Assembly: GCA_003731675.1 (NCBI GenBank)
Contig: RCNQ01000145.1
Coordinates: 1 to 34,318, forward strand
Source: Bacteroidetes/Chlorobi group bacterium ChocPot_Mid
GTDB taxonomy: Bacteria; Bacteroidota; Ignavibacteria; Kapaibacteriales; UBA2268
DNA: 34,318 nt
Direction: 5' to 3'
Both the position numbers and the translations under genes were made by a program. Positions within the stretch are counted from its first letter, which is position 1, and each line of letters opens with the position of its first letter. The notes beneath the pieces were generated by a model. It did no database searches. It saw only the letters and a list, made by a program, of their open reading frames with translations, and was not told where the DNA came from. Shown piece after piece: positions 1 through 34,318 of the stretch.

Positions 1-3000
1 ATAATCTCAGGCAACGAGATAACCGGATTTGGATACGGAGTAGTTGACATGGGAGGTGGTGCATTGATGAGAATCGGGCACAACCAATGGACAAAATACT
101 ACAACAGCAACAACACGATAAGCAACAACGTAATCAAGAATGTAAGTCGTGCAGGAATCTGGTTAGGCTACACAGAGAACGAAAAAGTAACAGGCAACAG
201 GATCTACAACGTAACAGGCTTGGGAGCCAACACATACTTAGAAGGCGGCAACCCAGTCAACTACGATGCAGGAGGAATACTTGCAGGAGGCGACCCATAC
301 CAGACAACATGGAAGGGCTTCAACAACATAGATTTATTAATCTCAGGCAATGAGATAAGCAATGTAACCTCGAACTACATAGCATACGGAATCAAAGTAG
401 AGCAGAGCTTAATAAGCTATCCGAAGACCCCAACAGACACATACTTCCCTGACAGGTCAGAGAACACAACAGTAATGAACAACATAGTCTGGGGCTTAAC
501 AACAGCATACAATGTATCAAGAGTAGGCATCAGGGTATTTACAGAGCGCGTAAGCATAGCAGCAACAAACTTTTTGAATGCCAAAGTGCCGACCTACTTT
601 ACAACAGGCGACAAGATAATGAACAACACAGTAATCATGCCAGACGACGAAGGCAAGACAACAGGTGGATTAGCATGTATCGCATTGCAGCACTCCAATG
701 GAGGCAAAATACTAAACAATGCAGTAGCAATGCTCGACAACTACGTTGACGTAAGATTAATCGGATCGGGAGGTTCACCAGCCGCATCAGCAATATTCTA
801 TCAAGGAGTAATGCCGGGCGAGACAAATGGCTTAGAGTCTAACAGGAATGCATTCTGGCAACCAGCAGCATACTTGCCACACGAAGGACCATCAGCATAC
901 GGATTCGTAGAATTAGATGTGGACGGAAGCTTCATCGAGCCATCAGTAGCAGGACAATACCAGATATTGGGCTACGAGACATTACGTCAATGGAGGAACT
1001 GGACAAATCAGGATTACAACTCAGTAATAGCGAACTTCACAGACGACTTAGAGTACACAGGCACATCTGTACAATACTTGAGAGTAAAGAACCCAAGACC
1101 ATTTGGTTCAGTACTCAATGACAGAGGCTTCAGACTGACAGAATACTTAGGAGGTGGAGTAGGAACATACAATTACGATGCATTTGGCACTCAAAGAGGC
1201 GTAAACGGACAGTTATACGACATAGGAGCTGAAGAATTCGAAGGACAGATGTACTTAAGCGATGTAGAGTTCCAGATGATAAGCTCACCGAGTGCATACA
1301 AATCAGGCGTAGGAACATTCTCAGACGCAGAGCACATAATGACAACCTTACCGATAGACTTCAAGGTAATCTTGAGGAACAGCGGTAACATATTCCAGGC
1401 AGCAACAAAGGTAAGATTGGAAGTAATCAGTACAGATGCTGGGATACACTACTATGACACAGTAACAACAGACATCGTAGTAGCACAGAGCAAAGAAGTA
1501 ACGTTCAAGATACCGAACAGCATAATCAAGACATACTCAGAATTACCAGGAGTAACAGTGCCGTCGAGATTTGACCCGACAATGAAGGCAAACGTAACAC
1601 CGGTTTACACATTCAAAGTAGAGGTACAGGCAGATGAGAACAATGAGAACAACAACGGCGAAGCCGACTTCAGGTTCTACATCAGGCAATCGAATGCCAA
1701 GTTGATGGTAATCAGTGCAGAATATGCCAACACACTTGTAGAGAACGGTGGAACGACAGTAAGGACAGTAGATGAATTAGCAGGAAGATTGAACTACAAA
1801 GCATTGCAGGATGCATTCGAGAAGATGAAGCTATGGCCAAGAATAAACAGAGACATAGACTATCCAGGCGACCAGATGGACACATTCAAAGTTGACGTAT
1901 TCGACAGAATGTCATGGGAGCCGAAGAGTGTAGATTACAGGATGTACAAATATGTATTCTGGTCAGACAGGAACGACTCAAGCGGAAGCCCGTTAGCATT
2001 GAACCAGCTGACAAGATACCAGCAATGGGATTTGAGAGAATTCCTTGATGCAGGAACAACAAACAACAAGAGGAACCTGATAATAGCTAGTCAGGAAGCA
2101 GTAAGAAATGCAAGCTTCAGTGGCGATGCAAAAGCAGTCAAGTTCATGAACGAGACATTGAGAGCAGTTTACACAGACGACACTAAGAAGGGACAAGCCT
2201 TTGGCATAGGAACGAACTGCAACTTGAAGCAGATAAAAGGTGTAGCCTTAGGCAAAGACTTCATCCAATTGGTAAAAGAGACAGGAGCATACTTTGATTA
2301 TCCGACATCGGCAAACAGAGTATACGACATGTTCCCGAAAGTAGGCTTTGTAAGCTTATTCACCAAGGGCGAAGGCATAGCCAAAGAGAGCCATGTATAT
2401 CCGGGCACAACACCAGCTAACCTAAACACAGGCGTAGCAATGACAACATTGACCAAGAACGTAATCTACATAGGTATAGACTGGAGACACTTTGGAGACC
2501 CAGAAGCAATCTTAAGGTCAGTAATGGATTACTACGACAAGAATGGTGGAACAGAGATACCAATCGAATTGGCAGACTTCAATGCAAAAGCAAGGACGAA
2601 CAGAGTAGAAATCAGCTGGGTAACCGAGAGCGAGTTAAACAGTGAGAAATTCGAAGTCGAAAAAGCTGTAGTCAAAGAAGGAGTCAAGGAGAGCTTTGCG
2701 AAGATAGCAGAAAAAGCAGCGGCAGGCAAGAGCAGTATCAAGCTTGAATACGGACCGGTCGTAGACAGGGAAGTAGTCAAAGGCGGACAATACATCTACA
2801 GATTGAAGATGATAGACAAAGACGGAAGATACGCATACAGCAATGAGAGAATGGTAGAAATCGGAGGCGAAGGCTTGTGGTTAGGCGAAGCAACGCCAAA
2901 CCCAGTAGAAGGCATAGCAAAATTCGAGATAGCAACAGGCGACAAGGGAATAGAGATGTACGTATATGACGTCAATGGAAGAGAAATGGGATTGAAGCAT

Positions 3001-3117
3001 GAAATCAAGGACGGACTGTTAGAAATAGACATGAGCGGAGTAATTAGCGGAGTCTATACAGTAGTTTTGAAATCAGGCGATATGATGATAACCAGGCAAG
3101 TTAGAGTCGTAAGATAA
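1..3117 (+). CDS. Large secreted surface protein, 5'-truncated by the window edge: parallel beta-helix (PbH1-type) repeats, Ig/CARDB-like middle region, Fn3-like module and C-terminal T9SS (Por) sorting domain
   Basis: Frame 1 is open from nt 1; IISGNEITGFGYGVVD precedes the first Met at 49, so the true start lies upstream of the window. Repeated xISGNEIxNV / NNxIxNV segments are typical of right-handed beta-helix proteins. The C-terminus (ATPNPVEGIAKFEI...MYVYDVNGREMG...GVYTVVLKSGDMMITRQVRVVR) matches the T9SS C-terminal domain pattern. A strong terminator follows. Confidence 0.8.
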   Translation: MISGNEITGFGYGVVDMGGGALMRIGHNQWTKYYNSNNTISNNVIKNVSRAGIWLGYTENEKVTGNRIYNVTGLGANTYLEGGNPVNYDAGGILAGGDPYQTTWKGFNNIDLLISGNEISNVTSNYIAYGIKVEQSLISYPKTPTDTYFPDRSENTTVMNNIVWGLTTAYNVSRVGIRVFTERVSIAATNFLNAKVPTYFTTGDKIMNNTVIMPDDEGKTTGGLACIALQHSNGGKILNNAVAMLDNYVDVRLIGSGGSPAASAIFYQGVMPGETNGLESNRNAFWQPAAYLPHEGPSAYGFVELDVDGSFIEPSVAGQYQILGYETLRQWRNWTNQDYNSVIANFTDDLEYTGTSVQYLRVKNPRPFGSVLNDRGFRLTEYLGGGVGTYNYDAFGTQRGVNGQLYDIGAEEFEGQMYLSDVEFQMISSPSAYKSGVGTFSDAEHIMTTLPIDFKVILRNSGNIFQAATKVRLEVISTDAGIHYYDTVTTDIVVAQSKEVTFKIPNSIIKTYSELPGVTVPSRFDPTMKANVTPVYTFKVEVQADENNENNNGEADFRFYIRQSNAKLMVISAEYANTLVENGGTTVRTVDELAGRLNYKALQDAFEKMKLWPRINRDIDYPGDQMDTFKVDVFDRMSWEPKSVDYRMYKYVFWSDRNDSSGSPLALNQLTRYQQWDLREFLDAGTTNNKRNLIIASQEAVRNASFSGDAKAVKFMNETLRAVYTDDTKKGQAFGIGTNCNLKQIKGVALGKDFIQLVKETGAYFDYPTSANRVYDMFPKVGFVSLFTKGEGIAKESHVYPGTTPANLNTGVAMTTLTKNVIYIGIDWRHFGDPEAILRSVMDYYDKNGGTEIPIELADFNAKARTNRVEISWVTESELNSEKFEVEKAVVKEGVKESFAKIAEKAAAGKSSIKLEYGPVVDREVVKGGQYIYRLKMIDKDGRYAYSNERMVEIGGEGLWLGEATPNPVEGIAKFEIATGDKGIEMYVYDVNGREMGLKHEIKDGLLEIDMSGVISGVYTVVLKSGDMMITRQVRVVR

Positions 3118-3141
3118 TAGCAGGTCTGAACAATGAAAAAA

Positions 3142-3172
3142 GGGTTGCCGATTACGGCAACCCTTTTTTTTT
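3142..3172. terminator. Rho-independent terminator, probably bidirectional, between convergent genes
   Basis: GGGTTGCCG (3142-3150), loop ATTA, CGGCAACCC (3155-3163): a perfect 9-bp GC-rich stem followed by a T9 run, and preceded by an A6 run that gives a U-tract on the other strand. Confidence 0.85.
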
Positions 3173-3276
3173 AATATATCACTTAGTTTCTTTATCAAAC
3201 CTTTTTATCTTAAAATGGAGAAAAGATTGAAAATAACTAATAACCATGCAATACTAAAATTATGCTTACCACAAAA

Positions 3277-4467
3277 TTAACATCCTCCCACAACTCTCTT
3301 TTGAGTCTTCTTTACTGGTCCTGCCGATTTATTTTGTTTTATTAAATCAGGAATTATCTTACTTGCCCTCATTCTGAAACGATAAGTATATTTCTCTTCA
3401 TTAGTAGTTGTATCACTGGTAAATTTAGGCTCTAAAATTAATTTTCTAAATTCATTAAAACCACCTTTCAATACCCTAATATTTTTATATCCAAGCTCAC
3501 TTGCAATTATTGCATACTTTCTTTCAGTCAATTCATCATTAGATAAAAATATGTTCACCTTATGCCGTAAAGTCAACACCTTATTAGGCTCCTTCTCAAA
3601 CAAATTATCCAATAAAAATAATGTAGATTTAGGTAAATTCAATTGCTGGTATTCATTAGCAGACCTAAAATCAATTATCTGAATTCTTTTGTCATCACTC
3701 ATTATCCTGCAAGCAAGTTCATCAACTGTAATCTCATCGAGTTGATAAGATTTAACAATTTTTTTATCCTCAACCATTTTCAACAATGTTGCTTTTCTTT
3801 CCGGGAACATAAACGATGACAAAGCAATAAGCAACCCTATTACTCCTAAACTTAGATAATAAGGTGTAAACCGAATCACCGGCTTTTTTATCCCATTAAC
3901 TCGATTTTCAATTATTGACGTAAATACAAAAGCTAACAAAGCCGTAGCAGTTAGTAAAAAAGCAAATAATGACTGAGAAATCCCCAATGTCTCAAACATG
4001 CGTGGATTACCCCAATTAGCTGATTTGTATAATCCTTCAACAATAGGATATCCCTCCGCAAAAATCAGAACACCCAATACAGCACCACCAATAAAAATCA
4101 TAGCATCAATTTTCCCGATAGCTGCTGCACAAACGCTCGTTCCTGGACAAAATCCTCCAATCACAAACCCCAACCCCATAATCAAACCACCTATAATTGC
4201 AGACCACAGAAATGTAGGATTAATATAAATCAAACTAATATCTATCAAACCGAAATGTGCAAGTACCATAACACCAATCATGGCAACAACCCCGGCAGTA
4301 AAGAATACTCTTAATACCGTGAAGTCATAACCATAAAACAATCCGACTAATTTCTTCGATGTCGAAAAGCCTGCTTGTTCAAGAATTGCTCCGAAAAATA
4401 TACCAATTATCAGAGCAACTATGAAATTCAAGTCATTACTAATTATATCAGGAACTAATGGTCCCAT
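3277..4467 (-). CDS. YeeE/YedE-family sulfur-compound transporter half fused to a C-terminal rhodanese-like domain that lacks the catalytic Cys
   Basis: The N-terminal ~220 aa are multi-TM and carry the YeeE/YedE signature GGFCPGTSVCAAA. Residues ~245-340 (IQIIDFRSANEY...RVLKGGFNEF) look rhodanese-like. The active-site loop reads IFLSNDELTER, with Ser309 (codon 3541-3543) where Cys is expected. The protein ends ...KRVVGGC. SD AAGGAGA lies 8 nt upstream of the ATG. Confidence 0.8.
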   Translation of the reverse strand: MGPLVPDIISNDLNFIVALIIGIFFGAILEQAGFSTSKKLVGLFYGYDFTVLRVFFTAGVVAMIGVMVLAHFGLIDISLIYINPTFLWSAIIGGLIMGLGFVIGGFCPGTSVCAAAIGKIDAMIFIGGAVLGVLIFAEGYPIVEGLYKSANWGNPRMFETLGISQSLFAFLLTATALLAFVFTSIIENRVNGIKKPVIRFTPYYLSLGVIGLLIALSSFMFPERKATLLKMVEDKKIVKSYQLDEITVDELACRIMSDDKRIQIIDFRSANEYQQLNLPKSTLFLLDNLFEKEPNKVLTLRHKVNIFLSNDELTERKYAIIASELGYKNIRVLKGGFNEFRKLILEPKFTSDTTTNEEKYTYRFRMRASKIIPDLIKQNKSAGPVKKTQKRVVGGC

Positions 4468-4482
4468 TGTATTATCTCCTTA

Positions 4483-4998
4483 TCATATCCAAAATTTTCT
4501 AAAAAAATAAGCAAATCCATAAGCTCCACCGAATATTGCGAACATTGTAATAATACCTCCGGTGGACATTACTGCCATGCCACTTAAAGCCGCACCACTT
4601 GTGCAACCCCTGCCAAGTTGAGAACCAAACCCCCAGAGCAAACCTCCAATAATTGCCCCAAAAACCCTTATTCTATTTGTTGTCCTTGGACCTTTCTCTA
4701 ACTTAAAATTCAATCGGTTTGAAATCAATCCCGAAATAAAAGCACCAATTAATACTCCCACAATTTCAAAAACTAACCAATTCATCAATGGGCTTCCAGA
4801 ATGCTCCCCCGAATACTCCTTATAAAACTTTGCTGTTTGTGTATGTTCTGGAGCTACTGTTTCAACTGTAGCTACAGTAAAACTTTTGATAGCTCCACTT
4901 GCACCTAACCCTCTACCGGTAATGTAAATCGTTGCAACAAGTAAAATGCCCAACAAAACACCTGCAAGGTAAGGATTCATATATTGTTTCTCTTCCAT
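4483..4998 (-). CDS. YeeE/YedE-family sulfur-compound transporter half
   Basis: 171-aa polytopic membrane protein with the second YeeE/YedE signature GRGCTSGAALSG. It lies 15 nt upstream of the other half and 2 nt downstream of the cytochrome b gene. Confidence 0.8.
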   Translation of the reverse strand: MEEKQYMNPYLAGVLLGILLVATIYITGRGLGASGAIKSFTVATVETVAPEHTQTAKFYKEYSGEHSGSPLMNWLVFEIVGVLIGAFISGLISNRLNFKLEKGPRTTNRIRVFGAIIGGLLWGFGSQLGRGCTSGAALSGMAVMSTGGIITMFAIFGGAYGFAYFFRKFWI

Positions 4999-5000
4999 AT

Positions 5001-5675
5001 CTATTTATCCTCCAAAATTGTTTTATTTTCATCAGCTAATTCCTCTTTCTTCTCTTCACCATCTTCATTTTCCAATTCTTCGTATCCAGTCAACATCGCT
5101 TTTAAATTCGAAGTAATTGTTTCGCCTGTTGTTATCAAATATAAATGAACAACTATAAAAGCAATCAGAATAAAAGCGGCTAAAGTATGCAAAACAGCTA
5201 TAATTTCTAACGATTCAATATTCATCGCTTGTACCCCATGTCTGGTTGGATACCTGTAAAACATATAAAATAAACCCGAAGTTACTATCACAGGAATCAC
5301 AATAATCTTTAATCCGAAATACGTTAATTTCTGCAGTGGATTCAGCTTGCTCAACACAGTCTTTTTTGTCGGATGTGGAGCATTCTTAAAAATTCCAAAA
5401 ATATAATAATTCAACTGAGCTTTAATATTCTTCAAAGTCGGTATATATTGCTTCCATTCACCTGTGGTGAAATGCCAAAATATCGCAAAAACAATAAGAA
5501 TTAAAAACATATACGCTGCTATTGTGTGATATCTCACAGCATCCCTAAATCCAAAAAAACTATATACCCCATGGATTTCAAAACCAGAAAATGCTAAAAA
5601 GAAAATCAACAAAGCTTGCATCCAATGCCAAAAACGCTCAAATGACTTATATACCAAAAACAATTTTTTACTCAT
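5001..5675 (-). CDS. b-type cytochrome membrane subunit (Ni/Fe-hydrogenase / PhsC / FdnI-like cytochrome b family)
   Basis: FERFWHWMQALLIFFLAFSGFEIHG is the N-terminal motif of the cytochrome b561/Ni_hydr_CYTB type. There are four hydrophobic helices with conserved His (HW, HT, HF, HL). ATGA start/stop overlap with the octahaem gene. Confidence 0.75.
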   Translation of the reverse strand: MSKKLFLVYKSFERFWHWMQALLIFFLAFSGFEIHGVYSFFGFRDAVRYHTIAAYMFLILIVFAIFWHFTTGEWKQYIPTLKNIKAQLNYYIFGIFKNAPHPTKKTVLSKLNPLQKLTYFGLKIIVIPVIVTSGLFYMFYRYPTRHGVQAMNIESLEIIAVLHTLAAFILIAFIVVHLYLITTGETITSNLKAMLTGYEELENEDGEEKKEELADENKTILEDK

Positions 5676-7246
5676 TTGACACCTCTCTTATCCTTAAATG
5701 AATTAATAACTCTCAATGCACCATGAACAAATACCCCAGCAAATGATGCAACGATTAATAATAGTCCTAATACTTCAACCGGCTTTGAATAATCCCTCCC
5801 AGGCATATAAAAGTCAGTCAATCCGGCAAGTCTCGAATTATTGCGAGTATGACACTCACTACATTTCACTGCATTCTCTTTTGGAGAAACCATATGATTT
5901 ATAGGCCAATACATCACAGTCTCAATAAAAGACACCTTACCGCTAAATGGCAAATTTGCATCTCTCATTCCTACCTCAGATGCAGTTTGCCAGTTGAAAT
6001 CTTTCCAAAAAGCTCCTTCTCCTTTATTCTCAGCAAAAAGCTTTGGCTGTATTAAAATTCTGTTTACCGGGTCATAAGGTTGCTTGGCTTTATGAATTTT
6101 GACAGGAACAATTTTGGATTCATCATCTGAATATGAACCATTCAATTTATTCAATACCAAAGGTTTTGAAGTATCTTCAATTTTATCCCCTTCCAAGTAA
6201 TGAGTAGCTGTCCCATTGAACCAGATATAATCAGGCTTTACATTTTTCTTCCAAATGAACTTTCCTTTAATTGACATATAAGCATGATTGCCCATACTAT
6301 CTTCTTCCACATAAGGTTCACCATTTCTCAATTTCCCTGCTTGTGACCAATCCCAATACATTTTTGTAGCATTTACTTTTGCATAAGTCGGTATGTGACA
6401 ACTCTCACAAGCAACTTTTAGAGTATGCTTATTCAACATATCATCATCATGAGGGTTATTCGTATGACATTGCTCACAATTATTACGATTTGTACATGTT
6501 GATGCCATTGAAAACAACTTCCCGGAAATAACATGTTTTTCAGTTAAATGACAATCAACACACTGCATATTCATACCATCAGTCCCCATATGCACATCAA
6601 CATCCCTTGTTGGTTCAAACATCGACATCTCCAGGTCTCCATGCTTGACATTGTTGCCTCCACCACCATAAAAATGACACACTCCACAATTTGTCCGTTT
6701 AGGTTTGCCAACATTCTCAGCAATTTTATTAAAATCCAACGTAGCAACCGGAGCTCCACCTTTTTCCTGAGCTTTCACGTAGGTTTCAGTATTGTCATGA
6801 CATACCAAACAATCTATATTAGATGAATCCGTATAAATTTTTCCCTTGGCATCCATACCAAACCCTATATGACACTTAGCACAACTTTCTTCATTCCCCT
6901 TAGTACCAATGCAGAAATTATTTATAGCATTCTTCTTACCAATATATACTATTCCACGCCCCTGAATATATTCTTCTCTTTCCCAGTTCCAGTGATTGGA
7001 CTTCATAATTTCCTTATGCCTTTGATTATGACAGCTAATGCAAGCCAATGTAATCTGTTGAGGAGTAGTGAACTTCTGCTGCAGAATTGCAAATTTAGAA
7101 TGGTCAACCGAAGAAGTAATCTTTTTTGAATATTTCTCCTTCAGTTTCATTAAAGTAGTTGGTTCATATTCATTTTGAGACAAAACCCCAAAAGCAATAA
7201 TAATTATTAAACCAACTAATGCCAATACAACCACTATTTTCTTCAT
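5672..7246 (-). CDS. otr: Octahaem c-type cytochrome, tetrathionate reductase (Otr) family, with an N-terminal signal/anchor and a C-terminal TM helix
   Basis: Eight CXXCH motifs: CISCH, CAKCH, CLVCH, CGVCH, CVDCH, CEQCH, CESCH, CSECH. The N-terminal block CISCHNQ..IMKSNHWNWE...NNFCIGTKGNEESCAKCHIGFG resembles the Otr family as I remember it. Hydrophobic N-terminus MKKIVVVLALVGLIIIIAFGVL and C-terminal helix LGLLLIVASFAGVFVHGAL. Confidence 0.75.
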   Translation of the reverse strand: MKKIVVVLALVGLIIIIAFGVLSQNEYEPTTLMKLKEKYSKKITSSVDHSKFAILQQKFTTPQQITLACISCHNQRHKEIMKSNHWNWEREEYIQGRGIVYIGKKNAINNFCIGTKGNEESCAKCHIGFGMDAKGKIYTDSSNIDCLVCHDNTETYVKAQEKGGAPVATLDFNKIAENVGKPKRTNCGVCHFYGGGGNNVKHGDLEMSMFEPTRDVDVHMGTDGMNMQCVDCHLTEKHVISGKLFSMASTCTNRNNCEQCHTNNPHDDDMLNKHTLKVACESCHIPTYAKVNATKMYWDWSQAGKLRNGEPYVEEDSMGNHAYMSIKGKFIWKKNVKPDYIWFNGTATHYLEGDKIEDTSKPLVLNKLNGSYSDDESKIVPVKIHKAKQPYDPVNRILIQPKLFAENKGEGAFWKDFNWQTASEVGMRDANLPFSGKVSFIETVMYWPINHMVSPKENAVKCSECHTRNNSRLAGLTDFYMPGRDYSKPVEVLGLLLIVASFAGVFVHGALRVINSFKDKRGVK

Positions 7247-7411
7247 ATTTTTTAACCCTTATATCTTATCTTTTAAAAATAAAAAAGACTTTCAATAATT
7301 AATACAACAAACGGTTACAAAAATACCAAGATATTTGTAAATCCCAAAAATAAAAAGAAATATTAAAATGAATTAACCTTTTTTATAGAGAAAAGTCATA
7401 CAAAAATGTCG

Positions 7412-7445
7412 TTCTATGTTGCAAAAATACACTTACAACATAGAA
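7412..7445. repeat. Perfect 10-bp inverted repeat TTCTATGTTG-N14-CAACATAGAA between the two respiratory operons; candidate weak terminator or operator
   Basis: Read directly: 7412-7421 is the reverse complement of 7436-7445. It lies 39 nt downstream of the stop of the NrfD-cytochrome gene on the minus strand. A T5 run follows 5 nt after the stem on the minus strand. Function is not established. Confidence 0.4.
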
Positions 7446-7483
7446 TTAAAATACTTTTTTATTTTAGAAAATATTCTAAAAAA

Positions 7484-9397
7484 TTATTTATCAAACCTGT
7501 TTGGTAAAACAACCCATTTATTATTTTCAAATTTTTCAAATAATTTTCTTTCGTAGATAAACTTCTGTACTTCAAAATGGCATTTTGAGCATTTTGTTAG
7601 ATTCGGATTATTAATTTTAATAAGAGAATCAGTTTTTAATTTTTCCTCATGACAACCAATACACATTTTGTGCAAAGCATCTGTATATGATAAAGTGATA
7701 TATGACTTAATTTCTTTTATTTTTGAATCTGAAGGGATAAGTTGCTTATGACATTTCTCGCATTTTTTAACTGCAAGATTTTTATTTTGAGAACTTTCGG
7801 ATTTTATATTTCTGAATTCAAATCCCTTACTAATATTTTTATTGTGACATTCAAAGCAGGACAAGTTTGCTCCTTGAGATGAACTATGCCAGTTATGTCT
7901 GAAAGCATCACCTTCCTGATACATATAACTGTGGCATTCATAACATCCTGTCGCTTTATCTCCAGGTTTATTCATGTGATGACATTGACCACAACTTATG
8001 CCCTTTTGCTGATGAAAAACATGTTTAAACGCAACACCATAGTTATTCCTGTTACCATCAATGAGCAGTGTATCTGCGCCTCTTGCCTTACTTACTTCAG
8101 TGCTGTCAATTCCCTTCTTCTCAAGTTTTGTCCCTGATATCAACGCAAAGCTCAAAGCAAATGCAAGAACAAACATAAACGAAAATTTTGTTCTGTTAAC
8201 AACTTTGGTCGGTCCCAAATAAATATTGAAAGAATTAAATTTCGGTTTAACTTTTGCAGGAGCATCAGGGTCTTCCGGAGTATGCTCCCATACTTTGAAA
8301 TTTTCGATAAAGAAGAAAAACGCCAACATTGCAAGCGATACTACTCCTGCAGAAATAAATATCTCCATCCATGATGGAAAATAAAATTTACCTATTTCTG
8401 AAAGATTATTTAGATGTGTTAATCCACCAACATTTAACCTGTTAAATACAATTCCGGTTACTCCAGAGAGTGCCGCTATGTAAAGAAAATTGATACTCCT
8501 GGATAATTTGGGGACAGATAGAATTATTAAAGGAATAATCACAGAAATGAAAATTTCCATCCAGAACAAATATGTGCCCCAAGCATTATCATACAAGAAA
8601 ATTCCTGCTCCTCTGAAAATTATGTCTCCAAATCTAAATGCAGAATAAATTCCAATCATCCACAGAGCATACTTTCTCAGCTTTATTAAAATATGATTTT
8701 CAGGTTCTCTCTTATATAGCCAGCTTGTCGTCATGCTTTCAACCATAACCATCATTAAACCAAGATAGATAGCAGAGATAAAGAAAATCAATGGAATTAT
8801 AGGTGAATACCATAATGGATGTAATCTGTAAGGCATTGCTAAAAACAAACTACCTAAAGAAGATTGATGCAACGTTGAGAGCATAATTCCCAAGATAACT
8901 AAAGGTATTCTGATTTTAAATAATACCTTATGAATTTTAGCCAACAATGGGATATTTGGATATTTTTCAAGAACAACTGGTGTAAATTCCAATGTCAGTA
9001 CAGTTAAATAAAGCATTACACACCAGCCAACTTCAAACAAAGGTGAATGAGGATTCCAATAAATAATCAAATGCCAAATATTCCACGGTAGTCCAAGGTC
9101 AAACAACAAACCAACGGCAACAGCAACGTAGCCCAAAAAAGCTGTTAAAATAGCCGCTCTTGATATAGGATGTAACTCCTTCTTCCCAAAAATATAATTA
9201 AATGCCGCTATTACAAATCCGCCTGCTGCAAGAGCAACTCCACCCATAACATCAAACCCAATCCAAAAACCCCACGGGGAATTATCTGTAAGGTTTGTTG
9301 TTACTCCTAATCCATAAATAAATCTTGTAACAGCAACAGCAGATGCAACCCCAAGAATTATCCATAATACAAGTTTTGCCTTACTTATTCTATTCAT
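7484..9397 (-). CDS. NrfD/PsrC/HmcC/DsrP-family integral membrane quinone-interacting subunit fused to a C-terminal hexahaem cytochrome c3-like domain
   Basis: The N-terminal ~400 aa are polytopic with the NrfD-type motif SPWGFWIGFDVMGGVALAAGGF. After an extra TM helix (FSFMFVLAFALSFALISG) there are six CXXCH motifs (CGQCHH, CYECH, CFECH, CEKCH, CIGCH, CSKCH). The first sits in a c3-type context, FKHVFHQQKGISCGQCHH. I prefer the start at ATG 9397 (MNRISKAK...), which has GGGAGG 6-7 nt upstream, over the ORF-track start at 9421. Confidence 0.8.
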   Translation of the reverse strand: MNRISKAKLVLWIILGVASAVAVTRFIYGLGVTTNLTDNSPWGFWIGFDVMGGVALAAGGFVIAAFNYIFGKKELHPISRAAILTAFLGYVAVAVGLLFDLGLPWNIWHLIIYWNPHSPLFEVGWCVMLYLTVLTLEFTPVVLEKYPNIPLLAKIHKVLFKIRIPLVILGIMLSTLHQSSLGSLFLAMPYRLHPLWYSPIIPLIFFISAIYLGLMMVMVESMTTSWLYKREPENHILIKLRKYALWMIGIYSAFRFGDIIFRGAGIFLYDNAWGTYLFWMEIFISVIIPLIILSVPKLSRSINFLYIAALSGVTGIVFNRLNVGGLTHLNNLSEIGKFYFPSWMEIFISAGVVSLAMLAFFFFIENFKVWEHTPEDPDAPAKVKPKFNSFNIYLGPTKVVNRTKFSFMFVLAFALSFALISGTKLEKKGIDSTEVSKARGADTLLIDGNRNNYGVAFKHVFHQQKGISCGQCHHMNKPGDKATGCYECHSYMYQEGDAFRHNWHSSSQGANLSCFECHNKNISKGFEFRNIKSESSQNKNLAVKKCEKCHKQLIPSDSKIKEIKSYITLSYTDALHKMCIGCHEEKLKTDSLIKINNPNLTKCSKCHFEVQKFIYERKLFEKFENNKWVVLPNRFDK

Positions 9398-10232
9398 TTT
9401 TACCTCCCTCTTCCAAGTCATTCATATCTGGTTTTGGATTATCCGAACTTTTTTTCTCTTCCTGTTCCTGACGTCTTTTTATTACCCAATAAGTGCCTGT
9501 CATTACTGCTCCCATTCCCAAGAAAGCGAAAGGTACTGCTCCCATTGCCCATTTGGTTGTATTTGGTAATGGTTCATTTATATCAGGATTACCAACTAAA
9601 TTTCTTCCTTTATCGAGTCTGTGATTATAATAGAATAAAAAGTCGAGAGGACAATCCTTAGAAGTTATATATAAGACATTTGTTCCACCAACTTCTTTTT
9701 CACCATAAATATGGTTCATATATTTTTGTGGTTCATTCGCTATTCTCCTCTTTGCTTCAGCCAGTAACTCATTTCTTTCACCAAATATTGTTGCTCCCGT
9801 AGGACAAGCTGAAGTACATGCTGGTTCTTTTATTTTCCCTTCCTTAATATTATAATAACAAAGAATACATTTTTTTATATAAGGGACAGCATTTTCCCAA
9901 TCATATCTTGGAATACCAAAAGGACAAGCCATCATGCAATACCTGCAACCAAGACATTTCTCCTTATCATAAATCACAGCTCCCATCTCGGTTTTATGCA
10001 AAGCACCGACAGGACATACCGAAGCACAAGCAGGTTCAACGCAATGTCTGCATTGTTTCCTGACAAAATATTTTTGATTAGATAACACGGAAGTCCAGTT
10101 GTTGGCAGATAGTCCGTCATTTTTCTGCCATTCCCTTGGCTTATCGGGAGGTAAATTATTGATTACTTTGCATGCATTAACACATTCAGCACAACCGATG
10201 CATTTTGTTATATCTGTTAATATTGCTTTCAT
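9390..10232 (-). CDS. Four-cluster [4Fe-4S] ferredoxin subunit (PsrB/NrfC/HmcB/DsrO family) with a C-terminal TM anchor and no N-terminal signal peptide
   Basis: Four Cys clusters: CIGCAECVNAC, CRHCVEPACASVCP, CLGCRYCMMACP and CILC...CTSACP. C-terminal helix AMGAVPFAFLGMGAVMTGTYWVI is followed by KRR. The N-terminus starts directly at MKAILTDITKCIGC, with no twin-arginine motif. ATGA overlap with the upstream gene. Confidence 0.8.
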   Translation of the reverse strand: MKAILTDITKCIGCAECVNACKVINNLPPDKPREWQKNDGLSANNWTSVLSNQKYFVRKQCRHCVEPACASVCPVGALHKTEMGAVIYDKEKCLGCRYCMMACPFGIPRYDWENAVPYIKKCILCYYNIKEGKIKEPACTSACPTGATIFGERNELLAEAKRRIANEPQKYMNHIYGEKEVGGTNVLYITSKDCPLDFLFYYNHRLDKGRNLVGNPDINEPLPNTTKWAMGAVPFAFLGMGAVMTGTYWVIKRRQEQEEKKSSDNPKPDMNDLEEGGKNE

Positions 10233-10942
10233 ATCGGTTCTCCTTCCTTGCCTAAAGCAATTGTTACTTCTTCTGGTGAATCAGGTGCAAATTTCCAGCT
10301 TCTCGCTGTTATCCATTGACTAATCGGCATCAAAATACAATGAGCAATTTTTGTAAAAGGTAATAGTACAAAAATCAACTCTCCACTCAATATATGTGCT
10401 AACAAAAATGCTTTGTAAGAGTCTGGATTCAATACTGAATTTCCACAAATAAATCCTGAAATGAAAGGGATAATTAGAAGAATAGGCCAAATAAAATCTT
10501 GTTTTCGGCTAATACTCCTCGATGCTCTATTCGAAACTCTCAAAACTAATATAATCAACCCAAAAACAATCGTAAGCAAGGTCAACCAATCAGCCAAACT
10601 CTTAGACAAAGTCAGCCCAAGCCAACTTACACCAATTGAATTTTCAAATAACAGAGCATGGTCAAACAATAAAATAGGGGTAAAAAGTAAACCGAAATGA
10701 AATATTATTGAAACCACACTATACAACGGTTTCACTCTTAGCGACCTTATTGGAAAAACGAATCCGAAAGTCAGTTTCATTACATAATTCATTGGTAATT
10801 TTTTTTCTCTTGATTTACCTTTTGCTTCAAAACCGTTGATAATTGAAAGAATCAACACTCTTGCCAATCCAAGTAGCATAATTGCAAATGTAAATCTAAA
10901 CAGAGGTCCTTTTGCAAATTCTAACCAAGCATCCATATACAT
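10229..10942 (-). CDS. NarI/DsrM/HmcE-like membrane b-cytochrome subunit
   Basis: 237 aa with about 5 TM helices and conserved His in the helices (IIFHFGLLF, FDHALLF, LLAHILSG, KIAHCIL). Its position next to a CCG-domain Fe-S protein is typical of DsrMK/HmcEF-type modules. Confidence 0.65.
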   Translation of the reverse strand: MYMDAWLEFAKGPLFRFTFAIMLLGLARVLILSIINGFEAKGKSREKKLPMNYVMKLTFGFVFPIRSLRVKPLYSVVSIIFHFGLLFTPILLFDHALLFENSIGVSWLGLTLSKSLADWLTLLTIVFGLIILVLRVSNRASRSISRKQDFIWPILLIIPFISGFICGNSVLNPDSYKAFLLAHILSGELIFVLLPFTKIAHCILMPISQWITARSWKFAPDSPEEVTIALGKEGEPI

Positions 10943-11004
10943 TCCCTTACTTTATTTTTTATTTATCTTTGTTTTTCAAACTATTTCAATCATTTCTGTA
11001 ACAA

Positions 11005-12384
11005 TTATTTATCAAAAATAATTGCTTTTAAAATTAAGTCATGCAAACCAACTAACTCACCATCAACTTTATTGTCTTCCATTAATTCTCTGAATTGCTT
11101 CTTGCAATTAGCACATGGAGCAACTACCCAATGGGCTCCTGTATCGATTATTTGTTGTGCTTTTCTTCTTCCACCTACAGAAGTTCTATATTTTCTTATT
11201 TCATCAATAGAAACAGTGCCACCTCCACCTCCGCAACAATAATTTTCACTTCTGTTTGGTGTCATTTCAACAAAATCTTTGCAGAAAGATTTCAGAATTT
11301 CTCTCGGTTGCTCGATTATCCTTGATTGTCTTGCTATATTGCACGGGTCGTGGTATGTCACTCTTTCGGTAACCACATTAGGGTCAAGTTTTATCTTGCC
11401 TTCTTTAATTAATTTATGTGTTAATTCAATGCAATGAACAATCTCAGGTGGATTTCCGCCTTCCCAGTAAGTTGGCATAAACCATGCACTTCGTGTTGCG
11501 TGCCCGCATTCACCCATAAGTATTTTCTTACATTTTAGTCTTTTAAATTCTTCTGCAATGACCAAAAGATTTCTTTTTAAAATTGCATCACTGTAAAATA
11601 AACCATAATTTATTGCATCATTTACTTTTGAACTCATTGTCCAGTTTACTCCCCCGGCACTCATAGCACAAGCTATACCCATCAAAGATTCAGCTTCCAT
11701 TAGCCAATCCGAAACCGGAGTAATAAACATATATTCCGCACCTTCAACATCAATAGGAAATTTAACATCAACTCCATGCATTTCTTTAATTTCTTCTTCC
11801 AGGAATTCTATTGAATCAGCCATACCAATCCACGGAATAGCAGATGTGTTCCTTGTCTTGCCTTCTAACTGTTCTCGTGTGGATATTAATAATGCTCTTG
11901 GCACCAAATCCATTTCAGCCATTATATAGCGTGCAAGATGTGTTAATAAACCATGGTCTATACCCATAGGACATTCCAAAACGCATTTTCTGCAAGCAGT
12001 ACATTTCCAAAAAGATTCTGCCATCTCATCAATATCTTCTTCTTTGAGTTCATAGCCACCGAATAATCTTCCGTATATTGAACCTTCAAGAGAAAAATAT
12101 CTTCTGTAAATTCTCAATAAAAGTTCCGAACGATAACATGGTATATCCTTAGGGTCTTGAGTTACCTGATAAATATGGCAGGCAACACTACATCTTGAAC
12201 ATTTTGCAGATATTTTTACATATTGCTCTAAGATTGGTCTGTAGTTTGAATGCTTAAGAATCACTGCAAAAATCTCTAAAAATCTTTTGACCCTATCTCC
12301 TTTCGGTGGTTTTTCAATGATATATTTCATTTCAGGAGTTGTTTTACCTTCTGCTTTATTCCAAATATTTTTTTCTTTAAACAT
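11005..12384 (-). CDS. HdrD/DsrK/HmcF-like iron-sulfur protein with CCG domains (heterodisulfide-reductase-like catalytic subunit)
   Basis: Ferredoxin-type motifs CSRCSVAC and CTACRKCVLECP. C-terminal CCG-type motifs HDPCNIAR...NYCCGGGGG...APCANCKKQF, and an earlier GECGHATRS-containing repeat. No TM segment or signal peptide. Confidence 0.75.
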   Translation of the reverse strand: MFKEKNIWNKAEGKTTPEMKYIIEKPPKGDRVKRFLEIFAVILKHSNYRPILEQYVKISAKCSRCSVACHIYQVTQDPKDIPCYRSELLLRIYRRYFSLEGSIYGRLFGGYELKEEDIDEMAESFWKCTACRKCVLECPMGIDHGLLTHLARYIMAEMDLVPRALLISTREQLEGKTRNTSAIPWIGMADSIEFLEEEIKEMHGVDVKFPIDVEGAEYMFITPVSDWLMEAESLMGIACAMSAGGVNWTMSSKVNDAINYGLFYSDAILKRNLLVIAEEFKRLKCKKILMGECGHATRSAWFMPTYWEGGNPPEIVHCIELTHKLIKEGKIKLDPNVVTERVTYHDPCNIARQSRIIEQPREILKSFCKDFVEMTPNRSENYCCGGGGGTVSIDEIRKYRTSVGGRRKAQQIIDTGAHWVVAPCANCKKQFRELMEDNKVDGELVGLHDLILKAIIFDK

Positions 12385-12810
12385 AGAGTACCATTTATTT
12401 TGTTTTACATCTTATTCTTAATTCTACACAAGTATTTGAAATTATATTTTTCAATGCTTGAATTTATCTTAAATATTTTCAAACAAATTTATCATAGATT
12501 TTTTTTATATAAGCATTTAAAAACGAAAAAATAAAATTATGTACTCTATGTGTAGCAGATATAAGTAATATATTTATTAAGTATTTGCTAAATAATGAAT
12601 ATGATTTAATCATATTTCCAAACATAAAATTTTGATTTGAAAATTATGTTTCAATGACTTACTAAGATATTTATGAATATCTGTTCATTTTACTGTACAT
12701 TGAATAACCATATTTTAATGATAAATACTTTAAATCTGTCAAAAAAAGAAGATGTTAATAATAATCATCAGAATTTATTAAATTGTATTTATTAATTTGA
12801 TTGAAAAATT

Positions 12811-14607
12811 ATGAAAAAAGAAATCTCTAAATATATTGCAAATAATTTGTTCGATTTAGTACCTTATAATATTGCTATAATCGACAGAGAACATAATATC
12901 ATTGAAGCCAATAAAAACTTCCGTGAGTATTTTGGTAAAGAAGAAAAAAAGAAATGCTACGAAGTTTATAAAAACCATGGTAAGAAATGTCTCCATTGCC
13001 AAATAGACAGAGTTTTTGATTTTGGTGAAACTGTTGTTTCCAATGAATCAGGTATTGACAAAAATGGCAGAACATGTCATTACATCGTACACCTCGCACC
13101 CATAAGAAACGATAAAAATGAAATCAATTATGTCATTGAAATGTCGGTTGATATTACTGATACAACAAAGTTTCAGGAACAGTATAATCTGCTATTTGAA
13201 AAGGTTCCAAGTTATCTTACTATCATTGACAAGGATTTCAGAATTGTTCGTGCCAATAAAAAATTCCGTGATACTTTCGGTGACAGCAAAGGGAAAAAAT
13301 GTTATGAAGTTTATAAAAAGAGAAAAAGAAAATGCAGATATTGCCCTGCTTCACAAACTTTTAAAGATGGGGAGGAGCATATTTCAGCTGAAGTCGGAAA
13401 ATCTTTTTTAGGTACAGAAACACATTACATTGTCAACACTACTCCTCTTTCGACTACAAGAGAAGGTGTACAGTTGGTTATGGAAATTGCTACAGATATT
13501 TCCGAGCTACATCAATTAGAAGAACAATTACGCAAAGCTCATGACTTTTATGCATCATTAATTGAAAATGCAGAGGATGGTATTATTGCAATTAATGAAA
13601 ATAATAAAGTAGAAGTAATGAATCGCTCGGCAAAAAATATACTTGAATGGGAGTCATTTAAAAAACCTGTTATAAGCCAGCTTAAGGAAATGCTACCTGC
13701 TGAATTTTTTGATGACAATGACATTGATTCAAATACTAAACTAAACGAAACCATAATTAGAACAATCAACGGAAAACAAATTCCTGTGAAATTTAATACA
13801 CTTCATTTGTCAAGTAAGAAGAAGTCCATTGGCAAGGTTGCTTTTATACAGGATTTACGTTCAATCATAGAACTTGAAAAACAAAAGCTTGAAGCCGAAA
13901 GATTAGGAGCTGTCGGGCAAACAGTTGCAGGTTTGGCTCATACAATCAAAAATCTTCTTATGGGACTTGAAGGTGGTATGTATATTGTTGATATTGGGCT
14001 TCGCAAAGGTGATGCTTCAAGAATTGTTGAAGGCTGGGAAATCCTACAAAAGAATTTTTATAAAACAACTAATCTTGTAAAAGGTTTCTTATCATTTGCT
14101 AAAGGAAAATTGCCTGCTTTGACACTGACTAATCCCAATAAAATAATCGAAGATATTATTGAATTATATAAAGAAACTGCAAAAAGTCAGAATGTGAATC
14201 TAATCGCAGATTTACAAGATAACATAAAACCTGCCTTGCTTGACCCTGAGGGCATGGAAGCTTGTCTTACAAATTTATTATCGAATGCTATTGACGCCGC
14301 TGTTCTCAGGGAAGATAAAAAAGGTCAGGTTATTCTTAGAACAAGAGATGATGGTGATAATATAATTTTTGAAGTTACAGATAATGGTTCTGGTATGGAA
14401 GCAGAAGTTTTGAAAAATGTTTTTACAACTTTTTTCACAACCAAAGGTTCAAAAGGTACAGGATTAGGTTTACTTACAACAAATAAAATAATTATCGAAC
14501 ATGGTGGTAAAATCGAAGTCGAATCTGATGTAGGAATTGGTTCAACTTTTAAGATAACATTATCAAGAAAAAAACTTGAACTCCTCGCTAAGGAAATTAT
14601 CAAATAA
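12811..14607 (+). CDS. Soluble multi-PAS sensor histidine kinase; the first two PAS domains carry a C-x10-C-x2-C cysteine triad
   Basis: No TM segments. There are three PAS-like units. Cys motifs are KKCYEVYKNHGKKCLHCQ (C49/C60/C63, plus C89 in TCHY) and KKCYEVYKKRKRKCRYCP (C164/C175/C178). H-box GLAHTIKNLL, N-box NLLSNAIDA, G1 DNGSGM, G2 TKGSKGTGLGL. Confidence 0.9.
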   Translation: MKKEISKYIANNLFDLVPYNIAIIDREHNIIEANKNFREYFGKEEKKKCYEVYKNHGKKCLHCQIDRVFDFGETVVSNESGIDKNGRTCHYIVHLAPIRNDKNEINYVIEMSVDITDTTKFQEQYNLLFEKVPSYLTIIDKDFRIVRANKKFRDTFGDSKGKKCYEVYKKRKRKCRYCPASQTFKDGEEHISAEVGKSFLGTETHYIVNTTPLSTTREGVQLVMEIATDISELHQLEEQLRKAHDFYASLIENAEDGIIAINENNKVEVMNRSAKNILEWESFKKPVISQLKEMLPAEFFDDNDIDSNTKLNETIIRTINGKQIPVKFNTLHLSSKKKSIGKVAFIQDLRSIIELEKQKLEAERLGAVGQTVAGLAHTIKNLLMGLEGGMYIVDIGLRKGDASRIVEGWEILQKNFYKTTNLVKGFLSFAKGKLPALTLTNPNKIIEDIIELYKETAKSQNVNLIADLQDNIKPALLDPEGMEACLTNLLSNAIDAAVLREDKKGQVILRTRDDGDNIIFEVTDNGSGMEAEVLKNVFTTFFTTKGSKGTGLGLLTTNKIIIEHGGKIEVESDVGIGSTFKITLSRKKLELLAKEIIK

Positions 14608-14626
14608 TATAAATAGGAGAGATGCA

Positions 14627-15163
14627 ATGAATAAAAATTATGAAAAAAAAGTTCTTGTTGTAGATGATGAAGCTGACGTTAGAAACTATTTAAGTTCAGC
14701 TTTAAAGGAATACGGCTTCAACGTTGAGACTGCAAGTGATGGTTTTGAAGCACTTGAATCTATTAAAAAGGAGATTCCCGATTTAATTTCGCTTGACTTA
14801 GTAATGCCAAAGCACTCTGGTATAAAATTTTACAGAGATTTACAGAAAAACAAAGAATGGGCTAAAATACCTGTACTGATTGTTACCGGACATGCAAGAG
14901 ATGATTTAGGCAAAGTTGATTTTGATACAATGATGATGCAAGGTCCCGGAGTTTACCTCGAAAAACCTGTGAAACCAGAAAACTATATCGAAACTGTTTG
15001 CCAGTTGCTGAATATTGAGATACCTGATGAACTAAAAAACAGAGAAAAGAGTATTGACACAGATGAACTTAGGTCTAAACTTGCTCAAACTCTGGCTGGA
15101 GCCGATGCGGATACTTTAAAAAAAGCTCTGGAATTGCTGGATAAAAAAAATGAGAAACAATAG
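14627..15163 (+). CDS. Single-domain (receiver-only) response regulator with a ~55-aa helical, acidic C-terminal tail
   Basis: VLVVDDEADV...LISLDLVMP...VTGH...YLEKPV are the receiver signature residues. There is no DNA-binding or enzymatic output domain. I prefer the start at ATG 14627, with AGGAGA at 14615-14620, over the ORF-track start at 14576, which overlaps the kinase. Confidence 0.85.
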   Translation: MNKNYEKKVLVVDDEADVRNYLSSALKEYGFNVETASDGFEALESIKKEIPDLISLDLVMPKHSGIKFYRDLQKNKEWAKIPVLIVTGHARDDLGKVDFDTMMMQGPGVYLEKPVKPENYIETVCQLLNIEIPDELKNREKSIDTDELRSKLAQTLAGADADTLKKALELLDKKNEKQ

Positions 15164-15184
15164 CTTTAAAATAATTAACCAAAA

Positions 15185-15562
15185 ATGAACAAAAAAATTT
15201 TAATTGTTGATGACGAACCAGATGTTGTTTCGTACCTTAACGCTTTTTTAAACGATAATGGATTCGATACAATCTCTGCAAAAAATGGAAAAGAATGTTT
15301 TGCAATCGCAAAATCTGAAAAACCAGATTTAATCACACTCGATATTACAATGCCTGAAGAATCCGGAGTTAGAGCATTTCGCAATTTAAAGGAATGCAAA
15401 GAAACAAAAAATATACCTGTCATTATTATTACTGGTGTTACAACTGATTTTCAGGAATTTTTAGGGTCAAGGAAGAATATCGAACCACCTGCGGCTTACT
15501 TCGAAAAGCCAATAGATAGAAATGATTTCTTGAAAAAAGTGTTGGAAATATTCAAATTATAA
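15185..15562 (+). CDS. CheY-like receiver-only response regulator
   Basis: 125 aa with ILIVDDEPDV...LITLDITMP...ITGV...YFEKPI. It is a paralogue of the preceding receiver. Confidence 0.9.
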   Translation: MNKKILIVDDEPDVVSYLNAFLNDNGFDTISAKNGKECFAIAKSEKPDLITLDITMPEESGVRAFRNLKECKETKNIPVIIITGVTTDFQEFLGSRKNIEPPAAYFEKPIDRNDFLKKVLEIFKL

Positions 15563-15590
15563 CACTTGAGATATTTTTTCAAAATTAATT

Positions 15591-15637
15591 TTGTCATATG
15601 CCAATAATTACTTAAATTTGTAATTAGCATATGACAA
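15591..15637. promoter_or_regulatory. Long inverted repeat TTGTCATATGC...GCATATGACAA with an inner TAATTAC/GTAATTA pair, upstream of the DUF134 gene; candidate operator and/or terminator hairpin
   Basis: 15591-15601 is the exact reverse complement of 15627-15637 (11 bp). The inner 7-bp arms pair too, with a 3-nt bulge. It lies 25 nt upstream of the DUF134 ATG and 29 nt after the stop of the second receiver gene. Confidence 0.45.
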
Positions 15638-15661
15638 TAATTAAAAAAAAGGAATGAAAAA

Positions 15662-16153
15662 ATGCCAAGACCACATAAATGTAGAAGGATATCATCTAAC
15701 CCTGATGTAGTTTATTTTAAACCGGCAGGGCTGAGAATAAAGGAGCTTGAGGAAATATCTTTAACTTTAGATGAATATGAAGCTATACGACTGGCAGATT
15801 ATGAAGGATTGTATCAGGAAAATGCCGCCGAAAAAATGAATATTTCCAGACAAACTTTTGGAAATATTATTAATTCTGCACATCAGAAAATAGCAGATTT
15901 CCTACTTAATGCAAAAGTTTTAGTAATCAAAGGAGGTGTCATTGAAATATTAAATGAAAAAAATAAAAAGTTCAGATGTAAAGAATGTAACAATACTTTC
16001 AAGAGAAATATTAATACATTTAATACAATCAATTGTCCAAGATGTAAAAGTTCCGAAGTACATCAAATTAGTCTTTATGAAAATTTTGAATTTAAAAATC
16101 AAAGAAGAAAAAGAATGTGTAAAAGAAACAGGGAAGATGAAGATGAAAAATAA
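15662..16153 (+). CDS. DUF134 (UPF0251) family predicted DNA-binding protein with an added C-terminal zinc ribbon and a basic tail
   Basis: [10 protein letters not shown]...YFKPAG...[48 protein letters not shown] is the characteristic DUF134 sequence with a sigma-70 region-4-like HTH. The C-terminal CKECNN...CPRCKS forms a C4 zinc ribbon. Confidence 0.85.
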
Positions 16154-16322
16154 TATGGGAAAAGGGGGTTTTTGTATCTGTCCGAAATGTGGTCAAAAAT
16201 TACCACACGAATCAGGTGTCCCTTGCCAACAAGTGTATTGTCCAAATTGTAATGTAAAAATGTTGAGAGAAGGTTCTGAACACCATTTACTATGGCTAAA
16301 TAAAAAAACGAAAAATAAATAA
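16137..16322 (+). CDS. Small C4 zinc-ribbon protein ([18 protein letters not shown]....CPNCN..M.RE type); start uncertain
   Basis: Candidate starts are ATG 16137, 16143 and 16155. The ORF-track start at 15954 would overlap the DUF134 gene by 200 nt. The conserved-looking core begins at [40 protein letters not shown] recall similar mini-proteins next to DUF134/NifX-like genes in anaerobes, from memory only. Confidence 0.6.
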
Positions 16323-16353
16323 CAAATTATATTTAAAATTTAAGGATATAGAA

Positions 16354-16725
16354 ATGATTATTTGTGTTCCAACAGACGAGCCCAAAGGATTAGATTCAAT
16401 GGCTTACGGGCATTTTGGCAGTGCTCCGTATTTTATTATTTACAATACTTTGACTAATAATTATGAAGTAGTTAATAATGGCAATGCAGTGCATGAGCAT
16501 GGTCAATGCAATCCCGTACAACCTTTATTAGAGAAAAAAGTTGAAGTCGTTGTTGTTGCAGGAATGGGTGCCAGAGCATTATCAAATCTGAATTCAATGG
16601 GGATTCGTGTTTACAGAACAATCGAAGAAAAAAATATTAAAGATATTATTTCAGAGATTAACAATAATAAAATGAAGGAACTAACACTTAACGATAGTTG
16701 TGGTGGACATCATAACTGCAATTAA
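16354..16725 (+). CDS. NifB/NifX/NafY-family cofactor-binding domain protein (dinitrogenase FeMo-cofactor-binding fold) with a Cys/His-rich C-terminal tail
   Basis: MIICVPTDEPKG...HFGSAPYFIIYN...VVVAGMGARALSNLNSMGIRVY is typical of the stand-alone NifX_NifB domain. The tail is DSCGGHHNCN. RBS AAGGA lies upstream. Confidence 0.8.
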   Translation: MIICVPTDEPKGLDSMAYGHFGSAPYFIIYNTLTNNYEVVNNGNAVHEHGQCNPVQPLLEKKVEVVVVAGMGARALSNLNSMGIRVYRTIEEKNIKDIISEINNNKMKELTLNDSCGGHHNCN

Positions 16726-16748
16726 TTGAGTTCCAAATTAAATCAAAT

Positions 16749-16778
16749 GGGGCTGTCTCTTGTTGATGAAACAGCCCC
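16749..16778. terminator. Hairpin terminator between convergent genes
   Basis: GGGGCTGT (16749-16756), 14-nt loop, ACAGCCCC (16771-16778). The flanking runs are A/T-rich but there is no long clean U-tract on either strand. Confidence 0.55.
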
Positions 16779-16809
16779 AAAATTATTTATAATATGAATT
16801 ATTAAAAGT

Positions 16810-19800
16810 TTACTCTGGCTTCCAATCAGGAATTCTTCCAGGCGTCCATGGAGCTTTCACTGATTCAAGTTTATTTTCAAGGTCTTTCAAATCAATATCG
16901 AGTCTCCTCAACTTATCGAGTTCAGGAACAAACTCTTCACCAATAATTGAATATGCCTGTTTTGCCGTTAATGTTGGTTCGGAACTTGACCATGCGGTTG
17001 AGTAAATGATATGCCATAACCTGTCTTTAATCGAAGGAGCTTGATTCTCATTTCGCTTTGATTTTGATGGGTCTCCATTAAGTTTCACCTTAATTTCTTC
17101 AAGTCTTAATTCCAATTCTCTTAACTTCGAGAAGTTTTCTACCGAAATCTCAGGTGTATTTTGTAATGCAACCCTGACAAGAGATAATCTTTCGGTAAAT
17201 TCATTAATACTATTATCTGTTCCTAATACAGCCTGTTGCATCCTGTTAATTTTGTTGTGAAATTCCGTAAGAGCTTTTTCATCAGTTGCTGGCAAGGTTG
17301 TATTTCTTAATCTTAGAACATTAAATCCAACTTTATCACTAAGTCTATCAATTTTACCATCAACACTTTTATAAACAGCTACATAGTATTTCCCCGGTAA
17401 TACTGGAAAATCGCTATGCTTTTCAGTTTTCGTATTTTTACTAACAGGAGCTTTGCTTGCAAAGCACAAATCCCAAGCTATTCTGTTAATCCCCTTTTTA
17501 GGCGATTCGATTAATCTCCGGACAATATTGCCAGCTTCATCAGATATTTCAAATATCAAATAAGCTCCCTCCTCAAGGTCTTCTTGTCGTAATTCACTAT
17601 TAGTCGGATAGACATAAGGTTTCTTGTCCTTTTCAAGCTTACCTTCATTTTCCTTACGAATATCTCTTTTTGATTTAAAACTATCTTTAAGGTAATAAGT
17701 AAATACAGCTCCGTATTCCGGATTTTTCGCTCTGTAAAAGTCAGAACCTTGGTCATCCTTATTCCTTGAATTATCTTGAAAATAGTGATAAGCATCTTTG
17801 ATTGAAAATAAATGAAATTCCTTATCCAAAATTTCTTGAGTTGTTTCCCTCAATGGAGTAAAATTATCAAGAATATATATTCCTCGTCCAAATGTCCCAA
17901 CTATCAAGTCATTTTCCCTCTTTTGTATTTCCAAATCACGAACAGCAATCGAAGGTAAACCAGAATTCAACTTTAACCATTTATTCCCACCATCAATAGA
18001 AAAATATAATGAAAATTCAGTTCCTACAAATAACAAATTAGGATTAACGTTATCCTCATAAATTGTCCAAACTGGCTCATCTTCAGGAAGATTCGATGAA
18101 ATCAAAACCCATGTTTTGCCCTTATCTGTACTTTTGACTACATAAGGTTTGAAGTCCATTCTCTTGTGGTTGTTGCAAGTTGCATAGATTACATTTGCAT
18201 CATGCTGTGAAGCAAAAATATCACTGACATAAGTAGTTTCAGGAACAGACGCAATTTTCTCTGTTTTCCTCCAGTTTTTACCACCATCTTCACTGATTTG
18301 TATCAAGCCATCATCAGTACCTACACAAAGGAGTCCCTCACTAATTGGAGATTCAGATAAAGCTACAATATTGCCATAAAAAGATGTTGAAGCATTCTTA
18401 GCAATAGCTTCAGGATTCCAAACTTTTCCCATTACAGGTAGTTGATTTCTGTCAATTTGCCTTGTTAAATCAGGACTAACTGCCTTCCATGAATTCCCCA
18501 TATCTTCACTTCGGTACAATCTATTACAAGCAATATATATCCTCGTATTTTTGTGAGGACTTATTATCAATGGTGTATCCCAATTCCAACGATGCTCTTC
18601 TCCTTTTTCAGGTTGTGGTTGAATATATGTTTGTTCTCCACTTTTTCTATCATATCTCATCAAGTTCCCGTATTGCCATTGACAATAAATAATATCCGGA
18701 TTCTTTGGGTCAGGACGTGCCTGGTAGCCATCACCACCAACCAATTGGAACCAGTCATCGTTCAAAATACCTCCAACATTTGTAGTTCTCGAAGGTCCAC
18801 CCCAAGTATTATTATCTTGAGTTCCCCCATAAACATAGTAAAATGGTTCAGTATTATCACAAGATATTCTGTAAAACTGAGTAACAGGAAGATTAGCGAA
18901 ATGATGCCAATTCTCTCCATCAAAAGTTTCGTACAATCCACCATCCCCACCAATTCTTATGTGATTAGTATTATTCGGGTCAATCCACAAAGCATGGTCA
19001 TCAACGTGACGGTCTTTGTTCCCCAAAGCACGAAATGTTTTTCCACCATCAACTGAAACCTGAGTTACAGTTTCCAAAGAGTAAATCTTATTAACATCAA
19101 CAGGGTCACAGATTAATTCCTGATAGTATTGAGCACTACCTGGATTATAACTACTAACTTTAAACCAAGAAGCGCCTCTGTTAGTTGATTTATAGGTTCC
19201 ACCTGATTCCTCACTTTCTACGAGAGCCCATATATAATCAGGATTGACAGGAGAAATTGCCAACCCGATTCTTCCAAGTTCACCACCAGGAAACCCATTC
19301 CCAACTTTTTCCCATGTTTTTCCTGCATCCGTCGAACGATGCAAACCCGACTCTGGTCCACCGTTGATTAATGTCCAGACATGTCTTCTCCTTTGATACG
19401 AAGCGGCGAATATTACGTCAGGATTTCGAGGGTCAATGATAATATCTGAAACTCCCGTATTCTCACTTATCTCAAGAATCTTATTCCAAGTCTTACCGCC
19501 ATCTTCAGTTTTATACAGTCCTCTGTCACCTCCTGGTCCCCAAAGGGGTCCAAAAGCAGCAACATAGACAACATTGGAATTTCTTGGGTCAACAACAATT
19601 TTTCCTATATGTTTAGAATCCTTCAATCCCATATTTTTCCACGACTTTCCACCATCTATTGATTTATAAACCCCGTCACCCCAAGCCACACTCCTTTGGC
19701 TGTTGTTCTCTCCTGAACCAACCCAAATAACATTATAATTATTGGGGTCAATAGTAATACAACCAATAGAAAACGGTTTCTGCCCATCAAAAATTGGTTC

Positions 19801-20076
19801 AAAGGTTATACCTGAATTCGTTGTTTTCCAAATACTACCGCATGCTACTCCGACATAATAGATACTTGGATTATTAGGTTGCACAGCTATATCTATTATT
19901 CTCCCTGATGTTAATCCTGGTCCGACCGAGCGTAACTTCAAACCACTAAAAGTCGCGGATGTTAATGTATCCTTTTGTTCCTTTGATTCCTTTTTATCCT
20001 TTTTCTCTGCTGAAGTCATTGTTGTAACAATTGCCAGACAAATCAGAAAAATAAATAACACTTTTACTCTCATCAC
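16810..20076 (-). CDS. Secreted BNR/Asp-box repeat, sortilin (VPS10)-like beta-propeller protein, often annotated as a glycosyl hydrolase
   Basis: Signal peptide MMRVKVLFIFLICLAIVTTMTSA. At least eight SxDxGxTW-type Asp-boxes are present (SIDGGKSW, TEDGGKTW, STDAGKTW, SVDGGKTF, SEDMGNSW, SEDGGKNW, STDKGKTW, SIDGGNKW). The C-terminal ~200 aa look helical or coiled-coil. Confidence 0.8.
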   Translation of the reverse strand: MMRVKVLFIFLICLAIVTTMTSAEKKDKKESKEQKDTLTSATFSGLKLRSVGPGLTSGRIIDIAVQPNNPSIYYVGVACGSIWKTTNSGITFEPIFDGQKPFSIGCITIDPNNYNVIWVGSGENNSQRSVAWGDGVYKSIDGGKSWKNMGLKDSKHIGKIVVDPRNSNVVYVAAFGPLWGPGGDRGLYKTEDGGKTWNKILEISENTGVSDIIIDPRNPDVIFAASYQRRRHVWTLINGGPESGLHRSTDAGKTWEKVGNGFPGGELGRIGLAISPVNPDYIWALVESEESGGTYKSTNRGASWFKVSSYNPGSAQYYQELICDPVDVNKIYSLETVTQVSVDGGKTFRALGNKDRHVDDHALWIDPNNTNHIRIGGDGGLYETFDGENWHHFANLPVTQFYRISCDNTEPFYYVYGGTQDNNTWGGPSRTTNVGGILNDDWFQLVGGDGYQARPDPKNPDIIYCQWQYGNLMRYDRKSGEQTYIQPQPEKGEEHRWNWDTPLIISPHKNTRIYIACNRLYRSEDMGNSWKAVSPDLTRQIDRNQLPVMGKVWNPEAIAKNASTSFYGNIVALSESPISEGLLCVGTDDGLIQISEDGGKNWRKTEKIASVPETTYVSDIFASQHDANVIYATCNNHKRMDFKPYVVKSTDKGKTWVLISSNLPEDEPVWTIYEDNVNPNLLFVGTEFSLYFSIDGGNKWLKLNSGLPSIAVRDLEIQKRENDLIVGTFGRGIYILDNFTPLRETTQEILDKEFHLFSIKDAYHYFQDNSRNKDDQGSDFYRAKNPEYGAVFTYYLKDSFKSKRDIRKENEGKLEKDKKPYVYPTNSELRQEDLEEGAYLIFEISDEAGNIVRRLIESPKKGINRIAWDLCFASKAPVSKNTKTEKHSDFPVLPGKYYVAVYKSVDGKIDRLSDKVGFNVLRLRNTTLPATDEKALTEFHNKINRMQQAVLGTDNSINEFTERLSLVRVALQNTPEISVENFSKLRELELRLEEIKVKLNGDPSKSKRNENQAPSIKDRLWHIIYSTAWSSSEPTLTAKQAYSIIGEEFVPELDKLRRLDIDLKDLENKLESVKAPWTPGRIPDWKPE

Positions 20077-20176
20077 TATTCCTTTAAATTTATTTAATTA
20101 ATTAGTTTCTTTATAATTTTATATTTTTGAAACATATAACTTATGTAAAAATTTTAAAAAACAAAAATATATTTAA

Positions 20177-21847
20177 ATGTTTTTACCGACAACTAAAGAA
20201 GAAATGCATCATTTGGGATGGGAAAAACTCGATATTATTCTTATCTCAGGAGATGTTTACATAGACAATTACTATGATGGTTCTGCTCTTTTAGGAAAAT
20301 TACTGGTTTCGAAAGGATTTAAAGTTGGGATTATCTCTCAACCTGATATTTCCTCACCGAAAGATATTATGCGTTTGGGCGAACCAGAACTTTTTTGGGG
20401 AGTATCCGCTGGATGCGTGGATTCCATGGTTACAAATTATACTGCTTTGTTAAAGAAAAAGAAAAATGACGACCTGACCCCCGGTGGACTGAACAACAAA
20501 AGACCTGATAGAGCAGTTATCAAATATACCAATTTAATTCGTCAGTATTTTAAAAATACCAAGCCAATAATTATTGGAGGTATTGAAGCAAGTTTAAGAA
20601 GAATTGCTCATTACGATTATTGGTCTGATGCAATTCGCAAAAGCATACTATTTGATTCAAAAGCTGATTATCTTGTCTATGGAATGGCTGAAAGAACCAT
20701 CCTTGAAACAGCTGATTTCATCAAACAAAACAAAAGTCTTAAATTATTAAGAGGACTTTGCTATATTTCTAATACAAAAGTTGATAATTACATAGAATTA
20801 CCCTCGTATGATGAAGTAAAAAATGATAAAATAAAATTTATAGAAATGTTCCATCATTTTTATCAAAACAATGACCCATTAAATGCCAATGGACTTTGTC
20901 AGAAACAAGACTCAAGATATTTAATCCAAAACCCTCCGAATTTCAATTTATCACAAAAAGAACTCGATGAAATATATGAACTCGACTTCGAAAGAGATGT
21001 TCATCCTTACTATAAAAAACATGGCAAAGTAAAAGCTCTCGAAACCATACAGTTCTCAATTAACTCACATCGGGGATGTTACGGAGAATGCAACTTCTGT
21101 GCTATCACTGTCCATCAAGGAAGAACAATCAACAGCAGAAGCGTAAATTCAATTCTCAAAGAAGTCAGAAACATTACACAACATAAAGATTTCAAAGGTA
21201 TCATTAATGATATTGGTGGTCCTACTGCAAACATGTTTGATAATAAATGTAAATTGCAATCTACTAAAGGAAGCTGTAAAGATAAACGTTGCTTACTGCC
21301 TGAAAGATGCAAAGCAATGAAGATTGACCATTCCAGTCAAATTGATTTATTGGAAAAAGTAAAAAGAATTCCAAGAGTCCGAAAAGTTTTTATTGGTTCT
21401 GGTTTGCGTTATGATTTAATTATTGAAGACCATAAAGCAGGGGAGAAGTATCTGCTGAATTTAGTTAAAGACCATGTTTCCGGACAACTGAAAATTGCAC
21501 CTGAACATGTTTCAGAAAACGTTCTCCAATTAATGGGAAAACCTTCAAACAAAAATCTGATTGATTTTAGAAGAAGATTTAATGATTTTTCAAAGAAAAT
21601 TGGTAAAAATCAATTCTTGACCTATTACTTGATTGCGGCTCATCCAGGTTGTGAACAACAAGATATGGAAGAACTTCGAAATTTCATACATAATGAATTA
21701 AAACTCAAACCGGAGCAGATGCAGGTCTTTACTCCTACTCCCTCAACTTATTCAACATTGATGTATTATTCAGGATTACACCCAGATACATTGAAACCGA
21801 TATTTGTTGAAAAGACTTTGAAGGGAAAAAGGAAGCAATTACTATGA
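20177..21847 (+). CDS. ygiQ: YgiQ-family (UPF0313) radical SAM protein
   Basis: The N-terminus MFLPTTKEEMHHLGWEKLDIILISGDVYIDN is typical of YgiQ. Radical SAM cluster motif HRGCYGECNFCAI. Confidence 0.85.
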   Translation: MFLPTTKEEMHHLGWEKLDIILISGDVYIDNYYDGSALLGKLLVSKGFKVGIISQPDISSPKDIMRLGEPELFWGVSAGCVDSMVTNYTALLKKKKNDDLTPGGLNNKRPDRAVIKYTNLIRQYFKNTKPIIIGGIEASLRRIAHYDYWSDAIRKSILFDSKADYLVYGMAERTILETADFIKQNKSLKLLRGLCYISNTKVDNYIELPSYDEVKNDKIKFIEMFHHFYQNNDPLNANGLCQKQDSRYLIQNPPNFNLSQKELDEIYELDFERDVHPYYKKHGKVKALETIQFSINSHRGCYGECNFCAITVHQGRTINSRSVNSILKEVRNITQHKDFKGIINDIGGPTANMFDNKCKLQSTKGSCKDKRCLLPERCKAMKIDHSSQIDLLEKVKRIPRVRKVFIGSGLRYDLIIEDHKAGEKYLLNLVKDHVSGQLKIAPEHVSENVLQLMGKPSNKNLIDFRRRFNDFSKKIGKNQFLTYYLIAAHPGCEQQDMEELRNFIHNELKLKPEQMQVFTPTPSTYSTLMYYSGLHPDTLKPIFVEKTLKGKRKQLL

Positions 21848-21912
21848 AATATAACTTATGAAAATCAATAAAATTTACTATTTTTGATTTTTTTAATTAT
21901 GTTATTAGATTA

Positions 21913-22836
21913 TTGAAAGAATTTGAATTATATAGAATCTTAATATGTCCAGAATGTGGAGGAGAATTATCTCAGTTAATAGAACAAAATCAGTCTGAAG
22001 AAAATTCTTTTCTTGTTTGTATCAAATGCAATAGCAGATATTCCATCGAAAAGAATATTCCCATTATGCTTATTAAAGATATTAGTGATTCTGAAATGAA
22101 CTATATTGAGCATTATGAAAAAGATGCTGAATTATTTGATTACTTTGAACAAAGAGAATGCAAAGCAACTGAGCATGAAGAAAGAAGAGTTAGAGAATAT
22201 ATCTTATCAAAAATCCCTTCAAATGCTGAATTAATTTTAGATGTTGGTTCAGGTGGTTCCTGGCTTTCAAAAAACATTGATTTTGATAATCATATTCTGA
22301 TATCATTAGATTTATCAGAAAAAAATGTACTTCAAAGTCTCAATGAAAATTCAAATAAGAATCATTTTGGTTTAGTTGCTGATGCATTGAATCCTCCTTT
22401 CAAAGAAAATACTATTGATTGCATAATTGCTTCTGAAATCATTGAGCATCTAATAAATCCTGAAGAATTTATAAAAAAAATGATTAAAATATTGAAACCG
22501 GGAGGTAAATTCATTATAAGTACACCTTATAAAGAGGTAATCCCCTATTATCTTTGCATCCACTGCAATCAAATGACACCTAAAAATGCTCATCTTCATT
22601 CATTTGATGAACATAAACTTTCAAAATACTTTAATATAATTGGTAATGGCTTTGAAGAAAAAATTAAATTTTTAATTTTTGGAAACAAAGCTTTAAACAT
22701 TCTGAGAACCCATGTGTTTTTAAAATATCTGCCTTTTTCTCTCTGGAAATTCATTGACAAAATTTCAAATTTGATAATTAACAAACCTGCTCACATAATT
22801 GTAGTTTATAAAAAAATACTAACATCGAAATCTTAA
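21913..22836 (+). CDS. Class I SAM-dependent methyltransferase with an N-terminal Trm112-like zinc ribbon; TTG start
   Basis: ILICPECGGEL...LVCIKCNSRYSIEKNIPIML is a Trm112p-like domain. SAM motif I is ILDVGSGGSW and the post-I/II motifs are LKPGGKFIIST. Codon 21913 is TTG and there is no in-frame ATG nearby. Confidence 0.8.
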   Translation: MKEFELYRILICPECGGELSQLIEQNQSEENSFLVCIKCNSRYSIEKNIPIMLIKDISDSEMNYIEHYEKDAELFDYFEQRECKATEHEERRVREYILSKIPSNAELILDVGSGGSWLSKNIDFDNHILISLDLSEKNVLQSLNENSNKNHFGLVADALNPPFKENTIDCIIASEIIEHLINPEEFIKKMIKILKPGGKFIISTPYKEVIPYYLCIHCNQMTPKNAHLHSFDEHKLSKYFNIIGNGFEEKIKFLIFGNKALNILRTHVFLKYLPFSLWKFIDKISNLIINKPAHIIVVYKKILTSKS

Positions 22837-22838
22837 TT

Positions 22839-24521
22839 ATGATAACAAAAACACAAACATATATAATCGGATGGCTGACAGGAATACTGCTTGCTTTGGC
22901 ATTTCCGCCATTTCCTTTCCATTTCATAGCATTTTTTGCATTTATACCATTATTATTTTCACTTGAAGTTAGAAAAGGTGAAAAGTCATTCTGGTTAATT
23001 TATATAACGTTTTTCATTTATCATACAATGACAAATTGGTGGATTGGAAGCTGGCAGACAAATGCCGACCCATTTTTAATGGCATCAGGAATAATACTGT
23101 CATTTTTTCATCCCCTCTTTTTTCTTGTACCTGTCTATAGCTATTTGTTTATAAGAAAAAAATATGGGTTGAGCTTCGCCTTGTGGTTGTTTCCTTTTAT
23201 CTGGACTGCCTTTGAATGGCTTCACAGCTTAGGTGAATTAAATTATCCTTGGTTGACTATCGGTTATACTCAAGCATATAACATTGTTTGGCTGCAATTT
23301 GCTGACATCTCTGGAATTTGGGGAGTTAGTTTTATTATTATTTTGATAAATTCTTTGTTAGCAAGATTGTTCATTAATGAAAACAGTCTTCAGTTTTCTT
23401 TGTTAAATTGTCAAAAAGTAAAGGGAATTAAATTTATTTTTCTATCTGTGGTTTTACTGATTTTATTTCCCTACATTTACGGTATATTTCGTATAAATGA
23501 ATTTGAACATAGTAAAATAATTAAAAAAAATAAGAATGTTAAAATTGGAATTGTTCAACCAAATATAAATCCTTGGGCTAAATGGGAAAGAAATGTTCCT
23601 GAACAAATAAGACTGCATTTAAAACTTCAGGATTCATTATTAAAATATCAACCCGATATTGATTTCTTTCTTTGGTCAGAGACTGCAATACCTTATCAGG
23701 ATTTAAATATGAATAGTTCTCACGATTTCGGAGAATTAAAGTATTGGGTAGATTATCGGGATATAGCTGTTCTCACTGGATTAGCAGATATTAAGCTATA
23801 CAGGAAAGGTGACAGAATTCCAAAAACAGTCAAACAGCTTGAAGGTACTGATTCATTTTACTACGAATCATTTAATGCGGCTGTAATTATTAATCCCGAT
23901 TTACCAGATTCTCTATATCAAATTTACCACAAGATGAGATTAACTCCATTTTCCGAAAGATTTCCTTATGGCAAATATTTATCTTTCGCTACGGAATGGT
24001 TTAAGTGGGGTGTGGGTATTTCGAGCTGGAACACAGGAGAAAAACAATTTCCTTTATTGTTGAATAGAAAACAAAAATCAGAAGAAAATAAATCAAATTT
24101 AAAATCAAACGTTAAGATTGGTGCAGTTATTTGTATTGAATCAATTTATCCTGATTTTACAAGAGAGTATGTTAATCAAGGAGCTGGAATACTTGTGGTT
24201 ATAACTAATGATGCTTGGTTCAATCACACTTTCGGTCCTGAACAACATTTCATTATGTCACAAGTCAGAGCGATTGAAACCAGACGTTACATAGCAAGAT
24301 GTGCTAACTCAGGAATCTCTGGGTTCATCTCACCTTCAGGTGAAATTATTAAATTGATGGAGCAATACAAAGTAATTGCTGATGCTGAAAGTGTTCCAAT
24401 TTTAAAAGATAAATCCATTTATGTCCTCTTGGGTGATTGGTTAGTATATTTATGCACTATGATTTCTTTGATATTTATTATTTATGGATTTAGCAAGAAA
24501 AATCAATCATTTTTGAAGTGA
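22839..24521 (+). CDS. lnt: Apolipoprotein N-acyltransferase
   Basis: N-terminal polytopic membrane domain plus a C-terminal CN-hydrolase domain with the E-K-C triad contexts LWSETAIP, HKMRLTPFSE and AVICIESIYP. Confidence 0.9.
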   Translation: MITKTQTYIIGWLTGILLALAFPPFPFHFIAFFAFIPLLFSLEVRKGEKSFWLIYITFFIYHTMTNWWIGSWQTNADPFLMASGIILSFFHPLFFLVPVYSYLFIRKKYGLSFALWLFPFIWTAFEWLHSLGELNYPWLTIGYTQAYNIVWLQFADISGIWGVSFIIILINSLLARLFINENSLQFSLLNCQKVKGIKFIFLSVVLLILFPYIYGIFRINEFEHSKIIKKNKNVKIGIVQPNINPWAKWERNVPEQIRLHLKLQDSLLKYQPDIDFFLWSETAIPYQDLNMNSSHDFGELKYWVDYRDIAVLTGLADIKLYRKGDRIPKTVKQLEGTDSFYYESFNAAVIINPDLPDSLYQIYHKMRLTPFSERFPYGKYLSFATEWFKWGVGISSWNTGEKQFPLLLNRKQKSEENKSNLKSNVKIGAVICIESIYPDFTREYVNQGAGILVVITNDAWFNHTFGPEQHFIMSQVRAIETRRYIARCANSGISGFISPSGEIIKLMEQYKVIADAESVPILKDKSIYVLLGDWLVYLCTMISLIFIIYGFSKKNQSFLK

Positions 24522-24567
24522 TTCAAAAAAAATTGAAAAAAATTAGAAAATGTATTTTTTTGATGAC

Positions 24568-25023
24568 TTATTTTCCGGAATTAAATACTCCATTTGTTAT
24601 GCTGTATTGCAAAGTGTTATTCTGCTTAACCAAGAAGTTAAATGTACCTTTTGCAATTGGATTTTGCCCATCAATAAAATTTTCAAGGACGACTGTTCCT
24701 TCAGTTGCTGTATCTTTTACATCGGTATGGTAGTAAACACCAAGAAAATCACCATCTTTTGAAAGATAATATGTGCCAGCTTTTATACTATCCATTGGTT
24801 CAAATTTTAAAATCAATTCCAAAGCAAGTTGTCCGCTTTCGCCGTAAATTCTTAATTGTTTCCTTGCAGGACCCAACATTACTTCTACATTTATTTTATC
24901 TGTTTGAAACTGATTACCATTAATCAATGCTTTTACTTGATTAGTTTCTTTACTGTTTGTAGTACTTTCGTTACAAGCATAAACTGTAAGTAATACTGCT
25001 ATTATCACAAAAAAATTTTTCAT
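24568..25023 (-). CDS. Hypothetical lipoprotein
   Basis: Signal peptide with a lipobox-like LLTVYAC. The mature part is beta-rich and I recognise no catalytic motif. Confidence 0.6.
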   Translation of the reverse strand: MKNFFVIIAVLLTVYACNESTTNSKETNQVKALINGNQFQTDKINVEVMLGPARKQLRIYGESGQLALELILKFEPMDSIKAGTYYLSKDGDFLGVYYHTDVKDTATEGTVVLENFIDGQNPIAKGTFNFLVKQNNTLQYSITNGVFNSGK

Positions 25024-25075
25024 AAATTCATTCTCATAATATTAAAATTATTTTTTACAATTTAGCAAAATATTT

Positions 25076-26197
25076 TCAAATATCACTCTTGAAAACTCCA
25101 GCTTGAGAGGATATATTCAGCAGAATTCCTATCGAAGCTGAATGAAAAATAACTGCAGTTCCCCCATAACTAATAAATGGCATTGGCAGTCCGGTTGTTG
25201 GCAACAACCCAATATTAACTCCTGCATTAATCAAAACATTAATACTTAATGTCATAATAATTCCAATAGCAAGAAAATATCCGAAACTATCAGGTGCATT
25301 TTTCGCAACTATCATCCCTCTCCAAAATATAAAACTGAAAACGCTGATTATTACTGCTGTACCAATAAATCCATATTCTTCTCCAACAATAGAAAAAATG
25401 AAATCACCATAAGATTCTGGTAAAAATAAATCTGACTGCCTTGACAAACCCGGACCTAAGCCAAATAGACCACCATTACCAAATGCTATTAGAGATTGTT
25501 GAAGTTGATAACTATAACTTTCAAGGTTTCCAACCTGCTCCGGACTTGCAAAAAATGCTTTTATTCTCTGCATCCAGTAACCTGATTTTATTAATACAAC
25601 TACAGATGCTATAAACATAGACACACCACCGATGGACAAAATATGCGATAGCTTGGTATTACCAATATACATCATTACCAGAGAAATCATTATAATAACC
25701 AATGTAGTTGATAAGTTGGGTTGCATGATTATTAACAGTGCTATAGCTCCTGTCCATATTAAAATAGGTAACATTCCTTTTTTAAAATCCTTAATTACTT
25801 CCTGCTTTCTCGTAATTAAAGCTGCGAGATGAATAACAAGAGCAAATTTGGCAAATTCCGATGGTTGGAATCTTAAAATTCCGAAATCAAGCCACCGTGA
25901 TGCACCTTTTGCCTGTATTCCTACCAACAATACAGTAATCAATAATACCAATGCACTAAGTATTAAAATCTTTGATATCTTTCTCCAAAATCGGTAATCT
26001 ATTTTTGCTATTACAATTATTATCAATAAACCGAAAAGAACCCTTGCCGAATGATTCCAGAACATTTTTTCTTCTGAACCAAACTTCAACTGTGCATAAG
26101 ATGAACTTGCACTATAAACAAATGCTATGCTGAAAAGCATTAAAAATGCTACAGATAATAATATATACCAATCAATATGATTCTTTGGTTCTTCCAT
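25076..26197 (-). CDS. ftsW: FtsW/RodA/SpoVE (SEDS) family peptidoglycan glycosyltransferase, probably FtsW
   Basis: About 10 TM helices. SEDS motifs include RWLDFGILRFQPSEFAK and PFISYGGTA. It lies immediately downstream of murD. Confidence 0.85.
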   Translation of the reverse strand: MEEPKNHIDWYILLSVAFLMLFSIAFVYSASSSYAQLKFGSEEKMFWNHSARVLFGLLIIIVIAKIDYRFWRKISKILILSALVLLITVLLVGIQAKGASRWLDFGILRFQPSEFAKFALVIHLAALITRKQEVIKDFKKGMLPILIWTGAIALLIIMQPNLSTTLVIIMISLVMMYIGNTKLSHILSIGGVSMFIASVVVLIKSGYWMQRIKAFFASPEQVGNLESYSYQLQQSLIAFGNGGLFGLGPGLSRQSDLFLPESYGDFIFSIVGEEYGFIGTAVIISVFSFIFWRGMIVAKNAPDSFGYFLAIGIIMTLSINVLINAGVNIGLLPTTGLPMPFISYGGTAVIFHSASIGILLNISSQAGVFKSDI

Positions 26198-26271
26198 TAC
26201 TTTTTTATATTAATCAAATAAACTATAAGGCTATAATCCCAATAGCTTAGCAATTATATGAATCCATTTTG

Positions 26272-27609
26272 CTAAGTTAGTTTGTTAACAATTTCTTTAA
26301 ACACTTCACCCCGATGTTCATAATTAACAAACATATCAAAAGATTTGCACGCAGGTGTAAAAAGCACAACATTGCTCGGAAGGGCAATATCCCTTGCTTT
26401 TTTAACAGCTGCTTCCAGACTGTCACATCTGTAGCATCTTAACATAGATGAAAAATGATTAAAAATATTATCAGCTTCTTCACCAATAGCTATGATGCAT
26501 TGCACATTCTTCTCCACAACTAAATCAAGCTCAGAATAATCATTCGAATCTCCTCTGCCACCGGCAATCCAAATAATTGGTTTCTTATAGCTTGATAATG
26601 CATACCATGTCGCATTAATATTTGTTGCTTTTGAATCATTGATGTAGTCAACACCATCAATATTCCTTACAAATTCAAGACGATGTTCGACTCCTTCAAA
26701 AGTCATCAAACTATCCCTGATATTTTCATTTGTAATCTCAAAAGCTCGAGCAGCTAAAGCGGCTGCCAATGAATTTTGGGCATTATGAATGCCCGGAATA
26801 CTTACTTCGTCAAAAGTCATTATAATCTCCTCATTATGCTGATTTGGAAAATTACAGCACATCTTTCCATTCTTGTTGTATATTCCCCCCACAACTTTAT
26901 TCATAGAAAAATATGCTACCTTACCTTTTGTATATGAAGCACCTTTCGATGCTAATTCGTCATCTGCGTTAAGTATTAATAAACAATTCTCGTCATGATT
27001 TTTTGCTATTTTATATTTCGTTAATGAATAATCCTCAAGACTACCATGATATGCAAGATGGTCAGGAGTAATATTCAATATCAGTCCTACTTGTGGTTTA
27101 AATTTTTCTATCCTGTCTAATTGATAACTGCTCACCTCGGCTACTATCACAGTATCAGCTTCTATGTCATCTACGACGTTAGATAAGGGATTACCAATAT
27201 TACCGGCAACAATAGCTTTCCTTCCTGATTTATTAAATATATGAGCTATCAGACTTGTTGTAGTTGTCTTTCCATTTGTACCTGTTATAGCTATTATGGG
27301 ATTTTTGCAGTACCAAAATGCAAACTCAAGTTCACTTATTATTCTGATTTTCCTTTTTTCCGCCTCTTTAATTATAAATGCTGTTCTTGGTACTCCGGGA
27401 GATGTAATTATCAAATCAGTATTTTCCAAAGCTCTTTCGCTGTTAGCTCCGAACTCAGAATCAATTTTGTTTTGTTTTAAAAAATCTAAAGTTTCTGGAA
27501 AGTCTTCTACTGGACGGCTTTCAGATAAAAATACGTCATGCTTATGTCTCTTAGCTAACAATGCTGCTGCTAAGCCACTACGAGCAGCTCCAATGACTGC
27601 GATATTCAT
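26272..27609 (-). CDS. murD: UDP-N-acetylmuramoyl-L-alanine--D-glutamate ligase
   Basis: N-terminal Rossmann motif IAVIGAARSG, the Mur ligase P-loop ITGTNGKTTT, and typical length and domain order. Confidence 0.9.
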   Translation of the reverse strand: MNIAVIGAARSGLAAALLAKRHKHDVFLSESRPVEDFPETLDFLKQNKIDSEFGANSERALENTDLIITSPGVPRTAFIIKEAEKRKIRIISELEFAFWYCKNPIIAITGTNGKTTTTSLIAHIFNKSGRKAIVAGNIGNPLSNVVDDIEADTVIVAEVSSYQLDRIEKFKPQVGLILNITPDHLAYHGSLEDYSLTKYKIAKNHDENCLLILNADDELASKGASYTKGKVAYFSMNKVVGGIYNKNGKMCCNFPNQHNEEIIMTFDEVSIPGIHNAQNSLAAALAARAFEITNENIRDSLMTFEGVEHRLEFVRNIDGVDYINDSKATNINATWYALSSYKKPIIWIAGGRGDSNDYSELDLVVEKNVQCIIAIGEEADNIFNHFSSMLRCYRCDSLEAAVKKARDIALPSNVVLFTPACKSFDMFVNYEHRGEVFKEIVNKLT

Positions 27610-27768
27610 TATCCCCCCAATTACAAATTTTGTTTATGCTGCAATGCAAAATTAAATAATATTTCTTCGATTGTGATAATAAATTTTCCAACATTTTTGA
27701 ACAGCAAAAAATATTTTTTATAAAATCAACTAATCGAATTATTAAATAACTGATAGTAATTATATTAT

Positions 27769-28419
27769 TTATAACGGTTTATCGTCAGGTATCAATGTGA
27801 AGTAATCAGTTGTGGAATCCTGATGAATTTGTAATACTCCAGCTCTGACAAGTCTTACAATCAACTGAGAAGCCCTCCTTTTAGAGATATTACATAGTCT
27901 TGAAAAATCCATGACAGTTACCTTAGGATGAATATTCAAATACTCCAGAAGTCTTTTTTCATTTTTTCCGATACTTAATTTAAGTGATTTAGCATCAGGA
28001 TTCATACCCTCCATTACTTTTACCATCTCCCTGCTTGCTATAACTGATTGTTCACCAACTCTAATATAAGCATTACTGTCTTCTGTATTTATTACCTTAT
28101 GAGGTTTTTTCTTGCCTTCTGGTATTGTTACAACAACAATATCTTTCCAGTTTATTTCAATTATTTCTATTTCTGCTTCGACGGGTGGGTCAAGATAAAA
28201 TGCACAAGCTTCTTCTATATAGTCAATTTCTCCTTTTTCATTATCAACTCCATAAATTGAACCATCATCATCAACTCCGAAAATTAAATATCCACCTTTT
28301 GTATTAGCCAATGCTGATATTTCCTTAGCAATTTTCTCAGGTGTTGTAAACTTTCTTTTAAATTCAGTTGTCGTTGACTCTCCTTCAAAAATAATATCTT
28401 TCAATTCAAGATAATCCAC
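27769..28419 (-). CDS. AlbA_2 (Schlafen-like, divergent AAA_4) domain protein with a C-terminal winged-HTH; putative nucleic-acid-binding regulator
   Basis: EGESTTTEFKRKF...ALANTKGGYLIFGVDDDGSI is the AlbA_2 signature. The C-terminal LLEYLNIHPKVTVMDFSRLCNISKRRASQLIVRLVRAGVL is HTH-like. Confidence 0.7.
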   Translation of the reverse strand: MDYLELKDIIFEGESTTTEFKRKFTTPEKIAKEISALANTKGGYLIFGVDDDGSIYGVDNEKGEIDYIEEACAFYLDPPVEAEIEIIEINWKDIVVVTIPEGKKKPHKVINTEDSNAYIRVGEQSVIASREMVKVMEGMNPDAKSLKLSIGKNEKRLLEYLNIHPKVTVMDFSRLCNISKRRASQLIVRLVRAGVLQIHQDSTTDYFTLIPDDKPL

Positions 28420-28437
28420 AACTCACCATAAAATAAA

Positions 28438-29013
28438 TTATTTATTACTACCTGTAAGTGTTCCGTCAGGTAAAACCATAGGATATTCAGGCAATGTTAA
28501 TCCCTTTTCAATTTTTTTCAATTTACTTTTTGCTAAAGTTTTTCTGATTGACGTCAATCTTTCGAAGAAAAGAATACCATCTAAATGGTCTATTTCATGT
28601 TGAATTACCCTGGAAAGTAAATTTCCTGCTTCCAATGTCTGCTGATTCCCATTCAAATCATAATATTTTACCTGAATAACATCGGGTCTCCAGACTTTAT
28701 CATTAAATTTGGGAATACTAAGGCAACCCTCATTCATTTCAACTTCCTCATCAGATTCTTCTTCAATTTCCGGATTGATTAACACTATTGGCGGATGTCT
28801 GTAATTCTCTTCACTGCTAATTGAAGTATCTACAATTAGTAAGGACTTAGAAATCCCAACCTGATTAGCCGCCAAACCTATTCCATCTGCTTTATACATA
28901 GTCTCGAACATATCCTCAACAAGTTTCTTGATGGAATCATCAATTTCTGTTACATCCTCAGTTTTTTTCTTCATTACAGGATGATAACAATTATAAATAG
29001 GTAATCGTGCCAT
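28438..29013 (-). CDS. def: Peptide deformylase
   Basis: The three canonical motifs are present: GIGLAANQVG, EGCLSIP and QHEIDHLDG. Confidence 0.92.
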   Translation of the reverse strand: MARLPIYNCYHPVMKKKTEDVTEIDDSIKKLVEDMFETMYKADGIGLAANQVGISKSLLIVDTSISSEENYRHPPIVLINPEIEEESDEEVEMNEGCLSIPKFNDKVWRPDVIQVKYYDLNGNQQTLEAGNLLSRVIQHEIDHLDGILFFERLTSIRKTLAKSKLKKIEKGLTLPEYPMVLPDGTLTGSNK

Positions 29014-29150
29014 ATTGCTATATCATAAAAAATTTTCTTAATAAATTATTTTTTTTCTCATAAATATCAAAAGATATTTCGACTCAATTTAGTAAATTAT
29101 ATTTTGAAAAAATGTAAAATATTATTTTTGAATAATAAAAAATAGTTTTT

Positions 29151-30308
29151 ATGAAATCAATCTCTCGACGTGAATTTGTTAAAAAAGGTGCTTCATTAGC
29201 ATTAGCCGGTAGCTTTTTAAAATATAACTTTGCAAAAGCTCAGAATACCAATGTCATCGAAAAACCAAAAACAAATATAGCAGATGCTTTTAAATACCCA
29301 AAAACTCAGCTGTCTTTGCCAGGGAAATACTCAGGAAAAGTTGTAGAAATACAAAATGAAATGGCTATTAACAATGGAAAATTTGATTACGAAGAAATTA
29401 GCTTTATGATTGACCAGGCAATGCTTATTTTAACGGAAAAGAAAAACAATAAAGAGGCATGGTCTCAGTTATTTTCACCTACCGACCGAATAGGTATTAA
29501 GGTCAATCCTGTCGGAGGAAAACTTCTCTCTACAAGTCACGAAGTTGTCAGGACTGTCATATCCGAGCTTGTGAACATCGGTGTCCCGTTAGAAAATATA
29601 ATCATTTGGGACAGAAGAGAATTTCAGCTTTTTGAAGCAGGATTTACTCCTGAAAATTTCCCGGCAGTCCAAATAATTGGCACAGAAAGAAAAGACAAAC
29701 AAGGTTCATTTTATGATGAAAACGGGCAATTATACAGTGAATCAATGATTGATAAGGATTGGTTCTATTGGGCTGATATTGATGGTGTTTATGATAGTGA
29801 AACATTACCTTATATGGTCAATGGGGGCAAATATTCATACTTTACTAAAATTGTTACTCAAATGGTTGATAAAATCATCAACATACCGGTTTTGAAAAAT
29901 GCTGGAACATCTATTACTGGTTGCCTGAAAAATATTGCCTACGGCTCAATCACCAATACAGGAAGATTACATAAGCAATTATGGGCTGAAACTTCAGCTG
30001 AAGTCCCTTGCTTTCCACCTATTCGGGACAAACTTGTATTAAATATTATGGACGGTATCAGAGGATGTTATGATGGAGGACCAGGTGCTAAACCAGAATT
30101 TATAACAGATTACAATACCATACTTCTTAGCTCAGACCCTGTGGCTGTTGATAGAATAAGCTTGGATATTGTTCTCAATAAAAGAAGAGAAATGGGTGTC
30201 CAAAAAGACATTGTTCCTTCATCTTATACTTTTTTGCAAATGGCAGAAAAAAATGGATTAGGTAATGCAGATTTAAATAATATTCAAATCAGAAAAATGG
30301 TTCTTTAG
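29151..30308 (+). CDS. Tat-exported DUF362 domain protein
   Basis: Twin-arginine signal MKSISRREFVKKGASLALAG. The body resembles the DUF362 family (IGIKVNPVGG..., DRISLD...). This family call is from memory and less certain than the Tat signal. Confidence 0.65.
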   Translation: MKSISRREFVKKGASLALAGSFLKYNFAKAQNTNVIEKPKTNIADAFKYPKTQLSLPGKYSGKVVEIQNEMAINNGKFDYEEISFMIDQAMLILTEKKNNKEAWSQLFSPTDRIGIKVNPVGGKLLSTSHEVVRTVISELVNIGVPLENIIIWDRREFQLFEAGFTPENFPAVQIIGTERKDKQGSFYDENGQLYSESMIDKDWFYWADIDGVYDSETLPYMVNGGKYSYFTKIVTQMVDKIINIPVLKNAGTSITGCLKNIAYGSITNTGRLHKQLWAETSAEVPCFPPIRDKLVLNIMDGIRGCYDGGPGAKPEFITDYNTILLSSDPVAVDRISLDIVLNKRREMGVQKDIVPSSYTFLQMAEKNGLGNADLNNIQIRKMVL

Positions 30309-30312
30309 CTAA

Positions 30313-31170
30313 ATGATGAAAAATATAGTAATATTTCTTTTTTTGCTTCATTATTACTCCTTGTGTGAGGAAACTATTAATATTGTATTGCCTCAATCAA
30401 TTAATTCTGATGTTGAGACAAAACAATTCAACAATAATTCTTTGTGGGGCTACCTAAACGGTGGAGCAGACTTGTATTTGGAATATGGTTTTAATGAATT
30501 AAAAGTATTTTCATTCGATTACAATAAAGAAAAAATTAAAGTTGAAATTTTCCAGATGCAAACTAATGAATCATCTTTTGGGATTTACTCTGTCAATCAT
30601 TTCAATTGTCTGAATATGAAGCCAGTCACTGAATATTTCTGTTCAAATAACTATAATGTTCAATTTGTAAAAGGTAATTACTATATATCAATAATAAATG
30701 AAACCGGAGATAAGGAAACTTATGATTTTTGCATTGACCTGGCTAAAAAACTAATACCTCAATTCAATTTTTCTGATTTAGTTTTTCCAAAATTATTATA
30801 CAAAAAGAATTTTCAGCAAATTTCTGATAGAATCAGATTATTTAAAGGACAATTGGGCTTTCAAAACATTAATAGTTCACTATCAGAATTGTTAAAATTA
30901 GATTGCAAATATTCGGCATTTATATCCGAATTAAATGCCGCAGAAGGATATTCCGATTTCATTTTATTTAAATTCAATACTCTAAATGACTTAAACAATT
31001 TTATTAATAATAATGAAATTATCCTAAGTGAAGAAAAAAAACTATTTTTTGATGATGAAAATTTGTATCTTTACAATAAAAGTATTGGAAATTTAGAAAT
31101 GATTATGTTGATTTCAAATAACATATCGAATCTTAAAGCATTTTATGAGAAATATTTAGGTGATGATTGA
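30313..31170 (+). CDS. Hypothetical secreted protein
   Basis: Hydrophobic N-terminus MMKNIVIFLFLLHYYSLC. No motifs recognised. It starts 4 nt after the DUF362 gene and overlaps the sirtuin gene. Confidence 0.55.
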   Translation: MMKNIVIFLFLLHYYSLCEETINIVLPQSINSDVETKQFNNNSLWGYLNGGADLYLEYGFNELKVFSFDYNKEKIKVEIFQMQTNESSFGIYSVNHFNCLNMKPVTEYFCSNNYNVQFVKGNYYISIINETGDKETYDFCIDLAKKLIPQFNFSDLVFPKLLYKKNFQQISDRIRLFKGQLGFQNINSSLSELLKLDCKYSAFISELNAAEGYSDFILFKFNTLNDLNNFINNNEIILSEEKKLFFDDENLYLYNKSIGNLEMIMLISNNISNLKAFYEKYLGDD

Positions 31171-32002
31171 TTTAAATGAAAATATCAAATTAGCCGCAGA
31201 TGCCTTGAACAACGCTGAAGCTATCTTGATTAATGCTGGTGCAGGTATGGGAGTTGATTCCGGGTTGCCTGATTTTCGTGGTAATCAGGGGTTTTGGAAA
31301 GCATATCCACCTATAGCGAAGCTTGGAATTTCATTCACTGAAATGGCTAACCCAGATTGGTTTACTTCAAATCCTAAACTTGCATGGGGCTTTTATGGAC
31401 ATAGATTAAATCTTTATCGGAAAACTGAACCTCACAATGGATTTAAATTATTACACGAGTTAGTTAAAAGTAAATCTGACAAATACTTTGTATTTACATC
31501 AAATGTAGATGGTCAGTTTCAAAAAGCAGGATTTGATGAGAATAAAATTGCAGAATGCCACGGTTCTATTCATCACCTGCAATGCCACTCAAATTGCAGT
31601 GATGACATTTGGAGTGCAGAGGATTTACAAATTGAAGTTGATGAACAAGAATTGTTAGCTAAAGAACCATTGCCCAAATGCAGAAATTGCGGAAGGATTG
31701 CAAGACCAAATATTTTAATGTTTGGTGATTGGGGCTGGCTTGATAAACGCACTTCAGTTCAAGAACTTCGTTTGGATAAATGGTTAAATTCAATTGTAAA
31801 CAAGAGAATTGTAATTTTAGAATTCGGAGCTGGACACGCAGTGCCTACAGTCCGATATAAATCCGAATCAGTCGCCGCATCACGCAATGCAATTCTCATC
31901 AGGATTAATCCAAATGATTACTCTGTACCTCACGGACATATCCCAATTCCATTAGGTGCCAAGGAAGGAATAGAAAGAATTATCAGCACTATGTTGATTT
32001 AA
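31163..32002 (+). CDS. Sir2-family NAD-dependent protein deacylase (sirtuin)
   Basis: GAGMGVDSGLPDFRGNQGFW, TSNVDGQF, catalytic ECHGS, zinc-module cysteines (CHSNC and CRNCG), and RPNILMFGD. The ORF-track start at 31160 is GTG; ATG at 31163 is an equally good start. Confidence 0.85.
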   Translation: MIDLNENIKLAADALNNAEAILINAGAGMGVDSGLPDFRGNQGFWKAYPPIAKLGISFTEMANPDWFTSNPKLAWGFYGHRLNLYRKTEPHNGFKLLHELVKSKSDKYFVFTSNVDGQFQKAGFDENKIAECHGSIHHLQCHSNCSDDIWSAEDLQIEVDEQELLAKEPLPKCRNCGRIARPNILMFGDWGWLDKRTSVQELRLDKWLNSIVNKRIVILEFGAGHAVPTVRYKSESVAASRNAILIRINPNDYSVPHGHIPIPLGAKEGIERIISTMLI

Positions 32003-32015
32003 TGTCTGTTTATTT

Positions 32016-33959
32016 TCAAAAAAGCATAAAACCGACTTTAAAAAGAAAAGCTGAAAATGTAGCAACTATGATAGAAAATATTGATGCTGTTATTGCTGTT
32101 TTTCTGCCAAATTCTTTCCATAATACTACAAGTGTTGCAAGACAAGGAAAATATAATGTTACAAAAATTATGAAAATCATAATTTGTTCAAGCGACATAG
32201 GAAGTTGTGATAATGATTTTACTCCCATTGCCTGATTTGCCATTACTATTATTAGTTCTTTTCTTAAAAATCCGAAAACAAGTGTTGACCCTAATTGCTC
32301 AGGTAAACCAAGTATGTATGTTAAAATAGGAGCGAATATCTTATTTATGTAATGTCCGACATTGAAATATTCTATCCAGCCGAGTACTATACTCCCACCG
32401 ATGAGAAATATGATGGCTTCACGAATGAAGTCTTTTATTTTATACCATGTCCTTTTCAATGAGATTGATATAGATGGTAGTTTCAAGGTTGGGATATCCA
32501 TAATCAAACCGGTCGGTTTTGTCAGGATTTTTGATAGTATTTTACTGCTTATTGAAATAACTATCAGGACAAAAATAAAAACAATTATTGCCCAGATAGG
32601 TCCGGCAAAAGCGGCTGTCAGTGCAAATATAACTGCTATACGCGCTGTACAGGGTATAAATGGTAGTAAAACTGCGGTAATCATTCTGTCGCGTTTGTTT
32701 TCTATCATTCTTGTTGCATAAAGTGCAGGAACAGAGCATCCGAAACCTAAAACGAATGGTGCAACAGATTTTCCATGAAGTCCTATTTTATGCATAATGG
32801 CATCTAACAGAAATGCTATACGTGTTATATATCCAGTATCTTCGAAAAGAGAAGTCAGAAATACCAATGGTAGAAAATAGGGGAGAACTATTCCCATAAC
32901 ACCTGCAAAACCCATATAAGCTCCATTTATAGTGTGCCACCAAAAAGGATGTGTTTGTGACAGCGGAGCAAATAATTCAGATAAATGATTTATTGGAGCA
33001 TCAACTAAAGATGTCAGGTAATTACCTACAAGAAAAATCGTGAAGAAATAAGAACCAAAAAATAATAGCAGAAAAAAATATCCGCCGACAGGATGCAACA
33101 AAAATGAATCTAATTTTTCACTTATTGGTCTTTCCCTCCTTTTGACTACCTGACTTATATCTTCAGCAATTTTCATTGCAAGGTGATGTCTTTCGTAGGA
33201 TATTGTTTCGAAGGCATCCATTCTGTGATGAGTATGCAAATCTTCCGCAATTATTTTTGATTTTTTGTTTGTTACCTTAATTAAATCATCATTAAGTATT
33301 TCTGGGTTTTCTATTGATTTAATAGCAAAAAATCTTGATGACCCTGTTATTGCTTTTGAATTGGTTGTATTAGAATCACGTTCCTGAAGGTAATTATCAA
33401 TTTCGTTCTGTATATCTAATATTTGAACTTCAAGATGATGTGTATATGGTAAAATAACAGGTCTATATTCTTTGTTTGTTAAACTAAAATAGCATTTGTC
33501 TGCTAACTTACGTATTCCTTTCCCATATCGTGCTGAAGTAAATTGAACAGGAATATTTAACTGTCTCTTTAATTCATCTACATTTATTTTTAATCCAAGC
33601 TGTTCAGCTTCATCCTGCATATTCATAGCAATCACCATGGGAACACCTAACTCTATCAATTCAACAGTCAGTTCCAGACTTCTTGCCAACATTGTTGAAT
33701 TAACAACATTAATTATCAAGTCAATTTTATTATTCAAAAGAAAATCAACTGTAAGTTTTTCTGCCGGGTCATTCGGATTTAATGAATAAATACCTGGTAA
33801 ATCAACAATATGAACAATTTCACCGTTTAAGTCTATTTCTGATGTTCGGTATTCAAAAGTTGTTCCTGACGAAGGAGTGTTAATATCGCTCATAATATCG
33901 AATAATGAGCTTTTACCTGAGCCATGCTGTCCAACGAAAACTACAGTTTTAGTTTTCAT
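32016..33959 (-). CDS. feoB: Ferrous iron transport protein B
   Basis: N-terminal G-domain (G1 GQHGSGKS, G3 DLPG, G4 NMQD) followed by a polytopic membrane domain with the gate-type motif GFGCSVPA. It overlaps feoA by 11 nt. Confidence 0.9.
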   Translation of the reverse strand: MKTKTVVFVGQHGSGKSSLFDIMSDINTPSSGTTFEYRTSEIDLNGEIVHIVDLPGIYSLNPNDPAEKLTVDFLLNNKIDLIINVVNSTMLARSLELTVELIELGVPMVIAMNMQDEAEQLGLKINVDELKRQLNIPVQFTSARYGKGIRKLADKCYFSLTNKEYRPVILPYTHHLEVQILDIQNEIDNYLQERDSNTTNSKAITGSSRFFAIKSIENPEILNDDLIKVTNKKSKIIAEDLHTHHRMDAFETISYERHHLAMKIAEDISQVVKRRERPISEKLDSFLLHPVGGYFFLLLFFGSYFFTIFLVGNYLTSLVDAPINHLSELFAPLSQTHPFWWHTINGAYMGFAGVMGIVLPYFLPLVFLTSLFEDTGYITRIAFLLDAIMHKIGLHGKSVAPFVLGFGCSVPALYATRMIENKRDRMITAVLLPFIPCTARIAVIFALTAAFAGPIWAIIVFIFVLIVISISSKILSKILTKPTGLIMDIPTLKLPSISISLKRTWYKIKDFIREAIIFLIGGSIVLGWIEYFNVGHYINKIFAPILTYILGLPEQLGSTLVFGFLRKELIIVMANQAMGVKSLSQLPMSLEQIMIFIIFVTLYFPCLATLVVLWKEFGRKTAITASIFSIIVATFSAFLFKVGFMLF

Positions 33960-34191
33960 ATTCTACAAGAATTTTTTCAGCTAAACCACGTCCCAATGCT
34001 AATTTATTTTGACCATTTGATATATTCTGAACAAGTACTGGACCCCATTTGGGATTATTTAACTTAATGATTTCATCATCAATATGGATACCCATGGCAG
34101 TAAGTCTTCTTAGGGCTTCTTTGCCTGTAGCTATCGAATTGATTTTTAATTTTTTTTCTGCTTGTGCTTCTGCTAAACTCATTTTCTTCAT
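33949..34191 (-). CDS. feoA: FeoA-family protein
   Basis: 80-aa SH3-like FeoA pattern (LKINSI..G.EALRRLTAMGIHIDDEI) directly upstream of, and overlapping, feoB. Confidence 0.8.
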   Translation of the reverse strand: MKKMSLAEAQAEKKLKINSIATGKEALRRLTAMGIHIDDEIIKLNNPKWGPVLVQNISNGQNKLALGRGLAEKILVEYEN

Positions 34192-34219
34192 TTTCCATTA
34201 TGTTCTCTTTAATAACGTC

Positions 34220-34248
34220 TAACAATTCCATTTATTTAGGAATTGCTA
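34220..34248. promoter_or_regulatory. Inverted repeat TAACAATTCC-N9-GGAATTGCTA upstream of feoA; candidate metalloregulator operator
   Basis: 9 of 10 positions are complementary between the arms. It lies 29-57 nt upstream of the feoA ATG on the minus strand. Function is inferred only from position. Confidence 0.3.
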
Positions 34249-34318
34249 ACAACAAAAATAGATAAAACTAATATATTGGACAAATTAATAAATTATTTGT
34301 AACTCACGTGTTTTTTAT

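Follow-up and report, generated by a model that had tools for sequence, protein, structure and literature searches.

In FdnGHI, Hyd-1 and PhsABC-type modules, a periplasmic redox subunit docks through its C-terminal transmembrane (TM) helix on a cytochrome b of the Ni_hydr_CYTB family. Sud of Wolinella succinogenes (1QXN) is a periplasmic polysulfide-sulfur transferase that serves Psr, with the sulfur bound on a Cys of its active-site loop. SoxY, another periplasmic sulfur carrier, has a C-terminal GGCGG swinging arm. The OTR of Shewanella oneidensis (PDB 1SP3, TIGR04315) is a soluble periplasmic protein without a C-terminal TM helix; its activities in vitro include the reduction of nitrite and hydroxylamine, as cited in PMC11237559. 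Tetrathionate induced an environmental otr 36-fold (PMC8528874). YeeE has been shown to import thiosulfate and requires a Cys-bearing partner, YeeD (PMC7449682, PMC11073785); its N-terminus lies outside and its helix H7 reverses the topology (PMC7449682). Homologous half-proteins are known as the split forms PmpA and PmpB (PMC11582611), and hand-off from the SoxY arm to the YeeE-like SoxT has been proposed; with the periplasmic Sud-type carriers that serve Psr, it provides a precedent (PMC11582611, PMC12142623).

Relatives of several of these components are encoded together in the window (the whole 34,318-nucleotide stretch of DNA that was analysed), where the minus strand from 7246 to 3277 carries four same-direction genes for otr, a cytochrome b, YeeE_A and YeeE_B-rhodanese. 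We found no paper in the literature that describes such an Otr–cytochrome b–YeeE/rhodanese arrangement. With slightly better than even confidence, we read the operon from its sequence as a membrane-bound, quinol-dependent periplasmic reductase of an inorganic sulfur compound that would bring its own sulfur hand-off device. Its partnership with YeeE suggests that Otr naturally acts on sulfur compounds.

Operon layout, conservation and reuse of the YeeE/rhodanese kit

The four open reading frames, all on the minus strand, lie at 5672-7246, 5001-5675, 4483-4998 and 3277-4467. Their coordinates bear out the tight packing described in the earlier note: the otr stop and the cytochrome b start overlap in an ATGA at 5672-5675, and the gaps that follow are 2 nt (cytochrome b/YeeE_A) and 15 nt (YeeE_A/gene 4). 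No terminator-like hairpin was found inside the four-gene unit, and both flanks carry one. Between the operon end and a convergent T9SS gene, an intrinsic, bidirectional terminator-like hairpin at 3137-3168 (assigned to neither strand) has a 14-bp stem and a folding energy of -23.8 kcal/mol (z -6.98; equalled by none of 200 shuffles). The other, at 7412-7445 on the minus strand, lies 3' of an upstream Hmc-like operon and separates it from the otr promoter region (7247-7411).

The four-gene unit is real and strongly conserved, and probably forms one operon. Complete loci were recovered for 73 of 80 named species, the remainder being cut by contig ends, and the gene order is retained in every one of the 73 species-level loci that have sufficient DNA, so the otr-cytb-yeeE linkage that the earlier note relied on is conserved in relatives. 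Eight genomes of the window's own family carry it, and one of another family does so without the cytochrome b. In a 401-genome sample of the phylum, Otr occurs within 3 kb of the fused gene 4 in about 31 of about 36 genomes, and the kit is also present at nine divergent metagenome loci (51-70% G+C). YeeE-linked Otr proteins form two clades in the Otr tree, each with 100% support, and the order is kept at every complete locus of both across 34-70% G+C. Because a sister group of anchored Otr has the cytochrome b and no YeeE kit, Otr can work without the kit.

The kit of YeeE_A, YeeE_B and TM-rhodanese-GC recurs 3' of MerR–PhsA-like–PsrB–PsrC operons, where the reductases are PhsA/PsrA-like molybdoenzymes, and 3' of a tandem-rhodanese gene. 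The coupling of Otr and YeeE is thus not specific to tetrathionate.

An anchored Otr and its cytochrome b

Gene 1 (5672-7246) encodes an Otr-family octahaem cytochrome c of 524 aa, which scores 570.5 bits against TIGR04315 (cut-off 375) and matches Shewanella OTR (1SP3) with an E-value of 3.9e-126. A signal or anchor occupies aa 1-22, and the eight CXXCH motifs start at C69, C122, C146, C187, C229, C257, C280 and C462. Lys104 and Cys112 are the counterparts of 1SP3 Lys56, a haem ligand, and Cys64; both are invariant in 77 homologues, as is every haem motif. Model score and retained residues place the protein in the Otr family rather than with HAO, ONR or MccA, and agree with its first description as an eight-CXXCH, tetrathionate-reductase-type cytochrome. 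Unlike soluble Shewanella OTR, it continues past the end of the 1SP3 alignment (aa 469) into a C-terminal TM anchor at about aa 486-510 (5717-5791, minus strand; hydropathy peak at 489-507), an extra helix that had already been pointed out. His508 in this helix is kept in 99% of the 77 sequences, and a His recurs in the same helix of divergent representatives. The window's protein thus departs from OTR in this helix with its conserved His, in having a cytochrome b of its own and in the YeeE/Cys-arm kit encoded beside it.

Gene 2 (5001-5675) encodes a 224-aa cytochrome b of the Ni_hydr_CYTB family (PF01292, 100 bits), as previously suspected, with seven His residues invariant in 65 sequences. 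Among NCBIfam models it scores highest on that of PhsC, the cytochrome b of thiosulfate reductase, at 103 bits, and misses the cut-off of 204. Membership of this Pfam family and a periplasmic partner with a single C-terminal anchor helix are shared with FdnGHI, Hyd-1 and PhsABC-type modules; here, however, the partner is a multihaem cytochrome c instead of an Fe-S subunit, and its anchor bears the conserved His. Contact between Otr and the cytochrome b, and with it the membrane-docked complex envisaged earlier, is supported by natural Otr::CytB fusion proteins (P0126, P0174, P0189, P0135, P0139) and by the conserved anchor His. The cytochrome b is probably the menaquinol-oxidising dihaem membrane partner of Otr.

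Is the substrate a sulfur or a nitrogen compound? The in vitro activities of Shewanella Otr cited above, and genome papers in which Otr is listed among candidate nitrite reductases (PMC7509429), would suit a nitrite or hydroxylamine reductase of nitrogen respiration or detoxification, with the YeeE genes as unrelated passengers. We consider this quite improbable, given a gene order kept at every complete locus of both clades, the attachment of the kit to sulfur enzymes elsewhere, and a cytochrome b nearest to PhsC. A sulfur substrate is favoured over nitrite because the same kit follows Phs/Psr-like operons and a tandem rhodanese; the nearness of the cytochrome b to PhsC and the 36-fold response of an environmental otr to tetrathionate (PMC8528874) point the same way.

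A split YeeE channel with a rhodanese-like arm

The halves of the channel together span the whole Sulf_transp profile. YeeE_A (4483-4998, 171 aa), which is PmpA-like, matches PF04143 positions 175-309, corresponds to the C-terminal half (H8-H13), and has loop charges consistent with an N-in/C-in topology. The PmpB-like YeeE_B part of gene 4 (3895-4467, aa 1-191) matches positions 4-156 and comprises the N-terminal half (H1-H6) with an H7-like helix; AF2 places helices at 11-31, 37-71, 87-104, 120-148 and 165-191. Both essential Cys residues of the S. thermophila protein (6LEO) are kept, Cys293 as Cys132 in RGCTSG of YeeE_A (invariant in 89 sequences) and Cys91 as Cys107 in GGFCPGTS of YeeE_B (invariant in 84), so that the recognition of two YeeE/YedE halves with one conserved Cys each stands. 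The channel is divided as in PmpA/PmpB. It differs from YeeE/TsuA with YeeD/TsuB (E. coli, S. thermophila) in that the gene for the C-half comes first, and the N-half, which retains the H7-like helix, runs on into one more TM helix, a rhodanese-like domain and a GGC tail. No TusA-like YeeD is adjacent in the window, and a cytoplasmic TusA/YeeD-type acceptor was not found in its genome (89% complete).

On YedE/FdhT selenium and TsuA models alike the halves score weakly and to a similar extent, missing the equivalog cut-offs. Together with a weak ExtH selenite/tellurite match of the tandem rhodanese beside the paralogous kit (75 bits, cut-off 200), this could suggest a selenium or tellurium oxyanion as substrate, for which multihaem reductase, rhodanese-like carrier and YedE-type selenium transporter would act together. 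We give that reading very little credence: all such matches fall far under their cut-offs, selD above cut-off was not found in the 89%-complete genome, and the kit-associated reductases are Phs/Psr-like.

Gene 4 (3277-4467, 396 aa) is not the plain YeeE half that it had been taken for, since it goes on through two TM helices and a rhodanese-like domain to a tail that closes with GGC. The rhodanese-like domain (aa 241-345, 3433-3747; PF00581, 36 bits) is modelled with pLDDT 85-92, returns rhodaneses in Foldseek, and has profile matches to single-domain rhodaneses, including a weak one to Sud. It lacks the catalytic Cys, the active-site loop reading IFLSNDE, and the homologues have no Cys at that position. 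The basic tail (aa 346-396, 3280-3432; about 12 Lys+Arg) ends in Gly-Gly-Cys-COOH (codons 3288-3280); G394, G395 and C396 do not vary among 84 sequences, and AF2 leaves the last ~18 residues disordered. Unfused and divergent homologues end in -EGC, -MGC, -GGC, -GGCG or -GGCD. The GGC tail is a candidate swinging sulfur-carrier arm.

Like Sud, the arm has a rhodanese fold, is predicted to be periplasmic and is encoded with a putative respiratory sulfur reductase, and the paralogous kit sits in Phs/Psr-like operons. Unlike Sud, it lacks the loop Cys, its sole conserved Cys being the last residue of a disordered tail, and the domain is membrane-tethered or channel-fused. With SoxY it shares a flexible C-terminus that finishes in Gly-Gly-Cys (in divergent members, GGCG) and a predicted periplasmic location, but its fold is rhodanese-like rather than Ig-like, there is no SoxZ partner, and the context is reductive; the likeness is one of motif, not homology. 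This resemblance, the otr genes that adjoin soxY/soxZ variants in lucinid symbionts (PMC11237559), and the Chlorobia-like genomes of the phylum that hold Otr and DsrA would fit an oxidative direction, with Otr oxidising thiosulfate or arm-bound sulfur like TsdA or SoxXA, electrons passing via the cytochrome b to quinone, and a SoxY-like arm. Such a direction is improbable, as the tetrathionate/thiosulfate couple (about +198 mV, cited in PMC8528874) makes it unfavourable to reduce menaquinone, the expected quinone of these anaerobes, the paralogous kit accompanies reductive Phs/Psr-type enzymes, and the Chlorobia-like Otr is without the kit.

Judged from the known topology of YeeE, the charges of the loops and the signal anchors of stand-alone homologues, the rhodanese/GGC arm is probably periplasmic, beside Otr. 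Hydropathy and AF2 give gene 4 six hydrophobic helices, and K+R per loop alternates 0 / 3.0 / 0 / 1.0 / 1.5 / 3.9 in 84 sequences. The sixth helix (aa 202-220, 3808-3864) is the predicted counterpart of the N-terminal signal anchor of stand-alone TM-rhodaneses and would return the chain to the periplasmic side. Where the rhodanese part is unfused, its homologues start in the manner of a signal anchor, with MKK..KK and then a hydrophobic stretch, and the unfused N-half, YeeE_B2, has a Lys-rich C-terminus, as would suit a cytoplasmic end meeting the anchor's cytoplasmic N-terminus. The TM part is modelled with moderate pLDDT (57-79), and Foldseek did not retrieve YeeE. Against a periplasmic arm, the Lys/Arg-rich stretch right after the sixth helix and the tail would alone favour the cytoplasm.

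A cytoplasmic arm would accord with the relay of the earlier note, in which Otr turns free tetrathionate into free thiosulfate and the YeeE pair imports it; the rhodanese/GGC part would then be a TsuB/YeeD-like acceptor that decomposes thiosulfate. YeeE does need a Cys-bearing YeeD (PMC7449682, PMC11073785), the gene 4 tail is basic, and a built-in acceptor would fit a genome in which no separate TusA-like gene was found. We nevertheless regard the relay as unlikely, because from an N-out start gene 4 shows six hydrophobic helices instead of five, the unfused homologues have a typical signal anchor and a matching Lys-rich N-half tail, and the kit also stands beside Phs/Psr-like enzymes, which make no thiosulfate. 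Since the kit also serves these reductases, the coupling is more likely to run through a carrier that hands over sulfane or thiosulfonate sulfur than to be simple product uptake.

Proposed mechanism and the neighbouring Hmc-like operon

In the reductive hand-off that we favour, the four-helix cytochrome b would oxidise menaquinol and pass electrons to octahaem Otr and on to its Lys-ligated active-site haem, the C-terminal helix holding Otr on the cytochrome b as FdnH and HyaA anchor to theirs. The YeeE halves would join into one YeeE/TsuA-like pore, and the N-half would run via its two extra helices into the periplasmic, catalytically dead rhodanese-like domain. The single terminal Cys of the flexible basic tail could capture sulfane or thiosulfonate sulfur species, being loaded by tetrathionate, which reacts spontaneously with thiols, or alternatively by polysulfide. 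The arm might then shuttle sulfur among the bulk periplasm, the Otr active site and the pore mouth, with the pore admitting thiosulfate or sulfane sulfur to the cell. Tetrathionate, polysulfide and arm-bound sulfur are the candidate substrates of Otr. This scheme keeps the Otr family, the linkage and the Otr–cytochrome b docking of the earlier interpretation, and departs from its plain gene 4 half and free-thiosulfate relay.

A second electron route to Otr is possible through the upstream Hmc/DsrMK-like operon (7484-12384, minus strand; Pfam), which encodes a CCG/HdrD-like protein, a NarI-like protein, a four-cluster ferredoxin and an NrfD::hexahaem c3 fusion. Homologues of the operon's last gene are fused to an Otr domain, with an HmcB-like gene preceding (P0146, P0181, P0151, P0246; loci L141-L171). 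The Hmc-like operon was seen beside otr in the same genus only (L034).

Four genes for an Otr cytochrome, a cytochrome b and a split YeeE channel

The operon comprises four head-to-tail open reading frames on the minus strand (7246-5672, 5675-5001, 4998-4483 and 4467-3277), packed as the earlier note had described, with an ATGA overlap between the stop of gene 1 and the start of gene 2 and then gaps of 2 and 15 nt. The window is low in G+C (~34%) and comes from an Ignavibacteria-type metagenome-assembled genome that is 89% complete, of a class placed in Bacteroidota by GTDB. Co-transcription of the four genes is likely, because hairpins bracket the unit and no terminator-like site was found inside it. 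One hairpin is terminator-like and follows the preceding operon (7445-7412); the other is strong and bidirectional (3137-3168, -23.8 kcal/mol, z -7). A sigma-70 promoter scan returned a number of sites not above chance. A Bacteroidota-type promoter motif, TAnnTTTG, was picked out by eye at 7325-7318, as a consensus match only.

Gene 1 (524 aa) encodes an octahaem cytochrome that scores 570.5 bits with TIGR04315 (571 bits in the genome search), against a curated cut-off of 375. Each of its eight CXXCH motifs is invariant among 77 homologues, and 416 residues align with the Shewanella OTR structure 1SP3 (E 3.9e-126). The stretch GKKN...NNFC aligns to 1SP3 residues 55-64, so that K104 and C112, both invariant in the 77 homologues, are the equivalents of OTR Lys56, the unusual active-site haem ligand, and the adjacent Cys64. 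The lysine ligand of the active-site haem thus appears, by alignment, to be kept. The TIGR04315 score, the 1SP3 alignment and these two residues place the protein in the Otr family and not with HAO, ONR or MccA, as had been proposed. Also borne out is a C-terminal transmembrane helix: residues 489-507, which are hydrophobic, lie C-terminal to the part aligned with OTR. The anchor helix (aa 486-510; 5717-5791, minus strand) carries a histidine, H508, kept in 99% of the 77 homologues, and its Gly-x-x-x-His feature recurs in far more distant anchored Otr relatives. H508 might coordinate a haem b or form part of the lining of the cytochrome b quinol site.

The cytochrome b of gene 2 (224 aa) matches PF01292 (Ni_hydr_CYTB) at 100.2 bits, against a gathering score of 30.1. 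Seven histidines are invariant (H17, H35, H50, H68, H101, H163 and H177) and are candidate haem ligands in the transmembrane helices. Its best NCBIfam model is PhsC, the thiosulfate reductase cytochrome b (NF011582), but the score of 103.2 bits falls below the equivalog cut-off of 204 and the protein is not assigned to PhsC. That Otr and cytochrome b are physically coupled is supported by natural one-chain fusions of the two (representative proteins P0126, P0174, P0189, P0135 and P0139). At four loci (L189, L192, L193 and L215), the YeeE-linked Otr is ~985-1,007 aa long with an additional C-terminal haem-containing extension, and a separate cytochrome b gene ahead of the YeeE genes was not detected.

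Gene 3 (171 aa) covers Sulf_transp profile positions 175-309, the C-terminal half of a YeeE-type channel, and residues 1-190 of the gene 4 product cover positions 4-156, the N-terminal half. The earlier reading of two YeeE/YedE halves with one conserved cysteine each therefore holds: C132 (gene 3) and C107 (gene 4) are invariant and correspond to YeeE Cys293 and Cys91, both shown to be essential in YeeE (PMC7449682). PmpA and PmpB are known half-proteins of this type (PMC11582611). The pair is not a canonical TsuA, which is a single polypeptide with nine transmembrane helices and not two genes; scores with TsuA models are 45 and 21 bits, where the cut-off is 400. No match to the TusA-like YeeD/TsuB family (PF01206) was found in the genome (89% complete). 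Neither sequence nor profile searches of the PDB with gene 4 retrieved YeeE (6LEO), and Foldseek with the gene 4 model matched the rhodanese part only, so the YeeE assignment rests on Pfam and the conserved cysteines.

A rhodanese-like arm ending in Gly-Gly-Cys

The second YeeE half is present as the earlier note had it, but it is not the whole of gene 4. The 396-aa protein continues with an H7-like helix (aa 165-191), a sixth helix (aa 202-220), a rhodanese-like domain and a basic tail of 50 residues whose last three are Gly-Gly-Cys. The rhodanese-like domain scores 36.4 bits with PF00581 (against 22.2), is modelled by AF2 at pLDDT 85-92, and is matched by Foldseek to single-domain rhodaneses. 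Its fold is that of a rhodanese, but the active-site loop reads IFLSNDE, and a catalytic cysteine at this position is absent from all homologues checked (sets of 9 and 84), which excludes the arm as a catalytic rhodanese sulfurtransferase. The terminal Gly-Gly-Cys is invariant in 84 sequences, and disorder is predicted for the last ~18 residues.

The end motif recalls SoxY, which combines the SoxY fold, a SoxZ partner and a C-terminal GGCGG. The likeness is confined to the terminal GGC (or GGCG); the fold of the arm is rhodanese-like, and Pfam and NCBIfam scans found no SoxY or SoxZ match among the four operon proteins. The arm is not a SoxY.

On which side of the membrane does the arm lie? 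Three independent lines predict the periplasm. The crystal structure of YeeE has its N-terminus and the end of H1-H6 outside, with H7 crossing inward (PMC7449682); gene 4 has one more helix, which would return the chain to the outside. Loop K+R counts over 84 gene 4 homologues (0, 3.0, 0, 1.0, 1.5, 3.9) alternate as expected for an outside N-terminus. In many genomes the parts are unfused: the N-half stops after the H7-like helix with a Lys-rich tail, and the rhodanese protein has its own gene and a classic signal anchor at its N-terminus, MKK...KK followed by a hydrophobic stretch. The basicity of the tail is a mild argument against a periplasmic arm. It would suit a rival reading in which the rhodanese part is a cytoplasmic, TsuB-like acceptor, which we reject on the predicted topology.

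Conservation of the linkage and other settings of the kit

The linkage of otr, cytochrome b and yeeE genes, anticipated from this single locus, proved to be very strongly conserved in neighbourhood surveys of the family, the phylum, species representatives and metagenomes. Within the family, the same order, including the YeeE-rhodanese fusion, recurs in eight further genomes that belong to different genera (Otr identity 51-82%), and one genome of another family has the gene set without cytochrome b. Across a 401-genome phylum sample, ~31 of the ~36 genomes with the fused gene 4 have otr on the same strand at a distance of at most 3 kb; in this sample neither the Otr genes of a Chlorobia-like family nor the soluble paralogues of ~460 aa lie beside the fused gene. 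A scan of species-representative genomes gave 80 loci (45-75% identity), and the four-gene order recurs in all 73 with enough upstream DNA. One of the 73 is Ca. Tepidiaquacella Ch128a, whose published description names only "Otr and cytochrome b561" (PMC7509429).

A metagenome scan seeded with divergent Otr, made without taxonomy, placed the kit (the two YeeE halves and the Cys-tailed transmembrane rhodanese, fused or unfused) next to Otr on nine contigs with a G+C of 51-70%, with tails ending in GGC, GGCG or GGCD. Most of these loci have a multihaem::cytochrome b fusion as their quinol module; two (L198 and L202) have a separate cytochrome b gene. In an Otr tree built with FastTree, the YeeE-linked enzymes form two clades with 100% SH-like support each (24 anchored and 14 unanchored rows), and every member with enough downstream DNA has the kit. 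Solo Otr and Otr fused to NrfD fall outside both clades.

Otr is not the only partner. In many Bacteroidota a paralogous, unfused kit closes operons of MerR, PhsA/PsrA-like, PsrB and PsrC genes (L047 at 9425-15436; L120-L123, L126 and L132-L138), in the order YeeE C-half, YeeE N-half, signal-anchored rhodanese-like protein, the last with a Pro/Lys-rich tail ending in Gly-Cys. The best model for the catalytic subunit of these operons is PhsA (507 bits, cut-off 694). In another Bacteroidota family the partner is not a respiratory reductase: there the kit comes after a gene for a tandem-rhodanese sulfurtransferase (L124, L125 and L127-L131), and its tails end in -RMGC or -YGC. The kit is a general accessory of periplasmic sulfur enzymes, recruited by an Otr clade.

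Proposed function and genomic surroundings

Otr, a structural oddity since 2004, is annotated loosely in genome papers, and opinion on its physiological role is divided between tetrathionate, nitrite and hydroxylamine. So, what does this operon reduce? One rival reading is nitrite reduction. The sharing of the kit with Phs/Psr-like and tandem-rhodanese loci argues for a sulfur rather than a nitrogen compound. From homology and chemistry, tetrathionate is the leading candidate; thiols react with tetrathionate to give S-thiosulfonate and thiosulfate. Polysulfide and thiosulfate are real alternatives, since the kit is common to Phs/Psr-like enzymes. Indirect support for tetrathionate comes from a distant, acidobacterial otr, which is reported to be induced 36-fold by this compound (PMC8528874). 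A selenium role was also considered; selD was not found above the cut-off in the genome (89% complete), and we set this reading aside.

We marginally favour quinol-dependent reduction of a sulfur compound with hand-off from the arm to the YeeE pore, over rivals that include oxidative operation of the operon. Cytochrome b would oxidise menaquinol, and the Otr haems would carry the electrons to the Lys-ligated haem, where a sulfane-containing sulfur compound would be reduced. The cysteine arm would collect and present the sulfur species and pass the product to the YeeE pore with which it is fused. Sud-Psr is a precedent for a periplasmic cysteine sulfur carrier, and the proposed SoxYZ-to-SoxT route for such a carrier handing over to a YeeE-like transporter (PMC11582611). 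More speculatively, and in our judgement rather improbably, the substrate would be sulfur carried by the Gly-Gly-Cys arm, as persulfide, polysulfide or S-thiosulfonate, rather than an anion in solution. The operon would then be a reductive counterpart of Sox, in which a membrane-tethered, SoxY-like arm on a dead rhodanese feeds a multihaem reductase and threads the product into the fused YeeE pore, and the kit would be a general adaptor for Phs/Psr-type molybdoenzymes.

The pairing of Otr with cytochrome b561 in an Ignavibacteria genome, all part families, and precedents for a reductase with a periplasmic sulfur carrier are already known. Our literature search found no description of an Otr-cytochrome b-YeeE-arm operon or of a Gly-Cys-tailed rhodanese carrier. 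The obligate, widely conserved link to a sulfur channel and to a Cys-tipped, probably periplasmic carrier provides a testable hypothesis for the natural function of Otr. By joining carrier and YeeE half in one chain, the fusion serves as a "Rosetta stone" for the hand-off that has been proposed from periplasmic cysteine carriers to transporters of the YeeE type. Sediments, aquifers and wastewater commonly harbour Ignavibacteria-type bacteria, so the operon may play a part in how tetrathionate, thiosulfate, polysulfide and other sulfur intermediates are cycled.

An Hmc/DsrMK-like operon lies directly upstream of the otr operon. Among the loci examined this adjacency is kept only within the genus, and it is not a conserved part of the otr locus. 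The last gene of this operon, in the region 7484-10232 of the window, encodes NrfD fused to a hexahaem c3 domain, and homologues occur fused to an Otr domain in single chains of ~1,090 aa. These fusions fall in four representative clusters (P0146, P0181, P0151 and P0246) and ~31 metagenome loci (L141-L171); an HmcB-like four-cluster ferredoxin gene always precedes them, and PsrA/PsrB-like genes follow many. They point to NrfD-c3 modules as another type of electron partner for Otr and, again as a "Rosetta stone", link the upstream operon to Otr, whose neighbourhood here may not be accidental.

Could imported sulfur end in a cytoplasmic Dsr system? Another contig of this genome (C12, 3372-5643; L140) carries dsrA and dsrB side by side, with scores of 566 bits (DsrA) and 500 bits (DsrB) that exceed the curated cut-offs. 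A Dsr sink is possible in this organism. Within the Ignavibacteria-type family, dsrA occurs in 12 of 25 genomes and in seven of the eight that bear the kit; elsewhere in the phylum sample none of ~30 kit-bearing genomes has it. DsrAB is therefore a family trait and neither part of the module nor a general sink. PAPS reductase and CysK/CysM were not found above cut-off in the genome (89% complete), which speaks neither for nor against assimilation.

The window also encodes a putative DNA-binding DUF134 protein (15662-16153). In several genomes (L034, L040, L055, L065, L066, L070, L095 and L105) the otr operon has a DUF134 gene no more than a few kb away, in some cases immediately downstream, and the DUF134 protein may be the regulator of the operon. 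At the other end of the window (1-3117), a T9SS-tailed beta-helix gene is a compositional outlier, with 43-45% G+C against ~33% in the rest.

Follow-up and report, generated by a model that had tools for sequence, protein, structure and literature searches.

The 13.4-kb block of anaerobic respiration and sensing genes described here (3277-16725) is sharply delimited, and it probably consists of three modules that are inherited separately and lie side by side only in this lineage, rather than being a single ancestral pathway or an island acquired by transfer. It lies within a stretch of 34,318 nucleotides (the window) from an uncultured Ignavibacteria-type organism with a low-GC Ignavibacteriota genome. 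Module A (7246 to 3277, minus strand) is a four-gene cassette with wide conservation, composed of the octahaem cytochrome Otr, a cytochrome b and a YeeE importer split over two genes. Module B consists of a four-gene membrane complex (12384 to 7484) and a divergently transcribed kinase with two receivers (12811 to 15562), and module C (15662 to 16725) encodes a DUF134 protein, a zinc ribbon and a NifX-like protein (Table 1). A sequence-only reading had presented the block as one self-contained regulated pathway. Its gene content and coordinates were borne out by the ORFs and by Pfam and NCBIfam searches, and its sulfur theme for the Otr/YeeE operon, Hmc/Dsr-like transmembrane complex, Cys-motif kinase and carrier-like tail are retained here, but the single self-contained island is not.

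Table 1. Positions of genes and sequence elements in and around the block, numbered along the window
Feature	Position	Strand	Basis or description
Bidirectional intrinsic-terminator hairpin	3142..3172	.	stems GGGTTGCCG-ATTA-CGGCAACCC, with A run and T run
Split YeeE/YedE importer, second half, with rhodanese-like domain	3277..4467	-	Pfam Sulf_transp and Rhodanese
Split YeeE/YedE importer, first half, 171 aa	4483..4998	-	Pfam Sulf_transp, profile positions 175-309
Membrane cytochrome b	5001..5675	-	PF01292, 100 bits
Octahaem tetrathionate-reductase-family cytochrome c (Otr)	5672..7246	-	TIGR04315, 570 bits (cutoff 375)
AU-rich hairpin resembling a terminator, in the 237-nt gap from Hmc-like operon to otr	7412..7445	-	terminator scan: 14 pairs, then T run
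NrfD/HmcC-like quinone-interacting membrane subunit fused to C-terminal hexahaem c3/c7-type cytochrome	7484..9421	-	Pfam NrfD and Cytochrom_CIII
HmcB/HybA/DsrO-type Fe-S protein	9390..10232	-	Fer4_11; HmcB model 223 bits, below cutoff 420
HmcE/TmcC/DsrM-type (NarI-like) membrane cytochrome b	10229..10942	-	Nitrate_red_gam; TmcC 107 bits, HmcE 105 bits, both below cutoffs
DsrK/HmcF/TmcB-type cytoplasmic Fe-S protein with CCG (heterodisulfide-reductase-like) domain	11005..12384	-	CCG and Fer4_8
Divergent control region between Hmc-like and kinase operons	12385..12810	.	426 bp, 25% GC
Soluble histidine kinase with three PAS domains	12811..14607	+	Pfam PAS_4, PAS_9, HATPase_c
Single-domain response-regulator receiver, 178 aa	14627..15163	+	Response_reg
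CheY-like stand-alone receiver	15185..15562	+	Response_reg
Operator-like inverted repeat upstream of DUF134	15593..15636	.	GTCATATGCCAATAATTAC...GTAATTAGCATATGAC; hairpin -18.0 kcal/mol
DUF134 helix-turn-helix protein with C-terminal zinc ribbon	15662..16153	+	PF02001, 91 bits; zinc-ribbon hits
59-aa protein, four Cys in zinc-ribbon pattern	16143..16322	+	called gene in L046; weak zinc-ribbon Pfam hits
NifX/NifB-type (Nitro_FeMo-Co) cluster-binding protein, orange-protein-like	16354..16725	+	PF02579, 76 bits
Terminator hairpin between convergent NifX-like and BNR genes	16748..16779	.	terminator scan: 12 pairs, 7 G-C

All three modules were found adjacent only in close relatives with 76-79% nucleotide identity to the window (99.4% in L046), and four independent assemblies of related organisms (L054/L010, L047-49, L058 and L046) retain synteny across the entire block. 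Beyond these, modules A and B occur apart. The order of otr, the cytochrome b gene and the two YeeE genes is identical in all seven Otr-anchored loci, four of which have a MarR or MerR gene directly upstream and neither Hmc-like genes nor the kinase. In other Ignavibacteriota (L050-L053, L055-L057) the cassette stands alone behind MarR/MerR, with Hmc-like genes and kinase absent within 10 kb. The Hmc-like operon was found without Otr in at least 14 metagenome-assembled genomes (L001-L009, L011-L015, L042), and the HmcF-E-B-C::cytochrome order is kept in L002-L013, L015 and L042, including genomes labelled Acidobacteria; L001 and L014 are truncated by their contigs in this comparison. The kinase and receivers adjoin the Hmc-like operon, in three arrangements, in L003, L004, L010, L011, L013 and L042. 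In L001 (86% protein identity) the Hmc-like operon is followed directly by DUF134 and the Otr cassette is absent at that position. Within the clade, comparison of the window with L047 and L054 shows that the 12.3 kb from kinase to YeeE (3277-15540) has flipped in one piece with respect to DUF134-NifX, and the independently assembled L046 is arranged as in the window. The proposed unit is thus intact in the nearest relatives, but elsewhere its sub-clusters largely occur independently.

It is possible, although doubtful, that the whole block nevertheless operates as one regulated pathway, in which Otr would reduce a sulfur compound in the periplasm, YeeE would import the product, and the DsrK-like subunit of the Hmc-like complex would reduce a persulfide or disulfide carrier in the cytoplasm, with kinase, receivers and DUF134 in control of the entire block. 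Retention of the full block in four assemblies and inversion of the long segment in one piece are consistent with this, as is the loss, in this clade, of the MarR/MerR gene present in front of the Otr cassette elsewhere. In L047 otr begins 51 nt past the Hmc-like operon, which suggests co-transcription, and in L054 both otr and DUF134 are preceded by a DUF134-type palindrome. Genes for a Cys/Met PLP enzyme, a peroxiredoxin and a metallo-beta-lactamase-fold protein, all related to sulfur, are also located inside the DUF134-NifX module of relatives. Against a common pathway stand the separation of the modules in most relatives and the missing Otr cassette in L001. Furthermore, the two operons are divided in the window by an AT-rich gap (237-255 nt in the window and L054) with a terminator-like hairpin (-15.8 kcal/mol, z = -3.9), which is not conserved in the short gap of L047. 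No operator common to the three promoter regions of the window was found, the receivers are devoid of a DNA-binding output, and the GGC tail of the importer, if periplasmic, cannot serve as substrate of a cytoplasmic DsrK-like subunit. Functional coupling inside the clade may still exist, since adjacency has survived about 22% nucleotide divergence and an inversion and the L054 palindrome precedes otr, but the juxtaposition of separate modules is the more probable reading.

As one of these modules, the Hmc/Tmc/Dsr-type transmembrane complex would connect a hexahaem domain in the periplasm, together with the quinone pool, to a cytoplasmic CCG-type thiol/disulfide site. The NrfD/HmcC-like subunit (HmcC model 292 bits, below the cutoff of 550) has about 11 hydrophobic helices and six CxxCH motifs at residues 477-615, and its fusion to the cytochrome is kept in L001-L015 and L042. 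The DsrK/HmcF-like protein (DsrK model 303 bits, below the cutoff of 400) displays the CCG pattern as Cys348, Cys383-Cys384 and Cys424-xx-Cys427. In the HmcB-like protein 16 Cys make up four [4Fe-4S] motifs, and a hydrophobic anchor is present at the C-terminus. In contrast to its periplasmic homologues it carries no signal peptide, the profile matches beginning at positions 37-45, and the architecture of module B is therefore provisional.

Module B is probably controlled by the adjoining soluble kinase through the two receivers, neither of which has a DNA-binding output domain according to Pfam. The kinase has no hydrophobic helix in its sequence, and its PAS1 and PAS2 each contain a C-x10-C-x2-C motif that is invariant in eight kinases down to 42% identity; downstream of the motif, PAS1 has an invariant His, which varies in PAS2. 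These features agree with the Cys-rich cytoplasmic sensor kinase proposed earlier, and redox or metal state may be sensed through the Cys-motif PAS domains. The first receiver has a C-terminal extension of about 50 aa, and in L003 and L004 an orthologue of the second directly precedes the HmcF-like gene in the same orientation. Alignment of the divergent control region with L054, L047 and L011 revealed the conserved blocks GTACAGTGAAAT, ATGATTAAA and GATTACATAAT.

In module A, Otr harbours eight CxxCH motifs as well as N- and C-terminal hydrophobic membrane helices (residues 4-22 and 489-507), and it matches the S. oneidensis Otr (PDB 1SP3) with 425 bits, including the haem-ligand lysine of the GKKN motif. 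The cytochrome b is presumed to be the quinol-oxidising partner of Otr; its gene has a 4-nt overlap with the otr stop codon, and among NCBIfam models the protein scores highest against PhsC, the cytochrome b subunit of thiosulfate reductase (103 bits, below the cutoff of 204). The first YeeE half is PmpA-like, with the conserved cysteine of GRGCTSG, and is 56-57% identical to the corresponding halves in Marinifilum and Maribellus. Heterodimers of split YeeE have been proposed (PMC11582611).

The second half is composed, in this order, of a YeeE half (residues 1-190), one further membrane helix, a domain of rhodanese fold, a Lys-rich arm and a C-terminal GGC. The rhodanese domain is without its catalytic Cys (Ser309 here, Ala in 114 of 121 homologues), while the tail that had been described as carrier-like is real, since its last residues are KRVVGGC and 121/121 homologues terminate in GGC. 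In the AlphaFold model the rhodanese domain is predicted with pLDDT 80-90, the tail is disordered and the membrane part is of low confidence; Foldseek matches were single-domain rhodaneses with TM-scores of 0.65-0.77 (normalised to target). The rhodanese-GGC domain family comprises 268 representatives (E <= 1e-3), and a Cys is found within the last three residues in 123 of the best 150. Marinifilum and Maribellus have the two parts as separate genes, a half-2 gene (47-51% identity to residues 1-189) and a single-helix rhodanese-GGC gene (31-34% identity to residues 246-396). In Maribellus sediminis the trio of half 1, half 2 and rhodanese-GGC stands on its own. In Marinifilum fragile it comes immediately after an operon encoding a PhsA-like molybdoenzyme, an Fe-S protein and an NrfD protein. 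This placement suggests that the trio is a module for handing over sulfur and that Otr acts on sulfur. The trio is a new lead, as an unstudied sulfur-import module beside Otr. The GGCGG cysteine of SoxY is a sulfur carrier (PMC6067878) and YeeE receives a 'fourth cysteine' from YeeD (PMC11073785); here Cys396 occupies a terminal GGC. Judged from charge distribution and from the homology that this half shares with the N-terminal part of YeeE, the rhodanese-GGC domain is probably periplasmic, although the very Lys-rich arm and the precedent of cytoplasmic YeeD would fit a cytoplasmic location.

In the mechanism we propose for module A, the cytochrome b would oxidise menaquinol and pass electrons to the membrane-anchored periplasmic Otr, which would in turn reduce an oxidised sulfur anion; tetrathionate and related polythionates or polysulfides are the likeliest candidates. 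The sulfur product would be taken over from Otr by the heterodimeric YeeE channel, and Cys396 on its Lys-rich arm may act as a SoxY-like swinging carrier.

Enzymes of the Otr family, including the Shewanella Otr, also reduce nitrite and hydroxylamine in vitro. The cassette could accordingly be imagined to serve detoxification or ammonification of nitrogen compounds or other oxyanions (nitrite, hydroxylamine, selenite), the YeeE halves moving a non-sulfur product. An Otr in an Ignavibacteriae genome has been listed as a possible nitrite reductase (PMC7509429), relatives of YedE have been linked to the transport of selenium (PMC11582611) and weak matches to the NCBIfam models seleno_YedE and YedE/FdhT were obtained. 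Stand-alone cassettes are also found behind MarR/MerR stress-type regulators, in L056 with an adjoining peroxiredoxin gene. This explanation is nonetheless improbable, as the context is consistently one of sulfur: the conserved channel cysteines of YeeE, the rhodanese fold, the SoxY-like Cys tail, the DsrE gene adjoining the cassette in L056, and the Marinifilum trio 3' of an operon of thiosulfate/polysulfide-reductase type.

The claim that the two strongest terminators bracket the block was confirmed, as the hairpins at 3142-3172 (-24.3 kcal/mol on the plus and -23.8 on the minus strand, z about -7.5 to -7.9) and 16748-16779 (-22.4 to -23.6 kcal/mol, the latter on the minus strand) rank first and second in stability among 44-nt hairpins of the whole window, with equal folding reached in 0/200 shuffles. 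Such a bracket alone does not mark an island, because each hairpin separates a convergent gene pair, a setting in which a strong terminator acting in both directions is to be expected; they are ordinary terminators of such pairs, the left one between a T9SS surface-protein gene and the YeeE-rhodanese gene. The flanks, a T9SS-tailed surface protein on one side and a BNR/sortilin protein followed by radical-SAM, Lnt, FtsW, MurD and Def on the other, are unrelated to the block, as had been stated. Horizontal acquisition of the block as a mobile genomic island is very unlikely: flanking genes do differ among the window, L054 and L047, and a tyrosine integrase is encoded just past the NifX-like gene in L055, but we reject a transferred island because the composition is native (r = 0.98 for tetranucleotide usage in the block against that in the housekeeping part of the window; GC3 is 0.18-0.31 in the block versus 0.19-0.28 in housekeeping genes), no tRNA gene was found in the block, no integrase or transposase among the window genes and no direct or inverted border repeats around the block, and the only compositionally foreign segment in the window is the left flank (49-3117), outside the block.

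As a third separately inherited module, the DUF134 group would be set under its own palindromic operator. The inverted repeat preceding it is related to a 20-bp palindrome, TTATTGGCA-N2-TGCCAATAA, upstream of DUF134 in L001, L047 and L054. A domain of the Nitro_FeMo-Co type, as in the NifX-like protein, holds an Fe-S cluster in MrpORP (PMC6345978). The 59-aa zinc ribbon was missing from the earlier gene list, and a small ORF is found at its position also in L047, L054 and L055.

The genes between positions 3277 and 16725 form a real and well-described cluster with a sulfur/redox theme, as the sequence-only reading had proposed; its further proposal, that of one island or pathway complete in itself, has only partial support. 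Every gene that it listed was recovered by an ORF map and family scans, with one small zinc-ribbon ORF added, and the flanks hold housekeeping and surface-protein genes unrelated to the block. The two bracketing hairpins are indeed the most stable of the 34-kb window. Both lie between convergent genes, where such hairpins are expected, and are thus by themselves no mark of a unit; a thematically coherent block between strong terminators need not be an island, which is a lesson for annotation. Nor is the block a transferred island: its usage of tetranucleotides correlates at r = 0.98 with that of the housekeeping part (16810 to the end of the window), its GC3 is the same, and no tRNA gene, border repeat or integrase was found in the window. 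Counts of sigma-70 promoter and terminator consensus sequences in positions 1–20000 were not above those in shuffled sequence and were therefore not used as evidence. No family reached its gathering score in an Rfam scan of the whole window, so the long intergenic regions hold no known riboswitch or leader. The modules A, B and C that make up the block (see table) are each a variation on a known type.

Features of the window and of homologous loci in other genomes and MAGs (L handles)
Sequence	Position	Strand	Feature
Window	49-3117	+	T9SS-tailed surface-protein gene
Window	3142-3172		Bracketing hairpin
Window	7246 to 3277	-	Module A (Otr cassette): octahaem Otr, PF01292 cytochrome b, two half-size YeeE/YedE genes, the second with a rhodanese-like domain
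Window	12384 to 7484	-	Module B, operon: DsrK/HmcF-like CCG protein, HmcE/TmcC-like cytochrome b, HmcB-like protein (four [4Fe-4S] motifs), HmcC/NrfD-like protein fused to a six-CxxCH domain
Window	9390-10232	-	HmcB/HybA/DsrO-like protein
Window	12385-12810		Divergent control region
Window	about 12600-12612		Palindrome ATGATTTAATCAT
Window	12811 to 15562	+	Module B: soluble three-PAS kinase, two output-less receivers
Window	3277-15540		Piece inverted relative to L047 and L054
Window	15593-15636		Rearranged double half-site version of the 20-bp palindrome
Window	15662 to 16725	+	Module C: DUF134, 59-aa zinc ribbon, NifX-like
Window	16748-16779		Bracketing hairpin
Window	27769-28419	-	Schlafen/AlbA_2 domain protein with MarR-type HTH
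Window	31160-32002	+	SIR2-family protein
L001	3122-3141		20-bp palindrome
L047	14085-14104		20-bp palindrome
L054	14032-14051		20-bp palindrome
L054	9899-9918		20-bp palindrome
L003	4781-8468		Insertion in Hmc-like operon: TonB-dependent receptor, TrmO_N-like, 181-aa and CGGC-domain proteins
L047	6287-7194		Insertion in Hmc-like operon: CGGC-domain and TrmO_N-like proteins
L047	14817-15998		DUF134-to-NifX module
L054	14904-16415		DUF134-to-NifX module
L055	9400-10629		DUF134-to-NifX module
L060, Marinifilum fragile	5838-7621		YeeE half 1, YeeE half 2, single-helix rhodanese-GGC, unfused
L061, Maribellus sediminis	5841-7612		Same unfused trio, standing alone

A scan anchored on the fused HmcC-cytochrome returned 45 genome loci. 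By tblastn mapping the four-gene Hmc-like operon is conserved in L002–L013, L015 and L042, the operon being incomplete at the contig end in L001 and L014, and the loci that carry it are Ignavibacteria-like and Acidobacteria-labelled MAGs with 45–86% protein identity. Three different arrangements place the kinase and receivers next to the operon, in L003, L004, L010, L011, L013 and L042, and among the tblastn-mapped HmcC-cytochrome loci only L010 has the Otr cassette beside the operon. Each of the seven look-ups anchored on Otr gave the gene order otr, cytochrome b, YeeE, YeeE, and many identical longest-contig sizes are common to the lists of Otr and YeeE-rhodanese homologues, which fits a constant linkage. 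A MarR gene (L050, L056) or a MerR gene (L052) stands in front of cassettes of 71–74% identity, as does a MerR gene in L055 (82%), and neither Hmc-like genes nor the kinase were found within 10 kb of these four cassettes. The DUF134/zinc-ribbon/NifX set lies 3′ of the Otr cassette in L047, L054 and L055, and in L001 it directly follows the Hmc-like operon, without an Otr cassette. Because the sub-clusters are thus found independently of one another elsewhere, which the sequence-only reading had itself named, together with a lack of synteny elsewhere, as what would speak against its unit, the claim of self-containment has largely to be given up. Several TPA_asm MAG records (loci L001, L002, L005–L009 and L011) are titled ‘uncultured Hyphomicrobiales’; the low-GC loci so labelled are collinear with Ignavibacteria-labelled genomes at 60–86% protein identity, and the labels look wrong.

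Within the window's own clade the juxtaposition of the modules is stable. The whole set recurs at 76–79% nucleotide identity in L054/L010, L047–L049 and L058, and an independent JGI assembly (L046) matches the window at 99.4%. Relative to L047 and L054, most of the block is inverted as a single 12.3-kb piece, an event that took DUF134–NifX from its place behind YeeE and put it behind the second receiver. In L047 only 51 nt separate otr from the preceding Hmc-like operon, suggesting that transcription reads through; in the window this gap measures 237 nt and holds a weak terminator-like hairpin. A MarR or MerR gene of the Otr cassette's own is absent in this clade. A 20-bp palindrome, TTATTGGCA-N2-TGCCAATAA, is present upstream of DUF134 in L001, L047 and L054, and in L054 also 83 nt upstream of otr. 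The stable juxtaposition, the short gap in L047, the lack of a dedicated MarR/MerR regulator and the L054 palindrome together make a clade-specific functional coupling of the modules possible. A search for public sequencing runs covering positions 5672–9421 listed none.

The palindrome may serve the DUF134 protein as operator. The rearranged version in the window lies upstream of DUF134 only; a DUF134-type operator was searched for at the otr and HmcF/kinase promoters of the window and not found there, its occurrence at otr being confined to the relative L054. A sigma-54 promoter reading of the TTGGCA...TGCCAA palindrome was rejected on inspection for its wrong spacing. Module C shares with the orange-protein (ORP) clusters of anaerobes a small Nitro_FeMo-Co protein, of a NifX-type domain class that binds Fe–S clusters in the ORP system (PMC6345978), and a ParA/Mrp-type ATPase is found in the same module of L055. 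It differs from ORP clusters in that the window has neither an Mrp ATPase nor a sigma-54 regulator, and in being headed by a DUF134 protein with a palindrome of its own. The content of the module varies between loci: a Cys/Met-metabolism PLP enzyme is added in L047 and L055, the ATPase in L055, and a metallo-beta-lactamase-fold protein and a 1-Cys peroxiredoxin in L054. A tyrosine integrase gene is located just downstream of the NifX-like gene in L055.

The rhodanese-GGC/split-YeeE module, with its fixed link to Otr, offers a lead worth testing as to the in vivo role of Otr, a protein that has had a crystal structure since 2004 and yet, to our knowledge, no agreed physiological function. With 570.5 bits against TIGR04315 (cutoff 375) the window protein is a member of the octahaem tetrathionate reductase family, and it aligns at 425 bits over residues 54–469 with PDB 1SP3, the Otr of Shewanella oneidensis (SO_4144). 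The two share an above-cutoff TIGR04315 score, eight CxxCH motifs and a conserved lysine haem ligand, the GKKN motif aligning with RGKKN of 1SP3, in which Lys56 is the active-site haem ligand. Unlike the S. oneidensis protein, the window Otr has N- and C-terminal membrane helices, and its gene belongs to a fixed cassette that also encodes a cytochrome b and the split YeeE importer bearing rhodanese-GGC. The pairing of Otr with cytochrome b561 has already been noted in an Ignavibacteriae genome (PMC7509429). A literature search found mention of this pair and of split YeeE pairs, and none of Otr combined with split YeeE and rhodanese-GGC.

Both YeeE halves match PF04143 above the gathering score (51.1 and 85.7 bits, cutoff 27). 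A TsuA equivalog would be a single polypeptide of about 330–350 aa scoring above cutoff, with a TusA-like YeeD gene adjacent; in the window the transporter is split in two genes scoring 21–45 bits against cutoffs of 400–645, and no TusA-like (YeeD) gene is present. Membership of the Sulf_transp family is shared with YeeE/YeeD (TsuA/TsuB) and PmpA/PmpB, and each half has a putative channel cysteine, in an FCPG motif or a GRGCTSG motif. The FCPG cysteine (Cys107, half 2) is invariant in 121 of 121 sequences, and the GRGCTSG cysteine is kept in the window and in two Bacteroidota. Their presumed correspondence to the TsuA residues Cys91 and Cys293 (S. thermophila) draws on the published PmpAB mapping (PMC11582611) and on a profile search with the YeeE-rhodanese protein that reached TsuA weakly (6LEO, E = 0.08); a PDB sequence search with the same protein gave no match at E ≤ 0.01. 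Split YeeE-family pairs (PmpA/PmpB) have been described and proposed to form heterodimers (PMC11582611), and the two half-size genes of the window would likewise give a heterodimer, of longer halves (171 aa and about 190 aa, against about 130 aa). As in YeeE/YeeD, an extra cysteine would come from an accessory protein. This partner is not a TusA-fold YeeD but a membrane-tethered Cys-less rhodanese whose Lys-rich arm terminates in GGC; it is fused to half 2 in the window, has a gene of its own in Bacteroidota, and is probably periplasmic rather than cytoplasmic.

The rhodanese fold is recognized by Pfam (36.4 bits, cutoff 22.2) and by Foldseek, in which the domain matches single-domain rhodaneses with TM-scores of 0.65–0.77 normalized to the target. 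The loop that follows the central strand lacks the active-site cysteine, which is replaced by Ser309 in the window protein, by Ala in 114 of 121 homologues and by Ser in single-helix relatives (FYSNG motif), while a C-terminal GGC follows the Lys-rich arm in all 121. The C-terminal 172 residues, used as query in an exhaustive search without a profile, gave 268 representatives at E ≤ 1e-3, and among the best 150 of these a cysteine stands within the last three residues in 123 (GGC, GGCG, GGCGV, GGCS, GGCE). Many members are about 205 aa long with one N-terminal membrane helix. A rhodanese fold without catalytic cysteine but with a C-terminal GGC defines an uncharacterised protein family. It resembles SoxY, whose GGCGG forms a carrier arm (PMC6067878), at the motif level only, in the glycine-flanked Cys at the extreme C-terminus of a flexible arm; SoxY has an immunoglobulin-like fold, the protein here is tethered to a transporter and lacks a SoxZ partner, and no sox genes occur in the window.

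The unfused Bacteroidota trio is 56% (half 1), 47–51% (half 2) and 31–34% (rhodanese-GGC) identical to the window proteins, which identifies the 396-aa window protein as a fusion of trio genes 2 and 3. In M. fragile, which has two rhodanese-GGC paralogues (206 and 204 aa), the trio lies directly 3′ of a PhsA-like molybdoenzyme/Fe–S/NrfD operon. The trio accompanies two non-homologous periplasm-facing reductases, and its position behind a thiosulfate/polysulfide-reductase-type operon in a cultured species provides both a concrete sulfur hypothesis and a tractable organism. The arrangement recalls PhsABC/PsrABC operons with accessory sulfurtransferases, where a periplasm-facing sulfur-anion reductase adjoins a sulfur-transfer/import accessory, except that the window reductase is a multihaem cytochrome and not a molybdoenzyme.

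From family membership, the cytochrome b of module A would oxidize quinol and Otr would reduce its substrate in the periplasm. The gene context points to a sulfur anion as this substrate: the cassette itself encodes YeeE halves, a rhodanese fold and a Cys arm, the cassette of L056 has a DsrE gene as neighbour, and in Marinifilum the trio is linked to PhsA; Cys396 might then capture a sulfur species and pass it on. A speculative extension, which we regard as rather unlikely, is that the split YeeE pair and the tethered Cys-less rhodanese with its Lys-rich GGC arm constitute a new portable ‘sulfur hand-off’ module, in which a periplasmic swinging-arm cysteine captures anionic sulfur species at a respiratory reductase and delivers them to the importer, and which was recruited by octahaem Otr in Ignavibacteriota and by a PhsA-like molybdoenzyme in Marinifilum. 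If true, Otr would gain a physiological sulfur role, tetrathionate or polythionate reduction coupled to sulfur import, and in the window's clade the hand-off module could also tie Otr to the Hmc-like complex and the redox-sensing kinase.

A periplasmic rhodanese-GGC domain is favoured by the basic N-termini of the single-helix proteins, by the charge pattern of YeeE half 2 (N-terminus and D-E loop acidic, A-B and E-F loops basic) and by the homology of half 2 to the N-terminal half of YeeE. The alternative of a cytoplasmic domain follows the precedent of cytoplasmic YeeD, which supplies YeeE with a ‘fourth cysteine’ (PMC11073785). An AlphaFold model of the YeeE-rhodanese protein has a confident rhodanese domain and a disordered tail, and the pLDDT of its membrane half is below 50, which makes it unusable for topology or tail docking.

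The operon of module B encodes homologues rather than equivalogs of Hmc subunits, with 223, 292, 105 and 220 bits against the HmcB, HmcC, HmcE and HmcF models (cutoffs 420, 550, 275 and 750) and 303 and 102 bits against DsrK and DsrO (cutoffs 400 and 200). As in Hmc, Tmc and DsrMKJOP, homologues of HmcF/DsrK (CCG), HmcE/TmcC/DsrM, HmcB/DsrO (four [4Fe-4S]) and HmcC/DsrP are encoded together, and they would be parts of a complex of this type, which connects haems in the periplasm and the quinone pool with a CCG thiol/disulfide site in the cytoplasm. The window operon differs from these systems in that all four homologues score below equivalog cutoffs, in the gene order F-E-B-C, in an Fe–S subunit without Tat signal, in its linkage to a PAS kinase and in a host lineage that is not sulfate-reducing. 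Compared with Hmc and DsrMKJOP it has no 16-haem HmcA as a separate gene, no HmcD-like ORF in the ORF map and no trihaem DsrJ, and a hexahaem domain is instead fused to the HmcC/NrfD-like subunit; DsrC and DsrAB are likewise absent from the window. An Hmc/Dsr-type complex with a fused cytochrome and a genetic link to a Cys-motif PAS kinase is now recorded outside sulfate reducers. The HmcB/HybA/DsrO-like protein opens directly with its first cluster motif and has neither Tat nor Sec signal, yet homologues of it undergo export, and the cytochrome domain with which it partners must lie in the periplasm. The insertions inside the Hmc-like operons of L003 and L047 have no counterpart in the window.

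The kinase (HATPase_c, 83 bits) and the receivers (Response_reg, 80 and 75 bits) qualify as a two-component system, and the AGLAHTIKN H-box is conserved in 8 orthologues. Residues 49–90 and 164–205 of the kinase contain KKCY-x8-C-x2-C (C-x10-C-x2-C) in PAS1 and PAS2, invariant down to 42% identity, with a downstream His that is invariant in PAS1 and variable in PAS2. This motif suggests a three-Cys (plus His) metal or Fe–S site acting as redox sensor. A c-type haem PAS sensor was rejected, as the CxxC motifs are not followed by His. The recurrent linkage suggests that the kinase may control the module B operon; a metagenome scan with the kinase found two loci only, L058 and L059. Response_reg is the only match of either receiver, and no output domain, DNA-binding or enzymatic, accompanies it. 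At 25% GC, the 426-bp control region between the divergent genes shares several blocks with L054, L047 and L011, one of them the palindrome ATGATTTAATCAT, and since neither receiver has a DNA-binding domain these blocks are candidate binding sites for a further regulator.

To the left of the block, the surface-protein gene is a strong compositional outlier, with 44% GC against about 33%, GC3 of 0.49 against about 0.25, AT skew above 0.3 and a tetranucleotide r of 0.34 to the rest of the window. An exact-protein look-up found no record of its product. The block has a 99.4% identical counterpart in a 218-kb JGI contig, which stops at position 3095 of the window, and this end together with the outlier composition suggests that the gene could be foreign, hypervariable or the product of a chimeric assembly join, with a junction near 3095–3140. 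To the right of the block, genes for the Schlafen/AlbA_2 and SIR2-family proteins are interspersed with the housekeeping genes, two domain types that both occur in anti-phage defence systems.

Follow-up and report, generated by a model that had tools for sequence, protein, structure and literature searches.

An NrfD-family subunit fused to a hexahaem class III cytochrome domain and encoded in a four-gene Hmc/Dsr-like cassette

Introduction

In the 34,318-nucleotide stretch of DNA analysed here (the window; contig RCNQ01000145.1 of GenBank assembly GCA_003731675.1, Bacteroidetes/Chlorobi group bacterium ChocPot_Mid), one reading frame appears to join an NrfD-type quinone subunit to a multihaem cytochrome c, which raises the question of whether such a fusion is real and, if so, to which kind of respiratory complex it would belong. 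To our knowledge, the haem c subunit is a separate polypeptide in the Hmc, Tmc, Nhc, Qrc, Dsr and ACIII systems. The earlier note on this DNA says the same, and published descriptions support a separate cytochrome in the characterised systems (PMC6303296, PMC10924467); no description of an NrfD–cytochrome c fusion was found in the literature. It is proposed here that the ORF is probably the quinone-interacting subunit of a four-protein transmembrane complex of the Hmc/DsrMKJOP type, with the cytochrome subunit fused onto the NrfD subunit.

Results

Reading frame and domain layout

The minus strand carries the gene, which encodes 645 aa counted from the first ATG; a second ATG at 9397 (MNRISKAK...) gives a 637-aa product and is the likelier start, because homologues begin there. 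A plus-strand reading of the same interval was rejected, its translation being only stop codons. The ORF has three parts, namely a ten-helix NrfD-family core, a predicted cytoplasmic linker followed by an eleventh helix, and a class III cytochrome domain, as follows.

7484..9421, minus strand: whole fusion ORF; likely start 9397, stop codon TAA at 7484-7486; at least 138 full-length homologues of the same architecture
8306..9397, minus strand: NrfD-family core, aa 9-372, ten TM helices, HmcC/HybB-like
8186..8305, minus strand: predicted cytoplasmic linker, aa 373-412 (40 aa), K/R-rich
8129..8185, minus strand: eleventh TM helix FSFMFVLAFALSFALISGT, aa 413-431, hydropathy 1.99
7487..8128, minus strand: hexahaem class III (c3/HmcA-like) cytochrome domain, predicted periplasmic, aa 432-645, about 210 aa
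7979-7993, 7931-7945, 7844-7858, 7748-7762, 7649-7663 and 7577-7591, minus strand: CXXCH motifs
7412..7445, minus strand: terminator-like hairpin, 14-bp stem and T run, 39 nt past the fusion-gene stop

The AF2 model of the fusion has a pLDDT of 87.3 and a pTM of 0.85, with the core mostly above 90, the linker at 83-90, and the eleventh helix, which the model places at 405-427, at 97-98.

The NrfD core

The Pfam NrfD model (PF03916) matches aa 43-329 with 90.2 bits against a gathering cut-off of 25.8, which assigns the core to the NrfD/PsrC family. For aa 8-383, NCBIfam ranks HmcC (292 bits) and HybB (280 bits) at the top, with QrcD at 124; HmcC is the best-scoring family, although its equivalog cut-off (NF045714, 550 bits) is missed, and the HybB score also stays below its threshold (NF008133, 450 bits). 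The best Foldseek matches of the core are the ActC chains of ACIII, such as 6btm_C and 8k9e_C, with TM-scores of 0.64-0.70 (on target). It has been reported that HmcC, HybB, QrcD, DsrP and ActC make up a 10-TMH subgroup of NrfD proteins with two four-helix bundles, two extra helices and a cytoplasmic N-terminus (PMC6303296, PMC8076601), that HmcC/HybB-type proteins have 10 TMH (PMC6303296), and that both termini of the 10-TMH ActC lie on the cytoplasmic side (PMC8076601). The ten hydrophobic or helical segments ahead of the linker, together with the ActC superposition and the charge alternation described below, place the core in this subgroup. Loops on the outside are more conserved (0.75-0.82) than those on the inside (0.28-0.55), and the most conserved parts are the periplasmic loops of the first helix bundle, a pattern that fits a putative P-side quinone and Fe-S docking site.

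Linker, eleventh helix and topology

After the ten hydrophobic segments and the 40-aa linker comes the additional helix that the earlier note had pointed out. Across the family the linker length is kept (median 41 aa, range 34-45) with a mean of 6.6 K+R, and the hydropathy of the helix averages 1.66 with a minimum of 1.13. Family-wide, K+R counts alternate between 2.3-6.6 in the predicted cytoplasmic loops and 0.12-1.15 in the predicted periplasmic loops, and this clean positive-inside pattern predicts a periplasmic haem domain, so that a cytoplasmic placement, which would have spoken against a functional fusion, is contradicted. Because the core is of the 10-TMH type like ActC, and the ActC termini are cytoplasmic, an eleventh helix would be needed to place the haems outside; the role first suggested for it thus agrees with both the charge alternation and the ActC-like core. 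By serving as an internal signal-anchor, the helix would bring the C-terminal domain to the outer face of the membrane, and it resembles the N-terminal membrane anchor of a once-separate cytochrome. The Sec machinery would thread the C-terminal domain through to the periplasm, where the six haems would be attached by Ccm or Ccs.

The hexahaem domain

Six CXXCH motifs occur at aa 477, 493, 522, 554, 587 and 611, the first of them in the c3 hallmark context that had been claimed for it, namely the stretch VAFKHVFHQQKGISCGQCHH at aa 463-482. The six motifs and six extra histidines, the putative distal ligands H467, H470, H482, H509, H512 and H584, are invariant in the 138 full-length homologues at identities down to 34%, and exactly six CXXCH are present in 136 of these, so six bis-His haems are predicted. 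As judged from the alignment, this invariance is far beyond chance. The C-terminal motif NKWVV(V/L)P is conserved as well, while the family alignment of the haem domain shows no Cys conserved outside the CXXCH motifs.

By its profile match, the domain belongs to the class III cytochromes c: Pfam Cytochrom_CIII (PF02085) covers aa 459-531 with 55.8 bits against a gathering cut-off of 22.9, and a Cytochrome_C7 match follows at aa 546-615. Thus the claimed joining of an NrfD-type subunit to a hexahaem c3-like domain is borne out by NrfD and Cytochrom_CIII matches and six CXXCH on one ORF. In the PDB, the best profile matches are the 16-haem HmcA structures 1z1n (8e-15), 2e84 and 1h29, followed by tetrahaem c3 (1qn0/1wad) and the nine-haem 19hc; the match to ActA is weak (6lod_A, 0.0024), and the QrcA model gave no match. 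Foldseek with a haem-domain-only model (haem-free, pLDDT 71) returned nothing significant, an uninformative outcome that is expected for multihaem folds.

Distribution and reality of the fusion

A search for the architecture and its taxonomic spread, as the earlier note had advised, found the fusion in at least 138 full-length homologues from at least ten bacterial phyla, including Ignavibacteria/Kapabacteria, Zixibacteria, Kryptoniota, Acidobacteriota, Planctomycetota and Gemmatimonadota, most of the phyla concerned being known only from metagenomes. The family is widespread, neither rare nor local. All of the best 120 database clusters (120/120) combine NrfD with Cytochrom_CIII and are 604-645 aa long, save one 443-aa fragment. 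The generic database annotation is 'Ni/Fe-hydrogenase cytochrome b subunit' or 'NrfD/PsrC family'.

It could be argued that the fusion reflects an assembly error or a frameshift artefact, or that its haem domain is cytoplasmic and non-functional, since the window offers a single contig and the reading frame is split in two related loci (L012 and L057). This reading is effectively refuted. Between the two parts there is neither a stop nor a frameshift in 77 of 80 independent species-level GTDB genomes, the exceptions being the two split frames and one frame cut by a contig end; the same single ORF recurs in at least 138 independent sequences, which come from many different studies and assemblers and include a 5.4-Mb chromosome; and the kept linker length of 34-45 aa, the invariant haem ligands and the charge alternation that places the haem domain outside all stand against it. 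The only run of DNA reads that contains the sequence covers 9% of its words, with two 151-nt unitigs and some unrelated pieces. Judged on the sequence patterns above, the fusion is real and under selection.

A free-standing hexahaem domain, which would mark an unfused ancestor, was not found among the 281 clusters (50% identity) of the haem domain, in which all matches with enough N-terminal sequence and detectable homology show the NrfD tail. Apparent stand-alone domains proved to be contig-edge fragments (the P0127 frame runs without a stop to the edge of its contig, and P0125 begins at nt 8). P0223, P0239 and P0268 have a TM-rich N-terminal region without a detectable NrfD match, and P0150 (3806 aa) has no CXXCH and is a repeat-protein false positive.

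The four-gene cassette

Three further genes precede the fusion gene, which is the last of the cassette.

11005..12384, minus strand: cytoplasmic CCG-domain Fe-S protein, 459 aa; DsrK 303 bits, TmcB 228, HmcF 220
10229..10942, minus strand: NarI-type di-haem cytochrome b, HmcE/TmcC-like, 237 aa; TmcC 107 bits, HmcE 105
9390..10232, minus strand: Fe-S subunit, HmcB/HybA/FdnH-like, 280 aa; four Cys clusters, C-terminal TM helix then KRR

This Hmc/Dsr-like cassette is missing from the earlier note. The order of CCG protein, di-haem cytochrome b, tail-anchored four-cluster Fe-S protein and fusion protein is accompanied by reading frames that overlap or stand close together, and all four genes occur together in 59 of the 67 loci with enough upstream sequence. 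In the window, the terminator-like hairpin, a consensus match only, is probably where the four-gene operon ends.

The cofactor ligands of the partner subunits are also kept. The CCG protein carries two 4Fe-4S motifs and the CCG catalytic Cys set C348, C383, C384, C424 and C427, its Cys being invariant in 59 sequences; the cytochrome b histidines H82, H95, H183 and H201 are conserved in 91-99% of 76 sequences; and the Cys ligands of the Fe-S subunit are conserved. No cassette subunit reaches the NCBIfam equivalog cut-offs of HmcB, C, E, F, DsrK or DsrO, and none has any NCBIfam match to DsrP, DsrM or DsrJ. The CCG gene is missing in six planctomycete loci, where a large multihaem cytochrome takes its place, and the fusion gene stands alone in two loci, which indicates that the fusion protein can exist outside the full cassette.

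The Fe-S subunit scores 223 bits with HmcB, 199 with HybA and 102 with DsrO, and its best solved relative is FdnH (PDB 1kqf_B, 1.4e-31). No Tat or Sec signal was found on it in any of the 78 loci inspected, and no cassette protein bears a twin-arginine signal. In line with the name given by many databases, the fusion protein could be a HybB-type anchor for a hydrogenase or formate dehydrogenase of the periplasm, whose Tat-bearing catalytic subunits, encoded elsewhere, would dock on the Fe-S subunit and export it. It has been reported that FdnH is signal-less and C-tail-anchored and hitchhikes on FdnG, and that a signal-less C-tail Fe-S and HybB-like pair lies beside a Tat-dependent FeFe hydrogenase (PMC10924467). 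Such hitchhiking on a Tat-bearing partner would explain the missing Fe-S signal, and the HybB and HybA scores agree with it. However, the 80 loci have no hydrogenase or molybdopterin gene as a conserved neighbour, and the fused c3-type domain, the cytochrome b and the CCG protein are foreign to Hyd-2 and Fdh-N, so that an anchoring role of this kind is very improbable.

Genomic neighbourhood

The cassette of the window is flanked by the following genes.

12811-14607, 14576-15163 and 15185-15562, plus strand: PAS histidine kinase and two response regulators, divergently transcribed
15662-16153, plus strand: DUF134 protein
16354-16725, plus strand: Nitro_FeMo-Co/NifX-like protein
5672-7246, minus strand: octahaem Otr-family cytochrome
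5001-5675, minus strand: cytochrome b561/PhsC-like protein
4483-4998, minus strand: YeeE/YedE half
3277-4467, minus strand: YeeE half fused to rhodanese

Regulators, Nitro_FeMo-Co, dsr genes or cytochromes recur beside the cassette across the 80 loci. The PAS kinase and response-regulator families are present in 35-37 of the 80 related loci and also in L082 and L084, and the Nitro_FeMo-Co family adjoins the cassette in 20 of the 80 and in L082. The genes dsrA, dsrB, dsrD, dsrN and dsrL lie 2-3 kb downstream in five loci (L022, L023, L024, L035, L053), and dsrA/dsrB-family genes are also near L031 and L059; dsrAB thus adjoins the cassette in only 7 of the roughly 51 loci whose flank is long enough, and the window is not among them.

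In L082/L083, a relative of 88% identity, the genes on the other side recur as a set (Otr, cytochrome b, YeeE and rhodanese) 52 bp past the fusion gene. As conserved partners of the cassette, Otr, cytochrome b561 and YeeE were rejected, being absent from 80/80 GTDB loci; to judge from gene position, it is possible that they are physiological partners in the window's lineage only.

This neighbourhood bears on whether the protein could instead be part of a quinol:cytochrome c oxidoreductase like ACIII, or of a reversed Qrc, in which menaquinol would pass electrons through NrfD, the Fe-S subunit and the hexahaem domain to a terminal reductase in the periplasm. For the window's lineage, this reductase would be the adjacent octahaem Otr, and the cytochrome b and CCG protein would form a separate or accessory branch. 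The direct succession of fusion gene and Otr resembles a published three-gene module of tail-anchored Fe-S protein, HybB-like protein and Otr-family octahaem cytochrome (PMC10924467), and the ActC likeness of the core, the weak ActA match of the haem domain and the replacement of the CCG gene by a multihaem cytochrome in planctomycetes point the same way. Nevertheless, none of the 80 GTDB loci has Otr, the window Otr comes with a cytochrome b561 partner of its own, and the terminator-like hairpin stands between it and the fusion gene; in addition, the co-conservation of CCG and cytochrome b genes in overlapping or closely spaced frames in 59 of 67 loci argues for one complex with the fusion protein. 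This oxidoreductase reading is considered unlikely.

Discussion

Comparison with known systems

CbcL of Geobacter sulfurreducens is likewise an inner-membrane quinone-interacting subunit fused to a periplasmic multihaem c-type domain. Unlike the fusion described here, its membrane part is a di-haem cytochrome b of the HydC/FdnI type and not a cofactor-less NrfD protein, its haem domain is unrelated and differs in haem count, and it is not known to belong to a CCG-containing cassette.

The cassette shares its modules with HmcABCDEF of Desulfovibrio, namely a c3-superfamily multihaem cytochrome, a tail-anchored four-cluster Fe-S protein, a HybB-like NrfD protein, a cytochrome b of the NarI type and, in the cytoplasm, a CCG protein (PMC10924467). 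HmcB, HmcC and HmcE/TmcC are the best families for three of the four products, and HmcA structures are the best solved relatives of the haem domain. However, there are six haems here versus 16 in HmcA; the cytochrome is fused to the HmcC-like subunit through the extra TM helix; the gene order is F-E-B-C(A') instead of A-B-C-D-E-F; HmcD and a separate HmcA are absent, so that the cassette falls outside the Hmc complex itself; HmcB has a Tat signal whereas the cassette Fe-S subunit has none; and the cassette occurs mostly outside classical sulfate reducers.

With DsrMKJOP it shares the logic of five modules (cytochrome b, CCG protein, periplasmic cytochrome c, Fe-S protein and NrfD protein); DsrK is the top-scoring family for its CCG subunit, and dsr genes stand beside the cassette in seven loci. 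The DsrK and DsrO scores remain below thresholds of 400 and 200 bits, respectively, which together with the missing DsrJ, DsrM and DsrP matches excludes it from that family. The tri-haem DsrJ is absent, and the cassette cytochrome differs from it in being six-haem, predicted to be all bis-His and c3-type, and fused to the NrfD subunit. A His/Cys haem has been reported for DsrJ (10.1101/2025.05.29.656830); the cassette cytochrome would lack a haem of this type, because it has no conserved extra Cys.

A 10-TMH NrfD-like subunit, a P-side Fe-S protein and a membrane-anchored penta- or hexahaem cytochrome are also found in ACIII (ActABCDEF) and Qrc (QrcABCD) (PMC6303296), but ActA and QrcA are separate polypeptides, and these complexes have a cofactor-less molybdopterin-like protein with a Tat signal and no cytochrome b/CCG half. 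ACIII is defined by ActB, in which a molybdopterin-like protein is joined to the Fe-S protein, by the two NrfD-like subunits ActC and ActF, and by ActA and ActE. The cassette has one NrfD-like gene and a small stand-alone Fe-S protein, without ActB1, ActD, ActE or ActF, and thus differs from ACIII. In the published Otr module, the Fe-S gene, the HybB-like gene and then the Otr gene follow one another as in the window and L082/L083, but its Fe-S protein has a Tat signal and its HybB-like protein is unfused (PMC10924467), whereas the window adds the cytochrome b/CCG pair and Otr is lineage-specific here.

Proposed complex

For the four-protein Hmc/DsrMKJOP-type complex, its formation, electron path, direction and substrate are proposed by homology with these systems. 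The NrfD part would represent the cofactor-less 10-TMH HmcC/HybB branch, and the fused domain would be the counterpart of HmcA, DsrJ, QrcA or ActA, joined through the linker of about 41 aa and the eleventh helix. In the periplasmic half, electrons would pass from the hexahaem domain to the tail-anchored four-cluster Fe-S subunit and on to the quinone site at the P side of the NrfD core; in the cytoplasm-facing half, they would pass from the di-haem cytochrome b to the DsrK/HdrD-like CCG protein. Both halves together would connect electron carriers of the periplasm with the menaquinone pool and with a disulfide or trisulfide acceptor in the cytoplasm. This acceptor would be DsrC if dsr genes are present and a different sulfur carrier if they are not. 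For the haem, Fe-S and quinone wire to operate, the Fe-S subunit would have to lie in the periplasm, although it carries no export signal.

A further joint reading, put forward tentatively and held at well below even confidence, is that the cassette represents a distinct, unnamed class of respiratory complex. It would replace or supplement DsrMKJOP in the recently recognised dsrAB-bearing phyla (Kryptoniota, Ignavibacteria, Acidobacteriota and others), and in non-sulfate-reducers it would serve as a general conduit from periplasm and quinone to cytoplasmic thiols in thiosulfate or tetrathionate metabolism; its Fe-S subunit would use an undescribed export route, either a hitchhiking partner or signal-independent use of Tat.

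For the question of how redox chemistry in the periplasm of anaerobes is coupled to the quinone pool and to cytoplasmic sulfur reduction, Hmc, Tmc, Qrc, ACIII and DsrMKJOP serve as the reference set, and the cassette adds to this set a compact four-gene member, with its own sensor kinase and response-regulator set, that stands repeatedly beside dsrAB or other sulfur-compound genes. The annotation of the fusion family as a hydrogenase cytochrome b subunit is misleading. The signal-less Fe-S subunit presents a concrete, testable export problem, and the covalent 1:1 link between cytochrome and NrfD protein makes the fusion an attractive minimal system for structures of the coupling between NrfD electron transfer and proton uptake. 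If the cassette reduces DsrC or a sulfur carrier in these lineages, genome-based predictions of sulfur cycling that seek canonical dsrMKJOP would miss it.

Architecture and Conservation of the Fusion Protein

The NrfD–cytochrome fusion proposed in the earlier note for positions 7484–9397 corresponds to a real ORF on the minus strand, no plus-strand gene being found in this interval; only its start differs, as the ORF opens at 9421 and 9397 is its second ATG. Since the N-termini of homologues align at 9397, this is the likelier start. The make-up described in that note (NrfD core, six CXXCH motifs, c3 context and extra helix) is accurate according to Pfam, NCBIfam and motif positions, with each Pfam domain over its gathering score:

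7484..9421, minus strand: fusion gene, single ORF of 645 aa
aa 43–329: NrfD domain (Pfam)
aa 459–531: Cytochrom_CIII domain (Pfam)
aa 546–615: Cytochrome_C7 domain (Pfam)

Residues 8–383 align end to end with the NCBIfam models HmcC (292 bits) and HybB (280 bits), QrcD scoring 124 bits, and part of the tail aligns to the 16-haem HmcA. The six CXXCH motifs start at aa 477, 493, 522, 554, 587 and 611; the c3-type context VAFKHVFHQQKGISCGQCHH occupies aa 463–482, and the extra helix FSFMFVLAFALSFALISGT occupies aa 413–431.

The fusion is genuine, as settled by conservation and not by raw reads, for which one run held 9% of the words and only scraps were recovered. In a collection of 5.8 billion proteins, all of the best 120 clusters, with identity down to 49%, carried NrfD together with Cytochrom_CIII, and their lengths were 604–645 aa save for one 443-aa fragment. 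Scanning species by species, with one genome each, gave 597 relatives, of which 80 were kept; the haem domain is covered in all 80, and the gene is a single ORF at 77 of these loci, the reading frame being split at two and a contig end cutting one. Across 138 aligned full-length sequences, with identity down to 34%, the six CXXCH motifs and H467, H470, H482, H509, H512 and H584 are invariant, giving one distal histidine per haem and thus six bis-His haems; exactly six CXXCH are present in 136 of them, and the linker between helices 10 and 11 is 34–45 aa in all.

A search with the haem domain alone against 1.84 billion representatives gave 281 clusters, in which the upstream part is an NrfD tail wherever N-terminal sequence sufficed and homology was detectable; the short matches, considered as stand-alone haem-domain proteins, are fragments at contig edges. 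On these grounds, and as judged by detectable homology, the hexahaem domain is known only as the C-terminal extension of an NrfD protein. Among the matches, P0223, P0239 and P0268 are haem-domain homologues of ~400–440 aa from GC-rich relatives, with several N-terminal TM helices; no NrfD domain was matched in the N-terminal part at E<1e-3, and this part could be a very divergent or truncated NrfD half, or another membrane partner.

Membrane Topology and Structure

Ten helices, then a linker and helix 11 at aa 405–427 (pLDDT 97–98), are obtained from hydropathy and an AlphaFold2 model (pLDDT 87.3, pTM 0.85). The closest structural matches of the model are ActC subunits, taken from four structures of alternative complex III (ACIII) (TM-scores 0.64–0.70 on target). 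It has been reported that the 10-TMH branch of the NrfD family comprises HmcC, HybB, QrcD, DsrP and ActC (PMC6303296), and that both ActC termini are cytoplasmic, those of the 8-TMH PsrC being outside (PMC8076601). In the 138 sequences, the mean K+R content is 3.0, 3.1, 3.0, 3.5, 2.3 and 6.6 for the N-terminus and odd loops, and 0.12, 0.13, 0.91, 1.15 and 0.43 for the even loops. From the ten helices, the likeness to ActC with its cytoplasmic termini, and this alternation, the C-terminus of the NrfD core is predicted to be cytoplasmic. The attachment of c-type haem is possible only in the periplasm, so helix 11 is exactly what periplasmic placement of the haem domain needs; the reasoning of the earlier note on this point holds, and the haem domain, whose prediction in the cytoplasm would have counted against the fusion there, is predicted outside by hydropathy and K+R counts.

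Within the core, conservation peaks in those loops of the first helix bundle that face the periplasm (0.75–0.82), compared with 0.28–0.55 in the cytoplasmic loops, which fits a putative P-side quinone site and docking surface by analogy with PsrC and ActC. At the C-terminal end (aa ~628–645, window 7487–7540, minus strand), a motif NKWVV(V/L)P was also observed, P640 of which is kept in at least 90% of the 138 sequences; the tail holding it is disordered in the AlphaFold model (pLDDT 34–53) and may be a candidate docking peptide for a partner subunit.

The Four-Gene Cassette and Its Distribution

Four minus-strand genes that overlap or lie close together end with the fusion gene, and a terminator-like hairpin lies 39 nt past its stop codon. 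The preceding three genes are as follows:

11005–12384, minus strand: CCG-domain Fe-S protein (DsrK 303 bits, TmcB 228, HmcF 220)
10229–10942, minus strand: NarI-type cytochrome b (TmcC 107 bits, HmcE 105)
9390–10232, minus strand: Fe-S protein with four clusters and a TM helix at its C-terminus (HmcB 223 bits, HybA 199; best solved relative FdnH)

The four genes keep their order in 59 of the 67 related loci with sufficient upstream sequence, including one on a 5.4-Mb Kapabacteria chromosome, and conservation extends to the four haem-b histidines, both ferredoxin motifs and the CCG cysteines. Carriers belong to Ignavibacteria/Kapabacteria, Zixibacteria, Kryptoniota, Acidobacteriota, Planctomycetota, Gemmatimonadota, Latescibacterota, Thermodesulfobacteriota and others; the 'Hyphomicrobiales' labels of some close MAGs are apparent mis-assignments. 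With its GC of 34%, its T9SS-sorted proteins and its best named relatives in Bacteroidota, Kapabacteria and Ignavibacteria, the window most likely belongs to that group, and the T9SS tag points to Bacteroidota/FCB as the source of the contig.

Departures from this arrangement also occur. Six planctomycete loci (L066, L068, L069, L072, L073 and L075) are without a CCG gene (E<1e-8) and have, directly 3' of the fusion gene, a multihaem cytochrome of ~850 aa whose CXXCH repeats are paired; this may be a different output branch. The fusion gene is solitary at L004 (3335–5227) and L006 (8001–9896), with 61–65% identity to the window and no CCG, cytochrome b or Fe-S genes within the available flank; at L006, a 2529-aa ORF precedes it, and queA and methylmalonyl-CoA mutase genes come after. 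In L082, the 88%-identical closest relative, the cytochrome b gene is separated from the Fe-S gene by two additional genes (8249–9156), one for a CGGC-domain and one for a TrmO_N-domain protein, both missing from the window. At L007, L031, L037, L058, L060, L067, L070, L074, L077 and L079, a second NarI-like cytochrome b and an ~540-aa CCG protein, sometimes with an extra Fe-S protein, lie within 8 kb of the cassette and look like a DsrMK/HdrDE-like paralogous pair.

Neighbouring Sulfur Genes and Regulators

At five loci (L022, L023, L024, L035 and L053), dsrA (586 bits) and dsrB (513 bits) are found within 2–3 kb after the cassette, together with a DsrD-like 82-aa ORF, a DsrN-type amidase and a DsrL-type flavoprotein; dsrA/dsrB-family genes are also near L031 and L059. 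The dsr region spans 2–8 kb downstream of the fusion gene, and a conserved ~375-aa Zn-ribbon/transposase-like gene lies between it and the cassette in five loci. In the window, the cassette has other neighbours:

3277–7246, minus strand: octahaem tetrathionate-reductase-family (Otr) cytochrome (570 bits) and three more genes, after the fusion gene
12811–16725, plus strand: PAS histidine kinase, two single-domain response regulators, DUF134 and Nitro_FeMo-Co (NifX-like), divergent from the cassette
49–3117, plus strand: 1022-aa secreted-type protein that ends in a T9SS sorting domain and weakly matches NosD/beta-helix, flanking the region
16810–20076, minus strand: 1088-aa secreted-type BNR/sortilin-repeat protein, flanking the region

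The octahaem cytochrome has hydrophobic segments at its N- and C-terminal ends, and the other three genes of the set encode a cytochrome b561 like PhsC and the two parts of a split YeeE/YedE sulfur transporter, whose second part carries a fused rhodanese domain. L082 keeps the set (11963–15935, 52 bp past the fusion gene), none of the 80 species loci has it, and the association is thus specific to this lineage. A related three-gene module of a tail-anchored Fe-S protein, a HybB-like protein and an Otr-family cytochrome was described in 2024 in work on Tat tail anchors, as was the Hmc arrangement (PMC10924467). Near the cassette, a PAS histidine kinase and response regulators recur in 35–37 of the 80 loci, a sigma-54 PAS activator in 28 and a Nitro_FeMo-Co protein in 20, which suggests dedicated redox-responsive regulation.

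Putative Export of the Fe-S Subunit

At each of the 78 related loci examined, as in the window, the Fe-S subunit starts ~11 residues ahead of its first cysteine and has no Tat or Sec signal; its gene overlaps the preceding one, leaving no room for an N-terminal extension, and no twin-arginine signal was found on any cassette protein. A conserved RR/KRR comes after its C-terminal helix, with K+R of 3.9 after the helix versus 1.2 before, so the tail would be oriented as in HybA, HmcB and FdnH, which would put the Fe-S domain outside. It has been reported that signal-less C-tail Fe-S proteins hitchhike on a Tat-signal partner (PMC10924467), and none is encoded in or near the cassette; export by a partner encoded elsewhere, which is the hydrogenase/FDH-anchor reading, is possible, as is a route not yet known. 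It is also possible that the Fe-S subunit faces the cytoplasm, in which case the proposed haem–Fe-S–quinone wire would be broken.

Comparison with Named Complexes and Proposed Mechanism

By Pfam thresholds, the fusion protein is a member of the NrfD and class III cytochrome families; it scores below the curated NCBIfam equivalog cut-offs of HmcC, HybB and QrcD, and its partners below those of HmcB, HmcE, HmcF, DsrK and DsrO. Compared with Hmc, the cassette lacks HmcA and HmcD as separate subunits; compared with ACIII, it lacks ActB, ActD, ActE and ActF; and compared with DsrMKJOP, it lacks DsrJ, which has a haem with His/Cys ligation (10.1101/2025.05.29.656830), and its haem domain has no conserved extra Cys for such a haem. 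For these reasons, the cassette is outside every named complex.

The cassette probably works like an Hmc/Dsr complex. The analysis shows its architecture, predicted topology, ligands, operon structure and distribution; from subunit homology, we infer that its four products assemble into an Hmc/DsrMKJOP-type complex cut down to four polypeptides, in which the NrfD subunit has captured the cytochrome subunit; the simplest origin would be read-through from an NrfD gene, with its cytoplasmic C-terminus, into a downstream cytochrome gene with an N-terminal membrane anchor, which would have become helix 11. The periplasmic half (hexahaem domain, Fe-S clusters and P-side quinone site) would pass electrons between menaquinone and carriers or enzymes of the periplasm, possibly with cytoplasmic proton uptake as reported for QrcD (PMC6303296). 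The cytochrome b/CCG half would link menaquinol to a cytoplasmic disulfide or trisulfide; at loci with dsr genes its putative partner would be DsrC, and in the lineage of the window it is perhaps a sulfur carrier fed by rhodanese or YeeE.

The sequences are already public and the Pfam architecture is visible there; a full-text literature search found no description of the NrfD–cytochrome fusion or the four-gene cassette. Gene fusions are not rare in respiratory complexes, so the fusion alone is mildly surprising at most. The interest of the finding lies in the breadth of the family, the repeated link to dsr and other sulfur genes in poorly known phyla, and the puzzle of how the Fe-S subunit is exported.
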